A stretch of DNA of 64,000 bases from a virus. The DNA is taken from the IMG/VR virus record IMGVR_UViG_3300028025_000091, positions 1-64,000 of that record. One strand, written 5' to 3'. The notes under the pieces were generated by a model, which saw nothing but the letters and a program-made list of their open reading frames with translations, had not been told where the DNA came from and did no database searches. Shown piece by piece: positions 1 through 64,000 of the stretch; positions within the stretch are counted from its first letter, which is position 1, and each line of letters begins with the position of its first letter. Made by a program: the position numbers and the translations under genes.

Positions 1-107
1 AGTGGAAGTCTATAGTTAAAAGTAAAGAAGGTAGCGATGTAGATTTTAAATACCATTTCCAAGAAATCATTCAATCTATCAATCAAATTAAACTACAAGA
101 ACAATGA
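1..107 (+). CDS. 3' end of a small hypothetical protein (ends ...QEQ), truncated by the window edge
   Basis: Open frame from position 3 to TGA at 105-107, overlapping the next ATG (ATGA). Confidence 0.55.
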   Translation, partial: WKSIVKSKEGSDVDFKYHFQEIIQSINQIKLQEQ

Positions 108-352
108 ATGATTGGAAATTAAAAAAGATAACTCTTGAGTTTAAACAAGGTTACTCTTTCAACAAAACAGAGGATAGATATGAAGGTAAGATTGAATTTG
201 ATAATGATGAATTTGAATCGTTTTCAGTCAAAGTAACTGATGAAATGTCTAAGCCATACTTAAAGTTAATTGCAGGAGAAGTCGTAAAAAACGCACAGCA
301 GTTAGCGGATAAATTAGAAAAATCTTTACTAACTAAACAACAAGAACAATGA
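104..352 (+). CDS. Hypothetical early protein, 82 aa
   Basis: ORF track; ATGA-coupled to both neighbours. Confidence 0.75.
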   Translation: MNDWKLKKITLEFKQGYSFNKTEDRYEGKIEFDNDEFESFSVKVTDEMSKPYLKLIAGEVVKNAQQLADKLEKSLLTKQQEQ

Positions 353-522
353 ATAAAATAGAAAGAGCAATCTATGATGTGAAATTATTCATCCAAGCGA
401 AAGAGCAGGAAATTTTAATATGTAAGACAGAACTTAAAGTTTACCAATCTTATTTGAGAACTTTAGAATGTATCGAAATCGATACTTCAATACCACATCA
501 AACTGAAAAACAAGAACAATGA
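349..522 (+). CDS. Hypothetical protein, 57 aa (MNKIERAIYDVKLF...EKQEQ), not in ORF track
   Basis: Manual translation; ATGA overlaps at both ends. Confidence 0.7.
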   Translation: MNKIERAIYDVKLFIQAKEQEILICKTELKVYQSYLRTLECIEIDTSIPHQTEKQEQ

Positions 523-752
523 CACCAAAAGAAAAAGCAAAAGAATTAGTAGATAAGTTTAACTATGAGTCAAAACACTATTTAATGTTAGATGCTAAGC
601 AATGTGCGTTGATTGCAATTGATGAGTGTATCAAATACGAAAAACAAATAGTTGAGCAAATTAAGTCATTGCAGTTACCGAACTCGTTTATTGCAATTAT
701 AAATCAGGGTTCATATTGGATGCAAGTAAAACAAGAAATAAATAACCTTTAA
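519..752 (+). CDS. Phage hypothetical protein (MTPKEKAKEL... type)
   Basis: ORF track; N-terminus and AKQCALIA motif resemble small phage proteins I recognise from Bacteroidota phages. Confidence 0.75.
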   Translation: MTPKEKAKELVDKFNYESKHYLMLDAKQCALIAIDECIKYEKQIVEQIKSLQLPNSFIAIINQGSYWMQVKQEINNL

Positions 753-822
753 ACAACAAGAACAATAAAGGAATAACTTTAGTAAGTAATCTTTCGTATA
801 TTAAAGTATAAAATAAGAAAAT

Positions 823-1329
823 ATGTCAATAGTTCGTTTCATCGCAGATTTACATTTATCACATCAAAACATGGCTACTCGTCGTGGTTTCTCAACTATA
901 GAGGAACACGACGAGCACATTATTGCAAAATGGAATAGTGTGGTAAACAAACGAGACGTTACCTATATTTTAGGTGATGTGACGATGGAAAAATCATCAC
1001 CATACCCATTACTTGATCGTTTAAACGGTATCAAACACATCGTGTTAGGAAACCACGATCGCCGTCAAGATGTTAAAAAACTATTTGACTATGCTGAAAG
1101 TGTAGGTGGAATGATACAATACAAAGGTATATTTCTCACTCACTGCCCAATACACTCAGATGAACTTGAGTATGGAATCGTAAAAAATATTCACGGACAT
1201 ATTCATGATAAAGTTGTTATGAAGATGCTTGATGGATGGGAAGTACCAGATGAACGTTATTTCTGTGTTAGTTGTGAGCGAGTAGATTATATACCAAAAT
1301 CACTTAAGGACTTAGGTATTGAAAGATAA
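823..1329 (+). CDS. Calcineurin-like metallophosphoesterase
   Basis: Motifs DLH, GD, GNHD and HGHIH. Confidence 0.9.
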   Translation: MSIVRFIADLHLSHQNMATRRGFSTIEEHDEHIIAKWNSVVNKRDVTYILGDVTMEKSSPYPLLDRLNGIKHIVLGNHDRRQDVKKLFDYAESVGGMIQYKGIFLTHCPIHSDELEYGIVKNIHGHIHDKVVMKMLDGWEVPDERYFCVSCERVDYIPKSLKDLGIER

Positions 1330-1362
1330 ATTCGTATATTAAACGTATAAAAAGAGAAAGTT

Positions 1363-2094
1363 ATGACAGGAAAACAGTTAGATATGTTTGCAGGTGTGTT
1401 ATTAACAGCTGATCAACAAGAACAAGTAAATACCTATATTGAAAATTGCAAGAAAAGTTCAGAGTTTGCTCAAACAAAACACAACAATATTGTAGGGTTG
1501 TTACTTATGAATGGTTTTTGTAAGAATACTCATTTTGAAGAAAGTTGTAAAACAACTATTGAAACACGTACTGTAAAATTAGGTTATACCTATAATAACA
1601 CTGATTTTGAAACAGAAGTTACAGCTGAATATAGCCAATCAGAAATTTATCTATTAGGACAAAGTTTTGATTCATATAAAGGTAAAGTTAAACCAACCAA
1701 GTTCTACTTTGATGTTGAAAAAGATAAGATTCAATGTGGTTCAATCACAGAACAATATCGATATTACAAACCAAGAACATTACTTGAAAAACTTCAACGA
1801 CATAATGAAAATGCTATGTATCGTTTTGAGGAACATCAGAAGAAAACAAACCTAGAAAAAAACACAATTGAAAAATACACAAAACTATATCCAAACACTA
1901 CAATAGAAGCTAAAGATGGTTGGAGTAAATATGCTGGTTCATATCGATTAATTGAAGTTAAATTTGAATCAGGCAGTTATGTTCAGTTTAAGTTAGATAC
2001 TTACAACAACAAAGAATATATGTGTAATAAACATGATGCTTTAACTGATAAGCTTACAGCAGATGAATTGTTAGATAGATTCTCAAAACAGTAA
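1363..2094 (+). CDS. Hypothetical early protein, 243 aa
   Basis: ORF track; class I promoter upstream. Confidence 0.8.
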   Translation: MTGKQLDMFAGVLLTADQQEQVNTYIENCKKSSEFAQTKHNNIVGLLLMNGFCKNTHFEESCKTTIETRTVKLGYTYNNTDFETEVTAEYSQSEIYLLGQSFDSYKGKVKPTKFYFDVEKDKIQCGSITEQYRYYKPRTLLEKLQRHNENAMYRFEEHQKKTNLEKNTIEKYTKLYPNTTIEAKDGWSKYAGSYRLIEVKFESGSYVQFKLDTYNNKEYMCNKHDALTDKLTADELLDRFSKQ

Positions 2095-2100
2095 AAAAAG

Positions 2101-2124
2101 GAAGCCCTCAATTAAGAGGGCTTT
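2101..2124 (+). terminator. Hairpin GAAGCCCTC-AATTAA-GAGGGCTTT inside a class I promoter spacer
   Basis: Inverted repeat just after the stop of 1363..2094; short U-tract. Confidence 0.55.
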
Positions 2125-2156
2125 CGTATATTTCAAGTAAGAAAAAAATAAAGGTT

Positions 2157-2318
2157 ATGACAAAATTTGAATTTAATAATCCAACAAGATTAAAAGAATT
2201 TTTAAAGCAGTTAAATGAACTTGTAGATGAATTTCATCCAAACATATATTTGATGGATGATGTGTGTGAAGCACTAGAAAAAATTGATGAAGCAATTAAA
2301 AAAGAACTAAGCAAATGA
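2157..2318 (+). CDS. Hypothetical protein, 53 aa, not in ORF track
   Basis: AAGGTTATG start after promoter; ATGA overlap with next gene. Confidence 0.65.
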   Translation: MTKFEFNNPTRLKEFLKQLNELVDEFHPNIYLMDDVCEALEKIDEAIKKELSK

Positions 2319-2836
2319 AATTTAAAAAAGGAGACATATTAGAATTTAAAGGAGTACCAACATACGCTGCTAAAAAGGGAGCAAAAGCTATTTGTGTTAG
2401 TAATGGTGATTATGTCTATGTAGAATGGATTCGAAATGGAGATGACAATGATCAAGGCAACGGTGGTTATGAGGAATCATGGTTTACAAAAGTAGAGGAA
2501 GTTTATACACAAAAAGAAGATCGTATATTGGAAGAAAATAAGAAGGTTATGAAATTTGATTTAGAAAAAGGTAAACAAGGGTTAGTAGAGTATTTCGAAA
2601 CGGAATTTGAAAGAGCATCAATATATTCACTTGAGTATATTAAGAGTTGTGATGATATGGATTTGGTTGAAAGTGAAGCAAGATCGTTTCGTGCCTTTAA
2701 GGAAGAAAACAATAAAGTAATAGGTAAAATTGAACGCGCCTCATCATTATCATCAGTATTTGAAGCATTAGTAGATACTATTTTAGAGGATGACGATGAA
2801 ACTATTTTATCATTTTTTATTGAAGGGCTACAATGA
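2315..2836 (+). CDS. Hypothetical protein; probable fusion of two genes with an internal start at 2549
   Basis: Internal class I promoter (2497-2529) and in-frame AAGGTTATG start at 2549. Confidence 0.7.
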   Translation: MKFKKGDILEFKGVPTYAAKKGAKAICVSNGDYVYVEWIRNGDDNDQGNGGYEESWFTKVEEVYTQKEDRILEENKKVMKFDLEKGKQGLVEYFETEFERASIYSLEYIKSCDDMDLVESEARSFRAFKEENNKVIGKIERASSLSSVFEALVDTILEDDDETILSFFIEGLQ

Positions 2837-2971
2837 GAAAGTCAGCAAAACAACAAGTAGAGGAAATAGAAATGGCACGATTCGAAATGTATATGGCCTT
2901 ATTCTTACTTGACTTAGGAATAGAATTATCAAAATAGATTTCGTATATTAATTGTATAAAAAAAGAAAAAT

Positions 2972-3349
2972 ATGTCAACAAGAAGTAGAATAGCAATAGA
3001 AAACCAAGACGGATCAGTAACATCAATTTATTGTCACTTTGATGGTTATACAGATGGAGTAGGAAAAAAGTTAGAAAAATGGTACACAACACAAGCCAAA
3101 GTAGAAGCATTGATTGAATTGGGAGACATTTCATCATTAGACATGACTCCAACATCTACAGTAGCGTATCATCGTGATCGAGATGAAGATTTTAACCAAA
3201 CAACATATGACAATGTTCCAACACTATTTGAATCAGGATTCAACATTGGAGTAGAATACATTTACTGCTACACCAAAAGTGGACAATGGTTAGTATCTGA
3301 TGATGGCCCAGTTATGGAATTGGAACGAGCAATCGAGGAGGGATTATAA
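2972..3349 (+). CDS. Conserved phage hypothetical protein (MSTRSRI...YCHxDGY type)
   Basis: Recognisable N-terminal motif; class I promoter upstream. Confidence 0.8.
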   Translation: MSTRSRIAIENQDGSVTSIYCHFDGYTDGVGKKLEKWYTTQAKVEALIELGDISSLDMTPTSTVAYHRDRDEDFNQTTYDNVPTLFESGFNIGVEYIYCYTKSGQWLVSDDGPVMELERAIEEGL

Positions 3350-3564
3350 TGAAATTTGAAAACAAAGAACAAGTAGTAGATGCATTGGTAACGGAGTGGA
3401 ATCGTAAAAGAACAAGTTTTTACAACACTCCAACCAATCAAACCAATGAAGATTATTGGACGTTTAATCGCACATTGGCTTACTACAACAAATTGAAAAA
3501 AGAATATTTCATTACTTGTGTAGGGAATTTAGCTCACAACAGCTTAAAAGGAATATTGAGTTAA
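3349..3564 (+). CDS. Hypothetical protein
   Basis: ORF track; TAATG coupling. Confidence 0.7.
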   Translation: MKFENKEQVVDALVTEWNRKRTSFYNTPTNQTNEDYWTFNRTLAYYNKLKKEYFITCVGNLAHNSLKGILS

Positions 3565-3631
3565 AAATATCTTTCGTATATTGACTGTATAAGAAAAGAA
3601 AAACATTTAAAAAAACAAAAAAATAAAGGTT

Positions 3632-3850
3632 ATGAGCAAATTAAATCAATTTCAAAAAGGTACAATTAGAGAAGCATTAACAATGTATGGCAATGCTCTA
3701 AAACAAGAAATCGCTGATGCTGAAGCAGCAGGTAAACGACCATTCATGACACAAGGTTTTGTGGATATGCAAATCAATGAGTTACTAGACACATTAAAAG
3801 TTGTAAGCGAAACAAAAACAAAAACTCTAAACAGTGGATATGAGCGATGA
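3632..3850 (+). CDS. Hypothetical protein
   Basis: ORF track; promoter and AAAGGTTATG start. Confidence 0.75.
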   Translation: MSKLNQFQKGTIREALTMYGNALKQEIADAEAAGKRPFMTQGFVDMQINELLDTLKVVSETKTKTLNSGYER

Positions 3851-3955
3851 AGAAGCATTGCTCATACTTGAGCAAATGGAAGAACTAGATTTTGGAGCTA
3901 GGGACATAGGTTTTTAAGAGTAATTTCGTATATTGATTGTATAAAAAGAAAGGTT

Positions 3956-4195
3956 ATGAAAAAGAAAGATATTATTGAATTACTCCAAAACAAAGAAGCA
4001 TTAGCTTATTTAGATCTACAACAATGTAACGACGTGTTTGGTACAGATCATCAATACACAAAACAAACAAGACGGACATGGGGTGTTTTAAATGAAATAT
4101 TGGATGAAATTAAAGTAAAACCAAATATGGAATTAGAAGCAGCTAAACAAGCTCAAAAAATGATTTTAAATAGATATAAAAAAGAATTTGCTTAG
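3956..4195 (+). CDS. Hypothetical protein
   Basis: ORF track; promoter and AAAGGTTATG start. Confidence 0.75.
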   Translation: MKKKDIIELLQNKEALAYLDLQQCNDVFGTDHQYTKQTRRTWGVLNEILDEIKVKPNMELEAAKQAQKMILNRYKKEFA

Positions 4196-4239
4196 CTTGC
4201 TTTACCCCACACCACAATACTCAAATACGTATATACAAA

Positions 4240-4410
4240 ATGAAATTAAAACAATGCGATAAAGTAACATGCATGACACACCCAGGTGTGTGGACGTTAG
4301 TGTGGTATAAAGAAGGAGACACAACGTGTGCAATACAAAACTACAAATATAGGTGTATTGTTAAAACAGCTACTTTAAAGAAAGTAGTTGAGGACAAAGA
4401 AAATAAATAG
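4240..4410 (+). CDS. Hypothetical protein, 56 aa (MKLKQCDKVTCMTHPG...), not in ORF track
   Basis: Manual translation; fills the gap between promoters. Confidence 0.6.
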   Translation: MKLKQCDKVTCMTHPGVWTLVWYKEGDTTCAIQNYKYRCIVKTATLKKVVEDKENK

Positions 4411-4466
4411 AGATTTCGTATATTTCAGTATAAATAAAGAAACATAAATTAAAAAAAGAAAAAGTT

Positions 4467-4655
4467 ATGATGTTATCAATCGCAATTATTTTAGGAGTAG
4501 CAATGGTATTAAATATTATTGATACAGAAGGGAATTACAATGTATTAATGGCCGCGGCGTTAGTTGTTTCATTGTTTGCTTTAAACATTGTTTTAGCAAT
4601 TGTTATTTTGAGTGTATTAGCACTATTGGGAATTGCAAAAGCACTTAGTAACTAA
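4467..4655 (+). CDS. Small membrane protein
   Basis: Almost entirely hydrophobic 62-aa ORF with its own promoter. Confidence 0.7.
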   Translation: MMLSIAIILGVAMVLNIIDTEGNYNVLMAAALVVSLFALNIVLAIVILSVLALLGIAKALSN

Positions 4656-4746
4656 AGCAAATAACCAATAGGTTATTTTTAAGGAATAAAAGATATAAAG
4701 GTAAGTTCGTATATTTCAGTATAAATAAGAAAATAAAAAGACAGTT

Positions 4747-5172
4747 ATGACAAAAGAAACATTAGTAAACCAATTAGAAGCAGCAAAAGCATTATCATCA
4801 CAAGTTGATATTGATAAAGTAATTGAATTGATCAAACAGATCGAAACACCAACAAAAATTACACAGGAATTAGTAGATGATATGTGTAGTAAAATTGAGC
4901 GTTGTTTAGATAACAATGCCGATGATTTAGTTGATAAGGACAACGTTTCATTTAGCATTGGTTATGGAAATGTAATTGAAATAGATGATGCGCAAATTGA
5001 TACTTATGAAGTAATGAAACATATCTCAGATATATTAGATGAGTTTGTAAATGATGAAGATGATGAAGAAGGAATGGAAGAAATTATTCAAGATGAAGAT
5101 GTTGAAGAAATTCCTAATGAGTCGGGACTAGTTCAATCCGCAATGCGAGAATATAGTAATTTAGGTAATTAA
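4747..5172 (+). CDS. Acidic hypothetical protein
   Basis: ORF track; D/E-rich C-terminus. Confidence 0.8.
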   Translation: MTKETLVNQLEAAKALSSQVDIDKVIELIKQIETPTKITQELVDDMCSKIERCLDNNADDLVDKDNVSFSIGYGNVIEIDDAQIDTYEVMKHISDILDEFVNDEDDEEGMEEIIQDEDVEEIPNESGLVQSAMREYSNLGN

Positions 5173-5183
5173 GTAAAATAAAG

Positions 5184-5207
5184 GAAGCCCTCAATCAAGA
5201 GGGCTTT
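5184..5207 (+). terminator. Hairpin GAAGCCCTC-AATCAA-GAGGGCTTT, near-identical to 2101-2124
   Basis: Inverted repeat after a stop codon, within a class I promoter spacer. Confidence 0.55.
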
Positions 5208-5238
5208 CGTATATTTCATCAAATAAAAAGAAAAACAT

Positions 5239-5640
5239 ATGAATTTACAAAATTTAGATAGAAACGAATTACTAGCATTACAACAGCTAATCAATAAAGC
5301 ACTTGATCAACCAAAAGAAAAGGATGTTGATGATATGATTAAAGAAATCATAGATAATTTTAATTTTGCTAAAGTGGAAACTGTTATGGATGCTTTAGAT
5401 TGGCAGTGGAGAGGAGAAACACCAACAATTGATGATTTATATGAAGAAGCAAAACGTTTACTACGAGGTGCAGCGGAAAGTAGATTAGGTGCTTTTAAAA
5501 ATGAACATCATGGTGTAGCAATCATAAATGCTTGTGGTGGATTTGAAGCTAAGGCATTTTGTAATGAAGATAAAACTAAAATTACAGGACTAGACCTTGC
5601 ATTTGTAGTTGCAAGTTGGGATTCAAGTATAGAGGAATAA
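5239..5640 (+). CDS. Hypothetical protein
   Basis: ORF track; own promoter. Confidence 0.8.
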   Translation: MNLQNLDRNELLALQQLINKALDQPKEKDVDDMIKEIIDNFNFAKVETVMDALDWQWRGETPTIDDLYEEAKRLLRGAAESRLGAFKNEHHGVAIINACGGFEAKAFCNEDKTKITGLDLAFVVASWDSSIEE

Positions 5641-5697
5641 GCTTATTAAAATTGTTTTCGTATATTGATTGTATAAAAAGAGATAAAAAAGAAAGTT

Positions 5698-6009
5698 ATG
5701 AGTAAATACAGAGAATTAAGAATAAACCAACCAAAACTAACCATCAAAGAAGGGGCACGTGAAGTGATTTTCAAACTAGTATCGTGCATGTGTGATAATG
5801 TTAGTTATATTAAATTTTATCAAAATGATAAAGAGTATTTTCGAATGCAATCAACTACAAGTCATGGAATGGGAAATGCATTATCTAATTATCAAATGAA
5901 ACACACTAAAGAAGAAATTGAGTGGGAAGCAGATGAAAATATGTGGGGTGGAGTTATAGCAATGGTTAATTCAGGTACATCAGTTATTGAATCAGTAAAA
6001 AGTAGATAA
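5698..6009 (+). CDS. Hypothetical protein
   Basis: ORF track; own promoter. Confidence 0.75.
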   Translation: MSKYRELRINQPKLTIKEGAREVIFKLVSCMCDNVSYIKFYQNDKEYFRMQSTTSHGMGNALSNYQMKHTKEEIEWEADENMWGGVIAMVNSGTSVIESVKSR

Positions 6010-6197
6010 TATGAATAGAGATATAAATTTTACAGATGAGTTTGGTAATGAATTCTTTGTTAAAGTAAGAGAAGATAAAGTAAAAGTATTTAAGAATAAA
6101 ATCGAAATAACAGATGTAAGATTTTATGTAGATGAATTAGGGGAAGAAGATTATTAAAGTAGATTTCGTATATTTCATCAAATAAAAAGGATAAGAT

Positions 6198-6413
6198 ATG
6201 TTAAAAGAAGCAATTGAATTATTAAGTAAATTTGGATTAGTAGATGGCAATTCATTACCAGACTCAACACCAGGTCATATGTACCAATTCCGATCAAGTT
6301 CACCTAACTTAATTGTACCTGCTCCGGGGATGAAAACAACTATATCAGGGTTTTTAAAGGATAATGGTTTCACAGTTAAACCAATGGGTACAATGTTAAA
6401 AATTAGTAAATAA
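6198..6413 (+). CDS. Hypothetical protein
   Basis: ORF track; own promoter. Confidence 0.7.
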   Translation: MLKEAIELLSKFGLVDGNSLPDSTPGHMYQFRSSSPNLIVPAPGMKTTISGFLKDNGFTVKPMGTMLKISK

Positions 6414-6421
6414 AAAGTACA

Positions 6422-6649
6422 ATGACAAACTCAATAGTAAACGGAAACATATATGACATTGGTCAAACAGTAAACGGAGTATCAAAGTTTCTATGGTTTA
6501 ATGGGAAATGGTATTATTGTAATGAGGAAAGATTTTCATACTTAGATGAATATGAATATGACCAAGATGATTTAACAAAACTTGTTAATGATAACGACTT
6601 TAATGAAGTAACATTAGTAGGAAATATTTTAGAACCCTCTAGACAATAA
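6422..6649 (+). CDS. Hypothetical protein
   Basis: ORF track. Confidence 0.7.
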   Translation: MTNSIVNGNIYDIGQTVNGVSKFLWFNGKWYYCNEERFSYLDEYEYDQDDLTKLVNDNDFNEVTLVGNILEPSRQ

Positions 6650-6709
6650 ATTAAGGACAAAAGTTATCAAATAAACTTTCGTATATTTCGGGTATAAAAA
6701 GAGATAAAT

Positions 6710-6898
6710 ATGGTACAATTTAGGTTTGAAACAGAAGTAGAAACAACAGTAGTAGTAGAGTATTTCATTGATGCTGAAACGTTAGAGGAAGCACTTGAAC
6801 AATTAAAAAGTGGAGAACATAGAGATGAAGGGATTATATTGAGAGAGAACTTTAATTGGGAAACAGAAGTAATTACTGTAGAAGAGGAACTAAATTAG
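6710..6898 (+). CDS. Small acidic hypothetical protein
   Basis: ORF track; very E-rich; own promoter. Confidence 0.7.
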   Translation: MVQFRFETEVETTVVVEYFIDAETLEEALEQLKSGEHRDEGIILRENFNWETEVITVEEELN

Positions 6899-6943
6899 TG
6901 AGATAGAGATCGTATATTCCAGTATAAATAAAGAAAGAAAATT

Positions 6944-7099
6944 ATGTATAGTTTAAAATGTGATTATTATAAAAAGGAATTCAATCATTTACATGAATTA
7001 ATTGATGATGTATTGATGAGTGGAATGGACCCAAATTATGAAATAACTAAGAATGGGAAACAAATGGGTGAATATTTAAACGAATTAATAGGATTCTGA
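6944..7099 (+). CDS. Hypothetical protein, 51 aa (MYSLKCDYYKKEF...SGMDPNYEI), not in ORF track
   Basis: Manual translation directly after the promoter at 6909. Confidence 0.7.
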   Translation: MYSLKCDYYKKEFNHLHELIDDVLMSGMDPNYEITKNGKQMGEYLNELIGF

Positions 7100-7139
7100 T
7101 ATGACTACATTTATAGTAATACTGGTAATAGCAATGTTA

Positions 7140-7370
7140 ATCGTCAATGGGATAGATGAAAAATGATCATCAACAAATGGAAATTAACAATGAAAATCAA
7201 CGAGGATTAACGTGTATAAAACGAGAAAGATCATCATCAATGACGATCATCAACAAAACGGAAATTGTCGAAGATCATCACCAAGGAAATCGTCAATGTG
7301 TGGAATGAACATCAACATGGGGAACGTCAATCATCAACAATGATCATCAACAAATGAAAATCGTCGGAAC
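7140..7370. repeat. Cluster of short degenerate direct repeats (GATCATCAACAA / ATCRTCAA)
   Basis: About six GATCATCA(A/T/C)-type units plus ATCGTC variants in a region with no long ORF. Confidence 0.75.
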
Positions 7371-7536
7371 GTAGGTGGAATGTTGGTTGTCCACGAAGGG
7401 TATGTAAAAGTGGTGTGTCTAACCCTTCCATGACGCAACCACGTCCTTTTTAATACTTTTCCAAAAATATATACAAAACTTGTGAACAACCATATGTTCC
7501 CCACGGGAAAACGCGGGGAAAGGGGGATAAAATTAT

Positions 7537-7565
7537 TTGGATACCTGGGTTATCTTTCGTATACT
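7537..7565 (+). promoter_or_regulatory. Class II (Bacteroidota housekeeping-sigma type) promoter TTGG-N19-TAYMTT
   Basis: The same spacing recurs at 9404, 12024, 13530, 33688 (TTTG) and 45572. It matches the Bacteroidota -33 TTG / -7 TAnnTTTG consensus; this copy has a mismatched -7 box (TATACT). Confidence 0.65.
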
Positions 7566-7744
7566 CCACATATGTATAACGGAACAAGCGGGACACGGTT
7601 TAAAGAATAGCAACAGCGTATAGGGCACAAAAGTATTCCCAGGTAATCACAAGCAATGTTCACACATATTCACAAATAAAACAAAAGCATGCCATAAACG
7701 GTATGCTACAATACTGCTTAGATGATAAAACAACAGTTTTACTT

Positions 7745-7867
7745 ATGAAAACAATTGAAGTGACTATACAAGAAATTCAAGCCGCGACACGGCCAAACGT
7801 GTACCGGAATAGAAAGAAGTATACACGTAAAGACAAGCACCGAGGGAATAAGGGGTGTGATGATTGA
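7745..7867 (+). CDS. Small basic protein, 40 aa, with ArfA-like KKYTRKDKH motif; not in ORF track
   Basis: MKTIEVTIQEIQAATRPNVYRNRKKYTRKDKHRGNKGCDD. Confidence 0.6.
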   Translation: MKTIEVTIQEIQAATRPNVYRNRKKYTRKDKHRGNKGCDD

Positions 7868-7898
7868 TTCGTATATTGGGGTATAAATAAGATAAGAC

Positions 7899-8144
7899 AT
7901 GAAAAAGTTAATAATGATTTTAGGAGTAATGGTGGTAGCAATGAGTTCATGTACTGAGAATGCTCGAGCGAGACATTTTGGTGGTACTGAGACATTAGCC
8001 CTAAAGCCAAATGAGGTGGTATTAAATGTGACCTGGAAAGATAGTCAAATGTGGATCTGTACTCAAGACACAGTCACACGTGTGGTTTATTTTCGCGAGA
8101 AATCAAGTTGGGGCGTTATGGAGGGTACAGTAATAATTAAATAA
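7899..8144 (+). CDS. Predicted lipoprotein
   Basis: MKK, a hydrophobic stretch, then a MSSC lipobox. Confidence 0.75.
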   Translation: MKKLIMILGVMVVAMSSCTENARARHFGGTETLALKPNEVVLNVTWKDSQMWICTQDTVTRVVYFREKSSWGVMEGTVIIK

Positions 8145-8229
8145 CCAGGACACCCAGACACTAAATTAAATTCGTATATTTCAGTATAATTAAGATAAGA
8201 CAAAAAATTAAAATTTAAAAAGAAAAGTT

Positions 8230-8565
8230 ATGACAAAAGTAAATGAAGTAAAAGGAATTAAAACAGGTCGTCCAGTTAATCCAAATTCAGCAAGACAAAT
8301 CCGTTTAGCAGAGTTAGAAGCAAAGCGTTCCAATGGTGAGTTAAAACGAGGCCGTCCAGTGGATACAACTTCAGCTAGACAATTTAGATTACAAATTCAA
8401 GCAATCAATAAGCAATTAGGTATAGGTCAAGGCAGACCTGTTAATCCAAATAGTGCTAGACAAATCCGTTTAAATGAATTAGCTGCTAAAGCTGAAATGA
8501 ATGGAGGAGTAGTTAAGCGAGGACGCCCTGCTAAAGTAGTAGTAACAGATGAGGTGGCTGCATAA
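8230..8565 (+). CDS. AT-hook-like repeat DNA-binding protein
   Basis: Four GRP motifs (two KRGRP) and three GRPV-x-x-x-SARQxRL repeats. Confidence 0.7.
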   Translation: MTKVNEVKGIKTGRPVNPNSARQIRLAELEAKRSNGELKRGRPVDTTSARQFRLQIQAINKQLGIGQGRPVNPNSARQIRLNELAAKAEMNGGVVKRGRPAKVVVTDEVAA

Positions 8566-8928
8566 GCCACTTTGGACCAAGGGGTGTGAGGTCAAATTCG
8601 TATATTGAGGTATAAAAGAGATAAGACATATGATAGCAATTGAATTAGTAAAAGTAGTATTAGCAGTTGGAGCACCTGCAATCATGATTATAGCAGCAGG
8701 GTTAGTATGTGAGGGTATTGATAAATTTTCAAAATAAAAGTTATGGAGGTATTAGTAGTATTAGGTTTAACAAGTGTAGTAGTTATGATTAAGTTTTTAG
8801 TAATGGAGATATTATTATGAAGAAAAATAAAGTAATACAATTAATCAATCCAGTGGAGCTATTAATGCTGCCCCATGTGTTAAGATTTGAAGACGCAATC
8901 ATACATTTAAATTAGTATAGTACACCTG

Positions 8929-8948
8929 AGCCAACACATGTTGGCTTT
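8929..8948 (+). terminator. Hairpin AGCCAACA-CA-TGTTGGCT followed by TT, at the end of the early array
   Basis: Perfect inverted repeat after the last small genes; weak U-tract. Confidence 0.45.
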
Positions 8949-8949
8949 C

Positions 8950-9400
8950 GGTGGCTATGAGCACGACACAATTTATCCAAGACAATAAGACACGCATTCA
9001 AAATATTGACGGCAATTTAGACCAAGCCGCAATCACAATTATGGCTGAGGGTGGGCGCCTCGAATTTTATTATTTTGAAAATGGGTGTCTGGTGAGTTCG
9101 AGGTCTCGGATTCATAAGTGGTAGGGGGGTCTGGGGTGTGTACGCCGGCGGTATATATATGTGCGTAATATAGTAGTATGGCCCCACGCGCGCCGGGGTC
9201 AATATATGGCGGGTTGGCGAGGGACATTACTTAGAGTAAAGGGCAGCCACTCCCTTACAAATCCCATCATGATAATATATCCTTATATATTTAACCTGTT
9301 GATTAAATAGCTTGTATATCCCCCACAATCAACCCCTAATTTCCAAAACGGCCAAAGGGGATAAAACCCACGAAAAACTAATCTCCTCTCTTTACAAAAG
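8950..9400. other. GC-rich non-coding boundary region (possible genome terminus, pac or origin-associated element)
   Basis: Abrupt GC/CpG increase, G- and C-runs, palindrome CGCCGGCG, no credible ORF. Confidence 0.45.
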
Positions 9401-9403
9401 TAC

Positions 9404-9432
9404 TTGGCATCGATATAGGATATACGTATATT
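9404..9432 (+). promoter_or_regulatory. Class II promoter TTGG-N15-TACGTATATT
   Basis: Upstream of the 9453 ORF. Confidence 0.7.
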
Positions 9433-9452
9433 TAAAACATAATAAATAGGTT

Positions 9453-9713
9453 ATGGAATTAGAAAAATTTGAACAAGCAAAAAAAGTAAAAGAAGATCTT
9501 GATAGATTGGAAAGACAAAAACGTAAATTGGAATCCGCCCTTAAATCTTGTGGTTTGGAAGTAAAGATTAAATTTACTCACCCAGGACCATTTTCAAGAA
9601 AAGATGAGGTTAGTTTTTTTAACAGAGAGATTATTAAAGAAATGATTTCTAAAGAACTTGAGAGAGTAACAGAAGAAATAGAATTAGTTAATGAAGAATT
9701 TGAGAACCTATGA
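9453..9713 (+). CDS. Hypothetical coiled-coil protein
   Basis: ORF track. Confidence 0.75.
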   Translation: MELEKFEQAKKVKEDLDRLERQKRKLESALKSCGLEVKIKFTHPGPFSRKDEVSFFNREIIKEMISKELERVTEEIELVNEEFENL

Positions 9714-10015
9714 GGTTAACAAGAGAACAAAAGAAAGAAAAAGCCGTTGAGGATCTAATCAACCAGATGTTTATCATAGCGGGACATGACGTTACATTTG
9801 AAGACGTTAAAACGCGCCAAGATGATTGGTTTCAACAGTATACTATGACCATGGCTCAAAATGAGGAATGGCAAAAATGGGGTAAAAAATACCTTCAAAC
9901 CAATTTACGCACACGTGCTAAACTAGCAGAAAAAGAAATGCAATGGTTCAGTTTACAATACGGACTTAAATTTAGTGATTTCCCAAGTTTTGGACCTTAT
10001 AATACGGAAGAATAA
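9710..10015 (+). CDS. Hypothetical protein
   Basis: ORF track; ATGA coupling. Confidence 0.75.
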   Translation: MRLTREQKKEKAVEDLINQMFIIAGHDVTFEDVKTRQDDWFQQYTMTMAQNEEWQKWGKKYLQTNLRTRAKLAEKEMQWFSLQYGLKFSDFPSFGPYNTEE

Positions 10016-10016
10016 G

Positions 10017-10193
10017 ATGACAGCAGTAGAATGGTTTGTAATGGTAACAGGAGCTTGGAAATATGCATCTAAAGCACAATTGGAACAAGCATTAGAAATG
10101 GAGAAGGAACAAATAGAAAATGCTTCTAAAAGAGGGAAAAAACATAAGAAACCATTAAAAGACTCAAATCCCATAACCAAATATTTAAAATAA
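10017..10193 (+). CDS. Hypothetical protein (MTAVEW... type); start probably 10017
   Basis: ATG just after the upstream stop; TAVEW...QALEMEKEQI motif. Confidence 0.65.
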   Translation: MTAVEWFVMVTGAWKYASKAQLEQALEMEKEQIENASKRGKKHKKPLKDSNPITKYLK

Positions 10194-10195
10194 CA

Positions 10196-10456
10196 ATGAC
10201 TTTCAGTGAACTAAAAGTTGGAGATAGAGTTAAAACCAAATACAGTGGTTGGGCAACAGTAGCCCAAGTAGGTTGTTATAACGGAACTATGGTTAAACTC
10301 AATTGTGACGTTAGAAAATGGTGTTGCCCTTACTTTTATGAACGAGAATTAGACTTAAATCAAAATAAACTTAGGGAATTAATTAAAGAGGTCAAACCAA
10401 TGACCAAAGAAGAACATACCAAAGCTAGACTTAACGCTTATAAACCAGTAAAATAA
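10196..10456 (+). CDS. Hypothetical protein (SH3/KOW-like LKVGDRVK)
   Basis: ORF track. Confidence 0.7.
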   Translation: MTFSELKVGDRVKTKYSGWATVAQVGCYNGTMVKLNCDVRKWCCPYFYERELDLNQNKLRELIKEVKPMTKEEHTKARLNAYKPVK

Positions 10457-10457
10457 C

Positions 10458-10700
10458 ATGCCATACTATAGAATCAGAATAGACGAATTAAAAAACGGTG
10501 AAATCCGTTACGTGCCCCAAGAAGGTTTCTTAGTTGACTATGGTGGTTGGATCAAACGCCAAACCATTCATTGGCAAGACATACATGATGGATTTACCAC
10601 AGAAGAAGATGCCCTTGAAATGATAGACTATGTTCGTGGATACCGAACTAAAAAAGAAGGCAAACAAGTAAAAAAATCAACTTATAAAATAATTGACTAA
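10458..10700 (+). CDS. Hypothetical protein
   Basis: ORF track. Confidence 0.7.
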   Translation: MPYYRIRIDELKNGEIRYVPQEGFLVDYGGWIKRQTIHWQDIHDGFTTEEDALEMIDYVRGYRTKKEGKQVKKSTYKIID

Positions 10701-10810
10701 TATGGACATAAAAGAAACCCTAAGCCTAGCTATCGGCTTATTCTCCACAGTAATGATGATTATCATTTATATTGTTGGAATTAATGATTAATAACTTAAA
10801 TTTAAAAACT

Positions 10811-11176
10811 ATGAAAAAATTATTTTTTATCCTGCTATTAGCCGGAAATGCTTACTCGCAGTGGAAACCTATCGCTGGATTTCAGATTGATGAAACCCCC
10901 AATTACTATAGCTATTATACCTCCGATCGCTCCGATGCTATCGCTAAGTGTAAGCAAGTACTTGAGTATAACAACGTGAATTTAGCTACTATTAGCGTAG
11001 ATAAAACGCATGATCCCATCGTTAACAGCCATTTATATAAAGAAGAGCAACCCGATATGGTCTACATGGTTTATATTGCTAAGACTACTACGGGATATGC
11101 TGTGAGATTAGTGTTTACTAAGGATGAATACTTTGAAATTGAGGAAGAATATATGACTATTGTATACGAGAAATAG
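10811..11176 (+). CDS. Secreted protein with Sec signal peptide (start probably 10811)
   Basis: MKKLFFILLLAGNAYS|QW. Confidence 0.7.
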   Translation: MKKLFFILLLAGNAYSQWKPIAGFQIDETPNYYSYYTSDRSDAIAKCKQVLEYNNVNLATISVDKTHDPIVNSHLYKEEQPDMVYMVYIAKTTTGYAVRLVFTKDEYFEIEEEYMTIVYEK

Positions 11177-11381
11177 TATATACGTATCTTTGTAGTTGGG
11201 GTAGTGGTAAGTACTGCCGCATTGGTTTGAAAGAGCTTGGATTATTGGAATATTTATGTTATATTAGTGGCTATGATTTTAAAAATTTTATCTATACCCT
11301 TTTTGTTTACTCTTGGTGCACTAGGGATCGTAGCTTGTGCTACTTTTGAGGTAGTTAATATATTTATAATAAATAAAAATT

Positions 11382-11624
11382 ATGAGTGATATTAGACAAG
11401 AAATGGATCAAGTGATCAATGAGTTAGAAAGCAAAGGTATTAACTTTGATACTACAGAACAAGATCTTCAAACACGTGGTTTGGGAGATGTTGTAGAAGG
11501 AACACTTAACAAATTTGGTATTACACAAGAGCGTTATAAACAATGGTTTGGTTTGCAAGAGTGTAACTGTACAAAACGTAAGAAATATCTTAACGGGTTA
11601 TTGAGTTGGACTGTTAATAAGTAA
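11382..11624 (+). CDS. Phage hypothetical protein (GLGDxVE...CxCxxRK)
   Basis: ORF track; late motif upstream. Confidence 0.75.
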   Translation: MSDIRQEMDQVINELESKGINFDTTEQDLQTRGLGDVVEGTLNKFGITQERYKQWFGLQECNCTKRKKYLNGLLSWTVNK

Positions 11625-11663
11625 TTTATTGTTATACTTGGTATATTTATCAATAAACAATAA

Positions 11664-12017
11664 ATGCCTACTCAAAACTATACTTTTGCCGAATTGTTTG
11701 GTTCTCAAGGAGAAGGGACTTCTTCTATAAATCTTACTTCCGGAACTCCTTATACTTTTACTATAACTAATAGTTCGGGATCTTCTTATTTTACTTTAGA
11801 AACAGTTCGTGACTATGTAGGAACAACCCCTAAAAATACTTCAGGATCTTTTGCTTCTCAAACCAATATAGCTACTGCTGTTATTTCTGATTATATAGCT
11901 GGTTTTTCTCTTCCCGTTGGAACAAATTCATTTATTTTTACTCCTGCTACTTCTGTAGTAGGGTCAACCCTTAAATTAAGAGGGGTAGGAGGAATTACTT
12001 TAGCAGTTTCTTATTAA
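11664..12017 (+). CDS. Ser/Thr/Gly-rich probable virion protein
   Basis: Late promoter; beta-rich S/T/G composition like the structural genes. Confidence 0.6.
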   Translation: MPTQNYTFAELFGSQGEGTSSINLTSGTPYTFTITNSSGSSYFTLETVRDYVGTTPKNTSGSFASQTNIATAVISDYIAGFSLPVGTNSFIFTPATSVVGSTLKLRGVGGITLAVSY

Positions 12018-12077
12018 AAATCCTTGGAAGGGTGATTTCATTTCCGTATATTAACCGTATAAATAAAAATAAAGGTT

Positions 12078-12395
12078 ATGAAAAATGTATTTGAAAATAT
12101 CGAAGAAATTCAAACAAAAGAGCAAGCCGAAGCTCGTATCAAAGAAGTTAAAAGTCAAATCCGTAAACTAGAAATTGCAGTTATTGCAATCGGTTTGATT
12201 GGCTTATCTTTAATTACCCTCCTATTTTTCGGAATCATCCCATTTAATGTATTGTCTGTTTTAGGCATTATTGGAAGTATTATCTTGATTATAAAAGCAT
12301 TTAAGGATGGAGAACCTCTTGAAGCAGAGAAGTTTTTCCTCCTAATTATTTTTTCAAACAATAAAAAAGAAGAAGATGGAGAACCAAGAATTTAA
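12078..12395 (+). CDS. Two-TM membrane protein
   Basis: Two hydrophobic segments; class II promoter at 12024. Confidence 0.75.
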   Translation: MKNVFENIEEIQTKEQAEARIKEVKSQIRKLEIAVIAIGLIGLSLITLLFFGIIPFNVLSVLGIIGSIILIIKAFKDGEPLEAEKFFLLIIFSNNKKEEDGEPRI

Positions 12396-12618
12396 ACCTA
12401 GTAGAAAAATTACAACAGCTGATGGTACTATCATGTACATGTTCGATGGAAAACTCCACAATTGGGAAGGTCCGGCTTTGATCCCAGAAGGTAATACTCG
12501 CAAACGTGAATATTATATTAACGGAATTAAAATGAGTGAATTACAATGGAAAGAAGCTCTTAAAGGTAGAGAAGGTTTACCTTGGTATAAAGGAGCAGGC
12601 GCCAAAGCGCGATTTTAA
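12376..12618 (+). CDS. Hypothetical protein (GKLHxxxGPA beta-hairpin repeat type)
   Basis: DGKLHNWEGPALI...EYYING motif. Confidence 0.75.
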   Translation: MENQEFKPSRKITTADGTIMYMFDGKLHNWEGPALIPEGNTRKREYYINGIKMSELQWKEALKGREGLPWYKGAGAKARF

Positions 12619-12635
12619 CACGCAAAATAAAGGTT

Positions 12636-13088
12636 ATGAAACGTATATCAAACGAGGAAGCTCAAAATTACGTACCCTATGAACGAACCCCTTTATCACC
12701 CCCACCCACGTACTTTTCTGTTTTTGAAGATATTGAAGGGTGGGAAAATATAAAGTATTATACCCATCGTTTTAGGCAAAGTGTAAGTGGTTCAAATGGA
12801 GATCAACACGTCTATATTTTAGAAAGTAGTTCTATGCCTGAAATGGTAAAAATAGGTTACACAAAAAATGATCCTATTGAACGAGCTAATACACTAAGTA
12901 AATCTACAGGTGTGCCTACCCCATTTAATGTTGTATATTCGTACAGTTGCTTTAATGGTGAAAGAATTGAGAAAGCAGTTCATAAACATTTTCGAAAACA
13001 ACGTGTAAGTAATCAACGTGAATTCTTTTATGTTACCGTGGATGAAGCGATTACTATAATAGAATCATTGGGGGCTACGCTTGATTAA
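12636..13088 (+). CDS. T5orf172/MUG113-type GIY-YIG domain protein
   Basis: VYIL...VKIGYT..PxER...TGVPTPF...E..H.....R....REFF. Confidence 0.85.
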   Translation: MKRISNEEAQNYVPYERTPLSPPPTYFSVFEDIEGWENIKYYTHRFRQSVSGSNGDQHVYILESSSMPEMVKIGYTKNDPIERANTLSKSTGVPTPFNVVYSYSCFNGERIEKAVHKHFRKQRVSNQREFFYVTVDEAITIIESLGATLD

Positions 13089-13103
13089 TATGTATCAATA
13101 AAA

Positions 13104-13541
13104 ATGGCACTAGATAATATATTTTCTTTATTTGGATTTCCTGACAAAGATGATGAGGAAAGAAAGAAATTAGAGGCCGAGTTAGATGTCTTTAAAGAAA
13201 CTCCTCATTTCAAATTAGGAATGTTCCATAAGTTAATAATGAACGGAAGTTTATTTTCAAAACAGGTTGTAAAGTTTTTTGCTAAATCTGATCCTGGGTT
13301 GGATGTAAAAGGAATTGATCAAGCAGGTGAGTACATGATGTATACTCGGGCATGGTATTGGATTGAGCAAGTTAAACTTAGAAAGAAGGAATGGAAAGAA
13401 GCCCTAAAACAATATGCCAGTGAGGAATTTATTGTATCGATAAAGCTGTCTATTAATTACTTTGAAAGTACAGAAGAATATGAAAAGTGTGCTCATTTGA
13501 AGAAAATACAGGACTTTGTTGAGAAATCCTTGGAGAAGTAA
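13104..13541 (+). CDS. Hypothetical protein with C-terminal UVR-like motif
   Basis: EEYEKCAHLKKIQD. Confidence 0.7.
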   Translation: MALDNIFSLFGFPDKDDEERKKLEAELDVFKETPHFKLGMFHKLIMNGSLFSKQVVKFFAKSDPGLDVKGIDQAGEYMMYTRAWYWIEQVKLRKKEWKEALKQYASEEFIVSIKLSINYFESTEEYEKCAHLKKIQDFVEKSLEK

Positions 13542-13627
13542 AAGAAAGTTATTACCTTCAATTATATTTTGATTTTGAAATTATTAGAATATAAAAGGAA
13601 AAAATTAAATAATAAAATAAAACAAAA

Positions 13628-13795
13628 ATGAGAAATAAAGATTTGGTATTGAGACGGATGGAGTCTCTAGAGAGTAAATTAAAACGTATGAGAAATGTTC
13701 TAAATGAACGAAACGTTGAAGCCGCAAGAGAAATTTTGCAAGAAATTTTGGAATTGAGAGATGATACTCAATCAATCATTGAACGTGAAGATTAA
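13628..13795 (+). CDS. Hypothetical coiled-coil protein, 55 aa, not in ORF track
   Basis: Manual translation MRNKDLVLRRMESLE...; class II promoter at 13530. Confidence 0.65.
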   Translation: MRNKDLVLRRMESLESKLKRMRNVLNERNVEAAREILQEILELRDDTQSIIERED

Positions 13796-13814
13796 TTAAA
13801 AATAAATAAAAGTT

Positions 13815-14609
13815 ATGAATTTGACAGCCGAACAAATCCAATCAAATTGGGATGAATTAATGGGGTATATTAATGAATATATTTCCGAACCTCGTAAAGA
13901 GAAATTATTAGAATTTTATTCAACGTATCAAGAACGTTTAGCTTTAATGCCTGCTGCGCATAAAAAAGAATACCATAACGCATTCCCCGGGGGATATGTA
14001 GAACATGTTTTACGCGTTATTCGATGTGCTATTAAACAAGCTGCATTATGGAATGATGAAGGATGTGATATGACCACATTTACAACTGAAGAATTAGTAT
14101 TTTCAGCCCTGAATCATGATTTAGGTAAAATGGGAGATGAAGAACAAGAATCATACATCCCCCAGACTGATAATTGGAGACGTGAAAAATTAGGAGAGGA
14201 TTATATGTTTAATACTAAAGTCCCATTTGCTTCAGTTCCAGATAGAGGATTATTTATGCTTCAGTCACATGGTATTTCTTATACATTTAATGAAATGTTA
14301 GCAATCCAGACTCATGATGGTTTATACGATAAGGCAAATGAGAAATACCTCATGGCTTATATGCCAGAACAAAAACCAAGAACTTCATTACCTTTTATTT
14401 TACACCAGGCCGATTTGATGGCAGCACGTATTGAATTTGAACGTGAATGGTTACCTAAATTAAAAGGGGACAAAAAGTCCGTGGATAACGGGAAAGGGAA
14501 TTATACATTGGGGAATAAACCCAACATGTCCAAAAAGACATCAACCAAAACTAAAGCTTTAGGAACATTTAAAAGCGATAGTTTAAAAAACATGTTAGAC
14601 AGCTTATGA
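13815..14609 (+). CDS. HD-domain phosphohydrolase (YhaM-like HD domain)
   Basis: H-x-A-F-P-G-G-Y-V-E-H, HDLGK, HDG and HQAD motifs. Confidence 0.85.
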   Translation: MNLTAEQIQSNWDELMGYINEYISEPRKEKLLEFYSTYQERLALMPAAHKKEYHNAFPGGYVEHVLRVIRCAIKQAALWNDEGCDMTTFTTEELVFSALNHDLGKMGDEEQESYIPQTDNWRREKLGEDYMFNTKVPFASVPDRGLFMLQSHGISYTFNEMLAIQTHDGLYDKANEKYLMAYMPEQKPRTSLPFILHQADLMAARIEFEREWLPKLKGDKKSVDNGKGNYTLGNKPNMSKKTSTKTKALGTFKSDSLKNMLDSL

Positions 14610-14893
14610 TAGTAACAATAACAATTAGCGCATTAGCGATATTAGTAGTGATCCTAGGGTTCACGACTTATAATCTTCTTAAGAAAAATGAAAAACAAGA
14701 AGATATTGTAGCCGGTTATTTAACCTATTTAGACAATTTATCTCGCACAATTGAAATTTCGGACAAGAAATTAAAAGAATTAGATCGTGGAGGTGTATTT
14801 GAAAAAGATGACGAAGTTGGGGTTATATTTCAATCAATTTTAAAAATTCAAGAAATCCTAAATGACTTCAATCTTAGAAAATTCAACAATTAA
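14606..14893 (+). CDS. Membrane-anchored hypothetical protein
   Basis: N-terminal TM segment; ATGA coupling. Confidence 0.75.
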   Translation: MIVTITISALAILVVILGFTTYNLLKKNEKQEDIVAGYLTYLDNLSRTIEISDKKLKELDRGGVFEKDDEVGVIFQSILKIQEILNDFNLRKFNN

Positions 14894-14894
14894 A

Positions 14895-15599
14895 ATGCCT
14901 AAAAAGAAAGTTAGCAAAAATTATTTTACTCAAGAAACTGAGGATGCTATCGTTCTGTACAATAATACTCCAGACCCAGAGTTAAGAAGTAAAATATATG
15001 AAGAAAAGATTCACTATGCTTTCTTCAAATTAACCCAGAATATAATTCATACATTTAAGTTTTATCATACTGAGGTGAGTGATTTAGAGCATTTACAACA
15101 TGAAATTATAGTATTTTTATTATCTAAAATACATTTATTCGATCCTAGCAAAGGTGCCAAAGCATATTCTTACTTTGGTACCATTGTTAAACGTTGGTGT
15201 ATATTATATAATGATAAAAACTATAAAAGTAAAATTAGTAAAGTATCAACTGATGAATTATTAAAAGATGATACACATTCATATACTATAGAACCATCAA
15301 ATTCAGACGATCGATTGTCTAATTTCATGGATGAGTACGTAGAATTTGTTAGTGTTAACATATATAAATTATTCCCTAAAGAATATGACGCTAAGATTGC
15401 AGATGCTATTTTAGAGTTGTTTCGCAAACGAGAATCAATCGACGTATTTAATAAAAAAGCTTTATACATCTATATCCACGAGATGATTCCAGATGCTAAA
15501 ACTCCAAAAATTACAAAAATAGCAGGCGTTTTATATAGTGTATTTAAGAAAAATTATTTATTCTATTTAGAACAGGGATATACGAGTTTTCAACTCTAG
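14895..15599 (+). CDS. Late-transcription sigma factor, T4 gp55-like (start probably 14895)
   Basis: NYF...; FDPSKGAKAYSYFGTI resembles the sigma region-2 FD.....AY.T motif of gp55-type factors. Confidence 0.7.
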   Translation: MPKKKVSKNYFTQETEDAIVLYNNTPDPELRSKIYEEKIHYAFFKLTQNIIHTFKFYHTEVSDLEHLQHEIIVFLLSKIHLFDPSKGAKAYSYFGTIVKRWCILYNDKNYKSKISKVSTDELLKDDTHSYTIEPSNSDDRLSNFMDEYVEFVSVNIYKLFPKEYDAKIADAILELFRKRESIDVFNKKALYIYIHEMIPDAKTPKITKIAGVLYSVFKKNYLFYLEQGYTSFQL

Positions 15600-15632
15600 T
15601 AATTTTCTATATTTATACCCAAAAGTACTTAT

Positions 15633-15971
15633 ATGAGTAATTTAGAATCAAACGTTTGGGGTAAGAAGAAATTTTCTGACATCCTCAAAGAAATTTACGA
15701 TAACCAAAAGAAAAAAGAAGCCCAAATATCTGCTTTGATAGGTGAATTAAAACCACTTATTAACGATATTGGTGATGCTACATTGATAGTTCCACTTATT
15801 AAAGAATATATGGAATTAGGTATTAAAAATGATGAGCAATTAGTTAAAATGGCTACCATCATTCAACGTGCTGTTGCATCCAATAAATCAGAAGATGAAT
15901 CATTCGGAATGACCGAAGATGAAAAAGCTCAATTGTTATCTGAAGTTAAGAAATTTAACCCACAAGGATAA
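15633..15971 (+). CDS. Helical late protein, possibly terminase small subunit
   Basis: Late promoter; small, helical. Function is a guess. Confidence 0.35.
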   Translation: MSNLESNVWGKKKFSDILKEIYDNQKKKEAQISALIGELKPLINDIGDATLIVPLIKEYMELGIKNDEQLVKMATIIQRAVASNKSEDESFGMTEDEKAQLLSEVKKFNPQG

Positions 15972-17284
15972 TGGCAATTTACAAACAAGGCTCTGCTACC
16001 ACCATAGGTACTAAATATGCTAATCCTCAACCAAATTCTGGAGGAAATGCAGATATTAGGAATGCATTTGCTAAAAATGATTCTTTATTTATACGTGTTA
16101 GAGTCCTTGATATTGTATTAAACAATGATCATCCTAGATTTAAAGATGTTGGAGAATGGAATGGAATTGGAACAATATATTTTGAACCATTAGATGGTAA
16201 TTCAATTACTACCAATTACGCATATTCTATTTTCCCACAGATTAAGATGTATCCGTTAGTAAATGAAATAGTATTACTAGCAGCTATACCAAGTAAATTT
16301 TCTGAAGATGAACAAACCATAAGTTTAATATATTACTATTTCCCTCCCATTGGAATTTGGAATCATCCCCATCATAATGCATATCCTAAAATTGTTAGTT
16401 ATGCAAAATTACAAGAAAACCAACAAAATGATTATGATCAGGTAAATGGTGATTATGTAAGAAGAATAGATGAAGATCCAACAGGTATAAATTTAAATTT
16501 TACTCAATACGCAAATCCAAACCAAGATACATTTGTTGAAAAAGCAGATATTCATCCTATTTTACCTTTTAATGGAGATGTAATTCATGAAGGTAGATGG
16601 GGTAATAGTATTCGTTTTGGAAGTACAACTATAATACCTCAAGGTTCACCACAACCATTAGTTCCCAATAATTGGTCATCCACAGGTTCAAATGGAGACC
16701 CAATTACTATTATTAGAAATGGTCAACCTATGGATTCAACTGATGAAGGATGGATTCCTATAACTGAAAATTTAAATAGAGATTTATCCTCAATTTATTT
16801 AACTTCATATCAAAAAATACCATTTAGTATAGCAAATGAAAATTTTGTTTCTTATACAACACCCCCAACAACTCCGTCTCAATTTGCTAACCCCCAAATT
16901 ATCCTCAATTCAGATAGAATTATCATAAATGCAAAATCTGATAGTATTTTAATTAGCGGACAAAATTCAGTTGGTTTATCTTCAAATAATAGTATTAATA
17001 TAGAAGCAAAACAAATATATTTAGATGGAACTGATATTAGATTAGGAAGAAAAGATGCATCTCAATCTGTTTTGAAAGGAAATGATACTGTAGAATACCT
17101 AAAAATATTAATTAATGAGTTAAAAAATATAACTGAAGCTTTAAAAACCATCCAAAATTGGCCTGAAGGAACCCCAGTTCCTAACTCAACAATGTTAACA
17201 GTAGCTAATTCTGCTCAAAAAGTTTTTGAAAACGTTTATGCTAATATAGATAGTGTAAAATCTAATTTTGTAAAAACTATATAA
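15971..17284 (+). CDS. Baseplate hub/spike protein (gp5/VgrG-like)
   Basis: OB-fold-like N-terminus (PLVNEIV), EGRWGNSIRFGS, beta-repeat C-terminus; baseplate context. Confidence 0.6.
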   Translation: MAIYKQGSATTIGTKYANPQPNSGGNADIRNAFAKNDSLFIRVRVLDIVLNNDHPRFKDVGEWNGIGTIYFEPLDGNSITTNYAYSIFPQIKMYPLVNEIVLLAAIPSKFSEDEQTISLIYYYFPPIGIWNHPHHNAYPKIVSYAKLQENQQNDYDQVNGDYVRRIDEDPTGINLNFTQYANPNQDTFVEKADIHPILPFNGDVIHEGRWGNSIRFGSTTIIPQGSPQPLVPNNWSSTGSNGDPITIIRNGQPMDSTDEGWIPITENLNRDLSSIYLTSYQKIPFSIANENFVSYTTPPTTPSQFANPQIILNSDRIIINAKSDSILISGQNSVGLSSNNSINIEAKQIYLDGTDIRLGRKDASQSVLKGNDTVEYLKILINELKNITEALKTIQNWPEGTPVPNSTMLTVANSAQKVFENVYANIDSVKSNFVKTI

Positions 17285-17293
17285 TTTAAAAAA

Positions 17294-18103
17294 ATGGCAT
17301 TACTATTTGAAGAAAATGAGGTGTTAAGTATTTTTGAAAAAAAAGGCCAAAAAACTGATTTTTCGGGATCTTTATTTACAATTTTAACTTGGATACAATC
17401 AGATAATCGCATAAATGATGTAAAAGAAGCTGCTTATCTATTAGGAACTGCAGCCGCCGAAAGTAACTATTCTTTACAACGATGGGAAGCAGATTATGTT
17501 TGTGGAAAAGCGGGGGTTCCTTACTCATCCAAAGGCCCATGTTCAACTGCACTTAACTATTACCGCAGTACGAATGGCAAATCAAATTATTATACACTAG
17601 GAACCGATAAAAAAGGATTACCTTATTTTGGAAGAGGATTAATTCAATTAACGGGAAAAGATAACTATAGAAAATATGGAGAAATACTTGGTATAGATCT
17701 TTTAGGTAATGCTGATTTAGCTCTTAACCAAAGATATAGCTATGATATAGCCGTTGAATATATGACTAGAATAAAAAAGCCTTATACATTAAGTGCATTT
17801 GGTTATGTGAAAAAAGGTGATCTAGGAACAGCAAGAAAAGTTGTTAATGGTGGTAGTAATGGTCTAAATGAAGTTAATAAAAACTATAATCTTTGGTTAT
17901 CTATCTTTAAAGAAACAAATTCAATTTTATTCCCATCCTATGGAACTGTTATTAATGGTGAAAATAATCAACCAATTGGCTTTAAATTTACTGTTAGTGA
18001 AGAAGATCCTACAGAAGGTGCTCCTCTTCCAATAGATGAAATAAATATTTCAAATGAATTTTCCATGCTCCCATCAAATGGATCTAATATGAATTTAAAC
18101 TAA
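17294..18103 (+). CDS. Glycoside hydrolase family 19 peptidoglycan hydrolase
   Basis: AYLLGTAAAES, YFGRGLIQLTGKDNY, RKVVNGG. Confidence 0.9.
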   Translation: MALLFEENEVLSIFEKKGQKTDFSGSLFTILTWIQSDNRINDVKEAAYLLGTAAAESNYSLQRWEADYVCGKAGVPYSSKGPCSTALNYYRSTNGKSNYYTLGTDKKGLPYFGRGLIQLTGKDNYRKYGEILGIDLLGNADLALNQRYSYDIAVEYMTRIKKPYTLSAFGYVKKGDLGTARKVVNGGSNGLNEVNKNYNLWLSIFKETNSILFPSYGTVINGENNQPIGFKFTVSEEDPTEGAPLPIDEINISNEFSMLPSNGSNMNLN

Positions 18104-18109
18104 TAATTT

Positions 18110-19189
18110 ATGGATAGTGGAAAACTCTCAATAAAATTATCTTCATCTCTTGACCAGGTAAATCCTAAAAAATTACCTAAAATCCTTATTTCTTCTCCTG
18201 GATATGAATCCAAAGAAATAATTCCTTATAAAGGGGATGGTACTGTAAAAACAGATTTGGGAGTAATAGCATTGACTCCTACCAATATTGCTTTAGAACA
18301 AGATAAAATTAAAGCATCCCAACTAACTACAGATCAAATAAAAGAAATTTCCAAAGGAGAAAAAGGAGCAGATTACTACACTCAAGAACGTTTATCTAAT
18401 CAAATTAATACAGTTAAAACTACATTAATTCCTACAGTATTAACATTAATTGCTGGGTTTGGAGTAACTAAGGCTTCCGATTTAGTAGCTCAAAATCAAA
18501 ACAAGATTTTAGATGTTGTAAAAAATAGAGCTACATGTCCTACTCAAACGGAATTAGAATCTATAATAGATAAAAAAAATAAATTAGTTAAACAATTAAA
18601 TAATACTTTAACTTTAATAGATAATACTACTAAAGCTTTAGGAATTGCTGGGGGTGTTATAGAAGCATTAGATATAGCATATAACGTTTTAAAAAACTTA
18701 CCAATCCCATCTTCAACAGGTGTTCCCGGAGTTCCTGGTTTACCAACTAATGTTATATTAGCGATACAAGACAATAAAGACAAATTAAATACTCTTATTA
18801 GTAAATTAAAAAAGATAAATACTAGTACTTTATCTATTTTAGTTTTATTAAGACAAGTTCTTGTACAAGCTATTCAATTACTTAATTTACTTGATAAACT
18901 TGTTGAAAAATGTTATCCTAATGCTGATCAAGAACAAATTGCTCTTGAATTAACAGCTTTAACTAATCAACAATCTTCAACATCCCCTGTAGTTACAGAT
19001 GTAAACGGATTTACAATGGGTGTTGAAACAGAAGTAACGAATAATTCATTAAAACGTAGAAGAGCCATTGCTACTAATAAACAAAATGTTGTAATGCTTA
19101 AAGGAGAATGGTCATTTAGTTCAATTGATCAAATATTAATAGATGAACTTGTATTCTATATTCAACAAAATAATTTAAAAGCAGATTAA
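18110..19189 (+). CDS. Probable virion protein (partial beta-sandwich plus helical region)
   Basis: ORF track; in frame with the GH19 gene. Confidence 0.65.
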   Translation: MDSGKLSIKLSSSLDQVNPKKLPKILISSPGYESKEIIPYKGDGTVKTDLGVIALTPTNIALEQDKIKASQLTTDQIKEISKGEKGADYYTQERLSNQINTVKTTLIPTVLTLIAGFGVTKASDLVAQNQNKILDVVKNRATCPTQTELESIIDKKNKLVKQLNNTLTLIDNTTKALGIAGGVIEALDIAYNVLKNLPIPSSTGVPGVPGLPTNVILAIQDNKDKLNTLISKLKKINTSTLSILVLLRQVLVQAIQLLNLLDKLVEKCYPNADQEQIALELTALTNQQSSTSPVVTDVNGFTMGVETEVTNNSLKRRRAIATNKQNVVMLKGEWSFSSIDQILIDELVFYIQQNNLKAD

Positions 19190-19207
19190 CCCTATATTTA
19201 TAATCAT

Positions 19208-19546
19208 ATGAAAAGCACAGATTTTAAAAAATTAATTAAAGAAGCCGTAAAAGAAGCAATTCAAGAAGAATTGAAGGATATTTTATTGGAGGCTGTAAAA
19301 TCACCTAAACAAGTAGTTAGAGAGTCATATGCTCCACCTGCTCAACCATCACAACCATCTTACGCTCCCCCACCAGTAGACTTCAGATCAAAATATGCTG
19401 AAGTATTAGGCGAAACCGCTATGAGTTTTACATCTCAAAATGCTCAACCCTCATTTAGACCCCAATCAAGTGACCCAGTAAATGGTAATTTAGGTGTAGG
19501 TGAAGTAGATATGAATCAAATTATGGGACTTTTAAACACTAAATAA
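19208..19546 (+). CDS. Late hypothetical protein with KKLIKEAVKE leader
   Basis: ORF track; late promoter. Confidence 0.75.
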   Translation: MKSTDFKKLIKEAVKEAIQEELKDILLEAVKSPKQVVRESYAPPAQPSQPSYAPPPVDFRSKYAEVLGETAMSFTSQNAQPSFRPQSSDPVNGNLGVGEVDMNQIMGLLNTK

Positions 19547-19953
19547 TGCCATTTAATCCTCAAACCATTAGTCCTTCTAATTTAAATCCAACTATTGGAT
19601 TGGGGGTTAGTCTTCCTTTTAGTAATCCTAATGTATTTAGTTCAACTTATACTACTCAAGATGCTGTTAAAAGTAATCTTATTAATTATTTTTTAACTAA
19701 TCCTGGAGAAATTCCATTAAATCCAACTTTTGGGGCTGGATTAAGATCTTTCTTATTTGAACAAATGTCTGAAGTAACTGTAGATAATGTTAGATCATTT
19801 GTACAATCTAAATTAAATACTGCTTTTCCTATGATTCAAATAGATTCATTAGAAGTACTAACTGATAAACAAGATTATAACACTCTTATAGTCCGTTTAA
19901 AATACTATATACCAAATTCCAACATTAATGGTACATTAAATTTCCAATTTTAA
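19546..19953 (+). CDS. gp25: Baseplate wedge protein, gp25-like
   Basis: NLINYFLTNPGE..LNPTFGAGL..FLFE motif. Confidence 0.9.
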   Translation: MPFNPQTISPSNLNPTIGLGVSLPFSNPNVFSSTYTTQDAVKSNLINYFLTNPGEIPLNPTFGAGLRSFLFEQMSEVTVDNVRSFVQSKLNTAFPMIQIDSLEVLTDKQDYNTLIVRLKYYIPNSNINGTLNFQF

Positions 19954-19955
19954 TT

Positions 19956-21800
19956 ATGGCTACAACAAATAGAGATATAAGATATATTAATCGTGACTTT
20001 TCAGATTTTAGGGCACGTTTGATAGAATATGCTAGAACATATTTTCCACAAACATATACAGATTTTTCTCCAACATCACCTGGAATGATGTTTATGGAAC
20101 AAGCTTCATATGTTGGAGATGTTCTATCATTCTATTTGGATAACCAATTTCAAGAAACATTTGTTCAATATGCTCAACAAACAAATAATGTATTTGAATT
20201 AGCATATATGTTTGGTTATAAACCTAAAACCACAGGTGTAGCTCAAACTGTTATTACTTTCTATCAACAATTACCTTCAAAATTAGTAGGTACAGAATAT
20301 GTTCCTGATTATGATTATGCATTAACTATTGAAGGAAATAGTACTGTATCAACTCCAAATAACGCTACTTTTTTAATCCAAGATAAACTAGATTTTTCTG
20401 TTTCAAGTTCTCAAGATCCAACAACAGTTTCAATATATCAAGTAGCCGGAAACGTACCCCAATATTATTTACTTGAAAAAACAAGAAAAGCTATATCCGC
20501 AGATATAAAAACACTTACTTTTTCATTTACCTCACCCCAACCATTTGCTACTGTTAATATAACTGATATCAATATTATTAAAATATTAGATGTCACTGAT
20601 TCAGATGGTAATATATGGTATGAAGTAGATCATTTAGGTCAAGAAATGGTATTAGATACAATTAAAAATACTAATATTAATGACCCCAATATAAATGGTG
20701 ATACACCTTATTTACTTAAACTTAAAAAAGTAGCAAGACGTTTTACATCTCGTTTTACTTCTCTTTCTAATTTACAACTCCAATTTGGAGTAGGAACTCC
20801 AGACACTATTACAGAAGAAATTACTCCAAATCCAGATAATATAGGTATTGGTTTACCATTTGAAAGAGATAAATTAACAACAGCATATTCTCCAACCAAT
20901 TTTTTATATACAGGAACTTATGGAATTGCACCTTCAAATACCACATTAACCGTAAGATATTTATCTGGTGGTGGAATTAATGCTAATGTTAATTCTGGAG
21001 TTTTAACTAATTTGAATAAATCAAATGCACGTTTTACTCAAACAAATCTTAACTCTACTACAGCTAATTATGTATTTAATTCATTAACTACTAATAATAA
21101 TATACCTGCTAATGGGGGAACTGGAGGAGATTCATTGGAAACTATTCGCCAAAATACTTTAGCAGCTGCAGCTTCCCAACAACGTTCAGTTACAGCAGAT
21201 GATTATTTAATTAGAGCTTTAAGCATGCCTTCTGATTATGGTGCAATTTCTAAAGCATTAATTGAACAACCTAAGTTAACAGATAATCAAGTTTCAACTA
21301 TTGAAACATTAAATTTATATGTTTTATCTTTAAATGCTAATGGGCAGTTAGATTACGCTAATACTACACTAAAAAATAATCTAAGAACTTATTTATCTCA
21401 ATATAGAATGATTGGAGATAATATTGAAATTAGAGATGCATTCATAATCAACATAGGTGTTGATTTTGAAATTATAGTACTCCCAGAGTATAATAATAAT
21501 GAAGTGTTATTATCTTGTATTGTAGCTCTACAAGATTATTTTAAAATAGATAATTGGCAAATTAACCAACCTATAATGTTAAAAGATTTATATATTATGT
21601 TGGATAAAATTAAAGGTGTCCAATCTGTTAAAAATATATCTATTACAAATAAAGCAGGAACAACCACAGGATATTCACAATATGCTTACGACATATCAGG
21701 AGCTACTCAAAATCAAGTAATTTATCCTTCCCAAGACCCCAGCATTTTTGAAGTAAGATACCCTAATAATGATATAAAAGGTAAAGTAGTTCCTTTATAA
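19956..21800 (+). CDS. Baseplate wedge protein, gp6/baseplate-J-like
   Basis: DFSDFRARL..Y....F..TYTDF...SPG...YVGDVLSFY; GG...S...IR...QQRSVTADDY. Confidence 0.85.
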   Translation: MATTNRDIRYINRDFSDFRARLIEYARTYFPQTYTDFSPTSPGMMFMEQASYVGDVLSFYLDNQFQETFVQYAQQTNNVFELAYMFGYKPKTTGVAQTVITFYQQLPSKLVGTEYVPDYDYALTIEGNSTVSTPNNATFLIQDKLDFSVSSSQDPTTVSIYQVAGNVPQYYLLEKTRKAISADIKTLTFSFTSPQPFATVNITDINIIKILDVTDSDGNIWYEVDHLGQEMVLDTIKNTNINDPNINGDTPYLLKLKKVARRFTSRFTSLSNLQLQFGVGTPDTITEEITPNPDNIGIGLPFERDKLTTAYSPTNFLYTGTYGIAPSNTTLTVRYLSGGGINANVNSGVLTNLNKSNARFTQTNLNSTTANYVFNSLTTNNNIPANGGTGGDSLETIRQNTLAAAASQQRSVTADDYLIRALSMPSDYGAISKALIEQPKLTDNQVSTIETLNLYVLSLNANGQLDYANTTLKNNLRTYLSQYRMIGDNIEIRDAFIINIGVDFEIIVLPEYNNNEVLLSCIVALQDYFKIDNWQINQPIMLKDLYIMLDKIKGVQSVKNISITNKAGTTTGYSQYAYDISGATQNQVIYPSQDPSIFEVRYPNNDIKGKVVPL

Positions 21801-21826
21801 CGCCATATTTATAATAAAATATATCA

Positions 21827-23026
21827 ATGGCTGTATATAAACTCTTCCCATCTCAAGACACCACCCTGTATTCTGCATACCCAACTATGAATACTGGATT
21901 AGATGCCATTTTAGAAGTTTCTAATAAACTGGGATTAGATGGAACCCCAGATGTATCTCGTTATTTAGTTCAATTTGATCAAGATGAAATTTTAGATATC
22001 TATTCAAATAAGATAGGGATCAATCAGTATGATGTATATTTAAAAAATTTTATAGCAGAAGCTCAAGGTGCTAATCAAAATATTCTTTTAGAAATTCTTC
22101 CCATTGCCCAACAATGGAATAATGGTACTGGGTATTATTTGGATAATCCTATAGAAACCAACGGTGCTTCTTGGATATCATCAATTTACAGCGGTTCAGG
22201 AGCTTGGTCCATGACGGGATCTTATTCGGGTTCAAGTGGAACTTATGGTTATACAGGATCATATAGTTCCATATATTCACCTGCTGGTGGAGGTAATTGG
22301 TTTTATGATCCTAATGGTGGATTTTATGTGGTTGTAGGATATGTCCTCCCAGGATATTTGGCTACATTCTACCCTAGTAGTTCAGCTAACTTAACATTTT
22401 ACCCTAGAAGCATTAAAGATCTTGAAGCTAATGTTAATAATATTGTTGATGGATGGATAGGTGATTCTATACCAAATTATGGATTTATAGTTAAATTATC
22501 TAGTTCATTAGAATTTAAGACAAATCAAGGTATTCAACCTACATTTAAATATTATAGTGTTGACACAAATACAATTTATCCTCCATGTTTAGAATTTAGA
22601 TGGAGAGATTATGAAACAGTCTTAACTGGATCAGCTACTGGAAGTCTAATCAATACAGTAGATTTAAAAATGTCTCTTGCTGAAAACCCAGGAACTTTCT
22701 TTCCAGAAAGTGTAAATAGATTTTACATAAATGTAAGTCCTTTATACCCAGCTAGAACATATCAAACATCTTCAATGTTCACTAATTTGAATTATTTACC
22801 AACTTCTTCATATTATGCAATAAAAGACTTGGATACTAACGAATATGTTGTTAACTTCGACGACAATTATACTCAAATTAGTTCCGATGCAAATGGTAAT
22901 TATTTTGATGTGTATATGAGTGGTCTAGAACCAGAAAGATATTATAAAGTTTTAATTAAAACTATCATCAATGGTTCAACTATTATATTTGACGATAACT
23001 ATTATTTTAAAGTTATTAACGGATGA
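21827..23026 (+). CDS. Virion structural protein (baseplate region)
   Basis: Late promoter; context and composition. Confidence 0.65.
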   Translation: MAVYKLFPSQDTTLYSAYPTMNTGLDAILEVSNKLGLDGTPDVSRYLVQFDQDEILDIYSNKIGINQYDVYLKNFIAEAQGANQNILLEILPIAQQWNNGTGYYLDNPIETNGASWISSIYSGSGAWSMTGSYSGSSGTYGYTGSYSSIYSPAGGGNWFYDPNGGFYVVVGYVLPGYLATFYPSSSANLTFYPRSIKDLEANVNNIVDGWIGDSIPNYGFIVKLSSSLEFKTNQGIQPTFKYYSVDTNTIYPPCLEFRWRDYETVLTGSATGSLINTVDLKMSLAENPGTFFPESVNRFYINVSPLYPARTYQTSSMFTNLNYLPTSSYYAIKDLDTNEYVVNFDDNYTQISSDANGNYFDVYMSGLEPERYYKVLIKTIINGSTIIFDDNYYFKVING

Positions 23027-23385
23027 GTGAAAATGTAAATTTTAATAAACAAGTATATGATAAAAATCAATATACTAAAGTAATAGATACATCTTTTAAA
23101 CAATTAGGTGTTTCTACTATTCAAGAACAAATTACAGCTCAACCAACAACAAATGAGTTTTTTACTATGTATAATGATTTATTTTATGATATACCCGAAT
23201 TGGGAGCAATAAATTCTCATGAATATCTCATTAAAACTAGTAGTGAATATATAGGATTTGAAGCTAACCAAGAAGAAATAACAGCATTACAAGCTGAAAT
23301 TGCTCAATTAAGAATAGATTTATTAGACGCTCAGAAACAAGTAATAGCATTACAAACAGGAACAACCTTAGCTAACCCACAATAA
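23023..23385 (+). CDS. Hypothetical structural protein
   Basis: Coupled ORF in the baseplate operon. Confidence 0.7.
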   Translation: MSENVNFNKQVYDKNQYTKVIDTSFKQLGVSTIQEQITAQPTTNEFFTMYNDLFYDIPELGAINSHEYLIKTSSEYIGFEANQEEITALQAEIAQLRIDLLDAQKQVIALQTGTTLANPQ

Positions 23386-26300
23386 TGGCATCAGAAATTT
23401 TACAAATAACCCCAGAAAGCTTTTTATCTCAAGATTATAAAATCCAAGATACTAGTTTACTTTCTCCATTCAATGTGGATACTTCTTTATCTTCTAGTGG
23501 TTATATTGAATCTTTTATATACGATAACAATAAAAATGTTTTAAATTCTAACTATAATTTTAGTCAATATACTGTTCTTAATAATGGCCAATCCGCAGGA
23601 TTAGAAAATAATATTTCTTCAATCCAAATGGATCCTGAAAGTGTTTTAACTGATAGTGGATACAATCAAGGAATTTATAATTTATATTTTAATTTCTTCA
23701 ATAAACAAGTAGGTTCTAACCTACAACAACTTTATATATCTGAAATTTCCTCGGATAGAACAGAAATTAGATTAGATAGTACAGCTTTAACAATTGTTGA
23801 TATAATTGAACAAGTAAGTAAATTAATTCAACAACGAGAAAGTAGTCCTTATTTTTTAGATTTTTATTTAAATTTTGGAGAAAATCAATTAGCTATTGCT
23901 AATAATATTCAATTAGATAATCAAGATCCTACCAATCCAACTATATTAATTAAATTATATGAAGCATTACCTGCTCAATTTAATTTAAATTCTACTTTAT
24001 GGATTGTAACTACATTTGATCAACCTATAGCTTACCAGGTTACTTTTGAATCTATTCCTATTGTAATTACTGATACGGTTCCTGTTAAAGGACCTAATTT
24101 TAATTTAGATTTAAAAGACCAAGTTAATAATTCTACTGTATCTTTAGATTATACTAGTTTAACTACTACAACTTTAACAAGTTCATTTAATCAATTAAGT
24201 AGTTTACTTGAGGAAAAAGAAATTGATATAAACATTGACTATACCGATTTTAATAACTTTACCCATTTTAGCTCAGTACAAGCTAGACTTGAAAATTTTT
24301 ATTATAAAGTAAGTTTATTAGAAGATTATTCAGCATCTATTTCTACATTAAATAATACTACCAACAATAATCCAAGTTCTAGTTTAGCAATATATGAATC
24401 TAAAATAAATGATATTATAACTAATTTTGATGGTTATGAGTATTATTTGTATTATACTAGTGGTTCTTGGGCTTGGCCTAAATCAACATCTCAACCACCT
24501 TACCAATTATATACAACAGGTAGTACCGAAGTATTAACTTGGTTTGGTAGCAATGATGATACTAATCCATATTATGGAGGTATTATTTTATCTGCATCCC
24601 TATTTGATAATACAAACCAAAACAATCTTTATTATTCAATCCCAGAATACTTAAGAAACGACCCCGCAAATGAACCATATCAAATATTTGTTGAAATGGT
24701 GGGTCAATTTTATGACAATATTTGGATTTATTATAAAGATGTTACTGAAAAATATAATGCCGATAACCGTTTAGAAAATGGTATTTCAAAAGATATAGTA
24801 GCAGATGCTATTCGTGATTTTGGAATTAAATTGTATCAAAATAATTTCTCAAACGACGATTTATATACTGCATTTTTAGGTTTAACCCCTGGAGGAAGTT
24901 TATTTCCATTCCCTAATATTACGGGTTCATTACCTACACCTAGTGGATTTGAGTATATTGATACATTTATATCTGCTTCTAATGATTATACACCGTTAGA
25001 CGACGTAAATAAGTCGCTATATAAACGTATTTATCATAACATACCGTACTTATTGAAAGCAAAAGGTACATTACCCGCTTTGCGCACACTTATCACTTCA
25101 TATGGTATCCCTGATACTGTATTAAGAATTAATGAGTATGGAGGTAAAGATAAATCCAACACAAATGATTGGGATTATTGGGAAAATACATTTAATTATG
25201 CTTTTTACACTTCAGGTAGCACCTCAGTTACTACTGATTGGGAACTTAACCCAGATTGGAATTCCCCAGATAATGTACCTTCAACCTTAGAATTTAGATT
25301 TAAAATAAAAGATCTATTATCTATTAGTGGTTCTTCTCCTCAAACATTATGGAAAAATGGAGCAGCTTCCATAATCCAACTTAATTACACTGGTTCGGGA
25401 TATAATACTCATCCTCCAACTCCAAATAACCCTTTAGGACTTCCTTATTCAGGTTCTATTATTGATCCATATTACCAATATGCTCAATTAAATCTTTACC
25501 CAGATGCTGCCAACTTTCCTAATTTGTCGGCAAGTATATATCTTCCATTTTGTAATGAAGATTGGTGGTCTGTAATGGTTACTCGAAATGGAGATGATTT
25601 TATATTATATTCTGGAGATAAAATTTATGAAGGAGGAGATAATAATACTTTATTAGGATTTTATGCTACATCATCTGTAAATACTCCTAGTGCTGCTTGG
25701 ACATCCCCAGTCCCTTCTGCCATTTTTGGACCTAGTCCGTTTGATGGCTATTTCCAAGAAATTAGATATTATAATACTGTATTAAGTGAAAGTATATTTA
25801 AGGATTATATTATGAATCCTTGTTCAATTGAAGGAAATTTATTAAATTCTTCACCTGATCAACTTGCATTTAGAGCTTCTTTAGGAGGTGAATTATATAC
25901 AGGATCAAATTCAATTCATCCTAAAGTTACAGGATCATGGCTTGCAACCAGTTCTTTTTCTTCAGGAAATAGTTTATTTGGATTTACTTCTGATACACCA
26001 ATATTTGTACCTAATGTTGAATATTTTTTCTATGATCAAGTAGCAGCAGGGATTAGAAATGCTGTATCTGATAAAATTCGATTAGAAAATAGTGCAATGC
26101 CTTCTGGGGATGTTTTATCACCATTTAGATCATTGGCTCAAAATGTAGCTATTAGTCAAAGTTACACTGCTAATACTAATTTACTTGAAGTAGCATTTTC
26201 TCCCCAAAATGAAATCAACCAAGACATCATGGATCAAATTGGTTATTTCAATATTGGTGAATTAATAGGTGACCCAAGACAACGTTCTTCCTCAGCTACC

Positions 26301-28973
26301 TCATATCCTGATTTAGATGCTTTACGAAATGCATATTTTGAAAAATATACTTCAAATTATGATTTAAATGATTTTATTCGTTTAATTAAATTCTTTGATA
26401 ATTCATTATTCAAAATGATTAAAGATTTTGTACCGGTACGTACAAGTCTCGCTTCAGGAGTAGTTATTAAACAATCACTTTTAGAAAGAAATAAATATCC
26501 TCAACCCCAAGTAAATAACCATTCAACTATAGCTTATACCACTAGTGGGTCAGTTAATAATGTACCTTTTACTTTCCAAAATATCGCAGTCTCAGGTACA
26601 ATAGCTCCTGCTTGGAATAATTTCCAACCGGGAACTATAGAAAACTTTAGTGGTGGTACTGGTGGGTCATTTGAAATATTTAATGGGATTGATACTTCTC
26701 CTTATGGTCCTAATGGAACAGGTCCTCAAAATATATTTAGTATTACTCAAAGCTGGACCGAGGGAGTTACAACTCCTTTAGGAATTGCTAATACTGTTTA
26801 TTCATCACAAGATGAATTTTATGATGGTGAATTTAGTGGTTCACATATAGAAATAGATAATGGAGAATTAAACCCATCAAATCCATATAAATATGCCCCT
26901 ACCCAAGATATACTTTTCAATACATCAGGGTCATCAAATCCAAATCCACCCACAGGATTTATTAATTGGACCTCTGCCATTGGATATAATGGAAGTAATT
27001 ATTCGTTATATGTAAACACATTATATATAAATGAAATCACTGCTAATGGTATTAATATCCAATCAGCCCTACAAAATTTAAGTGCTGGTGATACTATTAA
27101 CTTCACAATTTCAGGCTCAGTAAGTCCTGGAGGAGGACCATATACTAATAGTACTTTAACAGGTATTATTACCTCAATTGCTCCTACATCTACTACAACT
27201 TGGGCTATATCTTTAGGTACAAATTTAGGTAGTCAAGCAACATTTGTTACACCATTTAATCTTACCGGAAGTAATAACCCTAATGTATATTCTAATAGCC
27301 CAATTTATTTAGATCCATACTTAAATGATTCATCTAATTTCTATTATAGTGCTTACAACCCTATAATGAACAATATTGAAGATGAACGTTTAAGTGCTAA
27401 ATTTGAAGAAGTAGAATATTATCCTGGTATAACAACACCTACAAATTTTGGGGTAATTATAAGTGGAAGTGCTTTAAAAGCAGCAGTTCAAGATTCTAAT
27501 TATTCATCAAAACGAGTTATCAATCCAAGATATAACGGTGTTAAATCAACATCACAACATTTAAATTACTGGACTCCTGGTGATACCGGAACCTATGGTA
27601 AAATTCCAACTATAGATAGTTTAAAAACTATGGTTGCTTATTGTGATTGGATTGGAGGATGGCCACCTGATAGAGAAAATGCTTCTGCTATACATGTTTT
27701 ATACTTAATTAAATCAGATGGTTCAGTAATCATTCCTAATACATCTCAGAATTCATTAACTGATATTCAAGGAACCTTTGAATCAGGTGAAAATATTTTA
27801 ATTAGCCCAAAAACAGTTTCTGCAGGACAACCACAACAATCTAGAAAAGTAATTAGAGGGGGTACTCGTATTGAACCTATTTTATATACTCAATATGGGC
27901 AGGCTCCAAATGCTACATGGAATACAACCATGAGCTTTCAAGATATAATTCCTTCAAATACAGGAGCTACTGCAGATTTCTCAGCATTATATAAAACAAC
28001 AACACCTATTACTTTAACTCAAGGAGTAGAAACTTTAGCAGCTGTTAATAATGTTGTATATGGTGCTGCTATTTCCACAGGAAACTCATATGAAATAACT
28101 TCTCAAGCTGTTTTAGATGCATTAGAATTAACTTTTAAATCCCAAAATGTTATAACATTTACTAATATTCAAGGTTCTCTTTCAGGTTATATTATTACTA
28201 AGGTATATAAAAATTCAATATCTCCATCTAATTTAATAGGCCAACAATCAAATCAATTTGATATTAACTTACAACAACCCCAAGGTTTACCATATTTTTC
28301 TAATAAAACAGTTACAATACCTGCTAGTAATCTTAATATTGGAGACAAATATTTTGCTACAGTAACTGTTACATATATCCCTTCAGGCTTTACTCCTACC
28401 ATTAAATTTGATTCTACATTTAAAACCACTCAATACCCTATTTATACCCCCCCAGTTTCATCTTCAGGATATAATTCAATATGGGGGTATTTTGATACTT
28501 CAAATCATCCAAATGTTATAACTTCATCAGTTTTATCCTTAGTTACATTATTTGGTGATCCTAATGCTAAAATGACTGATATAACGGGATCATTATTTAA
28601 TCCTATAACATTACCTTGGTCTATTAAATATGGTGATGAATTTAGATTTGAAGGTAGAGAGGATCTTGTTTATCAAGTAGGAAAAATATATAGCCCCTCC
28701 GATAGTGGATCAGGACGTCTTTCCCAAACAGGATCAATTGAAGTTCACTTTAATAACAATTTACCAATCTCGGCATCTAATTCTGTATTTAACCTAGATC
28801 ATTTCTTAATTAGAAGATACATTGATGATGCTTCTCAAATTATAATGGAAGGATTTAAACCAATTAATTCATCTGGTCCGTTTATTGTAAGACCTGAATA
28901 TATAGTTCCTGAATTAAATAAATCTGTAGATCAATTTATTTTGGATCTTACGCAGAAAGGGTTGATACCATAA
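23385..28973 (+). CDS. Large baseplate/tail structural protein (gp7-like wedge with possible LamG-like domain), 1862 aa
   Basis: IPEYLR, YKRIYHNIPYLLKAKGT..ALRTLI..YG wedge-like motif; EIRYYNTVLS resembles a LamG C-terminus. Confidence 0.65.
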   Translation: MASEILQITPESFLSQDYKIQDTSLLSPFNVDTSLSSSGYIESFIYDNNKNVLNSNYNFSQYTVLNNGQSAGLENNISSIQMDPESVLTDSGYNQGIYNLYFNFFNKQVGSNLQQLYISEISSDRTEIRLDSTALTIVDIIEQVSKLIQQRESSPYFLDFYLNFGENQLAIANNIQLDNQDPTNPTILIKLYEALPAQFNLNSTLWIVTTFDQPIAYQVTFESIPIVITDTVPVKGPNFNLDLKDQVNNSTVSLDYTSLTTTTLTSSFNQLSSLLEEKEIDINIDYTDFNNFTHFSSVQARLENFYYKVSLLEDYSASISTLNNTTNNNPSSSLAIYESKINDIITNFDGYEYYLYYTSGSWAWPKSTSQPPYQLYTTGSTEVLTWFGSNDDTNPYYGGIILSASLFDNTNQNNLYYSIPEYLRNDPANEPYQIFVEMVGQFYDNIWIYYKDVTEKYNADNRLENGISKDIVADAIRDFGIKLYQNNFSNDDLYTAFLGLTPGGSLFPFPNITGSLPTPSGFEYIDTFISASNDYTPLDDVNKSLYKRIYHNIPYLLKAKGTLPALRTLITSYGIPDTVLRINEYGGKDKSNTNDWDYWENTFNYAFYTSGSTSVTTDWELNPDWNSPDNVPSTLEFRFKIKDLLSISGSSPQTLWKNGAASIIQLNYTGSGYNTHPPTPNNPLGLPYSGSIIDPYYQYAQLNLYPDAANFPNLSASIYLPFCNEDWWSVMVTRNGDDFILYSGDKIYEGGDNNTLLGFYATSSVNTPSAAWTSPVPSAIFGPSPFDGYFQEIRYYNTVLSESIFKDYIMNPCSIEGNLLNSSPDQLAFRASLGGELYTGSNSIHPKVTGSWLATSSFSSGNSLFGFTSDTPIFVPNVEYFFYDQVAAGIRNAVSDKIRLENSAMPSGDVLSPFRSLAQNVAISQSYTANTNLLEVAFSPQNEINQDIMDQIGYFNIGELIGDPRQRSSSATSYPDLDALRNAYFEKYTSNYDLNDFIRLIKFFDNSLFKMIKDFVPVRTSLASGVVIKQSLLERNKYPQPQVNNHSTIAYTTSGSVNNVPFTFQNIAVSGTIAPAWNNFQPGTIENFSGGTGGSFEIFNGIDTSPYGPNGTGPQNIFSITQSWTEGVTTPLGIANTVYSSQDEFYDGEFSGSHIEIDNGELNPSNPYKYAPTQDILFNTSGSSNPNPPTGFINWTSAIGYNGSNYSLYVNTLYINEITANGINIQSALQNLSAGDTINFTISGSVSPGGGPYTNSTLTGIITSIAPTSTTTWAISLGTNLGSQATFVTPFNLTGSNNPNVYSNSPIYLDPYLNDSSNFYYSAYNPIMNNIEDERLSAKFEEVEYYPGITTPTNFGVIISGSALKAAVQDSNYSSKRVINPRYNGVKSTSQHLNYWTPGDTGTYGKIPTIDSLKTMVAYCDWIGGWPPDRENASAIHVLYLIKSDGSVIIPNTSQNSLTDIQGTFESGENILISPKTVSAGQPQQSRKVIRGGTRIEPILYTQYGQAPNATWNTTMSFQDIIPSNTGATADFSALYKTTTPITLTQGVETLAAVNNVVYGAAISTGNSYEITSQAVLDALELTFKSQNVITFTNIQGSLSGYIITKVYKNSISPSNLIGQQSNQFDINLQQPQGLPYFSNKTVTIPASNLNIGDKYFATVTVTYIPSGFTPTIKFDSTFKTTQYPIYTPPVSSSGYNSIWGYFDTSNHPNVITSSVLSLVTLFGDPNAKMTDITGSLFNPITLPWSIKYGDEFRFEGREDLVYQVGKIYSPSDSGSGRLSQTGSIEVHFNNNLPISASNSVFNLDHFLIRRYIDDASQIIMEGFKPINSSGPFIVRPEYIVPELNKSVDQFILDLTQKGLIP

Positions 28974-29009
28974 TATTTATTACATATAATACGACAATAA
29001 TTAAACACA

Positions 29010-29681
29010 ATGGGATATTTAAATAACCAAGTCGTTACAGTCGACGCAATTTTAACAAACAAAGGTAGAGAGCTTTTAGCAAAAAATGATGGTTCATTCC
29101 GAATCACACAATTTGCTTTAGCAGATGATGAAATTGATTATACACTTTATAATCCAACACATCCATCCGGATCTTCATTTTATGGTGAAGCTATTCAAAA
29201 CATGCCTTTATTGGAAGCGTTTCCAATTGAAACACAAATCATGAAATATAAATTAGCTACCCTACCTCGTGGAACAGCTAAATTACCTGTACTTGATTTA
29301 GGATATACTGGAATTACATTACAACAAGGAGCCGCATTAACTATTACTCCTCAAACATTAAACTACTTAGGAAACAACCAAACATATGAAACTACTGGAT
29401 ACTCAGCTACCATTTCAGATGTTCGTCTATTTAGTACATTTACTGGAGTAGGAATTAATACAACGGCAGCAACCGCAGCTAATGCGTCTGTAACATCAAC
29501 AACAACATTAGGAACAAATGTTTCTACAACAGTAATTGGATCTCAAATTAACTTAAGAGCGACTACAGTAAATACATTATTTGGAACTAATACTCAATTA
29601 TCTGCTACATTAACTATTGTAGGTTTAGATAGTGGAGCTCGTTTAACAATTCCTGTTACAATTAATAAAACAAACGTTTAA
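29010..29681 (+). CDS. Virion structural protein (baseplate/tail)
   Basis: DAILTNKGRELLA...ITQFALADDEIDY motif; late promoter. Confidence 0.7.
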   Translation: MGYLNNQVVTVDAILTNKGRELLAKNDGSFRITQFALADDEIDYTLYNPTHPSGSSFYGEAIQNMPLLEAFPIETQIMKYKLATLPRGTAKLPVLDLGYTGITLQQGAALTITPQTLNYLGNNQTYETTGYSATISDVRLFSTFTGVGINTTAATAANASVTSTTTLGTNVSTTVIGSQINLRATTVNTLFGTNTQLSATLTIVGLDSGARLTIPVTINKTNV

Positions 29682-29691
29682 AATATAAACA

Positions 29692-30699
29692 ATGGCATTT
29701 AAAAGATTCGATCCTGAAGATTTTGTAGTAAGTAGTGATTCAATCACTTCTACACTTTGGTCAACTGGAGTCCCAACATTAACAACATTCTTTACCTCCT
29801 CAATCCAATCAGTTGGATCATCTGGAAATTATTATTTAAGTATTTATCAAACGGCTTCTAATTTATCTACAGCTGCTGTTCAATTTGATATTGCTTATGC
29901 TGATTTATTAGGAAGTGGAAGTACATTATATAATTCAATTGTTCCACAAAATTCATATACTAAAACAATTTACGGTCAATATCGTTCATTAATTTTAGAA
30001 GATGAAAATGCTAACTTTGTATTTGGAACAGGTAATAATGTTTTAACAGGATCTAATTTCTGGGTATTATCTATTGAAAGAGCAAATTATAAACAATCAT
30101 TATTCCCAGGATCATTAAATTTACAAATTTTAGGCCCAGGTGGAACTATTAATTTAACAGATAATTCTTTAGACAACCCAGTCAATACATTTATTGGAAC
30201 ATCTCGTGTTTACCAATTAGTTTCAGGATCAAATGGATCAGGAATATCTGGAGGAGGATATGTTAATAATTCAGGTTCATATGGTTTAGTATTCCCAGAT
30301 TTAGGAACTATTTTATTAAATCCATCCGCACTTTCTCAATCAATCCAACTTGAACCAAGTAGATCAAACAATTCAGATGGTTTAAATAATCAACGTTTAT
30401 TTAATGCGATTAGTGGAGCAGCTTCATTTGCCTTAAATTCTCAAGAAACAGTTACTTCTGATTATGTATTTGTTAGAGCTCGTAACAGTGAATTTAACTA
30501 TTCAGAAAACCCATCATTTATTTCAGGATCAACAGGTGAAGTAATTTATAGCAGTTTTATAAACTCACCACAAGTATATATTACAACAGTAGGAATGTAT
30601 AATGATAGTAATGATTTATTAGCAGTAGCTAAAATGTCACGCCCATTATTAAAAGATTTTACAAAAGAAGCTCTTGTACGAGTAAAACTTGATTTCTAA
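29692..30699 (+). CDS. Virion structural protein
   Basis: C-terminal EFNYSENP...YITTVGMY.....LLAVAKMSRP, paralogous to the next gene. Confidence 0.7.
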   Translation: MAFKRFDPEDFVVSSDSITSTLWSTGVPTLTTFFTSSIQSVGSSGNYYLSIYQTASNLSTAAVQFDIAYADLLGSGSTLYNSIVPQNSYTKTIYGQYRSLILEDENANFVFGTGNNVLTGSNFWVLSIERANYKQSLFPGSLNLQILGPGGTINLTDNSLDNPVNTFIGTSRVYQLVSGSNGSGISGGGYVNNSGSYGLVFPDLGTILLNPSALSQSIQLEPSRSNNSDGLNNQRLFNAISGAASFALNSQETVTSDYVFVRARNSEFNYSENPSFISGSTGEVIYSSFINSPQVYITTVGMYNDSNDLLAVAKMSRPLLKDFTKEALVRVKLDF

Positions 30700-30705
30700 G
30701 AATGA

Positions 30706-31659
30706 ATGAGTGTATTCAAACCATTTATAACTTCTGACGTTATCGTCTCCCCCTTTGAGGTAAACAAATCGTTTACCTTCAAAGGTAATGAACTTACTGG
30801 CTCAAATGTAGAAATTGATAGATATATTGGACGTAATGTTACTTCATCTTTATGGGTTTCCGGTTCATATCCAACAGGACAAATAAATACCCAAGATCAA
30901 ATTTTAGTATATCGCTCTATAAAAGAACTTTATTATTCAAATTATCTTAAATCTCCTAATGGATCCCCAGTAGGAACAGCATCATTTAATGTTGATGGAA
31001 CAATAACCGGTCCTCTTTATACTCCAAATTACTATAATTATCTTTCTACTACTTTACAAGTTAATAGATATTTCCCCACAGGATCAGATGAAACAATAGG
31101 AGTAATTTCCATTCCTTCTAATTTATGGGGAGAATACCTCCAACCAGGATCAGTTATCATATCAAATGGAACCATCACTCTTCAAGATGATGGAAATGGT
31201 AACATGTTATACAACTCACAAAAATATGGTGATGTAATATACGAACATGGAGTTATTATTATTACTAGTGATGGTATAACAGGACAAGGTGGATATGGTG
31301 GTGTATTTTATGGATCTGGTGTGTATGGATTAGGTGTTGCTAATTTAATAAATAGTTTTGCAACAGGATCTAATATAACATGCTCATTTTCCTCATCATA
31401 TACAATATATGAAACTCAATATAAGTGTACTCTTAGAGAAAATGAATTTAACTCCACACAAAATCCTACTGCAGTTTCAGGTAGTTTGAATAGTGGAGTA
31501 TTATATAATTTTGCAACTGGTTCATATTTTACTCCTTATGTAACTATGGTAGGTTTATATGATAACGCCTATAATTTATTAGCTATAGCTAAACTTGCTC
31601 AACCGTTACCAACATCCGCAGTTACTGATACTAGCATATTAGTTAATTTAGATTTATAA
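30706..31659 (+). CDS. Virion structural protein, paralogue of 29692..30699
   Basis: EFNSTQNP...YVTMVGLY.....LLAIAKLAQP. Confidence 0.7.
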   Translation: MSVFKPFITSDVIVSPFEVNKSFTFKGNELTGSNVEIDRYIGRNVTSSLWVSGSYPTGQINTQDQILVYRSIKELYYSNYLKSPNGSPVGTASFNVDGTITGPLYTPNYYNYLSTTLQVNRYFPTGSDETIGVISIPSNLWGEYLQPGSVIISNGTITLQDDGNGNMLYNSQKYGDVIYEHGVIIITSDGITGQGGYGGVFYGSGVYGLGVANLINSFATGSNITCSFSSSYTIYETQYKCTLRENEFNSTQNPTAVSGSLNSGVLYNFATGSYFTPYVTMVGLYDNAYNLLAIAKLAQPLPTSAVTDTSILVNLDL

Positions 31660-31682
31660 TATATTTATAATAAAAACAAATA

Positions 31683-33236
31683 ATGGCTAAAATATTAGAA
31701 AATATATTTACTCCGAATGTAGATGAAATTGCCCAAAATTATACTATCGAATCATGGCATGTTTCTCAATCTGTAGATGCTCTTACTGGAATAGATGCCT
31801 ATGATATTACTATTTCAGGTTCATTAGTAGTAACTGGATCTGTTGCTATAAATGGATTAAGTGATATAACTCAAAATAATGTAGTAACAATTGATGCTTC
31901 TACAGGACAATTATATTATACAGCATCTTCAAATTTTAACGTAAATAATTTTTATACTAGTAGTGTTACCCAAAGTATTACATCTAGTGTAGTAAATAAT
32001 GTTGTTAATAACAGCACAGTCAACCAAACTATTATCAGTAGTAGTGTAAATAATGTTGCTCCATCTAATCAATATATCCAATATAACAGTGCTAGTGCTT
32101 TTGGAGCGAGTGCTAATTTTCAATATGTTTATCCAAACGAAAGTTTTCAACAAGGATTAAGTGTTATAGCATCTGGTAATTATTCTCATGCCCAAGGAAA
32201 AGGTACGATTGCTTCTGGAAATAATTCTCATGCTGAAGGAGAATCTACATTATCTATTGGTATTAGTTCTCATGCTGAAGGATATTTTACTTCTGCATCT
32301 GCTGGTTATTCACATGCTGAAGGAAATACAACTAGAGCAACTGCCCCATATGCACATTCCGAAGGAAATTTAACCTTAGCAAGTGCTACAGCATCTCATG
32401 CTGAAGGAAGTGCTACTACATCTAGTGGTATTTTTTCACATGCTGAGGGTGTAGGTACTGTATCTCTAGATGTAGGAGCCCACTCAGAAGGATCTTCTAC
32501 AATGGCTCGTTCCCCATATTCCCATGCTGAAGGATATTTAACTACATCATCCGGTCAATTTTCTCATACTGAAGGAGGATCAACAAGAACAACAGCAACT
32601 TACGCTCATGCTGAAGGACAAAATACTCTAGCATCCAACCAATCTTCTCATGCTGAAGGATATTTTGTTACAGCATCGGGTATATATTCACATGCTGAAG
32701 GTGAATCCACCAGAGCTATAGCCCAATCATCACATGCTGAAGGCTCAACCAATCTAGCCTCAGGACAAGGATCACATGTTGAAGGTATATTTAATACATC
32801 TTCTGGAAATTATTCCCATGCAGAAGGAGGTGGATCAAAAGCATTAGGACTTTATTCACATGCTGAAGGATCTTCTAATACTGCTTTTGGAATTGGAGCC
32901 CATGCTGAAGGATTTAATACTTACGCCCTTGGAAATCAGTCCCATACTGAAGGACAATATACTATAGCTTCAGGTTCTTATCAACATGTACAAGGACAAT
33001 ACAATACTCAAGGAGATTCAACATCTTTATTAATTGTAGGAAATGGAACATCTACTGTAGCTCGTAAAGATGCATTTAAAGTAAGAATGTCTGGTTCTAT
33101 TGTTTTACCTACAACTCAATCAACTGCTCCATCTTGGACAGGTACAGATGGAGAAATTGTTCCCGCAACCGTAGGAGGTGTTCATCGACTTTATATGTGG
33201 ATGTCTGGAGCATGGAGATCATCTACATTCTCTTAA
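31683..33236 (+). CDS. Tail fibre/adhesin with YadA-head-like 14-aa SHAEG repeats
   Basis: About 20 tandem (S/A)H(A/S/T/V)(E/Q)G repeats with a 14-aa period. Confidence 0.8.
   Translation: MAKILENIFTPNVDEIAQNYTIESWHVSQSVDALTGIDAYDITISGSLVVTGSVAINGLSDITQNNVVTIDASTGQLYYTASSNFNVNNFYTSSVTQSITSSVVNNVVNNSTVNQTIISSSVNNVAPSNQYIQYNSASAFGASANFQYVYPNESFQQGLSVIASGNYSHAQGKGTIASGNNSHAEGESTLSIGISSHAEGYFTSASAGYSHAEGNTTRATAPYAHSEGNLTLASATASHAEGSATTSSGIFSHAEGVGTVSLDVGAHSEGSSTMARSPYSHAEGYLTTSSGQFSHTEGGSTRTTATYAHAEGQNTLASNQSSHAEGYFVTASGIYSHAEGESTRAIAQSSHAEGSTNLASGQGSHVEGIFNTSSGNYSHAEGGGSKALGLYSHAEGSSNTAFGIGAHAEGFNTYALGNQSHTEGQYTIASGSYQHVQGQYNTQGDSTSLLIVGNGTSTVARKDAFKVRMSGSIVLPTTQSTAPSWTGTDGEIVPATVGGVHRLYMWMSGAWRSSTFS
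32184..32996 (+). repeat. 42-bp-period coding tandem repeat (core CATGCTGAAGG)
   Basis: Encodes the SHAEG repeats. Confidence 0.85.
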
Positions 33237-33246
33237 AATTTAATTT

Positions 33247-33705
33247 ATGAAAAATTGGTTATATGAAAACAGGGAAATCCAAGAAATAACAGATTTCCCT
33301 GAAGACACATTTGGTTTTATTTATATTACTACTCACATCCCAACAGGTAATTCATATCTAGGAAAAAAATCGTTATACCATAACGTTAAGAAAAAACTAG
33401 GTAAAAAAGAATTAGCTGAACAACCTGTAACTAGAGGTAGAAAATCCACCACAAAACAAATTACGAAAGAATCTGATTGGAAAACCTATTTTGGTTCAGC
33501 TAAACCTATCCTTGAATTAATAAAACAAGGTAAACAAGACGAATTCAAACGTAAAATTCTACATTTTGTAGCCAATAAAAAACTACTTACATATTACGAA
33601 TGTAAATATCTATTTCAATTAGGCGTTTTAGAAAAACCTAATGAATGGATAAACGATAATATTTTAGGTAAGTTTTTCCGAAAAGACTTTGTTTCCCAAG
33701 ACTAG
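33247..33705 (+). CDS. GIY-YIG-like nuclease domain protein
   Basis: GFIYITT....YLGKK...W..YFGS...F.RKIL. Confidence 0.7.
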   Translation: MKNWLYENREIQEITDFPEDTFGFIYITTHIPTGNSYLGKKSLYHNVKKKLGKKELAEQPVTRGRKSTTKQITKESDWKTYFGSAKPILELIKQGKQDEFKRKILHFVANKKLLTYYECKYLFQLGVLEKPNEWINDNILGKFFRKDFVSQD

Positions 33706-33723
33706 GTTCATATCTTGGCATCC

Positions 33724-34653
33724 ATGGTAAATGAACTATTAGTTAATCTAGTCAATGGTGTTTTAGGTACTGGAAAACGTACCGCAAGAGGAAATCAATC
33801 CTATACTTGTCCATTTTGCCATCACCATAAACCAAAACTCGAAGTAAACTTTACTGAAAATACAGAAGGAATTAACCAATGGGCTTGTTGGGCTTGTGGT
33901 AAGAAAGGTAAAACCATAAGAAGTTTATTTAAACAAGTACAAGTTGATGCTAGTTACTTTCAGGAATTAAGTAAGTTAGTTAAAAATGTTTCTCGTGATG
34001 ATATAGGTGAGGTAAAACAATCCATACTTGAACTTCCAAAAGAATATAAATCTTTCTTAAACAATAAAGATATTATTGCAAGACATGCTCTTGCTTATCT
34101 TAAAAAGAGAAACATTACAAAACAAGATATTCTCAAATACAACATAGGCTACTGCAATTCAGGTCAATATGCTAAAATGATAGTTATACCCTCATATGAT
34201 GCTAACGGTAAATTAAATTATTTCACCGCAAGATCATTCGAGAAAGATCCTTACACCAAATACCGCAATCCCGAAACGTCTCGCGATATTATACCGTTTG
34301 AATTGTTTATTAATTGGGATTTACCAATCATATTATGTGAAGGACCATTTGATGCTATTGCTATAAAACGTAATGCTGTACCATTATTTGGTAAAAATAT
34401 TCAAGCTAGTTTGATGAAAAAGCTAGTAGAATCTAAAGTACAAAAAATATATATTGCCCTAGATAATGATGCTGTTAAACAAGCCCTTGGCTTCTGCGAA
34501 CAGCTTTTAGACATTGGAAAGGAAGTCTACTTGGTAGAACTAGAAGGTAAAGATCCTAGTGATATGGGATTTGAAAACTTCACCAAATTAGTACAAACCG
34601 TTTCTCCGTTAACACAATATAAACTGATGGAGAAAAAATTATCTATAATATGA
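33724..34653 (+). CDS. DNA primase (Zn finger plus TOPRIM); start probably 33724
   Basis: CPFC..H...CWAC, EGPFDA, LDND, KDPSD; class II promoter at 33688. Confidence 0.9.
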   Translation: MVNELLVNLVNGVLGTGKRTARGNQSYTCPFCHHHKPKLEVNFTENTEGINQWACWACGKKGKTIRSLFKQVQVDASYFQELSKLVKNVSRDDIGEVKQSILELPKEYKSFLNNKDIIARHALAYLKKRNITKQDILKYNIGYCNSGQYAKMIVIPSYDANGKLNYFTARSFEKDPYTKYRNPETSRDIIPFELFINWDLPIILCEGPFDAIAIKRNAVPLFGKNIQASLMKKLVESKVQKIYIALDNDAVKQALGFCEQLLDIGKEVYLVELEGKDPSDMGFENFTKLVQTVSPLTQYKLMEKKLSII

Positions 34654-35423
34654 AAAAACGTAATATTAAACACGTTAATAATCGCATTCTTGAGATTTCA
34701 GATGATGCAAAACAAATTACATTACCCGATTCTAGATACTACAGACGAAATGGAGAATATTATCCTTCAATTACACACGTTTTAAGTTGTTATCCAAAAG
34801 GTAAACACTTTGAAGAATGGTTAAAAAACATGGGTCGTTCAGCTGATTACATTGTTAGAAAAGCTGGTGAAGATGGAACTAAAGTACATGAAATGATTGA
34901 GGAATATTTAGAAGGTAAAGAAATGAACTTTTTAAATGCATCTGGATACCCACAATATGATCCATCTATTTGGCAAATGTTCTTACGTTTTGTTGATTTT
35001 TGGGAAACTCATCAACCTGAATTGATTGATCAAGAAATCCACTTATTCTCAGATGAACTTAGAGTAGCAGGTACAACAGATTTAGTTTGTAGAATTGATA
35101 ATTCTTTATGGATTATTGATCATAAAACCTCAAACCATATCCAAACTACTTATGAATTACAAGCAGCAGTTTATGCTCATTGTTATGAAGAATGTTTTGG
35201 TGTTAAACCTGATAAAACTGGTATTTTATGGTTAAAATCAAACAAACGTAAAGCGTCTAAAGATAAAATGCAAGGTAAAGGATGGGAAATGATTTTACCA
35301 TCTCGCACACAAGAAGAAAATATTGAAATCTTTAAAACAGTAAAACGTCTATTTGATTTAGAAAATCCAAATGAAGCACCTATATTTACTGAATTTAAAA
35401 CGAGCGTTAAGAAAGAGGCGTAA
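34650..35423 (+). CDS. PD-(D/E)xK exonuclease (RecB/Cas4-like)
   Basis: YPSITHVL, GTKVH, AGTTD, IIDHKTS, QAAVY. Confidence 0.85.
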   Translation: MKKRNIKHVNNRILEISDDAKQITLPDSRYYRRNGEYYPSITHVLSCYPKGKHFEEWLKNMGRSADYIVRKAGEDGTKVHEMIEEYLEGKEMNFLNASGYPQYDPSIWQMFLRFVDFWETHQPELIDQEIHLFSDELRVAGTTDLVCRIDNSLWIIDHKTSNHIQTTYELQAAVYAHCYEECFGVKPDKTGILWLKSNKRKASKDKMQGKGWEMILPSRTQEENIEIFKTVKRLFDLENPNEAPIFTEFKTSVKKEA

Positions 35424-35434
35424 TATGTATAATT

Positions 35435-36190
35435 ATGATAAGTCTAGTTCAATTATTGAAGGAAGTAAAAGGTACTCCTAAAGCTATATTTTTAGCTGGT
35501 CCTGCGGGAAGTGGAAAATCCTATATATCTTCTAAACTTATCCCCAATACATTTACAGTTATCAATTCAGATGACACTTACGAAGAGTTATTAAAAGCAA
35601 GTGGAATTGGTTTAAAACAAAAAGATTTTACACCTGACCAATTATCTCAAGCTTCTAAATTACAAGCACAAGCTAGAAAAGTTACTCAAGACAAACTAGC
35701 TAAATCAGTAGAAGATAAAAATAATATTGTTATTGATGGAACTGGTGCTGCATCTGGACCTGTATTAAAGAAAAAACAACAACTAGAAGATTTAGGGTAT
35801 GAAACATTGATGTTAATGATCTATGTTTCTCCCTTAACTTCACTTGAACGTAATCAAGAACGTGATAGAAGTTTGATGCCTGGAATTGTATTACGTACTT
35901 GGAGAGATGTAAATAAAAATATTGAAACGTATAAACAAGCGTTTGGTAATAATTTTATCTTATTAAACAACAATCCAAAAGACGCTAAACAAGAGTTTAA
36001 CACTGATTTGCTTGAACCATATATTCAAGCATCTACAGCTGTAGGTAAACCTAAAACACCTGAAGAACAAGCAAAATCAGATGCTGAAAAAGCTCAATTG
36101 AATAAAGATATTGAATCTATGGTTAATCAATTACCTAAATTTGATACTCTAGATACAGCTAAAAATAAAATAAATGAATTCGTTAGTTAA
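35435..36190 (+). CDS. P-loop kinase (Zeta-toxin/Pnk-like)
   Basis: AGPAGSGKS, INSDD, IDGTG, SLERNQER lid. Confidence 0.8.
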   Translation: MISLVQLLKEVKGTPKAIFLAGPAGSGKSYISSKLIPNTFTVINSDDTYEELLKASGIGLKQKDFTPDQLSQASKLQAQARKVTQDKLAKSVEDKNNIVIDGTGAASGPVLKKKQQLEDLGYETLMLMIYVSPLTSLERNQERDRSLMPGIVLRTWRDVNKNIETYKQAFGNNFILLNNNPKDAKQEFNTDLLEPYIQASTAVGKPKTPEEQAKSDAEKAQLNKDIESMVNQLPKFDTLDTAKNKINEFVS

Positions 36191-37871
36191 AGCGCTTATA
36201 CAACCTCTATTAGAAGCAATGCAGAATGGTATTGCTTTAGTACCTGGTGGTTTTAAACCGCCTACAATTGGTCATTTTGCATTGGTAGATGAAGTAGCAA
36301 AATACCCTGGAGTAGATAAAGTGATTGTTCTTATAGGACATAAAACACGTGATGGGGTAACTAAAGAAGAAAGTAAAGCGATATGGGATATTTACAAAAA
36401 ATATCTTCCTTCAAACGTTGAAATACAAATAGCAGATAATGCATCCCCAATTTCAGACGTTGGATCACTAATCAAAAATAATCCGGACACAATGTACTAT
36501 CCTGTAGTAGGGATTAGAGGTGAAATGGATTTAGGTGATTTGAAACGTTTTGATAGCATGAAAGGAAAGTATGAAAATTTTAAACCTATCGTTATTAAAT
36601 CAGAAGAAAGTGAAGACCGTATTAGTGGTACAAACACACGTGCTGCCTTAATTGGTGGGGAAAAAGAAAGATTCCAAACATACCTCCCAACTGAACTCTC
36701 AGATAAAGAAAAAGATGAAGTTTGGAATATATTACAAAAATCCCCTATTGAAGAAATGTATGCTGAACCAAGCAAGTTTAGCTACCCTCCAATGATTAAA
36801 TCACTTACAGAATATATGTTAGATAAAGGTATGAATATTCGTCCTTTACCTAAAGTAAAATTTGTAGATGATGATGCTGAAAACGCTCAAAATTTCTTTG
36901 GTAAAACAGCGTATTATGACCCAAATGAACGCGTTATAGTACTTTACACATATGGACGCCATCCAAAAGATGTTATGCGTTCATACGCGCACGAAATGGT
37001 TCATCATATGCAAAACTGTGATAATCGTTTACAAAATATTTCAACCCAAAATACAAACGAAGAAGGTGATTTACCTGAAATCGAAAGAGAAGCATACGAA
37101 AAAGGAAATATGACTTTCCGTAATTGGACAGATACACTAACTGAAGGTGTATTTGGAGACAGAATAGTATGTGATAATTGTGATTGGAGTTGGAAAATAA
37201 AAGATGGTGGAGATGATTTATACATTTGTCATAAATGTGGGCATGATAATACTCCAACCCCATTAAATGAAGGCCGTTACGATAAAATTACAAATGTTAT
37301 TTCCTCTAAAATCTTTAACCAATGGAGAGAAGATTTTAACAATGGTGCTAAAGCATCTCGTTTAGAACAATTTTTCCCATTTGAAGGTGAAGATATAGAC
37401 ATAGACGCTAATATATCCTTCATTCCAGGAATAGGAGTACTTAGAGTAGATGGAGGTGCTGATGATCAAACAAATTATATTGAAGTAAGATTTGAAATAG
37501 ACCCCGAAAAGCTTCCTGAATTCTGGGAAGAAATTTCAATGAATTTAAAAGATGTTATTCGCCATGAAATAGAACATTTAACTCACGGTGAAGGTGGCTT
37601 ATCTAACCCAGCTAAATATATGGAAGATGATACACTTATTCGTAAAATAATTGATGCTAAATTGTTATCACCTGCTCAATATTTTAAATTAGAAAAAGAA
37701 ATAGATGCTAACCTACAAGGAATGTATCTACGTGCTAAAAAAGAAAAACGTGAATTTAAAGATGTTATAGACACTTATTTGGATGCTCAAGATATAACAC
37801 CTGAAGAAAAAGAAGAAATACTAGATCTTTGGAGAAGCAGATTACCTGCATTAAATTTGCCCAAATTTTAA
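36174..37871 (+). CDS. Multidomain protein: HxGH-type nucleotidyltransferase, HExxH domain, Zn ribbon, second HExxH domain
   Basis: PGGFKPPTIGH and ISGTNTR; AHEMVH; CDNC...CHKC; RHEIEH. Confidence 0.8.
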   Translation: MNSLVKALIQPLLEAMQNGIALVPGGFKPPTIGHFALVDEVAKYPGVDKVIVLIGHKTRDGVTKEESKAIWDIYKKYLPSNVEIQIADNASPISDVGSLIKNNPDTMYYPVVGIRGEMDLGDLKRFDSMKGKYENFKPIVIKSEESEDRISGTNTRAALIGGEKERFQTYLPTELSDKEKDEVWNILQKSPIEEMYAEPSKFSYPPMIKSLTEYMLDKGMNIRPLPKVKFVDDDAENAQNFFGKTAYYDPNERVIVLYTYGRHPKDVMRSYAHEMVHHMQNCDNRLQNISTQNTNEEGDLPEIEREAYEKGNMTFRNWTDTLTEGVFGDRIVCDNCDWSWKIKDGGDDLYICHKCGHDNTPTPLNEGRYDKITNVISSKIFNQWREDFNNGAKASRLEQFFPFEGEDIDIDANISFIPGIGVLRVDGGADDQTNYIEVRFEIDPEKLPEFWEEISMNLKDVIRHEIEHLTHGEGGLSNPAKYMEDDTLIRKIIDAKLLSPAQYFKLEKEIDANLQGMYLRAKKEKREFKDVIDTYLDAQDITPEEKEEILDLWRSRLPALNLPKF

Positions 37872-37872
37872 T

Positions 37873-38406
37873 ATGAAAAAAACACCTACATTATTAGACT
37901 TATACGAGGCCATTAAACCCAAATATACCATTTTTTGTGATATGGATGGTGTGTTAGTTGACTTTGATAAAGGATATGAAGAATTAACGGGTAAACATAC
38001 TAAACACGTTGATTTACAAGACAAAAACGAATTTTGGAGTTTATTAAATCGTAGTTTAAAAGAAAAAGATTTAACAGAATATGATTATTGGGTAAATCTA
38101 GAATGGATGCCTGATGGACAAACACTTTGGGACTATATTAAAGGATACAACCCATATATATTAACGGCTCCTTCAAGAGATCCTGGTTCTAGACAAGGAA
38201 AAACTGAATGGGTTACTCGTTTAGATGGTATGAAAAAATTATATTTTAAACCGGCTTATGCTAAAGCAGAATATGCTGGTAAAAATCGTATACTTATAGA
38301 CGATAGACAAGACACCATTGATAAATGGAATGCTAATGGAGGTATAGGAATTTTTCACACCTCAGCAGCAAACACAATTAAACAACTTCAAAAATTAGGA
38401 CTATAA
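37873..38406 (+). CDS. HAD-family 5'(3')-deoxyribonucleotidase-like phosphatase
   Basis: DMDGVLVDF, ILTAP, K..W, LIDDR. Confidence 0.85.
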   Translation: MKKTPTLLDLYEAIKPKYTIFCDMDGVLVDFDKGYEELTGKHTKHVDLQDKNEFWSLLNRSLKEKDLTEYDYWVNLEWMPDGQTLWDYIKGYNPYILTAPSRDPGSRQGKTEWVTRLDGMKKLYFKPAYAKAEYAGKNRILIDDRQDTIDKWNANGGIGIFHTSAANTIKQLQKLGL

Positions 38407-38978
38407 TGTCAGATTCAGTTTTAAAAAAAGAATTCCAAAAAAGAGACGTAGAACGTTTACGCAACCTGGTAGCAGGTAAACATGGTAATCGTACTACTAT
38501 GGGAATTGGTTATAATGGACCCCAAGAAGAGGAACATAAAGAAGGTGATGTTTGGCAACAAGGTGGTAGAACTTGGACTATTAAAGACGGTATTAAAGAA
38601 AATGTTACTAAGTTAGATAAATTTAAAAAAGTAGCAGTTCCATTATTTTGTCCAAATTGTAAACAAGTAATGGATAAACAATTAGATCCATTTTATTATA
38701 AATCTTATGGTGAATGTTTAGACTGTAGAACAGTTACTGAAACAAAATTAAAAGTTTCGGGTGAATGGCAAGATCATATTAATGAAACATTCAATGCTGA
38801 AATTGATCAACAAATAGAAGAATATAAAAGTTACTTTGAAAATATCCTTTCAGAAGGTAATGAAGGATATGTTTCCGAAAATGGTGAAGTACAAAAATGG
38901 GTTGGTGGAATAGATAGAGAACGTGCAGAACACGCTCTAAGTGAAATGATTAAACATTTAAACTCCCTTAAAAAATAA
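38406..38978 (+). CDS. Hypothetical protein with CxxC-CxxC zinc finger
   Basis: CPNC...CLDC. Confidence 0.75.
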   Translation: MSDSVLKKEFQKRDVERLRNLVAGKHGNRTTMGIGYNGPQEEEHKEGDVWQQGGRTWTIKDGIKENVTKLDKFKKVAVPLFCPNCKQVMDKQLDPFYYKSYGECLDCRTVTETKLKVSGEWQDHINETFNAEIDQQIEEYKSYFENILSEGNEGYVSENGEVQKWVGGIDRERAEHALSEMIKHLNSLKK

Positions 38979-39601
38979 TGGAAACTTTTGCAATGGTAAC
39001 TACAATTGCTGTAGCGTTAATAACAGCAGTATTTGGCCCAATTATAGTAAATTGGGCTAGATTGAAAATGGAAAAGAAAACTAAAGTAACCCCAATGAGA
39101 GAGGCCCTAGAAGCCTCTACTTTAGTTGATAGTCAACTTGAAATCATTCTTGATGAATTAAAATGTGATAGGGTATGGTTACAACAATTCCATAATGGAG
39201 GCCATTTTTACCCTACAGGTAAATCCATTCAAAAATTCTCTATATTTTACGAGAAAACAACCCCAGATCTACCTCATCTGCAACACACATTTCAAAACAT
39301 CCCAGTATCTTTATTCCCTAGAGTGTTATCTAAAATATATCAAGATAACGAAATTGCAATAGATGATGTATCTACATCAGAAGATACTTATGGTTTAGAA
39401 TACATGACTACCAATTTTGGAACCAAATCAGTATGTATGCTTGGCTTATATAGTTTAGATGACCATTTAATTGGTGTGTTAGGTATTTCATTTAAAAAGG
39501 CTCATCATTTGAAAAGAGATGAATGGGTTCTTATTAGACAGAAAGCAGGAGTTATAGGAACACTAATTTCCGAATATTTATACGCAACAACTAAGAAATA
39601 A
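38978..39601 (+). CDS. N-terminal TM plus GAF-like domain protein (candidate T4 T-like holin)
   Basis: Single TM segment; LKCDRVWL.QFHNG...KS..........LIGVLGI GAF-like pattern. Confidence 0.55.
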   Translation: METFAMVTTIAVALITAVFGPIIVNWARLKMEKKTKVTPMREALEASTLVDSQLEIILDELKCDRVWLQQFHNGGHFYPTGKSIQKFSIFYEKTTPDLPHLQHTFQNIPVSLFPRVLSKIYQDNEIAIDDVSTSEDTYGLEYMTTNFGTKSVCMLGLYSLDDHLIGVLGISFKKAHHLKRDEWVLIRQKAGVIGTLISEYLYATTKK

Positions 39602-39619
39602 CTTAATATTTATAATAAA

Positions 39620-40207
39620 ATGGCAGATAATTTTGACCTAAAAAAATTCTTAAAAGAAAGCAAAGCTCTTGAGAATTTAAATCCTTCAATGAAATCAGTT
39701 AACGAAAACGAATCTCGTGAAGAGAGAGCTGACGTAGACAAATACGAATACGAAAAAGGAAAAAAAGCTGGTAAACGCGAAGATATGAAAGCAAAAATCA
39801 AAGAAATGATTGTTGCTGAATTAGCTGAAGAAGTTACTACTGATAATGCAGATACAGATGATGCAGCCTTAAATGCTGATTATAGTTTTCTAGCTGAAGA
39901 AGGTGAGGAAGTAGAAGAAGCTAAGAAAAAAGATAAAGAAGCTGATGTAGAAGACGTTGAAGTAACTGATACTGACGTTGAAGATGTTTCTATGGAAGAC
40001 GAAATTCCTGCTGAAGAAGCACCTGCTGCTGATGGCGGAATCGAAGACTTAGCAGCTGATATGAAAGGTACAGAAGCAGATCTTATGGACCATTTAATGA
40101 AAGCATTCCAGATTGCCAAAGGAATGCAAAATGAAAAACTTGAAACACAAGTAGGAAATACACTGAAATTCTTCGTTAGCGAATATATCGGTGGAGGTGA
40201 GCAATAA
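39620..40207 (+). CDS. Acidic prohead core-like protein
   Basis: Late promoter; D/E-rich with many (L/I/V)xE sites. Confidence 0.6.
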   Translation: MADNFDLKKFLKESKALENLNPSMKSVNENESREERADVDKYEYEKGKKAGKREDMKAKIKEMIVAELAEEVTTDNADTDDAALNADYSFLAEEGEEVEEAKKKDKEADVEDVEVTDTDVEDVSMEDEIPAEEAPAADGGIEDLAADMKGTEADLMDHLMKAFQIAKGMQNEKLETQVGNTLKFFVSEYIGGGEQ

Positions 40208-40231
40208 TTAAATCTATAATAAATCAAATCT

Positions 40232-40402
40232 ATGAACACAACAGAAATTTTAAACGCAATCAAAGAAGAATTAGTTACATTAGAGGCTGAACATGGTAAA
40301 ACATCTAAAGCAGCTCGTGGACGCGCACGTAGCGCAGCTAATTCAATTAAAAAATTGGCAGCTGAATTTAAAAAGACTTCAACTGCTGAAGACAAAGCTT
40401 AA
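40232..40402 (+). CDS. Hc1-like (Bacteroidota histone H1-like) small protein, 56 aa, not in ORF track
   Basis: MNTTEILNAIKEELVTLEAEHGKTSKAARGRARSAANSIKKLAAEFKKTSTAEDKA; KAAxxRARxA....KL..EF.K.S signature. Confidence 0.75.
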   Translation: MNTTEILNAIKEELVTLEAEHGKTSKAARGRARSAANSIKKLAAEFKKTSTAEDKA

Positions 40403-40404
40403 CA

Positions 40405-41184
40405 ATGAAACTACACGAGGCATTTTCACCGGAGGAGTCTAATAAAATATATTCAAACTTTTTGGCAATCGTAAATGATCCAAAACGTAGAGATAAATTA
40501 GTTAGAAAACATGGTGCAAATGCCGAGAATGTAGCTTATGGTACTGCTGTTAATCAAGTGAAACGAAAAGCAGCTAATACAATTGAAGAACCCCAACCTG
40601 AAGAAACAATGGAAGATTCTAAATTAAAAGAAATGGTTATTGATGCTTTAACTGAAAAGAAAAAATCATTCCCTGATTTGACCGGAGACGGTAAAGTAAC
40701 TAAAGCCGATATTTTAAAAGCACGTGGTGTTGAATTAGATGAAGATTTAGATCTAGGTCATCAAGATAATGAACCACATATGCTTAAAGCTGATCTGTAT
40801 CGTATTGGAAAATATGCTATGGAACTTTACAAAATGGTTGATCAGTTTGAAGGTGAACAAGAAGTTGACTTCCCACACTGGTGGCAAGCAAAAATTATTG
40901 AAGCCAAAGACATGCTAGTTTCAGCTAAACATTATCTTGATTTTGAAACAAAAGAATCTCAATTAGATGCTATGGTAGACGTAGCTTCAGAAGAAGGTGC
41001 TATTGACGAAAAATTAAAACCTTCTATGGGTGCAGGTGAATATGTTAAAGATTTTAGAACATCTAAAGCACCTCAATTTAAAGGTAAATCAAAAGCGAAA
41101 AAAAGTAAAATGGCTGTAGCTGCTTATTTATCTGCTAAAGATAAAATTAAAGAAACTATTTTAGCTAAACTTAAAAATAAATAA
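40405..41184 (+). CDS. Modular probable head-internal protein
   Basis: Short modules separated by LxE sites; DLTGDGKVTKAD EF-hand-like loop; DFRTSKAPQFKGKS module. Confidence 0.6.
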   Translation: MKLHEAFSPEESNKIYSNFLAIVNDPKRRDKLVRKHGANAENVAYGTAVNQVKRKAANTIEEPQPEETMEDSKLKEMVIDALTEKKKSFPDLTGDGKVTKADILKARGVELDEDLDLGHQDNEPHMLKADLYRIGKYAMELYKMVDQFEGEQEVDFPHWWQAKIIEAKDMLVSAKHYLDFETKESQLDAMVDVASEEGAIDEKLKPSMGAGEYVKDFRTSKAPQFKGKSKAKKSKMAVAAYLSAKDKIKETILAKLKNK

Positions 41185-41651
41185 TGGATAGCAACGAACT
41201 TAAAAATAGACTTAAGGTATTAGTTAAGCAAGTGTACTCCAATAGGACAGTTACACCTGAAGAAGCCGTTCAATATGATGAACTAACAAAATTCCCTGAG
41301 CTAAAAGCAGTTATCGTTGACCTATTAACCCCAGAATATGATAGCTTTTTAGCTTCAATTGATTGGGTTGCTCCTCGTCCTACTACATTCCGTATCAACT
41401 TAAAAAACGATCAATCATTTTATTTGATATATGGTAAACGTAGTTGGGTTGCTCAAGTAGCAGGCAAAAAATATTATTTACTCAATTTACCTGAAGAAGA
41501 AAGAGCATCAGAAGCGATTGCAAATCTTTTACGTTTTGGGGCTAAAGCAGCAGCTGAAGAAACAGGAGCAGGAATTGATAGTCTTGAAACTCCAGCTGAA
41601 ACTCCATCTGAAACACCACCAATCGAAACACCAGAAGAAACACCAGCATAA
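41184..41651 (+). CDS. Hypothetical protein with ETP-repeat tail
   Basis: ORF track. Confidence 0.7.
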   Translation: MDSNELKNRLKVLVKQVYSNRTVTPEEAVQYDELTKFPELKAVIVDLLTPEYDSFLASIDWVAPRPTTFRINLKNDQSFYLIYGKRSWVAQVAGKKYYLLNLPEEERASEAIANLLRFGAKAAAEETGAGIDSLETPAETPSETPPIETPEETPA

Positions 41652-43111
41652 TGGATATTTTAGAAAAATTCATTCGAAATATAGCTTACAAATTCCCTAA
41701 AGGATATCCTGACATGAATGATGATCAGGATATTTTGTTGATGGAAAACGAATTGAAAAAATTAGGTATTGACTTAACAGAAAGCTCATTGTCCCCAAAA
41801 GAATTAGAAAAACCATACCCACCTAGAAATGAATTTTCAGGTAAATATGCTGACCGAGGTGAAAGATTTTTAGAGAAAATATTACAAGGTAGCGAATTTG
41901 AATTAAATGACGGTTCTACTATTGTAATTGATCCTAAAGCATCTGCTGAATTAGTAGATGCTCTTAAAAAGAAACAATATAGTATTTTAAATAAAGGTGC
42001 TAAAGTAATAATTGGTAATGATGGTAAAGCATATGGTATAGCATCATTTAAGAAAACTGAAGAATTTGGTAGTGGAGCTGGACAAGGTGGTGGAGCCGCT
42101 AGTACAGCTGTTCAAGAATCATCTCAAAGTGTAGTTAATTCAATAGCATATAAAATAAAAAAAGGAAATATTACAGCAGAAGATTTAACTGATGCAAATA
42201 TTGACAAAGCATACGAATTAAGTGATGTATCTAGCACATTAGAAGAAGTTAAAGACTTTATCAAAAACCAAAAAAGTTGGACAAACACATTTGTTTCATC
42301 TGCTAACATATTACTAGCTAACTTCCAAAACCCAAATTTCCAACAACATAGAGGCTCTGAATTTGTAAATAAAATTTACGGAGCATTTGCTGTTGCTAAA
42401 AAAGAAGCAGGTTTATCTATGCAATCTGATAAATGGAATCCTGCAGATATTTGGATGGTAGATACTTCTATTTTAGGAATGGAATTTCCAACTGAACTAA
42501 CCGAATTAAACGCTACATTAACTGATTTATATTCAAGTAATAAATTAATCGGAGTATCACTTAAAAAAACAGGTGCCGAAGCAAAATTAGGTACATATAA
42601 TCTAAGTGCCGAAGATAGAGCAGGATACACTTACGAAGGATCCGATTCTAGACCTACCAATAACAATACAGTAATTCTATACAATGATGGTTCTATTACC
42701 TTTAGAACATTTAATTTTGCAGGTAACTTTGCAGGTGAAATAAAAGGTAAAACTGCATCTCATGGTAAAATAGGACAAGGTGCTATAAATGATATTTTAA
42801 GAGCATTTAAAATCGATCCATTACCTGCAGCCGCTGAAGTACAAACTAAATTTAAAGCAAAAGATCCTGACTTGTTAGATAATTTCTATAGTAATTACGT
42901 TAAAATTGTTGGAAATCTTCCAAGAGAAGAATTTGACAAAATAGTAGATGAAAAAGATTTAAACTGGTTAGTTTCCAAATATCTATCCACCAGCTTAGCA
43001 GCAAAAATTGAAGCCCAACCTGATAATATTCAAAATGAAATTATTTCAGATATCATTCGATATGCTTCATCCGCAACAAATTCTAGTTCAGTATTTGCTA
43101 AAATATCATAA
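41651..43111 (+). CDS. Putative PD-(D/E)xK restriction-endonuclease-like protein
   Basis: QE...; KWNPADIW...LIGVSLKK, a D..SxK variant. Confidence 0.5.
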   Translation: MDILEKFIRNIAYKFPKGYPDMNDDQDILLMENELKKLGIDLTESSLSPKELEKPYPPRNEFSGKYADRGERFLEKILQGSEFELNDGSTIVIDPKASAELVDALKKKQYSILNKGAKVIIGNDGKAYGIASFKKTEEFGSGAGQGGGAASTAVQESSQSVVNSIAYKIKKGNITAEDLTDANIDKAYELSDVSSTLEEVKDFIKNQKSWTNTFVSSANILLANFQNPNFQQHRGSEFVNKIYGAFAVAKKEAGLSMQSDKWNPADIWMVDTSILGMEFPTELTELNATLTDLYSSNKLIGVSLKKTGAEAKLGTYNLSAEDRAGYTYEGSDSRPTNNNTVILYNDGSITFRTFNFAGNFAGEIKGKTASHGKIGQGAINDILRAFKIDPLPAAAEVQTKFKAKDPDLLDNFYSNYVKIVGNLPREEFDKIVDEKDLNWLVSKYLSTSLAAKIEAQPDNIQNEIISDIIRYASSATNSSSVFAKIS

Positions 43112-43122
43112 TATTTATTATC

Positions 43123-44088
43123 ATGGATAAAGCACGTTTAAAACAACTTATTAAAGAAGTACTATCTACCCCTCCTAAAGAAAAATGTGATTGTGGTTGT
43201 GGTGGTTGTGACGGCTCAAGTAATTCTGGTGTTACACTAAATGAAAGTTTAGTTAAAAAAGATATATTATCGAAAAATCTGCGATACCACGTTGATAAAC
43301 AACTCCCACTTACCGAAAACACGTTCCGATATGGTTCCGAATCATTCCTTAATTTATGGGCAGAAGCTCGTTCATTATATTTACGTGAAATTATTCATGT
43401 AAACGAAGATGATAAACAGATTCTTGAAGAAACTGATTTAGGTAACTTTGGTTTATATGAAAATCAAAGAGTAGCTTTAGATATGCTTATGTTGGAGGAA
43501 GATGAAGAAGAACTAAACATAGGAGATATTATTGAAATTAACCCTAAAGAATTTCCTAACTTTGAATTTCCATACGGTACTGAAGGCGAAATTGAAGATA
43601 TAAACAAAGCAGATTACGCTAGTGACGATTTAGTCTATACCGTTAAAATCAAATATATTGATAGTCAAGGAGATGAAGCTAATACTTTACATATTGAAAA
43701 TTCATCTCAATACCTAGACGAAAACTCCCCAGCATATAAAGGCCCTGAAGGATATGACGATTCATGTGATTGTTATCCTGAGGATAAACTTGAAGAAGCT
43801 GAAGATAAAAAGAAAAATCCACCACTTGGAAAACCAAAACGTGGAGGATCTAAAAAATTCTATGTTTACGTAAAAAATCCTAAAACTAAAAAAATTAAAA
43901 AAGTTAGTTTTGGAGACACATCTGGTTTATCAGCTAAAATAAACAACCCAGAAGCACGTAGAGCATTTGCTGCACGTCACGATTGTAAAAATAAAACAGA
44001 TAAAACCAAAGCATCTTATTGGTCATGTCGTTTACCTCGATATGCTAAATTACTTGGATTAAAATCATCTTTTTCAGGATTCTGGTGA
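43123..44088 (+). CDS. Modular late protein with basic C-terminal domain (KKFYVYV...VSFG...ARHDC...YWSC)
   Basis: ORF track; late promoter; the C-terminal motif resembles an unknown-function domain of T4-like phages. Confidence 0.7.
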   Translation: MDKARLKQLIKEVLSTPPKEKCDCGCGGCDGSSNSGVTLNESLVKKDILSKNLRYHVDKQLPLTENTFRYGSESFLNLWAEARSLYLREIIHVNEDDKQILEETDLGNFGLYENQRVALDMLMLEEDEEELNIGDIIEINPKEFPNFEFPYGTEGEIEDINKADYASDDLVYTVKIKYIDSQGDEANTLHIENSSQYLDENSPAYKGPEGYDDSCDCYPEDKLEEAEDKKKNPPLGKPKRGGSKKFYVYVKNPKTKKIKKVSFGDTSGLSAKINNPEARRAFAARHDCKNKTDKTKASYWSCRLPRYAKLLGLKSSFSGFW

Positions 44089-44492
44089 TGGATAGATTAC
44101 AGAAACTTATTAACGAAGTTCTTGAAGAACAAAAAAGCAAACGTGACAGATGTTTACGTATTGCTGACCGTAAGTTTGATAAACCATCGGCTTACAAATC
44201 CGGTGCTGTAGTTAGATGCCGTAAAGGTAATATTTGGAAAGGTATTAAAGAAGAAGTAATTCGAGAAAAAGCTAAAGAAACTCTCCGCACTTGGTTCAAA
44301 CGTAAAGGTGCACCTGGTAAAAAAGGTGGATGGGTAGATTGCAATACTTGCCGTGAAGTAGACGGTAAAATAAAATGTAAAGCATGCGGCAGAGAAAAAG
44401 GAGAAAAACGTTCAAAATATCCTTCATGTCGCCCTACAGCAGCACAATGTAAAACACCTGGTAAAGGTACTAAATGGGGAAAAACAAAATGA
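44088..44492 (+). CDS. Basic Cys-rich hypothetical protein (PSAYxSG / LRxWF..GGWV..CGR..YPxCRP)
   Basis: ORF track (GTG at 44085 or ATG at 44088). Confidence 0.7.
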   Translation: MDRLQKLINEVLEEQKSKRDRCLRIADRKFDKPSAYKSGAVVRCRKGNIWKGIKEEVIREKAKETLRTWFKRKGAPGKKGGWVDCNTCREVDGKIKCKACGREKGEKRSKYPSCRPTAAQCKTPGKGTKWGKTK

Positions 44493-44914
44493 TTAAACTA
44501 CTTGAAATATTAAGCGAAGCTGAATCAAATAAATGTCCTATTCCAACTCAAAATATAGAGTTAAATTTGCAAAATAGACAAAAAGCAATTAATGAATATG
44601 GGTATGGGCCTTTAAACCCAAATGAACCAAATGAAAAATTTTGGCAATCCAAAGCAGATATGTGGCAACTTGATTCAGTAGAAGAAGCTAAAACTTCACG
44701 TTGTGGTAATTGTGCTGCATTTGATGTTACAACAAAAACTTTAGATTGCATAGCTAAAGGAATAGGTGATGATGAAGGTACAGAAGATCCATTTGACGTT
44801 ATTAAAGCTGGAAAATTAGGATATTGTAGAATGCTTAAATTTAAATGTGCTGCTGCTCGAACTTGTGATGCTTGGGTTGTTGGTGGTCCAATTACAGATG
44901 ACAAAACCATATAA
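44489..44914 (+). CDS. Cys-rich protein with CxxC...C...C (HiPIP-like spacing); start probably 44489
   Basis: RCGNCAAF...GYC....FKC....TCDAW. Confidence 0.65.
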   Translation: MIKLLEILSEAESNKCPIPTQNIELNLQNRQKAINEYGYGPLNPNEPNEKFWQSKADMWQLDSVEEAKTSRCGNCAAFDVTTKTLDCIAKGIGDDEGTEDPFDVIKAGKLGYCRMLKFKCAAARTCDAWVVGGPITDDKTI

Positions 44915-45161
44915 CGACATAGAAGTTACTGACAAATATATTATTCGTGAATTTAACGAAAATATAGACCCAATAGAACTTATGTGGCACCGTGATGATG
45001 AAGATAGAACCGTTGAAATTTTAAATGAAACAGATTGGCAACTTCAGCTAGATAATAGCTTGCCTACTTCATTAAAAGAACGTATATTTATACCAAGACA
45101 CGAATGGCATCGTGTAATAAAAGGAACAGGAACACTCAAGTTAAAAATACATAAATCATGA
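44898..45161 (+). CDS. Small cupin-like protein (start probably 44898)
   Basis: WHRD.EDR...IFIP..EWHRVIKG. Confidence 0.65.
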   Translation: MTKPYNDIEVTDKYIIREFNENIDPIELMWHRDDEDRTVEILNETDWQLQLDNSLPTSLKERIFIPRHEWHRVIKGTGTLKLKIHKS

Positions 45162-45508
45162 AATTAGATAACTTAAAAGAATTAGTAAAAGAAGAACTTA
45201 AACGTGCTTTAAATGAAGAAGGTGATGAAATTTCATCTATTAAAACTTTAGAGGATGCTATAGCTTTTTTAAATAACAACAAACAAAAAATTCTCCAAAT
45301 TGCAGATAAACATGCTGGGGATGTTCAAAAAATGCAACATGATATTGATGTATTTCTTCAACCATACCTTATAGACACTCCCGAATTTATAGCTAACAAA
45401 ATCAAAGCAGCTATCGGTGGTGCTATTAGTAAAAGAAACATTAAAAACACACCAGAACTTTCCCAAACATACGATAAACTAAAAAACGTAAAAGGATTTG
45501 TAGGATAA
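45158..45508 (+). CDS. Hypothetical protein with LKELVKEEL..ALNE leader
   Basis: ORF track. Confidence 0.7.
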   Translation: MKLDNLKELVKEELKRALNEEGDEISSIKTLEDAIAFLNNNKQKILQIADKHAGDVQKMQHDIDVFLQPYLIDTPEFIANKIKAAIGGAISKRNIKNTPELSQTYDKLKNVKGFVG

Positions 45509-45561
45509 AAATTTATAGACAGATTCATAGCCTGTCGACTTAAAAAAATTAATAGAGATCT

Positions 45562-45588
45562 GTGGCCTCCTTTGGGAGGCCACTTTTT
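45562..45588 (+). terminator. Rho-independent terminator overlapping a class II promoter
   Basis: GTGGCCTCC-TTTG-GGAGGCCAC-TTTTT; TTGG at 45572 and TTCGTATATT at 45591. Confidence 0.8.
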
Positions 45589-45617
45589 ATTTCGTATATT
45601 TAAACATAAAATAGATT

Positions 45618-46931
45618 ATGGACAAAAAAATAGTAATAGTAGGAGCAGGCGTTGCCGGTGTCAACGCTGCAACAAAGTTAGTGGATAATGGATATCCTGG
45701 AGAATTAATCACAATCATTGATATGGGTAAAGATCCATATAAACGTTTACCTGAAGAAGTAATGACAGGTTTTTTAGGTGCTGGAGGTTGGTCTGATGGT
45801 AAATTAACTTACCACACAGCAATTGGAGGCCAATTGTCAAAATATACAGGCGAGGATAAAGCAATGGAATTGATGGATCAAGTGATTACCAATTTCAAAC
45901 GTTTTCACCCTAAACCTGAAGAAGTACAATGTTCAAATCCTGTTGAGGAACCTGAATTTATTAAACCATATTTCGGTTTACGTTTATTCCCAGTATGGCA
46001 TGTAGGAACAGATTATTTATCTGAAATTGCTAAAAATTGGTACGATTATTTAGTTGATAATGGAGTTGATTTTAGATGGGAAACTAAAGTAACATCTATT
46101 AACTTCAAAAATAATCATGTATCGTGTGATATTTTAAATAGTGAATTAGGACTCCAGTTAGATTATGATGAGCTTATTTTTGGTGTAGGTAAATCAGGTA
46201 TTGATTTCGCTCAACAATTAGCCCAAGAATATGAATTACCAGATGAACCTAAATCAGTACAAATTGGAGTTCGATTTGAGGCACCACAAGAACATTTCCA
46301 AAAACTAATTGATATTTCATATGACTTTAAGTTATATAGAAAATTTGATGATGAAGGAGTATCGTTACGTTCATTCTGTACAAATAATAATGCTGCTTAT
46401 GTTGCTGTAGAAGAAACATATGGAGATCACAGTTACAATGGTCACGCTAAAAAAGACGAAGCATATAGAAACAATATGACTAACTTTGGTATATTAATGG
46501 AAATTAATGGTATTGAAGATCCATTTACTTGGTCACGTGATGTAGTAAATAAAGTACAGGCAAACGGAACTGGTTTGTATTATAGCCCATCTCGTACACC
46601 ATCAACTACATCTGAAGGTAATAATGTAACTTCAACACAAATCAGTTTAGATACACTTACTCATGTTGTAGAACCTGCAATGGGTGGTTATTTCAAATAC
46701 GTTATGGACTTTATCATGGATATGAAAAAAGTATTCCCTACACTTGGAGACGATTGGGGAATGTATATTCCTGAAGTAAAATATTTGTCACCTGAGGTAA
46801 AAGTAGATTATAGTAATCTTAGTCTAATCGATTATCCTAACGTACATTTCGTAGGTGATGCTTTAAGTGCACGTGGTATTACAGTGTCGGGAGCGCAAGC
46901 AATTTATGTAGCAGAAAGTTTTTTAAAATAA
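45618..46931 (+). CDS. FAD-dependent oxidoreductase (uncharacterised COG2509-like family)
   Basis: GAGVAG Rossmann motif, GAGGWSDGKL, HVGTD, IGVRFE, RSFC.N, FVGD...RGI. Confidence 0.85.
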   Translation: MDKKIVIVGAGVAGVNAATKLVDNGYPGELITIIDMGKDPYKRLPEEVMTGFLGAGGWSDGKLTYHTAIGGQLSKYTGEDKAMELMDQVITNFKRFHPKPEEVQCSNPVEEPEFIKPYFGLRLFPVWHVGTDYLSEIAKNWYDYLVDNGVDFRWETKVTSINFKNNHVSCDILNSELGLQLDYDELIFGVGKSGIDFAQQLAQEYELPDEPKSVQIGVRFEAPQEHFQKLIDISYDFKLYRKFDDEGVSLRSFCTNNNAAYVAVEETYGDHSYNGHAKKDEAYRNNMTNFGILMEINGIEDPFTWSRDVVNKVQANGTGLYYSPSRTPSTTSEGNNVTSTQISLDTLTHVVEPAMGGYFKYVMDFIMDMKKVFPTLGDDWGMYIPEVKYLSPEVKVDYSNLSLIDYPNVHFVGDALSARGITVSGAQAIYVAESFLK

Positions 46932-46936
46932 AAGTT

Positions 46937-47467
46937 ATGAAAATAGGATTTACAGGAACAATGTCAGTTGGTAAAACAACATTAGTTAATGCATTAAAGG
47001 AATTACCTGAATTTGCTGAATATGAGTTTAGAACTGAGCGTTCAAAATATTTACGTGATATGGGTATTCCATTGAATACTGATTCAACATTAAAAGGTCA
47101 AATTATTTTCTTTGCTGAACGTTCAAGTGAATTATTTCACAATGATATGATTACTGATCGTACTGTGATTGATGTAATGGCGTTTACGCGTTTAGCTAAA
47201 TCGATTCCATATTTTATGGCAGACGCATTGAATGATGCTGTATCGCATTTAATACGCGAATATGATTATATTTTTTATATTTCACCTGAAGGTGTAGAAT
47301 TAGAAGATAATGGTGTTCGTACTATAGATGCAAAGTATAGAAATGAAATTGATAAAGAAATTCAAAAGTTGATTTTGAAACATAAAAGTAAATTTAAATC
47401 ATATCATGAATTATCGGGTACTACCGAGGAGAGAATTGAGAAAATTAAACAAGTAATGTCCCTTTAA
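46937..47467 (+). CDS. NadR/AAA_28-like P-loop nucleotide kinase
   Basis: GTMSVGKTT, DRTVID, YDYIFY, EDNGVR. Confidence 0.8.
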   Translation: MKIGFTGTMSVGKTTLVNALKELPEFAEYEFRTERSKYLRDMGIPLNTDSTLKGQIIFFAERSSELFHNDMITDRTVIDVMAFTRLAKSIPYFMADALNDAVSHLIREYDYIFYISPEGVELEDNGVRTIDAKYRNEIDKEIQKLILKHKSKFKSYHELSGTTEERIEKIKQVMSL

Positions 47468-47488
47468 TATTTATCAATAAACTACAAA

Positions 47489-48382
47489 ATGAAAAAAGAT
47501 CGTTTACTTGAAATTATACGTGAAGAAATCAACGAAGCATTAAATGTACTAATAACCAATAAAAAAGGTGAAACTACCACAATGCCATATAATACTCCAG
47601 ATGAAAAAAAATCAGTAATGAATCTTAAACAAGATAATAACATTACAAATATTGAAACTACTGCGGGTCAAAATATTAAAGAGGAAGAAAAAGTAAAAAA
47701 ATTAGCTGAAAAATACCAACTTGATGAAGAAACCATCAATGAAATGGCTAGTATTAAACAGTTAAAAAGTGAATTAGCAAGACAAGGAAAAGAAGCTGAA
47801 TTGAAAGCTGTTGCTGATGCCGAACGTGCTGCTTTAGATACTTTAAAAGCAGACCCTACAATTACCCCAGACGGGCGATTAAAAGGATATGTTCCTACAC
47901 TTAAAAAAGAATTGTTAAATACACACAATATTAAATTACAAGATTTATTATCTAAAGTAGCTGGAAAAGCTGAAGATGATGGTGTGAAATTTAGCAGTGA
48001 TATCGCTACTAACACTATTGAAAAAGATGCTGCTAATCAATTAACCGGAAAAGAAGCTGGTCAACGTGGTAGAAAAGCAACTGAAAAACCAGCTAAAGCA
48101 GAAAAAGCACCTAAAGTAGAACCTAAAAAATCAGAATCTACAGATGACGAAGATGTGGAAGCGGTAAAAGCAGCAGGTAGCGACGAAACAGCAAAAGAAT
48201 TAGGTAGCACACCTGAAGAAAAAAAAGTAAAATTCAACCAATTTCTAGCATCCGTTAAGAAAAATAAAGACGATAAAGCTAAAATTGATGGTATTTTAAA
48301 ATTAGCAAAAGATAAATTTAAATTTGCTAAAACAATGATGGATGATTTAAAACGTGCTGCTGGTAGAGAAGTAGAAGCGTAA
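47489..48382 (+). CDS. Charged probable head-internal protein
   Basis: Late promoter; LLEIIREEINE leader; contains RGRK. Confidence 0.6.
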   Translation: MKKDRLLEIIREEINEALNVLITNKKGETTTMPYNTPDEKKSVMNLKQDNNITNIETTAGQNIKEEEKVKKLAEKYQLDEETINEMASIKQLKSELARQGKEAELKAVADAERAALDTLKADPTITPDGRLKGYVPTLKKELLNTHNIKLQDLLSKVAGKAEDDGVKFSSDIATNTIEKDAANQLTGKEAGQRGRKATEKPAKAEKAPKVEPKKSESTDDEDVEAVKAAGSDETAKELGSTPEEKKVKFNQFLASVKKNKDDKAKIDGILKLAKDKFKFAKTMMDDLKRAAGREVEA

Positions 48383-48744
48383 TGAAAGATAAAACATTTA
48401 AAATAAAGTTATCCCATCTTATCATAGGTGGGATACTTTTATTGTTACTTATATTTTTAGTTAAATGTAAACCTACTACTACCTTAACCGTAGACAAATA
48501 CGCTAAAGAAAAAAAAGAAATTGATAGTTTACAACACAATATTTTCTTGTTAAAAGAAGGTCAACGTATACTAACTAACAATGTTAATAAACAAGTTATA
48601 GTAATTGATTCATTAGAAGAAGAAATCATTATCACAGAAAAAGAGCTAACACAAACACGCACATACTATGGCAACAAAATTAAGGATCTTACTAGTGCTT
48701 CTGATACTGAGCTTGAACAGTTTTTCACAAATCGATACCAATAG
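48382..48744 (+). CDS. Membrane-anchored coiled-coil protein (candidate spanin subunit)
   Basis: N-terminal hydrophobic helix ending LVKC; coiled coil. Confidence 0.5.
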   Translation: MKDKTFKIKLSHLIIGGILLLLLIFLVKCKPTTTLTVDKYAKEKKEIDSLQHNIFLLKEGQRILTNNVNKQVIVIDSLEEEIIITEKELTQTRTYYGNKIKDLTSASDTELEQFFTNRYQ

Positions 48745-49096
48745 AATCTGTTTCTCGTATAGTAAAGCAAAATCAATCGCTCTTGATTTAGTCAAAGGTG
48801 ATTCTGCTATTGCTGAACTTAAATTAGCCAATAAATTGATTTGGCAATTAAATGAAAAAAGCGATGCTCAAGATAGTTTAGTTACTTTATATATAGATAA
48901 AGAACAAAATTACATGGGACAGATAGCAAATTATGATCAAATCCTTTTAAAACAAGAATCAATCATAACAGGTCTTGAAAGTGATGTTAAAACACTAACT
49001 CGCAAAAACGATATCCTTAAAAAAGGACTTAAATGGTTAGGTGGAGGATTCATGGCTTCCCTACTATCTGTTGTTACATTGGTAACAATTAAATAA
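48668..49096 (+). CDS. Signal-peptide coiled-coil protein with C-terminal TM (candidate spanin partner)
   Basis: SFS|Q signal; hydrophobic C-terminus; 77-bp overlap with the previous gene. Confidence 0.5.
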   Translation: MATKLRILLVLLILSLNSFSQIDTNRICFSYSKAKSIALDLVKGDSAIAELKLANKLIWQLNEKSDAQDSLVTLYIDKEQNYMGQIANYDQILLKQESIITGLESDVKTLTRKNDILKKGLKWLGGGFMASLLSVVTLVTIK

Positions 49097-50697
49097 TGGA
49101 AGAAAGAAATTTAAAACAGGTAATCCGAGAGGAATATATAAAGTGTGCCCAATCACCGGCTTACTTTATGAAAAAATACTGCTACATCCAGCACCCAAAA
49201 CGCGGACGTATTCAGTTTAACCTGTACCCATTCCAGGAAAAAGTACTTACATTATTTCAAGAAAATCCTTACTCAATAGTACTTAAATCTAGACAGTTAG
49301 GTATCTCAACATTAGCAGCAGGTTATTCACTTTGGTTAATGTTATTCCATGAAGATAAAAACGTGCTATGTATTGCAACTAAACAGGAAACCGCTAAAAA
49401 CATGGTTACCAAAGTTAAGTTTATGTACGATAGCTTACCTTCATGGTTAAAAGAAAAAGACAAACCCCAAGAGTTTAGTAAATTAACCCTCCGATTAAAT
49501 AACGGATCTCAAATTAAAGCCACTTCAGCATCAAGTGATGCAGGTCGTTCAGAAGCCGTTACTTTACTAATAATCGATGAGGCCGCCTTCATCCATAACA
49601 TCGGTGAGATATGGGCATCAGCTCAACAAACCTTAGCTACTGGTGGGGGTTGTATAGCATTATCTACTCCATATGGTACAGGTAACTGGTTCCACCAAAC
49701 ATGGGTTAATGCAGAAATGGGTGAGAATAGTTTCTTACCAATTAGATTACCATGGGAAGTTCACCCTGAACGTGACCAAACATGGAGAGATCAACAAGAT
49801 AAAGATTTAGGTATTCGTATGGCAGCACAGGAATGTGACTGTGACTTTACAACTTCTGGTGATACAGTATTCCAACCAGAAGATATTGTGTTTTACGAAC
49901 AATTTCAAATACAAGACCCTCTAGAAAAACGTGGTATAGACCAAAACTTATGGATTTGGGAACCAGCGGATTATTCAAGGAACTATCTGATAGTAGCTGA
50001 CGTAGCGCGTGGCGATGGTAAGGATAATTCGGCGTTTCACATTATAGATGTTGAATCATTCACTCAGGTAGGTGAATATAAGGGACAAATCAGTACTAAG
50101 GATTATGGACATCTATTAGTTAGCATTGCAACGGAATATAATAATGCACTACTAGCAGTCGAAAATCAAAGTGTAGGTTGGTCTACTGTACAAACCATTT
50201 TGGATAGAGGTTATCAAAACTTTTACTACTCCCCTAAAGGTGGAGTTAACAATACAGATTCTTTCTTTGATCCATATATGGATGTAAGCAAGATGACACC
50301 AGGATTTACAATGTCTTCAACGACTCGTCCTATAGCAATTGGTAAATTCCAAGAAGCTGTTATGGATAAAGGAGTTGTTTTCCGCTCTAATCGATTATTA
50401 GAGGAAATGAAAGTATTTATATGGAGAAACGGTAGAGCAGAAGCGCAAGCAGGTTACAATGATGACCTGATGATGGCATTTGCTATTGGTTGTTACTTAC
50501 GTGATACTGCTTTCAAATTAAGACAAAGTAATATGGATATGACTAAAAGCATGCTTAATGGAATTGCTGGTAATACTTCAAAATATTCCGGTGGCTATAC
50601 AAATGGGCCTTCGTATGCTGATAAGTATAATAATAACCCATATCAAATAGATAACCCTTACTCAAATGGCAAAGAAGATATTTCTTGGCTTTTATAA
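49096..50697 (+). CDS. terL: Terminase large subunit (gp17-like)
   Basis: LYPFQ, KSRQLGIST, LIIDEAAF, STPYG, ADVARG.G.D.S, NDDL.MA. Confidence 0.95.
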   Translation: MEERNLKQVIREEYIKCAQSPAYFMKKYCYIQHPKRGRIQFNLYPFQEKVLTLFQENPYSIVLKSRQLGISTLAAGYSLWLMLFHEDKNVLCIATKQETAKNMVTKVKFMYDSLPSWLKEKDKPQEFSKLTLRLNNGSQIKATSASSDAGRSEAVTLLIIDEAAFIHNIGEIWASAQQTLATGGGCIALSTPYGTGNWFHQTWVNAEMGENSFLPIRLPWEVHPERDQTWRDQQDKDLGIRMAAQECDCDFTTSGDTVFQPEDIVFYEQFQIQDPLEKRGIDQNLWIWEPADYSRNYLIVADVARGDGKDNSAFHIIDVESFTQVGEYKGQISTKDYGHLLVSIATEYNNALLAVENQSVGWSTVQTILDRGYQNFYYSPKGGVNNTDSFFDPYMDVSKMTPGFTMSSTTRPIAIGKFQEAVMDKGVVFRSNRLLEEMKVFIWRNGRAEAQAGYNDDLMMAFAIGCYLRDTAFKLRQSNMDMTKSMLNGIAGNTSKYSGGYTNGPSYADKYNNNPYQIDNPYSNGKEDISWLL

Positions 50698-50705
50698 ATT
50701 AAAAC

Positions 50706-52604
50706 ATGGCAAATACAGGACTATTTAGTAGACTACAACGATTATTTTCAACAGATGTAATCATCCGAAACGAAGGAGGATCAAAGTTGAAAGTAATGGA
50801 TGTTAATAAAATCCAAGTTTCGGGTGAATACGAAACAAATGCACTAATCGATAGGTTCAATAGAATCTACACTAACTCACACACATCAATTTATGGTTAC
50901 CAAAGCAGTTTTAATTACCAAACTTTACGCCCCACACTTTATTCCGAATACGATGCAATGGATACAGATGCTATCGTTGCTTCTGCCTTAGACATTATTG
51001 CTGACGAAAGTACATTACGTAATGATATGGGAGAAGTACTTCAAATCCGTAGTTCGGATGAAGATGTACAACAAATTCTATATAACTTATTTTATGATGT
51101 ATTAAACGTTGAATTTAACCTATGGCCTTGGATTCGTAACATGTTGAAATATGGTGATTTTTTCTTAAAATTAGAAATTGCTGAAAAATTCGGTGTATAT
51201 GGAGTAATTCCTTACAACGCATTCCATATCGAAAGACAAGACGGATATGACAGAGACCATCCAGCTTCTGTAAGATTTAGATTTGACCCAGATGGAATTT
51301 CTTCTCCTTCAGATTACGGTTACTACAATGTACCAAACGCTGGTGGACAAGCTAACTCAATTTATTTTGACAACTATGAAATGTCGCATTTCCGTTTGTT
51401 AACGGATACTAACTTCTTACCTTACGGTAGATCTTATTTGGAACCAGGACGTAAATTGTTTAAACAATATACGATGATGGAAGATGCGATGTTGATTCAC
51501 AGAATTGTTCGTGCGCCTGAAAAACGTATATTCTACATCAACGTTGGTAATATTGCACCTGCTGAAGTAGAAAATTTCATGCAGAAAACAATTTCTAAAA
51601 TGAAACGTACTCCATATATTGATCAACAAACAGGTGATTATAACTTGAAGTACAACATGCAAAACTTACTTGAGGATTTCTATATCCCGGTTCGTGGAAA
51701 TGATCAAGCAACTAAAATTGATAACTTAGGTGGTTTACAATACGATGGAATCCAGGATGTTGAATACTTAAGAGATAAATTATTTGCTGCCCTTAAGGTG
51801 CCTAAAGCATTTATGGGTTACGAAAAAGATTTGACAGGTAAAGCTACATTAGCCGCTGAAGACATCAGATTCGCACGCACAATTGAACGCATTCAACGAA
51901 TTGTAGTATCTGAGTTGACTAAGATAGCATTGGTTCACTTATACGCTCAAGGTTATACCGATGAATCATTGACAAACTTTGAATTATCGTTAACTACTCC
52001 TTCTATCATTTACGATCAAGAAAGAATCGCGTTGATGAAAGAAAAAGTTGAATTAGCTAACTCGATGATGGAAGCTAAATTATTACCTACTGACTATATC
52101 TATGAAAATATCTTCCACTTAAGTGAAGATCAATACGATGAATATAGAAACTTAATTGCTGAAGATGCTAAACGCAAATTCCGATTAGCTCAAATTGAAA
52201 ACGAAGGTAATGATCCACTTGAAACAGGAAAATCATATGGTACTCCACACGATTTAGCAGCGCTATATGGTAGAGGTAGATACGATGCAGGTGAAGTACC
52301 TGTTGGATATGATGAAGAAGCTGAATTAGGAAGACCTGAAGAAAAAGTAACTGATAGAGGTACTCAAGACAATGCTTTGGGTAAAGATAGAATCGGATCT
52401 GTAGGTATGAAAAAAGATGGAGATGAATCAGATTCAATAAAACCTAAATTTCAAGGCGGTTCACCTTTAGCGCTAGAGACGAAAACTAAACGAAATCCTA
52501 ACTCAAGAATGTTCAATGATATTAAAAATCAGAAAAAACAAATGATTTTTGAATCGGATATTAAAGGAAACTCGTTATTAGATGAGTCACAGATACGAGA
52601 GTAA
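50706..52604 (+). CDS. gp20: Portal protein (gp20-like)
   Basis: MEDAMLIHRIVRAPEKRIFYI.VGN, EDFYIPVRG, KLFAALKVP. Confidence 0.95.
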   Translation: MANTGLFSRLQRLFSTDVIIRNEGGSKLKVMDVNKIQVSGEYETNALIDRFNRIYTNSHTSIYGYQSSFNYQTLRPTLYSEYDAMDTDAIVASALDIIADESTLRNDMGEVLQIRSSDEDVQQILYNLFYDVLNVEFNLWPWIRNMLKYGDFFLKLEIAEKFGVYGVIPYNAFHIERQDGYDRDHPASVRFRFDPDGISSPSDYGYYNVPNAGGQANSIYFDNYEMSHFRLLTDTNFLPYGRSYLEPGRKLFKQYTMMEDAMLIHRIVRAPEKRIFYINVGNIAPAEVENFMQKTISKMKRTPYIDQQTGDYNLKYNMQNLLEDFYIPVRGNDQATKIDNLGGLQYDGIQDVEYLRDKLFAALKVPKAFMGYEKDLTGKATLAAEDIRFARTIERIQRIVVSELTKIALVHLYAQGYTDESLTNFELSLTTPSIIYDQERIALMKEKVELANSMMEAKLLPTDYIYENIFHLSEDQYDEYRNLIAEDAKRKFRLAQIENEGNDPLETGKSYGTPHDLAALYGRGRYDAGEVPVGYDEEAELGRPEEKVTDRGTQDNALGKDRIGSVGMKKDGDESDSIKPKFQGGSPLALETKTKRNPNSRMFNDIKNQKKQMIFESDIKGNSLLDESQIRE

Positions 52605-52643
52605 AAAAACTTCATATATTTATAAATAAACAAATATAACAGA

Positions 52644-53501
52644 ATGCAAGTTAAACATTCAAAGTATAAAAATACTGGTATCCTTTTCGAACTATTAGTT
52701 CGTCAAATCACCACAGATACATTAGATGGTAAGGATTCACCGGCTAAAGATATACTAAAAAAATATTTCGTTAAAACGGAATTGGGTCGTGAGTACAAGT
52801 TATATGAAACGTTATTGAAAAAAACATCGTTAACTGAAGCTAAAGCAAATATTGTTGTTAGTACATTAACTGAATCTTCACTTACCTTAAATAGAGGGGT
52901 TATTAAACGTCAAAAATATAATCTGATTAGCGAAATCCAAAAACATTATGATTTAAATGAATTTTTTAATCATAAGCTTCCTAATTATAAAGTATTTGCT
53001 GCGTTTTATACGTTGTTAGAAATTACTAACACACCTAAAAACGCTGACCTTGACCAAACGATCAACAATAAAGTGACTATTTTAGAACACTTAACTGCTG
53101 CTCAAATTACAGAAGGTAAAGTACGTGATGAAGTGATGGATGAATTCAATAATGTTGATAAAGATGTACGTTTATTAGCTTATAAAATGCTTTTAGAAAG
53201 TTTCAATACTAAATACGATACATTACATACTAAACAAAAAGAAATTCTTAAAGAGTATATTACTTCAATTGATAATACTTCTCGTTTAAAAGAATTCTAT
53301 ACTAATAAAATTAATGAAATTAAAGAAACATTAACTTCATTAAATGAAAATACTAAAAACGAAGTTACCAAAATCAAAATCAACGAAATTATTAATATCA
53401 TTACCATTCCAGCTAAAAATGCTAAGATAAATGATGATAATCTAGTTGATTTGTTACAATATTACGATTTAATTAATGAATTAGAAACTGTAAATGTCTA
53501 A
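52644..53501 (+). CDS. Head morphogenesis hypothetical protein
   Basis: Late promoter; between portal and protease. Confidence 0.7.
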   Translation: MQVKHSKYKNTGILFELLVRQITTDTLDGKDSPAKDILKKYFVKTELGREYKLYETLLKKTSLTEAKANIVVSTLTESSLTLNRGVIKRQKYNLISEIQKHYDLNEFFNHKLPNYKVFAAFYTLLEITNTPKNADLDQTINNKVTILEHLTAAQITEGKVRDEVMDEFNNVDKDVRLLAYKMLLESFNTKYDTLHTKQKEILKEYITSIDNTSRLKEFYTNKINEIKETLTSLNENTKNEVTKIKINEIINIITIPAKNAKINDDNLVDLLQYYDLINELETVNV

Positions 53502-53994
53502 ACTTAAAGAAATAATTCGTAAAAAACTTAAAGAAGTAAGCGCTACCGGAATGGGTGGCGCTACTGCTATTCCTGGTGAAGGTATAGGAATGGCTACTAA
53601 ATATGCCTTTAAAAAAACTAAAATTAAAGAAGGACCTGGAGCTACTTTAGGTATGGGTCCAAGTGCTGGTTCCGAAGGTGTAAAAGATAATGCTTACGTA
53701 AAGCAATTTAAATATAAACTAGTACCTAAAAAAATTAAAGGATCTGGTTTAGAAGTTAAACAACTTTGGGAAGAAGATATACTAAACGAAGTAAATGAAT
53801 TTCAACAAAAACGTTTAGATGCATTAGATGAAATTGAAACATTAATGAATGAAATAGGTCCATTAATTTCAAACGCTAAAAACGAAACAATTGAACTATA
53901 TAGCGGAAACGCAGGTTCGTATGACATAACAAAACCAATTGAAATGGTAAAGAGTTATCTCCAAGACATAAAACAACTATTATCAGAAAAATAA
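53494..53994 (+). CDS. Probable prohead core/internal protein
   Basis: MSKLKEIIRKKLKE leader. Confidence 0.6.
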   Translation: MSKLKEIIRKKLKEVSATGMGGATAIPGEGIGMATKYAFKKTKIKEGPGATLGMGPSAGSEGVKDNAYVKQFKYKLVPKKIKGSGLEVKQLWEEDILNEVNEFQQKRLDALDEIETLMNEIGPLISNAKNETIELYSGNAGSYDITKPIEMVKSYLQDIKQLLSEK

Positions 53995-55433
53995 TGAAAA
54001 AGACACTACAAGATCAGTATTTGTTAATTAAAGAAGGTAAAGGACACAAAGGTGTTTTTTTAACTGAAGCAAAACGTCAATTCCCTAATATCGTTCGTAA
54101 CGCAGCTACATTTGATGAAGCCGCAGCATCTCTTATTACTAAAAACATTATTACAGAAAATGTAATTGGTTTATCGGTAGTTGCTGGATATGAGCCTAAG
54201 AAAAAAGAATCATACGAAACCGCATTTGAAAATTTCTTAGCAGAGGCTGCTAAAAAGAAAGAAAATGAAGACGAAAAAGTAAAAGCTGAAGAGAAAAAAG
54301 TATCTAAAAAAGTTGAAGAAGATGCTTCCCATAACTTCAATAATTCAGATGAAAAAAATCCTGATAATATGATCTTTGGTCAAATTATGATGGGTTATTA
54401 TGCTGAAATGAAAGATCCTAAAAATGCTGATAAAACGATGCAAGAATTAAAAGACATCGTATTTAAAAATTTATCAAAAGACCCAATTTACTATACAAAA
54501 GATGGTCAATTCGGAGTTAAAGATTTAGGATATACAACTGAAGCGCCTGCTTTAGGTGAACCAAAAGAAGCTAAAGGAAAATACAAATCATCAGGATATG
54601 GTGATTTAAAAGAAGGTGTAGAGAAATTTATGTCTGATGTTAAAGATGCTGTAACTAAAAAAGGTGATAGCAAATTTACACCTGAAGAAATTAAAGCTAA
54701 ATTAAAAAAGAAACGCGAAGAAGAACTTGATCGTAGAAAAAAAGCAGGTGAATCACTTGAAGAAATTACATTACGTGAAGTAATTCAAAATATGATTGAT
54801 GAAGAATTAAATAGAGACGAATATAAAGATGCTTTATTTAAAATGGAACAACCACATTTAAATGATAAAGAAGCATTAGATAATATTCAACAAATATATA
54901 AATCCCATATTGCTGGATTAAATTCAATTAGTCAAGATTTAAAAGAAGGTGTAGAAAAAGATTTAGCTGCTATTAATAAAGAAGCAGAACATGAAGTTCT
55001 ACAATCTAAATTAGAAAAAATTCAAGCACTTATCGACAAAAAACAATCCCAACTAACCAAATTAGATGAGGATGAAGATATGAAAAATCTTACTGACGAT
55101 AAAAAAGTTAAAGAAATTTCAAAAGACATTAAAGCTCTAGAAAAAGCAAAAGCTAAATTAGAAAAATTGATGGGTAAAAAAGGTGGTAAAGCTAAAAAAG
55201 TAGAAGTCATTGATGAGATGGATAATGCTGAAGAAGCTGTAGCTGACATTGCTCCTGAATATATTGAAGATGCTGATAAAAGATTAAGAGCTGGAGAAGA
55301 AATTGATTCAATTCTTAGCAACTATCAAAATTTATCATTTGATGATAGAAATCATTTAAGAAATTACCTTGACTGGAAACAATCCTCAGACATTGGACAA
55401 AGTGAAGAATTAGGAGCTGAAGACCAATACTAA
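53994..55433 (+). CDS. Charged probable prohead core/internal protein
   Basis: K/E-rich with many (L/I)xE sites; adjacent to the protease gene. Confidence 0.6.
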   Translation: MKKTLQDQYLLIKEGKGHKGVFLTEAKRQFPNIVRNAATFDEAAASLITKNIITENVIGLSVVAGYEPKKKESYETAFENFLAEAAKKKENEDEKVKAEEKKVSKKVEEDASHNFNNSDEKNPDNMIFGQIMMGYYAEMKDPKNADKTMQELKDIVFKNLSKDPIYYTKDGQFGVKDLGYTTEAPALGEPKEAKGKYKSSGYGDLKEGVEKFMSDVKDAVTKKGDSKFTPEEIKAKLKKKREEELDRRKKAGESLEEITLREVIQNMIDEELNRDEYKDALFKMEQPHLNDKEALDNIQQIYKSHIAGLNSISQDLKEGVEKDLAAINKEAEHEVLQSKLEKIQALIDKKQSQLTKLDEDEDMKNLTDDKKVKEISKDIKALEKAKAKLEKLMGKKGGKAKKVEVIDEMDNAEEAVADIAPEYIEDADKRLRAGEEIDSILSNYQNLSFDDRNHLRNYLDWKQSSDIGQSEELGAEDQY

Positions 55434-55434
55434 G

Positions 55435-56067
55435 ATGAATAAACAACTACTAATAGAAACCAGACATTTCAGTCCAAAACCACTTACGTTATTGGAAGGA
55501 ATGAAAACCAACGGAAATGTTTTCGTTGAAGGAATATTGGCTACAGTTGAAGTTAAAAACGGTAATGGCCGTTATTACCCTAGAGAATTATGGGAACGTG
55601 AAATCGACAATTTTGCACGTAAAATCCAAATGAAATCTACTGAGACATGTGGTGAATTAGACCATCCTGACTCGCAAGTAATCAACCTTAAAAACGCATC
55701 TCATGCGATACGTGAATTGTATTGGAAAGGTGATGAAATATGGGGTAAAGTAGAAATTTTCTCTGATATGGGTGATTTAGGTACCTCATCTGGTCGTATA
55801 GCTGGAGCGTTAGTTAAAAATGGCCTATTGATTGGTATTTCTTCTCGTGGAATGGGTTCATTAAAACAAGTTGGTGAAATAATGGAGGTACAAGATGACT
55901 TCGAATTATTAACTTGGGATTTAGTTTCCAACCCATCAAATCCAGATTCATGGATGAAAAACGGTGCGTTAAACGAATCACGTACTACATATTTAGATCC
56001 ATACGCTAAAACAAACTCACTTATTACCGAAATTTTATGTGCTAAAGGCACGTGTCCTATATTTTAA
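55435..56067 (+). CDS. gp21: Prohead core protease (gp21-like)
   Basis: KNGNGRYYP, GELDHP, SH, GISSRGMGS, WDLVSNPS. Confidence 0.95.
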   Translation: MNKQLLIETRHFSPKPLTLLEGMKTNGNVFVEGILATVEVKNGNGRYYPRELWEREIDNFARKIQMKSTETCGELDHPDSQVINLKNASHAIRELYWKGDEIWGKVEIFSDMGDLGTSSGRIAGALVKNGLLIGISSRGMGSLKQVGEIMEVQDDFELLTWDLVSNPSNPDSWMKNGALNESRTTYLDPYAKTNSLITEILCAKGTCPIF

Positions 56068-56090
56068 AATATGCAAACCGGTGAAAAACT

Positions 56091-56116
56091 AGCCCTCATT
56101 TGAGGGCTTTTTTTTT
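56091..56116 (+). terminator. Rho-independent terminator
   Basis: AGCCCTCA-TT-TGAGGGCT followed by a long T-run. Confidence 0.85.
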
Positions 56117-56255
56117 CTTTGTGACTTTGAATATATCAACACATACATATAACCCGAATATGTCACTCCCTCACACTATCATGTGACATCAATTAAATGA
56201 ATTCTATTACGTTTTATAATAAACGTACTTTCCCAACAAAATTAATTTAGGAAAA

Positions 56256-57491
56256 ATGGCAACAAACAGAGAAATGCTTAAAGAAGCAATCGCTGACGCT
56301 AAAGCTGTTAAAGAAACTGCAATAGCAAACGCAAAAGCTGCTCTAGAAGAAGCCTTCGCACCTCAATTGAAATCAATGTTATCAATGAAACTTCAAGAAA
56401 TGGAATCCGAAGAGGAAGAAATTAAAGAAGCTGGATTTGGAGATTTTGACACTAAAGAAAACACTACATTCAATACAATGGGTGAAAAAGCTTTAGATGA
56501 AGAAGAAGACATGACGAATGAAATTGATTTGGAAGAACTTTTAGCGGAGCTAAACGAAGAGGAAGATGTGGAAGAATCTATCAACGAAGCCGAAGAAGAG
56601 GAAGAAGACGAAGAGTCTGAAGAATCTGAAGAAGGTGAAGAAGAAGGTGAACCAATCGAACTCGAAGACATGACAGACGAAGATCTAAAAGACATGATCG
56701 AAGATGTTATTAAAGACATGATTTCATCCGGAGAACTTGAAGCTGGTCACGAAGGTGGAGAAGGCGAAGAAGAAGGTGAAGAATCAGAAGAAAGCGAAGA
56801 AGAAGAAATCGACTTAGCAGAATTATTAAGAGAAATCGAAGAAATGGAAGAACCAGTAGACGAAATCTTTGGAATTAAACCAGGTGCAGTTAGACGTTTA
56901 GAAAAGTCAATGCCTGGATTCTTAGACAAAGTTAAAGCTATGGATTCCCCAGAAGAGAAAGCAGCTGCATTAAAAGCAATTGCTGATCCTGCAGGTGAAT
57001 TCAAACGTGGATTCGAAAGCGCTTCATCTTGGATGAATGATGTATCTTCAATCTTTGACTATGTAGGTGCTAGAAGCCCATTCAAAACCTCAGTAGGTGA
57101 TACAGGTGTACCATCTCCATCAGGTGCGAATGAAGCTATGAAAGCTGAATTAGACGAAGCTATTTCAACAATCGAAGCTCTTAAGTCTGAATTGAACGAA
57201 ATCAATTTGTTAAATGCTAAATTGCTTTACACAAATAAAATCTTCAAAGCTAAAAACTTGAATGAAAGTCAAAAAGTGAAAGTGTTAAGTTCTTTTGACA
57301 AAGCTAAAAACGTAGGTGAAGTGAAAATGGTATTTGAAACATTAAACGAGGGTATTAAAGTTTCTAAAAACATCATTAAAGAAAACCTAGGTAGTGCTTC
57401 TAAAGGAACAATGACGCCTAACGTTAAAAAACCAATCGTAGAGTCAAACGAGGCATTCTTAAGAATGCAAAAATTGGCTGGAATTATTTAA
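56256..57491 (+). CDS. Prohead scaffold protein (gp22-like)
   Basis: Very acidic coiled coil between protease and capsid genes; C-terminal RMQKLAGI. Confidence 0.8.
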   Translation: MATNREMLKEAIADAKAVKETAIANAKAALEEAFAPQLKSMLSMKLQEMESEEEEIKEAGFGDFDTKENTTFNTMGEKALDEEEDMTNEIDLEELLAELNEEEDVEESINEAEEEEEDEESEESEEGEEEGEPIELEDMTDEDLKDMIEDVIKDMISSGELEAGHEGGEGEEEGEESEESEEEEIDLAELLREIEEMEEPVDEIFGIKPGAVRRLEKSMPGFLDKVKAMDSPEEKAAALKAIADPAGEFKRGFESASSWMNDVSSIFDYVGARSPFKTSVGDTGVPSPSGANEAMKAELDEAISTIEALKSELNEINLLNAKLLYTNKIFKAKNLNESQKVKVLSSFDKAKNVGEVKMVFETLNEGIKVSKNIIKENLGSASKGTMTPNVKKPIVESNEAFLRMQKLAGII

Positions 57492-57517
57492 TTTTAAACT
57501 AAAAACAAAAAACAAAA

Positions 57518-59239
57518 ATGTCAAGTATTAATTCATTACTAGAAAGCGCAGCAAGTGGGTGGAAAAACCTACAAAGCGACGCAGCTCGTATGTCCTCAAA
57601 ATGGGGTAAAACGGGATTATTAGAAGGATTAGGAAGCGAAGTTGATAAAAACAACATGGCTATGATCCTTGAAAACCAAGCAAAACAATTGGTTGTTGAG
57701 CAATCTTCAACTCAAGCAGGAGGTTCAGGATTTACAACTGGAACCGGTGAAAACTGGGCTGGAGTAGCTCTTCCATTGGTACGTAAAGTATTTGGTTCTT
57801 TATCAACTAAAGAATTCATGTCTGTACAACCAATGAATTTGCCATCTGGACTTGTATTCTTCTTAGATTTCCAATATGGTGATTCTAACGGTAAAGCAGC
57901 TCCTACGGGTCCATTTGGTCCTGGTGGAAATCCTTACGGTGCTACATCTTCAATGTACGGTAACACTAACCCAGGTGTTAATGCTGATGCATCTCAAGGT
58001 TTGTATGGTGCAGGTCGTTTTGCATACTCAATCAACCAATTCTCAGCTTCTGTAGCTACAACTCGTACAACTGCTCTTTGGCAAGATGTAGATTATGATA
58101 CAACTTTATCTGCTTCTATAGCTGCTGGTAATTATTCAAAAGTTACTGTTACTGTTGGTGCTGGTACTAACGCATTACGCCCTGATTTCAAAGGTGTTCG
58201 TGCATTCGTATTAGCTTCAGGTTCAGCAACTACTCCTCAAGCTGTACCAGTTGCTAACTTGTTACCTCAATATACAGCTACTGACGGAACTTCTACAGTT
58301 TCATTCATATTCTCAGGATCTGCAAGTGGTCCAGGTGGTGGTGTACCAGGTACTGGTTCAGCAACTACAAACAACTCATTGTTCTACAACGTTCAACCAG
58401 CTGATAACTACAGAGGTGACTTCGAAGATAGCAATGGTGCTGGTTATCCAAATGCTGATTCTACATCTTCTGATCAATTAGCTATTCCACAGATTAACAT
58501 CAACATGAAATCTGAAGCTATTGTTGCTAAAACACGTAAATTGAAAGCACAATGGACACCAGAATTTGCTCAAGATTTGAACGCATACCAATCATTGGAT
58601 GCTGAAGCTGAGTTAACATCTATCATGTCTGAGTACATCGCTCTTGAGATCGACTTAGAAAACTTAGATATGTTGATTCAAGATGCATCTGCTTGGGATG
58701 AGTACTGGTCAGCTAAAAACAACAACTATTTGAACGCAGGTAAAACAGCTTGGGCTGATGATGCTGGTTACTACAACACACAAGGTCAGTGGTTCCAAAC
58801 TTTAGGTACTAAAATGCAGAAAGTTAGTAACAAAATCCACCAGAAAACTCTTCGTGGAGGTGCTAACTTCTTATTATGTTCTCCTTCAGTAGCAACTATC
58901 TTGGAATCAATCCCAGGATTTGCTGCAGGATCTGATGGTGATGTAACTAAAGCGTCTTACGCATTTGGTATCCAGAAAGCGGGTCAAATGAATAACCGTT
59001 ACACAGTTTACAAAAACCCTTACATGACAGAAAACTTGATCTTGATGGGTTATAGAGGAGCTCAATTCCTTGAAACTGGTGCGGTATTTGCTCCATATGT
59101 TCCATTAATCATGACACCTCTTGTGTACGATCCAACTACATTTACTCCACGTAAAGGTTTATTGACTCGTTACGCTAAGAAAATGATCCGTCCGGAATTC
59201 TTCGGTCGTATCTGGGTTAACGATTTGAACGTAATCTAA
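57518..59239 (+). CDS. gp23: Major capsid protein (gp23-like)
   Basis: LENQ, PLVRKVF, VQPMNLPSGLVF, AKTRKLKAQWTPEFAQDLNAY, APYVPL, TRYA. Confidence 0.95.
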   Translation: MSSINSLLESAASGWKNLQSDAARMSSKWGKTGLLEGLGSEVDKNNMAMILENQAKQLVVEQSSTQAGGSGFTTGTGENWAGVALPLVRKVFGSLSTKEFMSVQPMNLPSGLVFFLDFQYGDSNGKAAPTGPFGPGGNPYGATSSMYGNTNPGVNADASQGLYGAGRFAYSINQFSASVATTRTTALWQDVDYDTTLSASIAAGNYSKVTVTVGAGTNALRPDFKGVRAFVLASGSATTPQAVPVANLLPQYTATDGTSTVSFIFSGSASGPGGGVPGTGSATTNNSLFYNVQPADNYRGDFEDSNGAGYPNADSTSSDQLAIPQININMKSEAIVAKTRKLKAQWTPEFAQDLNAYQSLDAEAELTSIMSEYIALEIDLENLDMLIQDASAWDEYWSAKNNNYLNAGKTAWADDAGYYNTQGQWFQTLGTKMQKVSNKIHQKTLRGGANFLLCSPSVATILESIPGFAAGSDGDVTKASYAFGIQKAGQMNNRYTVYKNPYMTENLILMGYRGAQFLETGAVFAPYVPLIMTPLVYDPTTFTPRKGLLTRYAKKMIRPEFFGRIWVNDLNVI

Positions 59240-59264
59240 TCGATAGTAAATGATCGAATGTAAA

Positions 59265-59290
59265 GAGCCGGACGAAAGTCCGGCTTTTTT
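59265..59290 (+). terminator. Rho-independent terminator after the capsid gene
   Basis: GAGCCGGAC-GAAA-GTCCGGCTT followed by a T-run. Confidence 0.9.
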
Positions 59291-59326
59291 ATTTTCCCCC
59301 CAATATTTATTAGCAAATATAGTTAT

Positions 59327-60025
59327 ATGAACGATTTTAATAGAACGCCACAAGCGCAAGAGGTTTTTAAAGCAAAAAGAAAACCTAAAGGTCCAATCAA
59401 GTTTGAAATTCAATTAAATGAAGAACAGAAAAGGGCAAAAGAACAAATCCTAAACAATACCGTTACAGTATTAAAAGGTAAAGCAGGTTCTGGTAAATCG
59501 CTCTTAGCGGCTAACATAGCACTTGACTTATTATTTAGTAGAGAAATCGAAAAGATTATCATTACTCGACCAACTGTAGTAGCAGGACAAGACATTGGTT
59601 TCCTACCAGGAGACGTTAATGAAAAACTGGCCCCATTTACAGCTCCAGTGTATGAAAACATGCATCGATTATATAATAAAGAAAAAATCGAAAAATGTAT
59701 TTCCGAAGGTGAAATTGAAATAGTTCCTGTATCGTTTATGCGAGGTAGAAACTTTACTAATTGTTTGGTTGTAATTGATGAAGCACAAAACTTAACAGAT
59801 ACACAAACCGAACTATTGTTAACTCGTATTTGTCACGGGTCAAAAATGATATTTTGTGGTGATGCTGCTCAAATTGACTTAAAAGACAGAAAGCAATCAG
59901 GATTTGACGTTGTATGTAAGCATATGAAAGATGTTCCTGGATTTGAGGTAATCACATTAGAGAAAAACCATAGACACGAGATTGTAGAGTTTATTTTGGA
60001 TGTATATAAGAATCTTAGAGCATAA
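59327..60025 (+). CDS. phoH: PhoH-like ATPase
   Basis: GKAGSGKS, IITRP, GFLPG, FMRGRNF, DEAQN, GD..QID, RH..V. Confidence 0.95.
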   Translation: MNDFNRTPQAQEVFKAKRKPKGPIKFEIQLNEEQKRAKEQILNNTVTVLKGKAGSGKSLLAANIALDLLFSREIEKIIITRPTVVAGQDIGFLPGDVNEKLAPFTAPVYENMHRLYNKEKIEKCISEGEIEIVPVSFMRGRNFTNCLVVIDEAQNLTDTQTELLLTRICHGSKMIFCGDAAQIDLKDRKQSGFDVVCKHMKDVPGFEVITLEKNHRHEIVEFILDVYKNLRA

Positions 60026-60070
60026 AATGTAAATCAAGGGTTCTATTCATATTTATAACAAAAACCCACA

Positions 60071-60496
60071 ATGGCTAACTTATACATAACAGTTACTGAG
60101 GAAATTACTTTAGCTAATAATGAAACTCAAAAAGTAACCACCCCAACAATAATTTCTAATATTAACTATGTTGATACAAGAAATATGAATTGCCCTACAG
60201 GATCACAAACATCAATTTTTTCCTTAGGAGCAACCCCAGGTGCTGGTACTTTTGTAACTAGTAGTTTACAATATGCTAGAATAACTAATTTATCAACCTC
60301 CACAGTAAAATTATCAATAGAGGCTCCTACAACAGATGTAAGTTTTTTAGTATCTGCTGGTAATTCTTTTTATGTATCTACTAGTAAAATAACAGGTAGT
60401 ATAGATAATGTTTTTACTTTAGAAGATATCCAAAATGTTTACATTGAATCTTCTGGATCATCTGCTCAAATTGAATATTTTATCGCTACAAACTAA
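60071..60496 (+). CDS. Virion structural protein
   Basis: Late promoter; S/T-rich beta composition. Confidence 0.6.
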   Translation: MANLYITVTEEITLANNETQKVTTPTIISNINYVDTRNMNCPTGSQTSIFSLGATPGAGTFVTSSLQYARITNLSTSTVKLSIEAPTTDVSFLVSAGNSFYVSTSKITGSIDNVFTLEDIQNVYIESSGSSAQIEYFIATN

Positions 60497-60503
60497 TTAA
60501 CCT

Positions 60504-61655
60504 ATGAATATTCCAATTTGGCCCGGCTCAAGTTCATTCCAACCAGGAGAAACTCCATTTGGTTTTTATGACAATGATTATCAATTTCAAACAGATGCTG
60601 ATAAATTTGCTAAATTTGCGGCACAACGTTTAGGTTATCCTTTAGTAGAAGTTGAATTACAAAATATTAATTTTTATACTGCTTTAGAAGAGGCAGTTAC
60701 TACATATGGAAATGAATTGTATGCTTATCAAGTAGCAGAAAATTTATTATCTTTCCAAGGAGCATCAACAACAATCAACCCTGGAAATAACGAACTAGTT
60801 GAAGAAAATTTGGCAGCTATAGTACGTTTATCTAATCAATATGGTGAAGAAGCAGGTGTTGGAGGTACTATTACATATCATACAGGATCCATTACCCTAA
60901 TCCCAGGAGTACAAAATTACGATTTAAAATCTTGGGCAACATCCCAAGGTATTCAAGGTGGTATTGAAATGAAAAGAGTATTTTATGAAGCACCCCCTGC
61001 AATCACTCGTTACTTTGACCCATATGCAGGTACAGGTACAGGAATGATGCAAATGATGGACTCATTTGGTTGGGGATCATATTCACCAGCTATTAATTTC
61101 ATGCTAATGCCTATCAGTTATGATATGCAAAAAATCCAAGCAATTGAATTTAATGACCAAATTAGAAAATCACAATATACATTTGAGTTAGTTAACAACG
61201 TATTAAGAATATTTCCAATTCCTCAAGGAGGAGGAATTCGTGAATTACATTTTGAATATATTTTACTTACTGATCGTAATCAACCATATACCGAAAGAAA
61301 CGGACAAAGTATTATTACCAATGCATCTAACGTCCCATACCAAAACCCAACATATACTGCGATTAACTCGATTGGTCGTCAATGGATATTTGAATATGGA
61401 TTAGGTATCGTTAAAGAAATTTTAGGCTATGTTAGAGGTAAATACTCTACCATCCCTATCCCAGGATCTGAAGTAACTTTAAATCAAGGTGATTTAATTA
61501 CTGCTGCAACAAGTGAAAAACAAGCGTTAATTGAACGTTTAAGAGCATATTTTGATACAACTTCCCGCAAAACATTACTTGCTAATAAAGCAGAAGAAGC
61601 ACAAAGTCAAATGAGTATATTAAATGACGTTCCAATGACAATTTTTATAGGATAA
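60504..61655 (+). CDS. Neck/head-tail adaptor (gp13-like)
   Basis: RLGYPLVEVEL, WI..Y.....KEILG..RGKY, LNxxDL, C-terminal P..IFIG. Confidence 0.8.
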   Translation: MNIPIWPGSSSFQPGETPFGFYDNDYQFQTDADKFAKFAAQRLGYPLVEVELQNINFYTALEEAVTTYGNELYAYQVAENLLSFQGASTTINPGNNELVEENLAAIVRLSNQYGEEAGVGGTITYHTGSITLIPGVQNYDLKSWATSQGIQGGIEMKRVFYEAPPAITRYFDPYAGTGTGMMQMMDSFGWGSYSPAINFMLMPISYDMQKIQAIEFNDQIRKSQYTFELVNNVLRIFPIPQGGGIRELHFEYILLTDRNQPYTERNGQSIITNASNVPYQNPTYTAINSIGRQWIFEYGLGIVKEILGYVRGKYSTIPIPGSEVTLNQGDLITAATSEKQALIERLRAYFDTTSRKTLLANKAEEAQSQMSILNDVPMTIFIG

Positions 61656-61656
61656 T

Positions 61657-62166
61657 ATGGCATTATTTGGCACCCAACGTGACGTTTCCCTAATTAGACA
61701 CCTTAATCGTGAGTTGTTATGGGATATTATTACTGAACAATGTGTATATTATCAATTTAAAACAGCTGAAACTAAAGTAAACATGTATGGTGAAGCAGCA
61801 GGTGCTAAATATTATGGTGAACCTGTTATCTTAAACATGCTTGTTGATAGAGGTGATAACACTTCACCAACAAGTGATATGGGTGTAGATTATGATCGTC
61901 CTATGACATTTAAATTCTTTAGAGATGATTTAGTTGATGCTAGTTTAGTGCCTGATGTAGGTGATATCATTATGTGGTATGAAGGATATTGGGAAGTTGA
62001 AAACACAAACGCTAACCAATTATTTGTAGGTAAAGACCCAGCATATCCATATAACGAAAATCCACTTAATCCTGGATTAGAAAACTATGGTACCAATTTA
62101 TCTATTATGTGTGTATGTCATTATGTACCTGCTGATAGAGTTCAAATTACTAAAGAAAGGATATAA
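61657..62166 (+). CDS. Head-closure/neck protein (gp14-like)
   Basis: NMYGEA, PDVGDII.....YWEV; synteny. Confidence 0.65.
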   Translation: MALFGTQRDVSLIRHLNRELLWDIITEQCVYYQFKTAETKVNMYGEAAGAKYYGEPVILNMLVDRGDNTSPTSDMGVDYDRPMTFKFFRDDLVDASLVPDVGDIIMWYEGYWEVENTNANQLFVGKDPAYPYNENPLNPGLENYGTNLSIMCVCHYVPADRVQITKERI

Positions 62167-62169
62167 GAC

Positions 62170-63075
62170 ATGCCATCAGTAAGAAAACCCAATCCAAAAT
62201 CTCAATTAGAGATCCAAAACGATCAGATAGAACCTTATGTTTTTCCTGATACCGGAGAATCTTATGGTAATCCTAACATACCTTCTAACTTTAACCAATT
62301 TACAGCAAACGATCAAAGCGGAATAGATTTTAATCGTTCTGAAAAAATGTCTTTTAAAGACGATCCATCCCTTCCATTTACTGTTGGGTTACAAGATATA
62401 GATGAATCCATAATGTATTACTTTCAAAATGTAATTCGACCTACAGTAATACAAAATGGTGTTCGTATTCCGGTTCCTATTATTTATGGTGCACCTGAAC
62501 GTTGGAAATCTGTATCAAAAGATGGATACTATAAAGATAAAAATGGTGCTATTATGTCTCCTTTAATTATGTTTAAAAGAGATACAATGGATAAAAACCG
62601 TTCTCTTACTAATAAACTGGATGCTAATACACCCCATTTATATACATCTTGGGTAAGAACATATAACCCAAAAAATGCATATTCTAATTTTAACGTTCTA
62701 ACTAACCGCAAACCGGTTAAACAGTTTGTAGTAAATGTAGTACCGGATTATGTTACATTAACTTATAGTTGTGTTATTCAAACATATTATGTAGAACAAC
62801 TTAATAAAATTATTGAAGCAGTAAACTATGCTTCAGATTCATATTGGGGTGACCCAGAGCGTTTTAAATTTAAATCAACTATTGACTCATATTCTACAGT
62901 TGTGGAAATAGGTGATACAACAAACCGTGTTGTAAAAGGTACATTCTCAATCAAATTATTTGGTTATATTGTACCAGACACAATTCAAAAAGAGGTTACA
63001 GCTATTAAAAAATATAATAGTAAAGCCCAAGTTATTATTGGTGTTGAAACAGTTAATAATTTAAATAATCTATAA
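62170..63075 (+). CDS. Tail terminator/sheath stabiliser (gp15-like)
   Basis: VPIIYGAPERW, P....R, VPDYV...Y.....Q.N.IIE; synteny. Confidence 0.7.
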   Translation: MPSVRKPNPKSQLEIQNDQIEPYVFPDTGESYGNPNIPSNFNQFTANDQSGIDFNRSEKMSFKDDPSLPFTVGLQDIDESIMYYFQNVIRPTVIQNGVRIPVPIIYGAPERWKSVSKDGYYKDKNGAIMSPLIMFKRDTMDKNRSLTNKLDANTPHLYTSWVRTYNPKNAYSNFNVLTNRKPVKQFVVNVVPDYVTLTYSCVIQTYYVEQLNKIIEAVNYASDSYWGDPERFKFKSTIDSYSTVVEIGDTTNRVVKGTFSIKLFGYIVPDTIQKEVTAIKKYNSKAQVIIGVETVNNLNNL

Positions 63076-63221
63076 TGGCAGCAAAAGCAAAAGGACAAAC
63101 CGCAGTTTCATTCGTGAGAAAACCTAAAAAGAAAAACCCAGGTGTTCACGCAAAATCAAAATCAAGTAAAAACAAAAACAGTAAAAATTACACTAAAGTG
63201 TATGTTTCACAGGGAAAATGA
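63075..63221 (+). CDS. Small very basic protein, 48 aa, not in ORF track
   Basis: MAAKAKGQTAVSFVRKPKKKNPGVHAKSKSSKNKNSKNYTKVYVSQGK; TAATG coupling. Confidence 0.7.
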   Translation: MAAKAKGQTAVSFVRKPKKKNPGVHAKSKSSKNKNSKNYTKVYVSQGK

Positions 63222-63242
63222 TATTTATAATAAATTAAAATT

Positions 63243-63506
63243 ATGCCAATCGTTACAGAACAAAAGTTTTTATCAGAAGAAGAAAAAACAGTACTATTAG
63301 AAATTCGTCAAAAAACTCAAGCATTAATTGCTGAATTGGGTGAAATCGAGTTAATTAAATTACAATTAGAAGATCGTCATGATTCTGCTAAAACATTTTT
63401 AAGTGAACTCAAAACCAAAGAACAAGAATTTACTAAATCAGTATTCGACAAATATGGTAAAGTTAATGTTAACCCAGAAACCGGTGAAATTACACCAATG
63501 GATTAA
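63243..63506 (+). CDS. Small coiled-coil late protein (possible assembly chaperone)
   Basis: Late promoter; LGEIEL...KYG..N...GEI. Confidence 0.65.
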   Translation: MPIVTEQKFLSEEEKTVLLEIRQKTQALIAELGEIELIKLQLEDRHDSAKTFLSELKTKEQEFTKSVFDKYGKVNVNPETGEITPMD

Positions 63507-63551
63507 TCTGGATTTAAATACACCATATTTATAATAAAATAACATATTACA

Positions 63552-64000
63552 ATGGCAGAAACAATTGTATCACCTGGTGTATTAGCAATAGAAAATGATC
63601 AATCATTTATAACACAACAACCTGTACAAGCAGGTGCCGCTATCGTAGGTCCAACAGTAAAAGGTAAAGTAGGTATTCCTACAATTTGCACAACATATAG
63701 TGATTATCTAAATAAATATGGTGCTACTTTTTTAAGTGGAAGTACTACATATACTTATCTTACTTCAATTGCTGCTTACAACTATTTTGCAGGTGGTGGA
63801 AACACATTACTTGTTACTCGTGTAGTAAGTGGTAGTACAACCACAGCTTGGACCCCAGCTACTTCATCATTTATATCCTCATCTGCTCATGCAGCCGGTG
63901 CCCCTTATAATACTTCAACATTTGTTTTAGAAACATTAGCTGAAGGAGAAATTTTAAACAGTGTAGGTCCTACGGGTTCAAATGGTACACTTTTAAGTGG
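63552..64000 (+). CDS. gp18: Tail sheath protein (gp18-like), N-terminal part, truncated by the window end
   Basis: MAETIVSPGVLAIENDQS...AAIVGPTVKG...NYF.GGG..LLVTRV. Confidence 0.9.
   Translation, partial: MAETIVSPGVLAIENDQSFITQQPVQAGAAIVGPTVKGKVGIPTICTTYSDYLNKYGATFLSGSTTYTYLTSIAAYNYFAGGGNTLLVTRVVSGSTTTAWTPATSSFISSSAHAAGAPYNTSTFVLETLAEGEILNSVGPTGSNGTLLS

Follow-up and report, generated by a model that had tools for sequence, protein, structure and literature searches.

Portable N-terminal tags ending in a head-protease motif on late proteins of a distant T4-like phage: a candidate capsid-targeting system

The genome of a T4-like phage (173.8 kb, 238 genes) carries a block of 25 genes (35.4–57.5 kb) within the window analysed (64,000 nucleotides, positions 1 to 64,000 of IMG/VR record IMGVR_UViG_3300028025_000091). 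The block adjoins a head module of the T4 type, with a T4-like prohead protease, scaffold and capsid-protein site. All of the N-termini quoted as leaders in a first-pass annotation were present in the sequence at the positions assigned to them. They had been described as one shared leader; portable tags with a protease motif do occur on unrelated bodies, but at least three interchangeable classes exist, swapped on orthologous bodies, rather than a single leader. These are class (a) (10 to 14 residues, hydrophobic-x-x-hydrophobic-hydrophobic-x-Glu, like MKTYQEFIAE of T4), class (b) (NFDLKKFLxE) and class (c) (RMQxLAGI(I/L)xE). The features given below with start and end coordinates are on the + strand, and proteins without a functional name are identified by their start coordinate.

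Three predicted enzymes lie at the start of the block. The P-loop kinase (35435–36190, 251 aa; Zeta-toxin/AAA_33-like; Pfam Zeta_toxin, 3e-12) begins with the 10-residue tag MISLVQLLKE (35435–35464), in which M1, I2, L4, L7, L8 and E10 are invariant in 14 homologues (30–92% identity), while the leader codons vary synonymously among relatives. No segment of the protein is better conserved than this tag (leader/body conservation ratio, 1.62), yet none is modelled by AlphaFold2 with less confidence (mean pLDDT of 55 for residues 1–10, with residues 9–11 below 50, compared to 84–97 for most of the domain). The cytidylyltransferase-like (NMNAT-like) nucleotidyltransferase (36174–37871, 565 aa; PHROG cytidyltransferase, 8.5e-12), with two HExxH motifs downstream at residues 273 and 464, has a conserved 14-residue tag, MNSLVKALIQPLLE (36174–36215), followed by a variable linker of five residues (identity of the next six residues, 0.24). 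The HAD-type 5'(3')-deoxyribonucleotidase (37873–38406, 177 aa; PHROG, 3e-31) starts with MKKTPTLLDLYE (37873–37908), in which L-Y-E is conserved among homologues; variants without that Glu have acquired I-I-x-E four residues further on, and a MISL-type tag is present in some. Where this nucleotidase is fused behind the nucleotidyltransferase its own tag is gone and the joint reads VMNE|.

Downstream, the acidic protein of 195 aa (39620–40207) carries a tag of the NFDLKKFLKE class (39620–39658; leader/body ratio, 1.73) and a V-N-E site at residues 27–29, and its gene has an exact late-promoter-like ATTTATAATAAA box at 39608. At the syntenic position in relatives, this tag is replaced by RMQQLAGLITE or MKKSELKEMIK..LSE. 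The Cys-rich protein (43123–44088, 321 aa) combines the tag MDKARLKQLIKE (43123–43158) with a conserved (V/T/M)-L-N-E site at residue 41 (43237–43245), and its homologue in one relative has no tag, starting directly at the Cys motif. Reassignment of two start codons, so that the ATG overlaps the upstream stop as TGATG at 44088 and as ATGA at 44489, gave exact 10-residue leaders on a DUF5872 protein (44088–44492; Pfam, 4e-7; MDRLQKLINE, 44088–44117) and on a Cys-containing protein (44489–44914; MIKLLEILSE, 44489–44518). L4, L7, I8 and E10 of the former match the T4 pattern, and a single homologue of the latter was recovered. The 20-residue tag of a 116-aa protein (45158–45508), MKLDNLKELVKEELKRALNE (45158–45217), also heads gene 69911 of the same genome and five non-homologous body families in relatives; its codons vary synonymously, and the similarity between bodies ends right after A-L-N-E.

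A leaderless unit of an oxidoreductase (45618–46931) and a kinase (46937–47467) serves as a negative control inside the block. Ahead of 45618, at 45592, is a TCGTATATT box of the early type, and both N-termini start at nucleotide-binding strands, in keeping with the earlier claim that this unit has no leader. The mosaic protein that follows (47489–48382, 297 aa) bears the tag MKKDRLLEIIREEINE (47489–47536), and its modules join at I-N-E (residues 83–85; 47735–47743). Invariant alignment columns occur in its leader (1–18); from there to residue 221 the joint Glu, E85, is the sole one, and homologues carry at least four alternative modules after the joint. Variants have either I14-x-E16 or L18-x-E20, never both, so that, as among the nucleotidase variants, loss of the tag Glu is accompanied by a new hydrophobic-x-Glu nearby.

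Directly 3' of the portal gene, where the core genes lie in T4, a 285-aa protein (52644–53501) has no N-terminal tag, but contains five hydrophobic-Asn-Glu sites compared to 0.29 expected (p = 1.3e-5). It is conserved in immuto and Mel-JY01, and has no sequence similarity to T4 gp68. Two further core-position proteins are tagged. That at 53494–53994 (166 aa; MSKLKEIIRKKLKE, 53494–53535) keeps L-K-E|M-S-A-T in 59 homologues (leader/body ratio, 1.46) and has three hydrophobic-Asn-Glu sites (0.17 expected), while that at 53994–55433 (479 aa; MKKTLQDQYLLIKE, 53994–54035) has a leader identity of 0.99 compared to 0.59 for the body, with A-I-Q-E|GK retained in the immuto homologue. The prohead serine protease of the T4 gp21 family (55435–56067; Pfam Peptidase_S77, 1.3e-27; PHROG head maturation protease, 2.7e-48) contains L-I-E at residues 6–8 (55450–55458) and L-N-E at residues 179–181 (55969–55977). 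The acidic scaffold protein (56256–57491, 411 aa; N-terminal MLKE) has invariant L-N-E sites at 313–315, 335–337 and 363–365, then I-V-E at 394–396 (57435–57443) and the C-terminal tail SNEAFLRMQKLAGII (57444–57488). The motif of this tail, RMQKLAGII, is that of tag class (c); it heads 144902, 148412 and seven body families in relatives, and was tallied 65 times at scaffold C-termini, 12 times at N-termini and once internally. In this proteome it occurs four times, always at protein termini, compared to ~0.004 expected by a hand estimate from composition. In the gp23-like major capsid protein (Pfam Gp23, 7e-73), the propeptide (residues 1–61, 57518–57700) ends QLVVE|QSS, which falls on SFLTE|A (Glu65) of T4 gp23 in the alignment, and the sequence following the cleavage-site Glu is variable in relatives. 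Overall, 26 hydrophobic-Asn-Glu sites are present in the block compared to 7.1 expected, concentrated in the scaffold and core-position genes.

Genome-wide, 24 of 238 genes matched a strict pattern (hydrophobic-x-x-hydrophobic-hydrophobic-x-E, with its end at residue 6–18) compared to 7.4 predicted from internal windows (binomial p = 5e-7). With ends at residues 8–16, the matches were 8/25 in the block, 2/74 among other late genes, 8/69 at 111–160 kb and 2/70 among early genes (block versus rest of genome, Fisher p = 2.6e-4). The looser (L/I)-x-E at residues 8–16 was likewise concentrated in the block, as first claimed (16/25 compared to 10/70 early genes, p = 5.9e-6). Confinement to the late head block did not hold up, as a second leader-like cluster occurs outside it at 138–149 kb, on probable replication/repair enzymes. 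The match at the terminase was rejected as chance (N-terminus poorly conserved; leader/body ratio, 0.68). In T4 itself, the strict pattern matches 18 of 243 ORFs (7.5 expected), of which only 4 to 6 are known to be packaged or cleaved (IPII, IPIII, Alt, gp24, perhaps gp2 and 61.1), so the pattern alone is only ~25–30% precise. Unbiased clustering of the N-terminal 20-mers, each compared with all others, yielded a hub group of 19208, 43123, 44085, 45158, 47489, 53494, 69911 and 140443; similar pairs were far rarer in shuffled and internal controls.

Among related phages, 116 protein pairs (28 family pairs) have at least 14 of 20 N-terminal residues in common on non-homologous bodies, compared to zero such pairs for internal or C-terminal 20-mers, and the similarity between different bodies ends directly after hydrophobic-x-Glu. 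Leader/body conservation ratios were 1.46–1.89 in six candidates and 0.74–1.19 in leaderless controls, while the tags of the nucleotidyltransferase, the nucleotidase and 44088 were conserved no better than their bodies (1.02, 1.09 and 0.74). Synonymous codons vary under invariant residues, the signature expected if the tags are selected as peptides.

The tags are thus real, enriched in the block, selected at the peptide level, portable, interchangeable and terminated by a protease motif. Because the tags resemble the capsid-loading signal of T4 and finish with the cutting motif of its type of head protease, the virion probably contains the tagged proteins of the block, including the enzymes. 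The steps from docking and cleavage to the retention of cargo in the virion and its ejection are inferred by analogy with T4. In this scheme, late-made proteins would bear a short amphipathic N-terminal tag of one of at least three interchangeable classes, through which they would dock onto the scaffold core as the prohead assembles. Class (c) duplicates the C-terminal tail of the scaffold and would presumably share the binding partner of that tail, for which the core or the inside of the capsid shell is the likeliest candidate. The gp21-family protease would then cut after hydrophobic-x-Glu, with hydrophobic-Asn-Glu favoured in this lineage, freeing cargo from its tag, splitting multi-module proteins at their joints and degrading the scaffold and core proteins; freed cargo would remain in the head and probably exit with the DNA. 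The best candidates are the kinase, the nucleotidyltransferase, 39620, 43123, 45158, 47489, 53494 and 53994, while 44088 and 44489 are doubtful. So is the nucleotidase, for which the case is moderate to weak: its L-Y-E is kept, but the fit to the pattern is partial and the ratio only slightly above 1. Some dozen injected proteins had been proposed; cargo-like tags are present, but the proteins at the 52644 position, 53494, 53994, 47489, the protease and the scaffold are probably parts of the prohead core or scaffold that are cut up, and not injected effectors.

It is rather unlikely that protease substrates and core components are limited to the products of the head module (scaffold, protease, capsid protein, 52644, 53494, 53994, probably 47489 and 45158), with the kinase, nucleotidyltransferase and nucleotidase being late cytoplasmic enzymes with tag-like helices. 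A weak alignment does exist between the N-terminal helix of the kinase and a Zeta toxin helix, but none of the four positions critical in T4 varies in the kinase tag among homologues of widely differing identity, and that tag is poorly modelled. Ratios near 1 for the other two enzymes fit cytoplasmic roles, as does the imprecision of the strict pattern in T4, whereas the variable linker behind the nucleotidyltransferase tag and the T4-type decapeptides of its cyanophage homologues do not. Cytidyltransferases and kinases are also reported as frequent finds in cyanophage virion proteomes, though the authors of that work caution that virion preparations may carry over abundant soluble proteins (PMC10665884). 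The leader helix of the nucleotidase (AlphaFold2 pLDDT ~80) may belong to the fold, but its tag is lost only in the fusion behind a tagged protein.

A non-capsid role for the selected peptides (chaperone, membrane or assembly-factory docking, modifying-enzyme recognition or stability control) is improbable, as every tag class ends in the protease motif, one class is the scaffold tail and the tags mirror experimentally mapped T4 positions. The position of the 138–149 kb cluster, which adjoins the phage GroES/GroEL genes with replication genes near, would favour such a role; the SPASM domain is absent from the genome, and the sole radical-SAM-like match falls below the Pfam cut-off, among probable 7-deazaguanine genes. 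That there is no system, and that an AT-rich genome (~31% G+C) and post-start codon preference simply produce N-terminal helices rich in Lys, Glu, Leu and Ile, is very improbable and already disfavoured: (L/I)-x-E is short and occurs 694 times in the proteome, and T4 has a similar, mostly unexplained N-terminal excess (~2.4-fold), but early genes of the same composition are at background, similar pairs are scarce in the controls, portability is confined to N-termini and codons vary synonymously under amino-acid invariance.

The reading that this distant T4-like phage applies T4 capsid targeting and proteolytic release on a wider scale is the likelier one. In T4, the N-terminal 10 residues of IPIII are sufficient for targeting, which is governed by residues 4 and 7, and processing by residues 8 and 10; gp21 cuts after L/I-x-E and itself has an LIE-9 site (PMC9026906). 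The invariant L4, L7, L8 and E10 of the kinase are these experimentally critical positions, real T4 tags match the same strict pattern, and the N-terminal QLLIET of the protease matches gp21. In T4-like cyanophages, proteins distantly homologous to the nucleotidyltransferase (27.7% identity, E = 6e-4) start with MKxFxxF(L/F)xE|A (MKKFSAFLNE|A, MKSFTSFFTE|A, MKNFNSFLTE|A), the canonical T4-type decapeptide. The scaffold tail is conserved in Flavobacterium phage immuto (RWQKLAGIIK) and in Microcystis phage Mel-JY01 (ILNE|SNNVVERMKKLAGIVK), and the nucleotidyltransferase-nucleotidase fusion of immuto has TLAE| at the same place as VMNE|. An expandable, tag-addressed cargo set is a concept already published for T-even phages (PMC3012670, PMC9026906), and the mechanism itself is that of T4, here in variant form.

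The complete phage genome is 173,789 bp, of which the window is the first 64 kb, with a G+C content of ~31% and 238 of the 250 ORFs on the + strand. The head module is T4-like (genes are named by start coordinate), consisting of a large terminase (49096), a portal (50706), three genes at the position of the T4 core genes (52644, 53494, and 53994), a prohead protease of the gp21 family (55435–56067; Pfam PF03420 [Peptidase_S77], 1.3e-27; PHROG 207, 2.7e-48), an acidic scaffold (56256), and a gp23-family capsid protein (57518), such that the S77 protease gene sits between the portal and core-position genes and the scaffold and capsid protein genes. There was no similarity between 52644 and T4 gp68, and searching the core-position proteins against Pfam at E-values up to 1 returned nothing credible. 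Because a megablast search of the head module against cultured phages gave no match, relatives were found by protein search; the closest cultured phages were Flavobacterium phage vB_FspM_immuto (capsid protein, 57% identity), Microcystis phage Mel-JY01, and Rhodothermus phage RM378. In a single scan of viral contigs, 597 related protease loci were identified, and 107 related loci were gathered for the comparison of tags. As to a rival reading, in which the tags would be recognised by a radical-SAM/SPASM maturase, no match to a SPASM domain was found in the genome, and the sole Radical_SAM match (120180–120437, sub-threshold) lies amid probable 7-deazaguanine genes. Near the right end of the record, two small genes (172656–173098 and 173307–173749; MKQDKEIGYY... 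and MKLFKSNWGQ...) have their first 32 residues identical in a second copy ~650 bases away, resembling a tandem duplication or a piece of a terminal repeat.

Proteins encoded in the block of 25 genes at 35.4–57.5 kb were examined for tags, short amphipathic N-termini ending in (L/I)-x-E, which the first-pass annotation had read as one shared leader loading about a dozen proteins into the prohead for release by the gp21-like protease. All of the N-termini quoted there are present in the sequence, and the starts of two genes are better placed at ATG 44088 and ATG 44489, which overlap the upstream stop as TGATG and ATGA, respectively, and yield tags of exactly 10 residues (MDRLQKLINE and MIKLLEILSE). 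Of 238 genes, 24 matched a strict pattern (hydrophobic-x-x-hydrophobic-hydrophobic-x-Glu, with its end at residue 6–18), compared to 7.4 predicted by internal windows of these proteins; by region (ends at residues 8–16), the pattern was present in 8/25 block genes, 2/70 early genes, 2/74 other late genes, and 8/69 genes at 111–160 kb. Under a looser (L/I)-x-E definition, the tag was likewise not equally common among early ORFs (10/70 compared to 16/25 in the block, p = 5.9e-6). When all N-terminal 20-mers were compared with one another in an unbiased manner, 21 pairs reached the top threshold (1–7 in controls from shuffled sequences or internal segments), with a hub group of 19208, 43123, 44085, 45158, 47489, 53494, 69911, and 140443. 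A membrane protein within the block (38978–39601) and a signal-peptide-like protein directly preceding the terminase gene (48668–49096; MATKLRILLVLLILSLNSFSQ) carry no tag.

In T4, used as a positive control, the strict pattern matched 18/243 ORFs, of which only IPII, IPIII, Alt, and gp24 (perhaps also gp2 and 61.1) are known to reside inside the head or to be processed. With so few known head proteins among the matches, the pattern alone is a weak predictor and the case must therefore rest on other evidence. The tags are untraceable by tblastn, as a 22-residue query matched nothing in the phage collection even at an E-value of 10. Expression timing was not leaned on because the putative late-promoter box ATTTATAATAAA, at ≤2 mismatches, was not above chance (76 occurrences, 75 expected); only exact or one-mismatch copies ~12 to 45 bases (mostly 20) 5′ of start codons are suggestive. 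One such box (1 mismatch) lies 20 bases upstream of the gene for a small basic, very conserved 56-aa protein (40232–40402; ...KAARGRARSAANSIKKLAA) that is found between 39620 and 40405 in nearly all relatives.

Within the kinase family (35435; n = 14, 30–92% identity to the kinase in the window), M1, I2, L4, L7, L8, and E10 are among the invariant columns. That the tags are DNA-level recombination joints or a regulatory signal is excluded, because tag codons vary synonymously: five different codons are used for Leu4, and both codon families for Ser3. In T4, the first 10 residues of IPIII are enough for packaging, with residues 4 and 7 controlling targeting and residues 8 and 10 controlling processing, and gp21 cleaves after L/I-x-E (PMC9026906). 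All four of these positions are invariant in the kinase family, and T4’s own tags match the pattern (MKTYQEFIAE; gp24, MAKINELLRE; Alt, MELITELFDE). The tags of 44088 and 44489 fit the T4 positions exactly, tags of 12–14 residues fit with a shift of 2–4 residues, and in the nucleotidase (HAD-type, 37873) only the final L-x-E fits.

The ratio of leader to body conservation was raised for the kinase (1.62), 39620 (1.73), 47489 (1.89), 53494 (1.46), 53994 (1.66), and the scaffold (1.50), while eleven control families spanned 0.68–1.19. Ratios for the nucleotidyltransferase (36174; 1.02, with a sharp dip directly after Glu14), the nucleotidase (1.09), and 44088 (0.74) were lower; with this value and a partial fit to the T4 positions, support for the proposed membership of the nucleotidase is moderate to weak. 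The lowest control was the terminase (0.68), the N-terminus of which (MEERNLKQVIRE) is the least conserved segment of the protein, and its resemblance to a tag is therefore attributed to chance. Although the tag is the best-conserved segment of the kinase, AlphaFold2 modeled it with the least confidence (mean pLDDT 55 for residues 1–10 and <50 for residues 9–11; 84–97 for most of the domain); the helix of the nucleotidase tag was modeled with a pLDDT of ~80, a value compatible with either a tag or a part of the fold. Sequence searches of the PDB, run to see whether the tags extend beyond known folds, gave a mixed picture: the nucleotidase alignment begins at residue 20, the N-terminal helix of the kinase has a weak alignment with Zeta toxin, and no match was returned for the nucleotidyltransferase.

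Portability was assessed among 1,561 proteins from the genome and its relatives, with a pair defined as two proteins sharing ≥14 of the first 20 residues on bodies without detectable homology. There were 116 such pairs (28 pairs of body families), and none when residues 31–50, residues 51–70, or the last 20 residues were used instead. The tag MKLDNLKxLVKEELKRALNE stands on five bodies that are unrelated to one another (this genome contributes two, 45158 and 69911), and the likeness among these proteins stops directly after A-L-N-E. Further groups share MSNFDL(R/K)KYLAEGKLLKE or ...F.RMQKLAGI(L/I)TE. Portability alone is not specific to capsid tags, because the N-terminal anchors of tail fibres and the N-terminal domain of the 41651 family were recovered as well. 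In the latter (41651–43111), the N-terminal 27–50 residues (MDILEKF...YKFPKGYPDM; PHROG 1462) are kept on four different C-terminal bodies in relatives, constituting a second type of portable N-terminal module.

Instead of a single shared leader, there are at least three tag classes: (a) T4-like tags of 10–14 residues, (b) NFDLKKFLxE, and (c) RMQxLAGI(I/L)xE. These are swapped at the syntenic position of 39620, which bears NFDLKKFLKE here, RMQQLAGLITE in one relative, and MKKSELKEMIK..LSE in another; this swapping argues that the classes are functionally equivalent. Class (c) is the motif of the scaffold C-terminal tail. The scaffold ends ...PIVE↓SNEAFLRMQKLAGII in 14/14 aligned relatives (arrows mark predicted cuts after Glu), ...RWQKLAGIIK in immuto, and ...ILNE↓SNNVVERMKKLAGIVK in Mel-JY01. 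In this genome, 144902 and the 2H-phosphoesterase 148412 have the same motif as their N-terminal tag, as do seven body families in relatives, and in these tags (I/L)-x-E always follows directly. Among the proteins of relatives, the motif was found at 65 scaffold C-termini, 12 N-termini, and one internal position; in this genome, all four copies are at protein termini (chance expectation in the proteome ~0.004, a hand estimate from amino-acid composition). In both settings a protease site divides the motif from the rest of the protein, and we infer that it may act as a detachable anchor for the binding partner of the scaffold tail. To our knowledge, reuse of a scaffold tail as an N-terminal cargo tag has not been described.

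The genes 144902 and 148412, both with RMQxLAGI tags, belong to a second cluster of tag-like N-termini at 138–149 kb, directly after phage GroES/GroEL-like genes (136419–138405). This cluster also includes 140091 (MDNFDLKKYLAE), 140443 (MKKEQLRQLIKE), and 145758, a probable PD-(D/E)XK nuclease as judged from sequence. A 474-aa protein (138667–140091) has MKLTDILHEIGE at its start, a repeated MKLTDILREIEG near residue 156, and YRMKKLAGL at its end, resembling two fused tagged modules with a scaffold-tail-like C-terminus.

Predicted protease sites also mark joints within mosaic proteins. In the 47489 family, invariant columns lie within the leader (residues 1–18), where variants have either I14-x-E16 or L18-x-E20 but never both. 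Between residues 18 and 221, a single column is invariant, namely the Glu (residue 85) of an (I/L)-(N/A/D)-E joint, and this joint is followed by one of at least four alternative modules. The C-terminus of this family (47489–48382; ...MMDDLKRAAGR(E/D)VE(A/V)) has a faint likeness to RMQKLAGII of the scaffold tail and may represent a C-terminal anchor that has diverged. Nucleotidase variants without the Glu of L-Y-E have I-I-x-E four residues further on, and some bear a MISL-type tag, as on the kinase. Where the nucleotidase is fused behind a tagged nucleotidyltransferase, its own tag is absent and VMNE↓ forms the joint. The immuto fusion has another nucleotidyltransferase module ahead of the cytidylyltransferase-like domain, and the equivalent position there reads TLAE↓.

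Hydrophobic-Asn-Glu tripeptides were 3.6-fold over expectation in the block (26 compared to 7.1 expected) and 1.35-fold elsewhere, with extremes in 52644 (5 compared to 0.29), the scaffold (5 compared to 0.42), and 53494 (3 compared to 0.17). By analogy, such an excess would be expected of chopped-up core proteins like T4 gp22, gp67, and gp68. Some of the proteins listed as cargo are probably core parts. The scaffold has L-N-E and I-V-E sites that are invariant among relatives, the capsid protein QLVVE↓QSS aligns with T4 gp23 FLTE65↓A, with conservation falling after the site, and the protease retains the QLLIE↓T of gp21, with a further site, L-N-E, located 29 residues before its C-terminal end.

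The enzymes have parallels in T4-like cyanophages. Distant homologues of 36174 occur there (P-TIM68, 27.7% identity, E 6e-4), in a cytidyltransferase family with >380 cyanophage records at near full length. All five N-termini inspected start with a canonical T4-type decapeptide, four of them MKxFxxF(L/F)xE↓A: Syn19 (MKKFSAFLNE↓A), P-SSM3 (MKKFSAFLKE↓A), P-TIM68 (MKSFTSFFTE↓ARV, compared to T4 IPII MKTYQEFIAE↓ARV), S-B68 (MKNFNSFLTE↓A), and ACG-2014f (MRSFLTFLTE↓A). Mass spectrometry of CsCl-purified S-CREM2 virions revealed a kinase and a cytidylyltransferase, and such enzymes are frequently found in cyanophage virion proteomes, with a caution as to possible co-purification (PMC10665884). These detections are the one indirect precedent for the presumed presence of mature tagged enzymes in virions of the lineage studied here. 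The section of that paper on virion-associated proteins does not tie these enzymes to a targeting tag, and a literature search found no publication tying them to one. The large genes just after the cyanophage cytidyltransferases (P-TIM68 6946–9966, MINPLNE...; Syn19 1313–1443, MNLNELPD...) encode L-N-E within the first 7 residues and may be processed too. The nucleotidyltransferase of the window (36174–37871) is a multi-domain protein with possible metalloprotease-like modules, because two HExxH motifs (HEMVHH at residue 273 and HEIEH at residue 464) lie behind its cytidylyltransferase-like domain; its relatives span 325 to 1021 residues through gain and loss of such modules.

Overall, a targeting-and-cleavage model for the block as a whole is favored with moderate confidence. 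The core of the original cargo interpretation is supported, though unproven, and it was off in detail as to the number of leaders, the core parts, the nucleotidase, and the chance match in the terminase. A more elaborate and considerably more tentative reading is a multi-code address system, in which three interchangeable tag classes, one mimicking the scaffold tail, would load at least 15 proteins, including enzymes delivered with the DNA. Class (c) cargo would enter by imitating the contact of the scaffold with the shell or core and be freed when the protease makes the cut that also detaches the scaffold. The cargo would include a P-loop kinase, a nucleotidase, and a nucleotidyltransferase (NMNAT-like), which would be active before any phage gene expression and might, for example, restore nucleotides or NAD-type cofactors hit by host defence systems. 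If true, the first proteins delivered to the cell could be listed from sequence alone as those starting with tags, the three-protein paradigm of T4 would extend to a large, widespread group of uncultured phages (>590 related head loci in one scan), and the recurring kinases and cytidyltransferases of cyanophage virion proteomes would be explained. The identity of class (c) with the scaffold tail offers a concrete, testable model of tag action, which is unsettled even for T4, and the tags could serve as ready handles for loading foreign proteins into phage heads.

Compared to known systems, the closest likeness is to T4 (IPI, IPII, IPIII, and Alt), which has an S77-family protease, the same type of head module, unrelated bodies headed by a tag of ~10 residues whose key positions are 4, 7, and 8 (hydrophobic) and 10 (Glu), and a scaffold and capsid protein cut at the same kind of site (predicted here). 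In contrast to the single class of T4, there are at least three classes here, and tag length runs from 10 to 20 residues; hydrophobic-Asn-Glu is the predicted preferred site, a far larger set of candidate cargo counts a kinase, a nucleotidase, and a nucleotidyltransferase (NMNAT-like) among its members, predicted cut sites form the joints of multi-module proteins, and the class copying the scaffold tail has no evident T4 counterpart (T4 gp22 ends ...VYAKVASRF). Scaffolding proteins, such as that of phage P22, have a C-terminal coat-binding domain. By analogy, the scaffold here has a conserved, short, separable C-terminal element, after an I-V-E or L-N-E site, that may bind the capsid protein. 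T4-like cyanophages (S-CREM2 and others) have the same enzyme types, with cytidyltransferases distantly homologous to 36174, but those enzymes were detected by mass spectrometry (PMC10665884), whereas here they are known from tagged genes, and the kinase families differ (APH/ChoK-like in cyanophages, Zeta/AAA_33-like here). In the giant phages phiKZ, 201phi2-1, and SPN3US, a diverged gp21 homologue likewise removes propeptides, after Glu, from many head-internal (inner-body and ejection) proteins, and a large protein cargo is ejected with the DNA, but the site is S/A-x-E (PMC9026906), capsid size and lineage differ, and no defined short portable N-terminal tag is described there. The anti-restriction Dar proteins of phage P1 (DarA, Hdf, and others) are also taken up by the head as it assembles and enter the cell with the DNA (PMC9024508, PMC12810830), but through an ordered protein–protein hierarchy without a short portable tag and in an unrelated head module. 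Since earlier publications already put forward that T-even phages use a conserved targeting sequence to load diverse proteins (PMC3012670, PMC9026906), the mechanism itself is known; new here are its extent in a distant, mostly uncultured lineage, the several interchangeable tag classes, one identical with the scaffold tail, the joints at cut sites in mosaic proteins, and the candidate enzymatic cargo.

Follow-up and report, generated by a model that had tools for sequence, protein, structure and literature searches.

The locus and its neighbours

We analysed a stretch of viral DNA of 64,000 nucleotides (IMG/VR record IMGVR_UViG_3300028025_000091, positions 1 to 64,000; hereafter the window), with the focus on a gene that encodes a chain of 565 amino acids (Table 1). 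An earlier note on this DNA had described the chain as a leader followed by four modules, here A, B, C and D. The frame is open and this order holds, as do the places of the motifs once one spelling is corrected: LLE lies at aa 12-14, PIEE at aa 191-194, HEMVH at aa 273, LTEG at aa 322-325, CDNC at aa 333, CHKC at aa 352, LNEG at aa 364-367 and HEIEH at aa 464. The end of a kinase gene overlaps the start of the gene by 17 nt, and a nucleotidase gene adjoins it on the other side. The genes around it serve replication and nucleotide metabolism (primase, exonuclease, kinase, nucleotidase), a context that counts against reading the product as virion cargo. No late-promoter signal was recognised in the block that holds the gene: TATAAATA, the T4-type late promoter, occurs 23 times in the window vs 16.5 expected, which is no enrichment, with zero copies between 33325 and 39575. 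A search for tRNA between 30 and 42 kb found none. Across the genome, 224 of 226 ORFs lie on the plus strand, and the minus-strand ORFs beneath the gene are short overlaps.

Table 1. Features of the window discussed in the text, with amino acid positions counted from the start of the 565-aa chain.
Feature	Position	Strand	Basis or remark
P-loop kinase (Zeta-toxin/AAA_33 type), leader MISLVQLLKE	35435..36190	+	upstream of the four-module gene
Whole ORF (P0001), leader and modules A, B, C, D	36174..37871	+	open frame, 565 aa; AF2 model
N-terminal leader, aa 1-14, MNSLVKALIQPLLE, ending L-L-E	36174..36215	+	helix 2-16 in AF2 model
Module A, HIGH-signature nucleotidyltransferase (PPAT/NadD fold), aa 15-194	36216..36755	+	Foldseek, motifs
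TIGH of module A, aa 31-34	36264-36275	+
ISGTNTR of module A, aa 150-156	36621-36641	+
Joint 1, P-I-E-E, aa 191-194, linker 190-199	36744..36755	+	pLDDT <50
Module B, minimal zincin metallopeptidase-like domain, aa 195-324	36756..37145	+	VIA-align, motifs
HEMVH of module B	36990-37004	+
Joint 2, L-T-E, aa 322-324, linker 323-327	37137..37145 (LTEG 37137-37148)	+	AF2 model
Module C, four-Cys zinc ribbon (CDNC, CHKC), aa 325-366	37146..37271	+	motifs, AF2 model
Joint 3, L-N-E, aa 364-366, linker 361-365	37263..37271 (LNEG 37263-37274)	+	AF2 model
Module D, HExxH domain, no named family, aa 367-565	37272..37868	+	motif, model
HEIEH of module D	37563-37577	+
NT5C-type 5'-nucleotidase, own leader MKKTPTLLDLYE with LxE	37873..38406	+	phrog_2643 at 3e-31; adjoins the four-module gene
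Prohead protease, T4 gp21 family	55435..56067	+	Pfam Peptidase_S77, 97 bits (cut-off 27)
Major capsid protein, Gp23 family	57518..59239	+	N-terminus MSSINSLLE/S

Predicted structure of the leader and modules

The AF2 model of the chain (pLDDT 82.8) contains four confident domains, and pLDDT falls below 50 at only four segments: residues 145-148, a loop within module A, and residues 190-199, 323-327 and 361-365, which are the inter-domain linkers. The pTM of 0.41 indicates no fixed packing among the domains. With four domains predicted in one T4-like phage polypeptide, the chain falls within the range given for polyvalent proteins, which hold two to fifteen unrelated globular domains. The leader is modelled as an amphipathic helix and is a candidate capsid-targeting propeptide; its 14 aa and L-L-E end suit a T4-type capsid-targeting sequence (CTS), that is, 10 to 20 aa with an L/I-x-E end. 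Post-Glu cleavage is on record, as are CTS propeptides 10 to 20 aa long (PMC9026906, PMC5694885); in T4, a Glu-to-Asp change at P1 stops processing yet leaves targeting intact (PMC9026906). No exact copy of the leader was found elsewhere in the genome (best BLOSUM score 16 vs a self score of 79), in which a looser class of LxE-ending leaders does recur.

Module A had been taken for an HxGH nucleotidyltransferase. The fold stands and the literal HxGH does not, since the actual motif is T-I-G-H, in which Thr takes the first place of the (H/T)xGH signature. Foldseek searches of the PDB returned PPAT/NadD matches (E 1e-5, probability 1.0, target TM up to 0.76), the module matches phrog_3041 cytidyltransferase at 8.5e-12, and residues G33, H34, T153 and R156 are conserved. 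Together with ISxTxxR on a modelled Rossmann-like fold, the (H/T)xGH signature places module A in the PPAT/NadD/NMNAT superfamily. The module scores under the curated Pfam cut-off (PF01467, 13.3 vs 21), and the NCBIfam models for NMNAT, NadD and CoaD, whose cut-offs run from 103 to 197 bits, give it 12 to 24. A homologue (gp183) in the cultured Flavobacterium phage vB_FspM_immuto (host Flavobacterium sp. LMO8; hereafter phage immuto) is annotated NadR / NMN adenylyltransferase; the chain of the window does not qualify as NadR, since its scores lie under the cut-offs and it contains no ribosylnicotinamide kinase domain, a P-loop kinase being encoded separately upstream.

Two zincin-like domains had also been proposed. 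Fold comparison bears this out for module B; for module D the grounds are the HExxH motif and the topology. All top 50 matches to module B in a wide VIA-align search are zincins, the best being Wss1 (Z 8.0, rmsd 3.5, 100 aligned), SPRTN (Z 7.6) and ArdC (Z 6.5). Its residues H273, E274, H277, E304 and E306 are invariant, the last two on the next helix after HEMVH, and its topology runs helix, three strands, HExxH helix, helix. An HExxH helix with a ligand on the following helix, a three-stranded sheet and an N-terminal helix, as modelled, give module B the marks of a zincin, and no Pfam family reaches its cut-off on it (M76, 12.6 vs 25.2). Module C is missing from the phage immuto homologue, and a free-standing look-alike of 55 aa is present in BFVD. 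In module D, H464, E465, H468 and Y503 are invariant and E509 is conserved; its succession of helix, sheet and HExxH helix would fit a zincin, the fold searches with the B-C-D model having been filled by module B. No PDB or Pfam sequence match was found for module D; profile searches of PDB sequences with B-C-D and with D by itself gave chance-level hits only (BepA HExxH, dpy-30; E at least 0.09), and Foldseek of the B-C-D model against the PDB gave nothing at E ≤0.001, the weak rows being small zincins. Compared by hhalign (probability 1.6%), modules B and D display no detectable kinship beyond the HExxH motif. In viruses, module D also stands alone, as proteins some 208 to 241 aa long.

A hydrophobic-x-Glu motif at the joints

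Each inter-domain linker of the AF2 model holds one site (PIEE, LTE and LNE). The proposal that the module borders fall on [LI]xE sites is thus borne out by structure prediction, which puts all three in low-confidence, disordered linkers with none of them buried; the remaining internal [LI]xE motifs, at 211, 300 and 447, lie within folded domains. With 7 [LI]xE motifs against 8.1 expected by chance, the protein has no excess of them, and a motif occurred in all three linkers in only 53 of 20,000 sequence shuffles. It is the placement of the motifs, rather than their number, that is non-random.

In the relatives of the protein, [LIV]xE occurs at most 16 residues after 316 of 357 internal module ends (88%) vs 21% of random windows. 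For module B, the motif is found at 115 of 128 internal ends and 2 of 23 terminal ends (p = 7e-15), and for module D at 45 of 48 and 7 of 48, respectively (p = 6e-16), p-values that are optimistic given that the sequences are phylogenetically related. Hence, the motif is tied to the joint position and is nearly gone where the same module is C-terminal. In joint 3, E366 is at least 90% conserved, immediately ahead of the GRYD with which module D starts. The points at which BLAST alignments between architectures break off cluster on the Glu of [LIV]xE, with no such peak on control motifs. We rejected a DNA recombination adaptor as the main cause of this conservation: insert borders have only about 6 nt in common at the DNA level, implying that the conserved element is the peptide.

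Exchange of modules and leaders among relatives

The family comprises 3,611 clusters at 50% identity, with members of up to 1,549 aa that contain many modules; it is found in T4-like phages of the sea and of lakes. Module combinations had been expected to differ among homologues at LxE, and they do: relatives gain, lose, duplicate and permute modules exactly at the joints, so that the architecture is not fixed. The many orders found include A-B-C-D, A-D-B, A-C-B and D-B, with B or D sometimes duplicated. Between close relatives (77-87% identity), the differences are whole inserts, which start just past one [LIV]xE and finish with another; those in joint 1 measure 23 to 234 aa, with [LIV]xE at either border, and those in joint 2 measure 110 to 268 aa. 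The accompanying modules are ART, GNAT, RegB, Maf, NT5C and unnamed ones, with matches to PF18760 ART-PolyVal, PF15633, PF14792 and PF10715 RegB, and the repertoire further includes Tox-ART-HYD1 and a pol-beta NTase. By these matches, the domain set overlaps that of polyvalent proteins (zincin MPTase, ART-PolyVal, pol-beta NTase, RNases). ART-PolyVal, Tox-ART-HYD1, RegB, GNAT and pol-beta NTase modules are typical of injected conflict effectors (PMC5512222). Every representative examined has B or D, in a sample retrieved with an A-B-C-D query and biased towards proteins that contain them.

The N-terminus varies as well. Among 149 representative relatives, 87 have the leader and 31 lack it and begin directly with the first strand of A, while 12 begin with a pol-beta-like domain. 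Joints are kept in 94% of the leaderless and 75% of the pol-beta-headed representatives; the leader cannot, then, be a universal way into the capsid. The idea that cargo modules were chained behind one targeting leader is partly supported: neither a fixed architecture nor buried sites, both of which would have spoken against it, were found. Being optional in the family, the leader is separable from the enzyme fold, and the same leader type heads modules other than A in two further proteins (P0175 and P0182). A DPFG spacer, considered as a stand-in internal leader of the leaderless proteins, showed no enrichment (13/31 vs 53/87, p = 0.09) and was discarded.

Used as a query, the adjoining NT5C gene gave 40 BLAST matches among 150 representatives; all 39 that were examined are fused C-terminal modules, 35 of them with [LIV]xE just upstream. 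The stand-alone forms, in the window and in phage immuto, bear a leader, 12 to 15 aa long, that ends in LxE. The NT5C gene of the window is the split counterpart of a module found fused to the polyprotein C-terminus in relatives.

The head protease and its candidate sites

The gene at 55435, named earlier as the prohead protease, is a genuine member of the T4 gp21 family, 32% identical to T4 gp21. Its N-terminus, MNKQLLIE/T, matches that of T4 gp21 (MNEPQLLIE/T), and that of the major capsid protein (MCP), MSSINSLLE/S, resembles T4 gp24 (MAKINELLRE/S), with the site conserved in seven related phages. The T4 sequences are FLTE/A in gp23, LLRE/S in gp24 and LLIE/T in gp21; the protease and MCP of the window keep LLIE/T and SLLE/S at the same N-terminal places as in T4. 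An S77 protease is encoded on 4/4 near-complete and 3/5 fragmentary contigs with a family member, leaderless ones included; counted over related contigs the tally is 7 of 10, the three misses being fragments. These contigs all come from related T4-like phages and hence do not test the co-occurrence independently.

Discussion

We propose, with a probability of about 0.55, that the gene encodes a capsid-targeted modular polyvalent protein that is cut by the prohead protease. The 14-residue leader, of the T4 capsid-targeting kind, would bring the chain into the prohead, where the gp21-type serine protease encoded at 55435 would cut after the Glu of [L/I/V]-x-E in the three joints and at the leader end. 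This would release a nucleotidyltransferase of ~20 kDa, a zincin of ~15 kDa, a zinc ribbon of 42 residues and an HExxH protein of ~23 kDa, and the freed internal proteins would exit the capsid together with the DNA when the next cell is infected.

The joints could also belong to an uncleaved multidomain enzyme, a single working polypeptide in which hydrophobic-x-Glu is a favoured linker or domain cap that tolerates in-frame shuffling. N4 vRNAP, ArdC and TraC1, polyvalent proteins that act or travel unprocessed according to PMC5512222, offer precedents, and the chance-level [LI]xE count fits as well. We consider this unlikely, because a passive linker has no reason to hold a three-residue motif in 88% of joints (clusters ≤50% identity), nor to drop it exactly when a module turns C-terminal; moreover, the free permutation of order (A-D-B, A-C-B, D-B) speaks against any need of the modules for fixed neighbours, and B, C, D and NT5C are each known as free-standing genes. 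Alternatively, the embedded zincin (B, perhaps D) might itself cut the [LIV]xE joints, in cis or in trans, in the cytoplasm or post-delivery, with no part for the prohead protease. For polyvalent proteins bearing an MPTase, Iyer et al. proposed such self-cutting, the MPTase being the hub domain and the proposed releaser of the others (PMC5512222). B and D are both candidate peptidases. The predicted zincin fold of B with its invariant HExxH and next-helix Glu residues, the joints retained in leaderless members and the occurrence of B or D throughout the representatives (a search biased towards them) all speak for it. However, the joint motif is the documented T4 gp21 specificity; it ends the leaders of peptidase-free single-domain proteins (NT5C, kinase) and stands at the MCP and protease N-termini, at places homologous to known T4 gp21 sites. 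We also know of no zincin of the module B type that cuts after hydrophobic-x-Glu, and we regard self-processing as quite unlikely.

Least expected is a cytoplasmic enzyme of NAD salvage or nucleotide metabolism, partnered by the upstream kinase and the downstream nucleotidase and not packaged in the virion, which we hold to be very improbable. The NadR annotation of the immuto homologue, the PPAT/NadD fold of module A, the translationally coupled P-loop kinase and the 5'-nucleotidase downstream would suit it, but the NMNAT, NadD and PPAT models score far under their cut-offs (about 12 to 24 bits vs 21 to 197), and it covers only 180 of 565 residues, leaving joints, shuffling and leaders unexplained. 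T4 packages Alt, an enzyme that likewise uses NAD, so a role in NAD salvage is itself compatible with packaging.

The analogy between phage proteins and polyproteins is not new. Polyvalent proteins of phages and conjugative elements were likened to RNA-virus polyproteins by Iyer, Burroughs, Anand, de Souza and Aravind in 2017 (PMC5512222). Like them, the present family joins many unrelated domains per phage polypeptide in an extremely variable architecture, with a recurrent zincin-like MPTase, with ART-PolyVal, pol-beta NTase and RNase modules in relatives, and with a predicted early action as delivered effectors. In contrast to them, its joints bear a defined short motif that fits a separate, trans-acting prohead protease rather than an embedded peptidase, its modules are small (40 to 230 aa) and its hosts are marine and lake T4-like phages; its constant head module is a HIGH-signature nucleotidyltransferase, whereas our keyword searches of PMC5512222 found Pol-beta NTases only. 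In T4, IPI, IPII, IPIII and Alt have a capsid-targeting sequence and are processed by gp21 (Mullaney and Black 1996; reviewed in PMC9026906 and PMC5694885). Shared features are the short amphipathic N-terminal leader with an L/I-x-E end, the gp21-family protease in the genome, the variable repertoire of small cargo and, in relatives, Alt-like ART modules. The cargo of T4 is, however, encoded by separate genes with a leader each, while here several candidate units share one chain with internal sites between them, and some members are leaderless. In phiKZ, 201phi2-1 and SPN3US, gp21-related proteases process head and inner-body proteins at multiple sites (PMC5694885, PMC9026906). As is proposed here, these giant phages cut a chain several times, after Glu at short motifs, and the substrates include ejection proteins, but their motif is A/S/G-x-E and their cuts mostly strip long propeptides instead of setting unrelated enzymes apart. 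We know of no cassette-like shuffling at giant-phage protease sites. In the literature that we searched, we found neither a description of polyvalent proteins cut by a prohead protease nor a virion proteome of phage immuto.

More tentatively, with odds a little short of even, T4-like phages of aquatic Bacteroidota-type hosts may possess a cassette system for cargo. A small enzyme would be loaded either as a stand-alone gene with an LxE-ending leader of ~12 aa or as a polyprotein bead, and beads would switch state and position through in-frame exchange at joints that are also prohead-protease sites. One gene would then deliver ready-made effectors, stoichiometric and quickly re-assortable, into the next host, among them the nucleotidyltransferase, zincins, ARTs, a RegB-type RNase, GNATs and the nucleotidase.

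Should the head protease cut the joints, leader plus LxE joints would be a simple sequence rule predicting virion cargo, and module borders defined by sequence would aid the annotation of more than 3,600 clusters, most of whose modules are unnamed. The system would also be a natural template for engineered T4 packaging vectors, which already use the CTS. The apparent giant multidomain enzymes of uncultured T4-like phages would then be sets of small injected proteins, a natural form of multiplexed protein delivery that would unite polyvalent proteins with the T4 capsid-targeting and processing pathway.

Domain anatomy of the putative polyprotein

We modelled the putative polyprotein P0001 with AlphaFold2 from an alignment (A2) of 84 colinear homologues. 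With a mean pLDDT of 82.8 and a pTM of 0.41, the domains are confident and their mutual arrangement is not fixed. The motifs that the earlier note had listed are all in place, save that module A reads T-I-G-H where a literal HxGH had been given; it has Thr at the first position of (H/T)xGH and is accompanied by ISGTNTR (aa 150-156). Four segments have a pLDDT below 50: residues 145-148, a loop within module A, and the three inter-domain linkers, each with an (I/L)-x-E site, as had been claimed for the module borders. The joint sites are thus predicted to fall in low-confidence linkers and not to be buried in folds; the other internal [LI]xE triplets (211, 300, 447) lie within helices of folded domains. 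The number of [LI]xE triplets in P0001 is ordinary (7 observed versus 8.1 expected from composition), but their positions are not: only 53 of 20,000 shuffled sequences had a motif in all three linkers.

Module A lies under all curated Pfam and NCBIfam cut-offs. The top 50 VIA-align matches of module B were all zincins, the best being Wss1 (Z 8.0), SPRTN (7.6) and ArdC (6.5). Module D has no sequence relative in Pfam or PDB and no detectable relationship to module B, and is therefore only a putative zincin.

Coordinates of the putative polyprotein, its parts and related genes (a slash marks the putative cut after Glu)
Feature	Coordinates	Description	Evidence
P0001	36174-37871 (+)	565-aa open frame	
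Leader	aa 1-14	amphipathic helix, last residues LLE	AlphaFold2 model
Module A	aa 15-194	PPAT/NadD-fold nucleotidyltransferase	Foldseek probability 1.0, E ~1e-5, target TM <=0.76; phrog_3041
Linker, modules A and B	aa 190-199	PIEE (191-194)	AlphaFold2 model
Module B	aa 195-324	minimal zincin	helix, three strands, HExxH helix, then helix with invariant E304/E306
Linker, modules B and C	aa 323-327	LTE (322-324)	AlphaFold2 model
Module C	aa 325-366	four-Cys zinc ribbon	motifs and AlphaFold2 model
Linker, modules C and D	aa 361-365	LNE (364-366)	AlphaFold2 model
Module D	aa 367-565	HExxH domain	H464/E465/H468 invariant
P-loop kinase	35435-36190	Zeta-toxin/AAA_33 type; leader MISLVQLLKE	phrog_12810
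NT5C nucleotidase	37873-38406	N-terminus MKKTPTLLDLYE/A	
Prohead protease	55435-56067 (+)	Peptidase_S77 (T4 gp21 family)	97 bits, cut-off 27
MCP	57518-59239	573 aa, Gp23 family	
NT5C of phage immuto	L001:6990-7589	separate gene; leader ends LLEE	
474-aa ORF outside the window	G000:C1:138667-140091	N-terminus MKLTDILHEIGE/A	

Modules are exchanged at the joints

Among cultured phages the nearest relative comes from Flavobacterium phage immuto: 907 aa long, 44% identical and annotated NadR, it lacks the zinc ribbon and has an additional N-terminal, pol-beta-like domain of ~275 aa. The metagenomic family comprises 3,611 clusters at 50% identity (E <= 0.001). Mapping the four modules onto the best 150 of these 3,611 representatives revealed the differing combinations that the earlier note had asked after (A-B-C-D, A-B-D, A-D-B, A-C-B, D-B), with B or D in duplicate in some. 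The same representatives hold 236 unassigned segments; Pfam matches among them include GNAT, NT5C, T4 RegB, Maf, pol-beta palm, Tox-ART-HYD1, ART-PolyVal, DUF6934 and others, and the majority have no Pfam match. Uncultured phages also encode B, C and D on their own.

Relatives at 77-87% identity to P0001 depart from it by complete inserts, 23 to 268 aa long, that sit exactly at its three joints or C-terminus, each beginning directly past one [LIV]xE and terminating in another (for example TPIQE/FVTQ...LALQE/MYAEP and TLTE/W...IDITE/SIVGD). At the DNA level the insert borders have only about six bases in common, so it is the peptide that is conserved. We then counted [LIV]xE in the 16 residues past each module core, the cores being defined without the motif. 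It was present at 316 of 357 internal module ends, against 21% of random windows of the same proteins. These counts and those that follow carry two caveats: the representatives are mutually related, and they were found by an A-B-C-D query. Module B has the motif in 115 of 128 internal copies and in 2 of 23 C-terminal copies, which end ...WEDSIKNV (p = 7e-15); module D runs on LSLPxFE/ when internal (45 of 48 with the motif) and ends LSLPKF when C-terminal (7 of 48; p = 6e-16). [LIV]xE belongs to joints as such. BLAST breakpoints between differing architectures peak at its Glu, with no peak at the control motifs [LIV]xD, [LIV]xK, [FYW]xE and [AGST]xE. At joints, P3 is L > I > V, P2 mainly N, K, T or Q, and P1' mainly G, N, S or K.

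A 23-aa mini-module, GTCGY(N/T)TD.(N/T)TGEKLDTP.G, flanked by VDE/ and IEE/, is inserted after aa 191 of P0001 in P0036, P0055 and P0045; too short for a domain, it may serve as a spacer or be set free as a peptide. The spacer K(N)KDPFGLNxYARELxxGLEE (~21 to 25 aa), between two [LIV]xE sites in 80 of 149 representatives (P0097, P0130, P0137, P0207 and others), frequently stands immediately ahead of the NT5C module or module D, and shows no enrichment in leaderless proteins.

The body of the NT5C nucleotidase, encoded immediately 3' of the polyprotein gene, has 40 BLAST matches in the 150 representatives. It was a fused C-terminal module in all 39 examined, with [LIV]xE just upstream in 35, and stand-alone NT5C, in the window and in immuto, starts with a 12- to 15-aa leader that has LxE at its end. 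The window gene is the split form of a module that about 40 of the 150 representatives carry fused at the C-terminus. The first ~140 aa of the 474-aa ORF are common to unnamed modules of seven representatives, a module that likewise exists both chained and free. Upstream, the last 17 nt of the P-loop kinase gene overlap the start of the polyprotein gene; kinase and module A together resemble a split NadR-like kinase/adenylyltransferase pair, and no fused form was seen in the 150 representatives.

Leaders and the prohead protease

A leader of the type MNxL(T/V)KxL...L.E starts 87 of 149 representatives; 31 lack it and open with module A's first strand (MGKVIAAYGGG...), and 12 begin with a pol-beta-like domain. 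Joints are as frequent in leaderless proteins (94%), and P0175 and P0182 have the same leader type in front of non-A modules. Across 226 ORFs of the whole genome, [LI]xE ends at residues 10-14 in 40, versus 14.5 expected. An amphipathic ...L(K/Q)xL(I/V)KE leader is found on many unrelated proteins (ORFs 19208, 35435, 39620, 43123, 44088, 45158, 47489 and 53494 included), and N-terminal sites also on the MCP, scaffold, protease and a 479-aa head-region ORF. Of the 226 ORFs, which do not overlap and are 60 aa or longer, 224 lie on the + strand.

Like the protease, the MCP, portal and terminase are T4-type. T4 gp21 cleaves after Glu and strips 10- to 20-residue capsid-targeting propeptides off gp24, Alt and internal proteins (PMC9026906, PMC5694885); its sites in NC_000866 read FLTE/AEIGG (gp23), MAKINELLRE/S (gp24) and MNEPQLLIE/T (gp21). 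Because the window's protease (MNKQLLIE/T) and MCP (MSSINSLLE/S) keep such a site, as do the MCPs of seven related phages (ME(L/I)NxL(L/F)E/), this lineage has plausibly retained specificity for hydrophobic-x-Glu. Of the contigs with a family member, leaderless ones included, all 4 near-complete ones and 3 of the 5 fragmentary ones also encode an S77 protease. The MCP joins its gp24-like N-terminus to a gp23-like propeptide, KWGKTGLLEG...AMILENQAKQ, and a conserved (I/L)V.E/A ~60 residues in may be its maturation site.

Discussion

The best-supported reading, also that of the earlier note, is that P0001 is a capsid-targeted polyvalent protein, a chain that the S77 prohead protease would divide into separate internal proteins (probability about 0.55). 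The main points against it are the leaderless family members, the replication and nucleotide-metabolism genes that neighbour the polyprotein gene, and the lack of a recognised promoter in the window to time its expression. Packaging and cutting of the chain are so far inferred. An uncleaved multidomain enzyme is the first alternative; we think this unlikely, since a module freed from the chain acquires a leader with the same end motif, hard to square with a purely passive linker. A solely cytoplasmic role in NAD or nucleotide metabolism, to which the NadR annotation of the immuto homologue and the adjoining kinase and nucleotidase point, seems the least probable of all.

Self-processing by an embedded zincin, the mechanism that Iyer et al. 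put forward for polyvalent proteins with an MPTase, has a somewhat smaller chance than the uncleaved enzyme. The idea of phage polyvalent proteins dates from 2017 (PMC5512222), as does their comparison to the polyproteins of RNA viruses, with embedded peptidases freeing the parts; in contrast, the joint motif of the P0001 family is defined and matches a trans-acting prohead protease. In the literature library that we searched, no paper describes shuffled polyproteins of this kind with prohead-protease-type joints. The T4 route by which a leader and gp21 deliver cargo has been known since the 1990s. What is new, besides the defined joint motif with its match to that protease, is a very large unnamed family whose constant head is a HIGH-type nucleotidyltransferase, the cassette-like shuffling at the joint motif, and the swapping of modules between single genes with a leader and beads on a chain.
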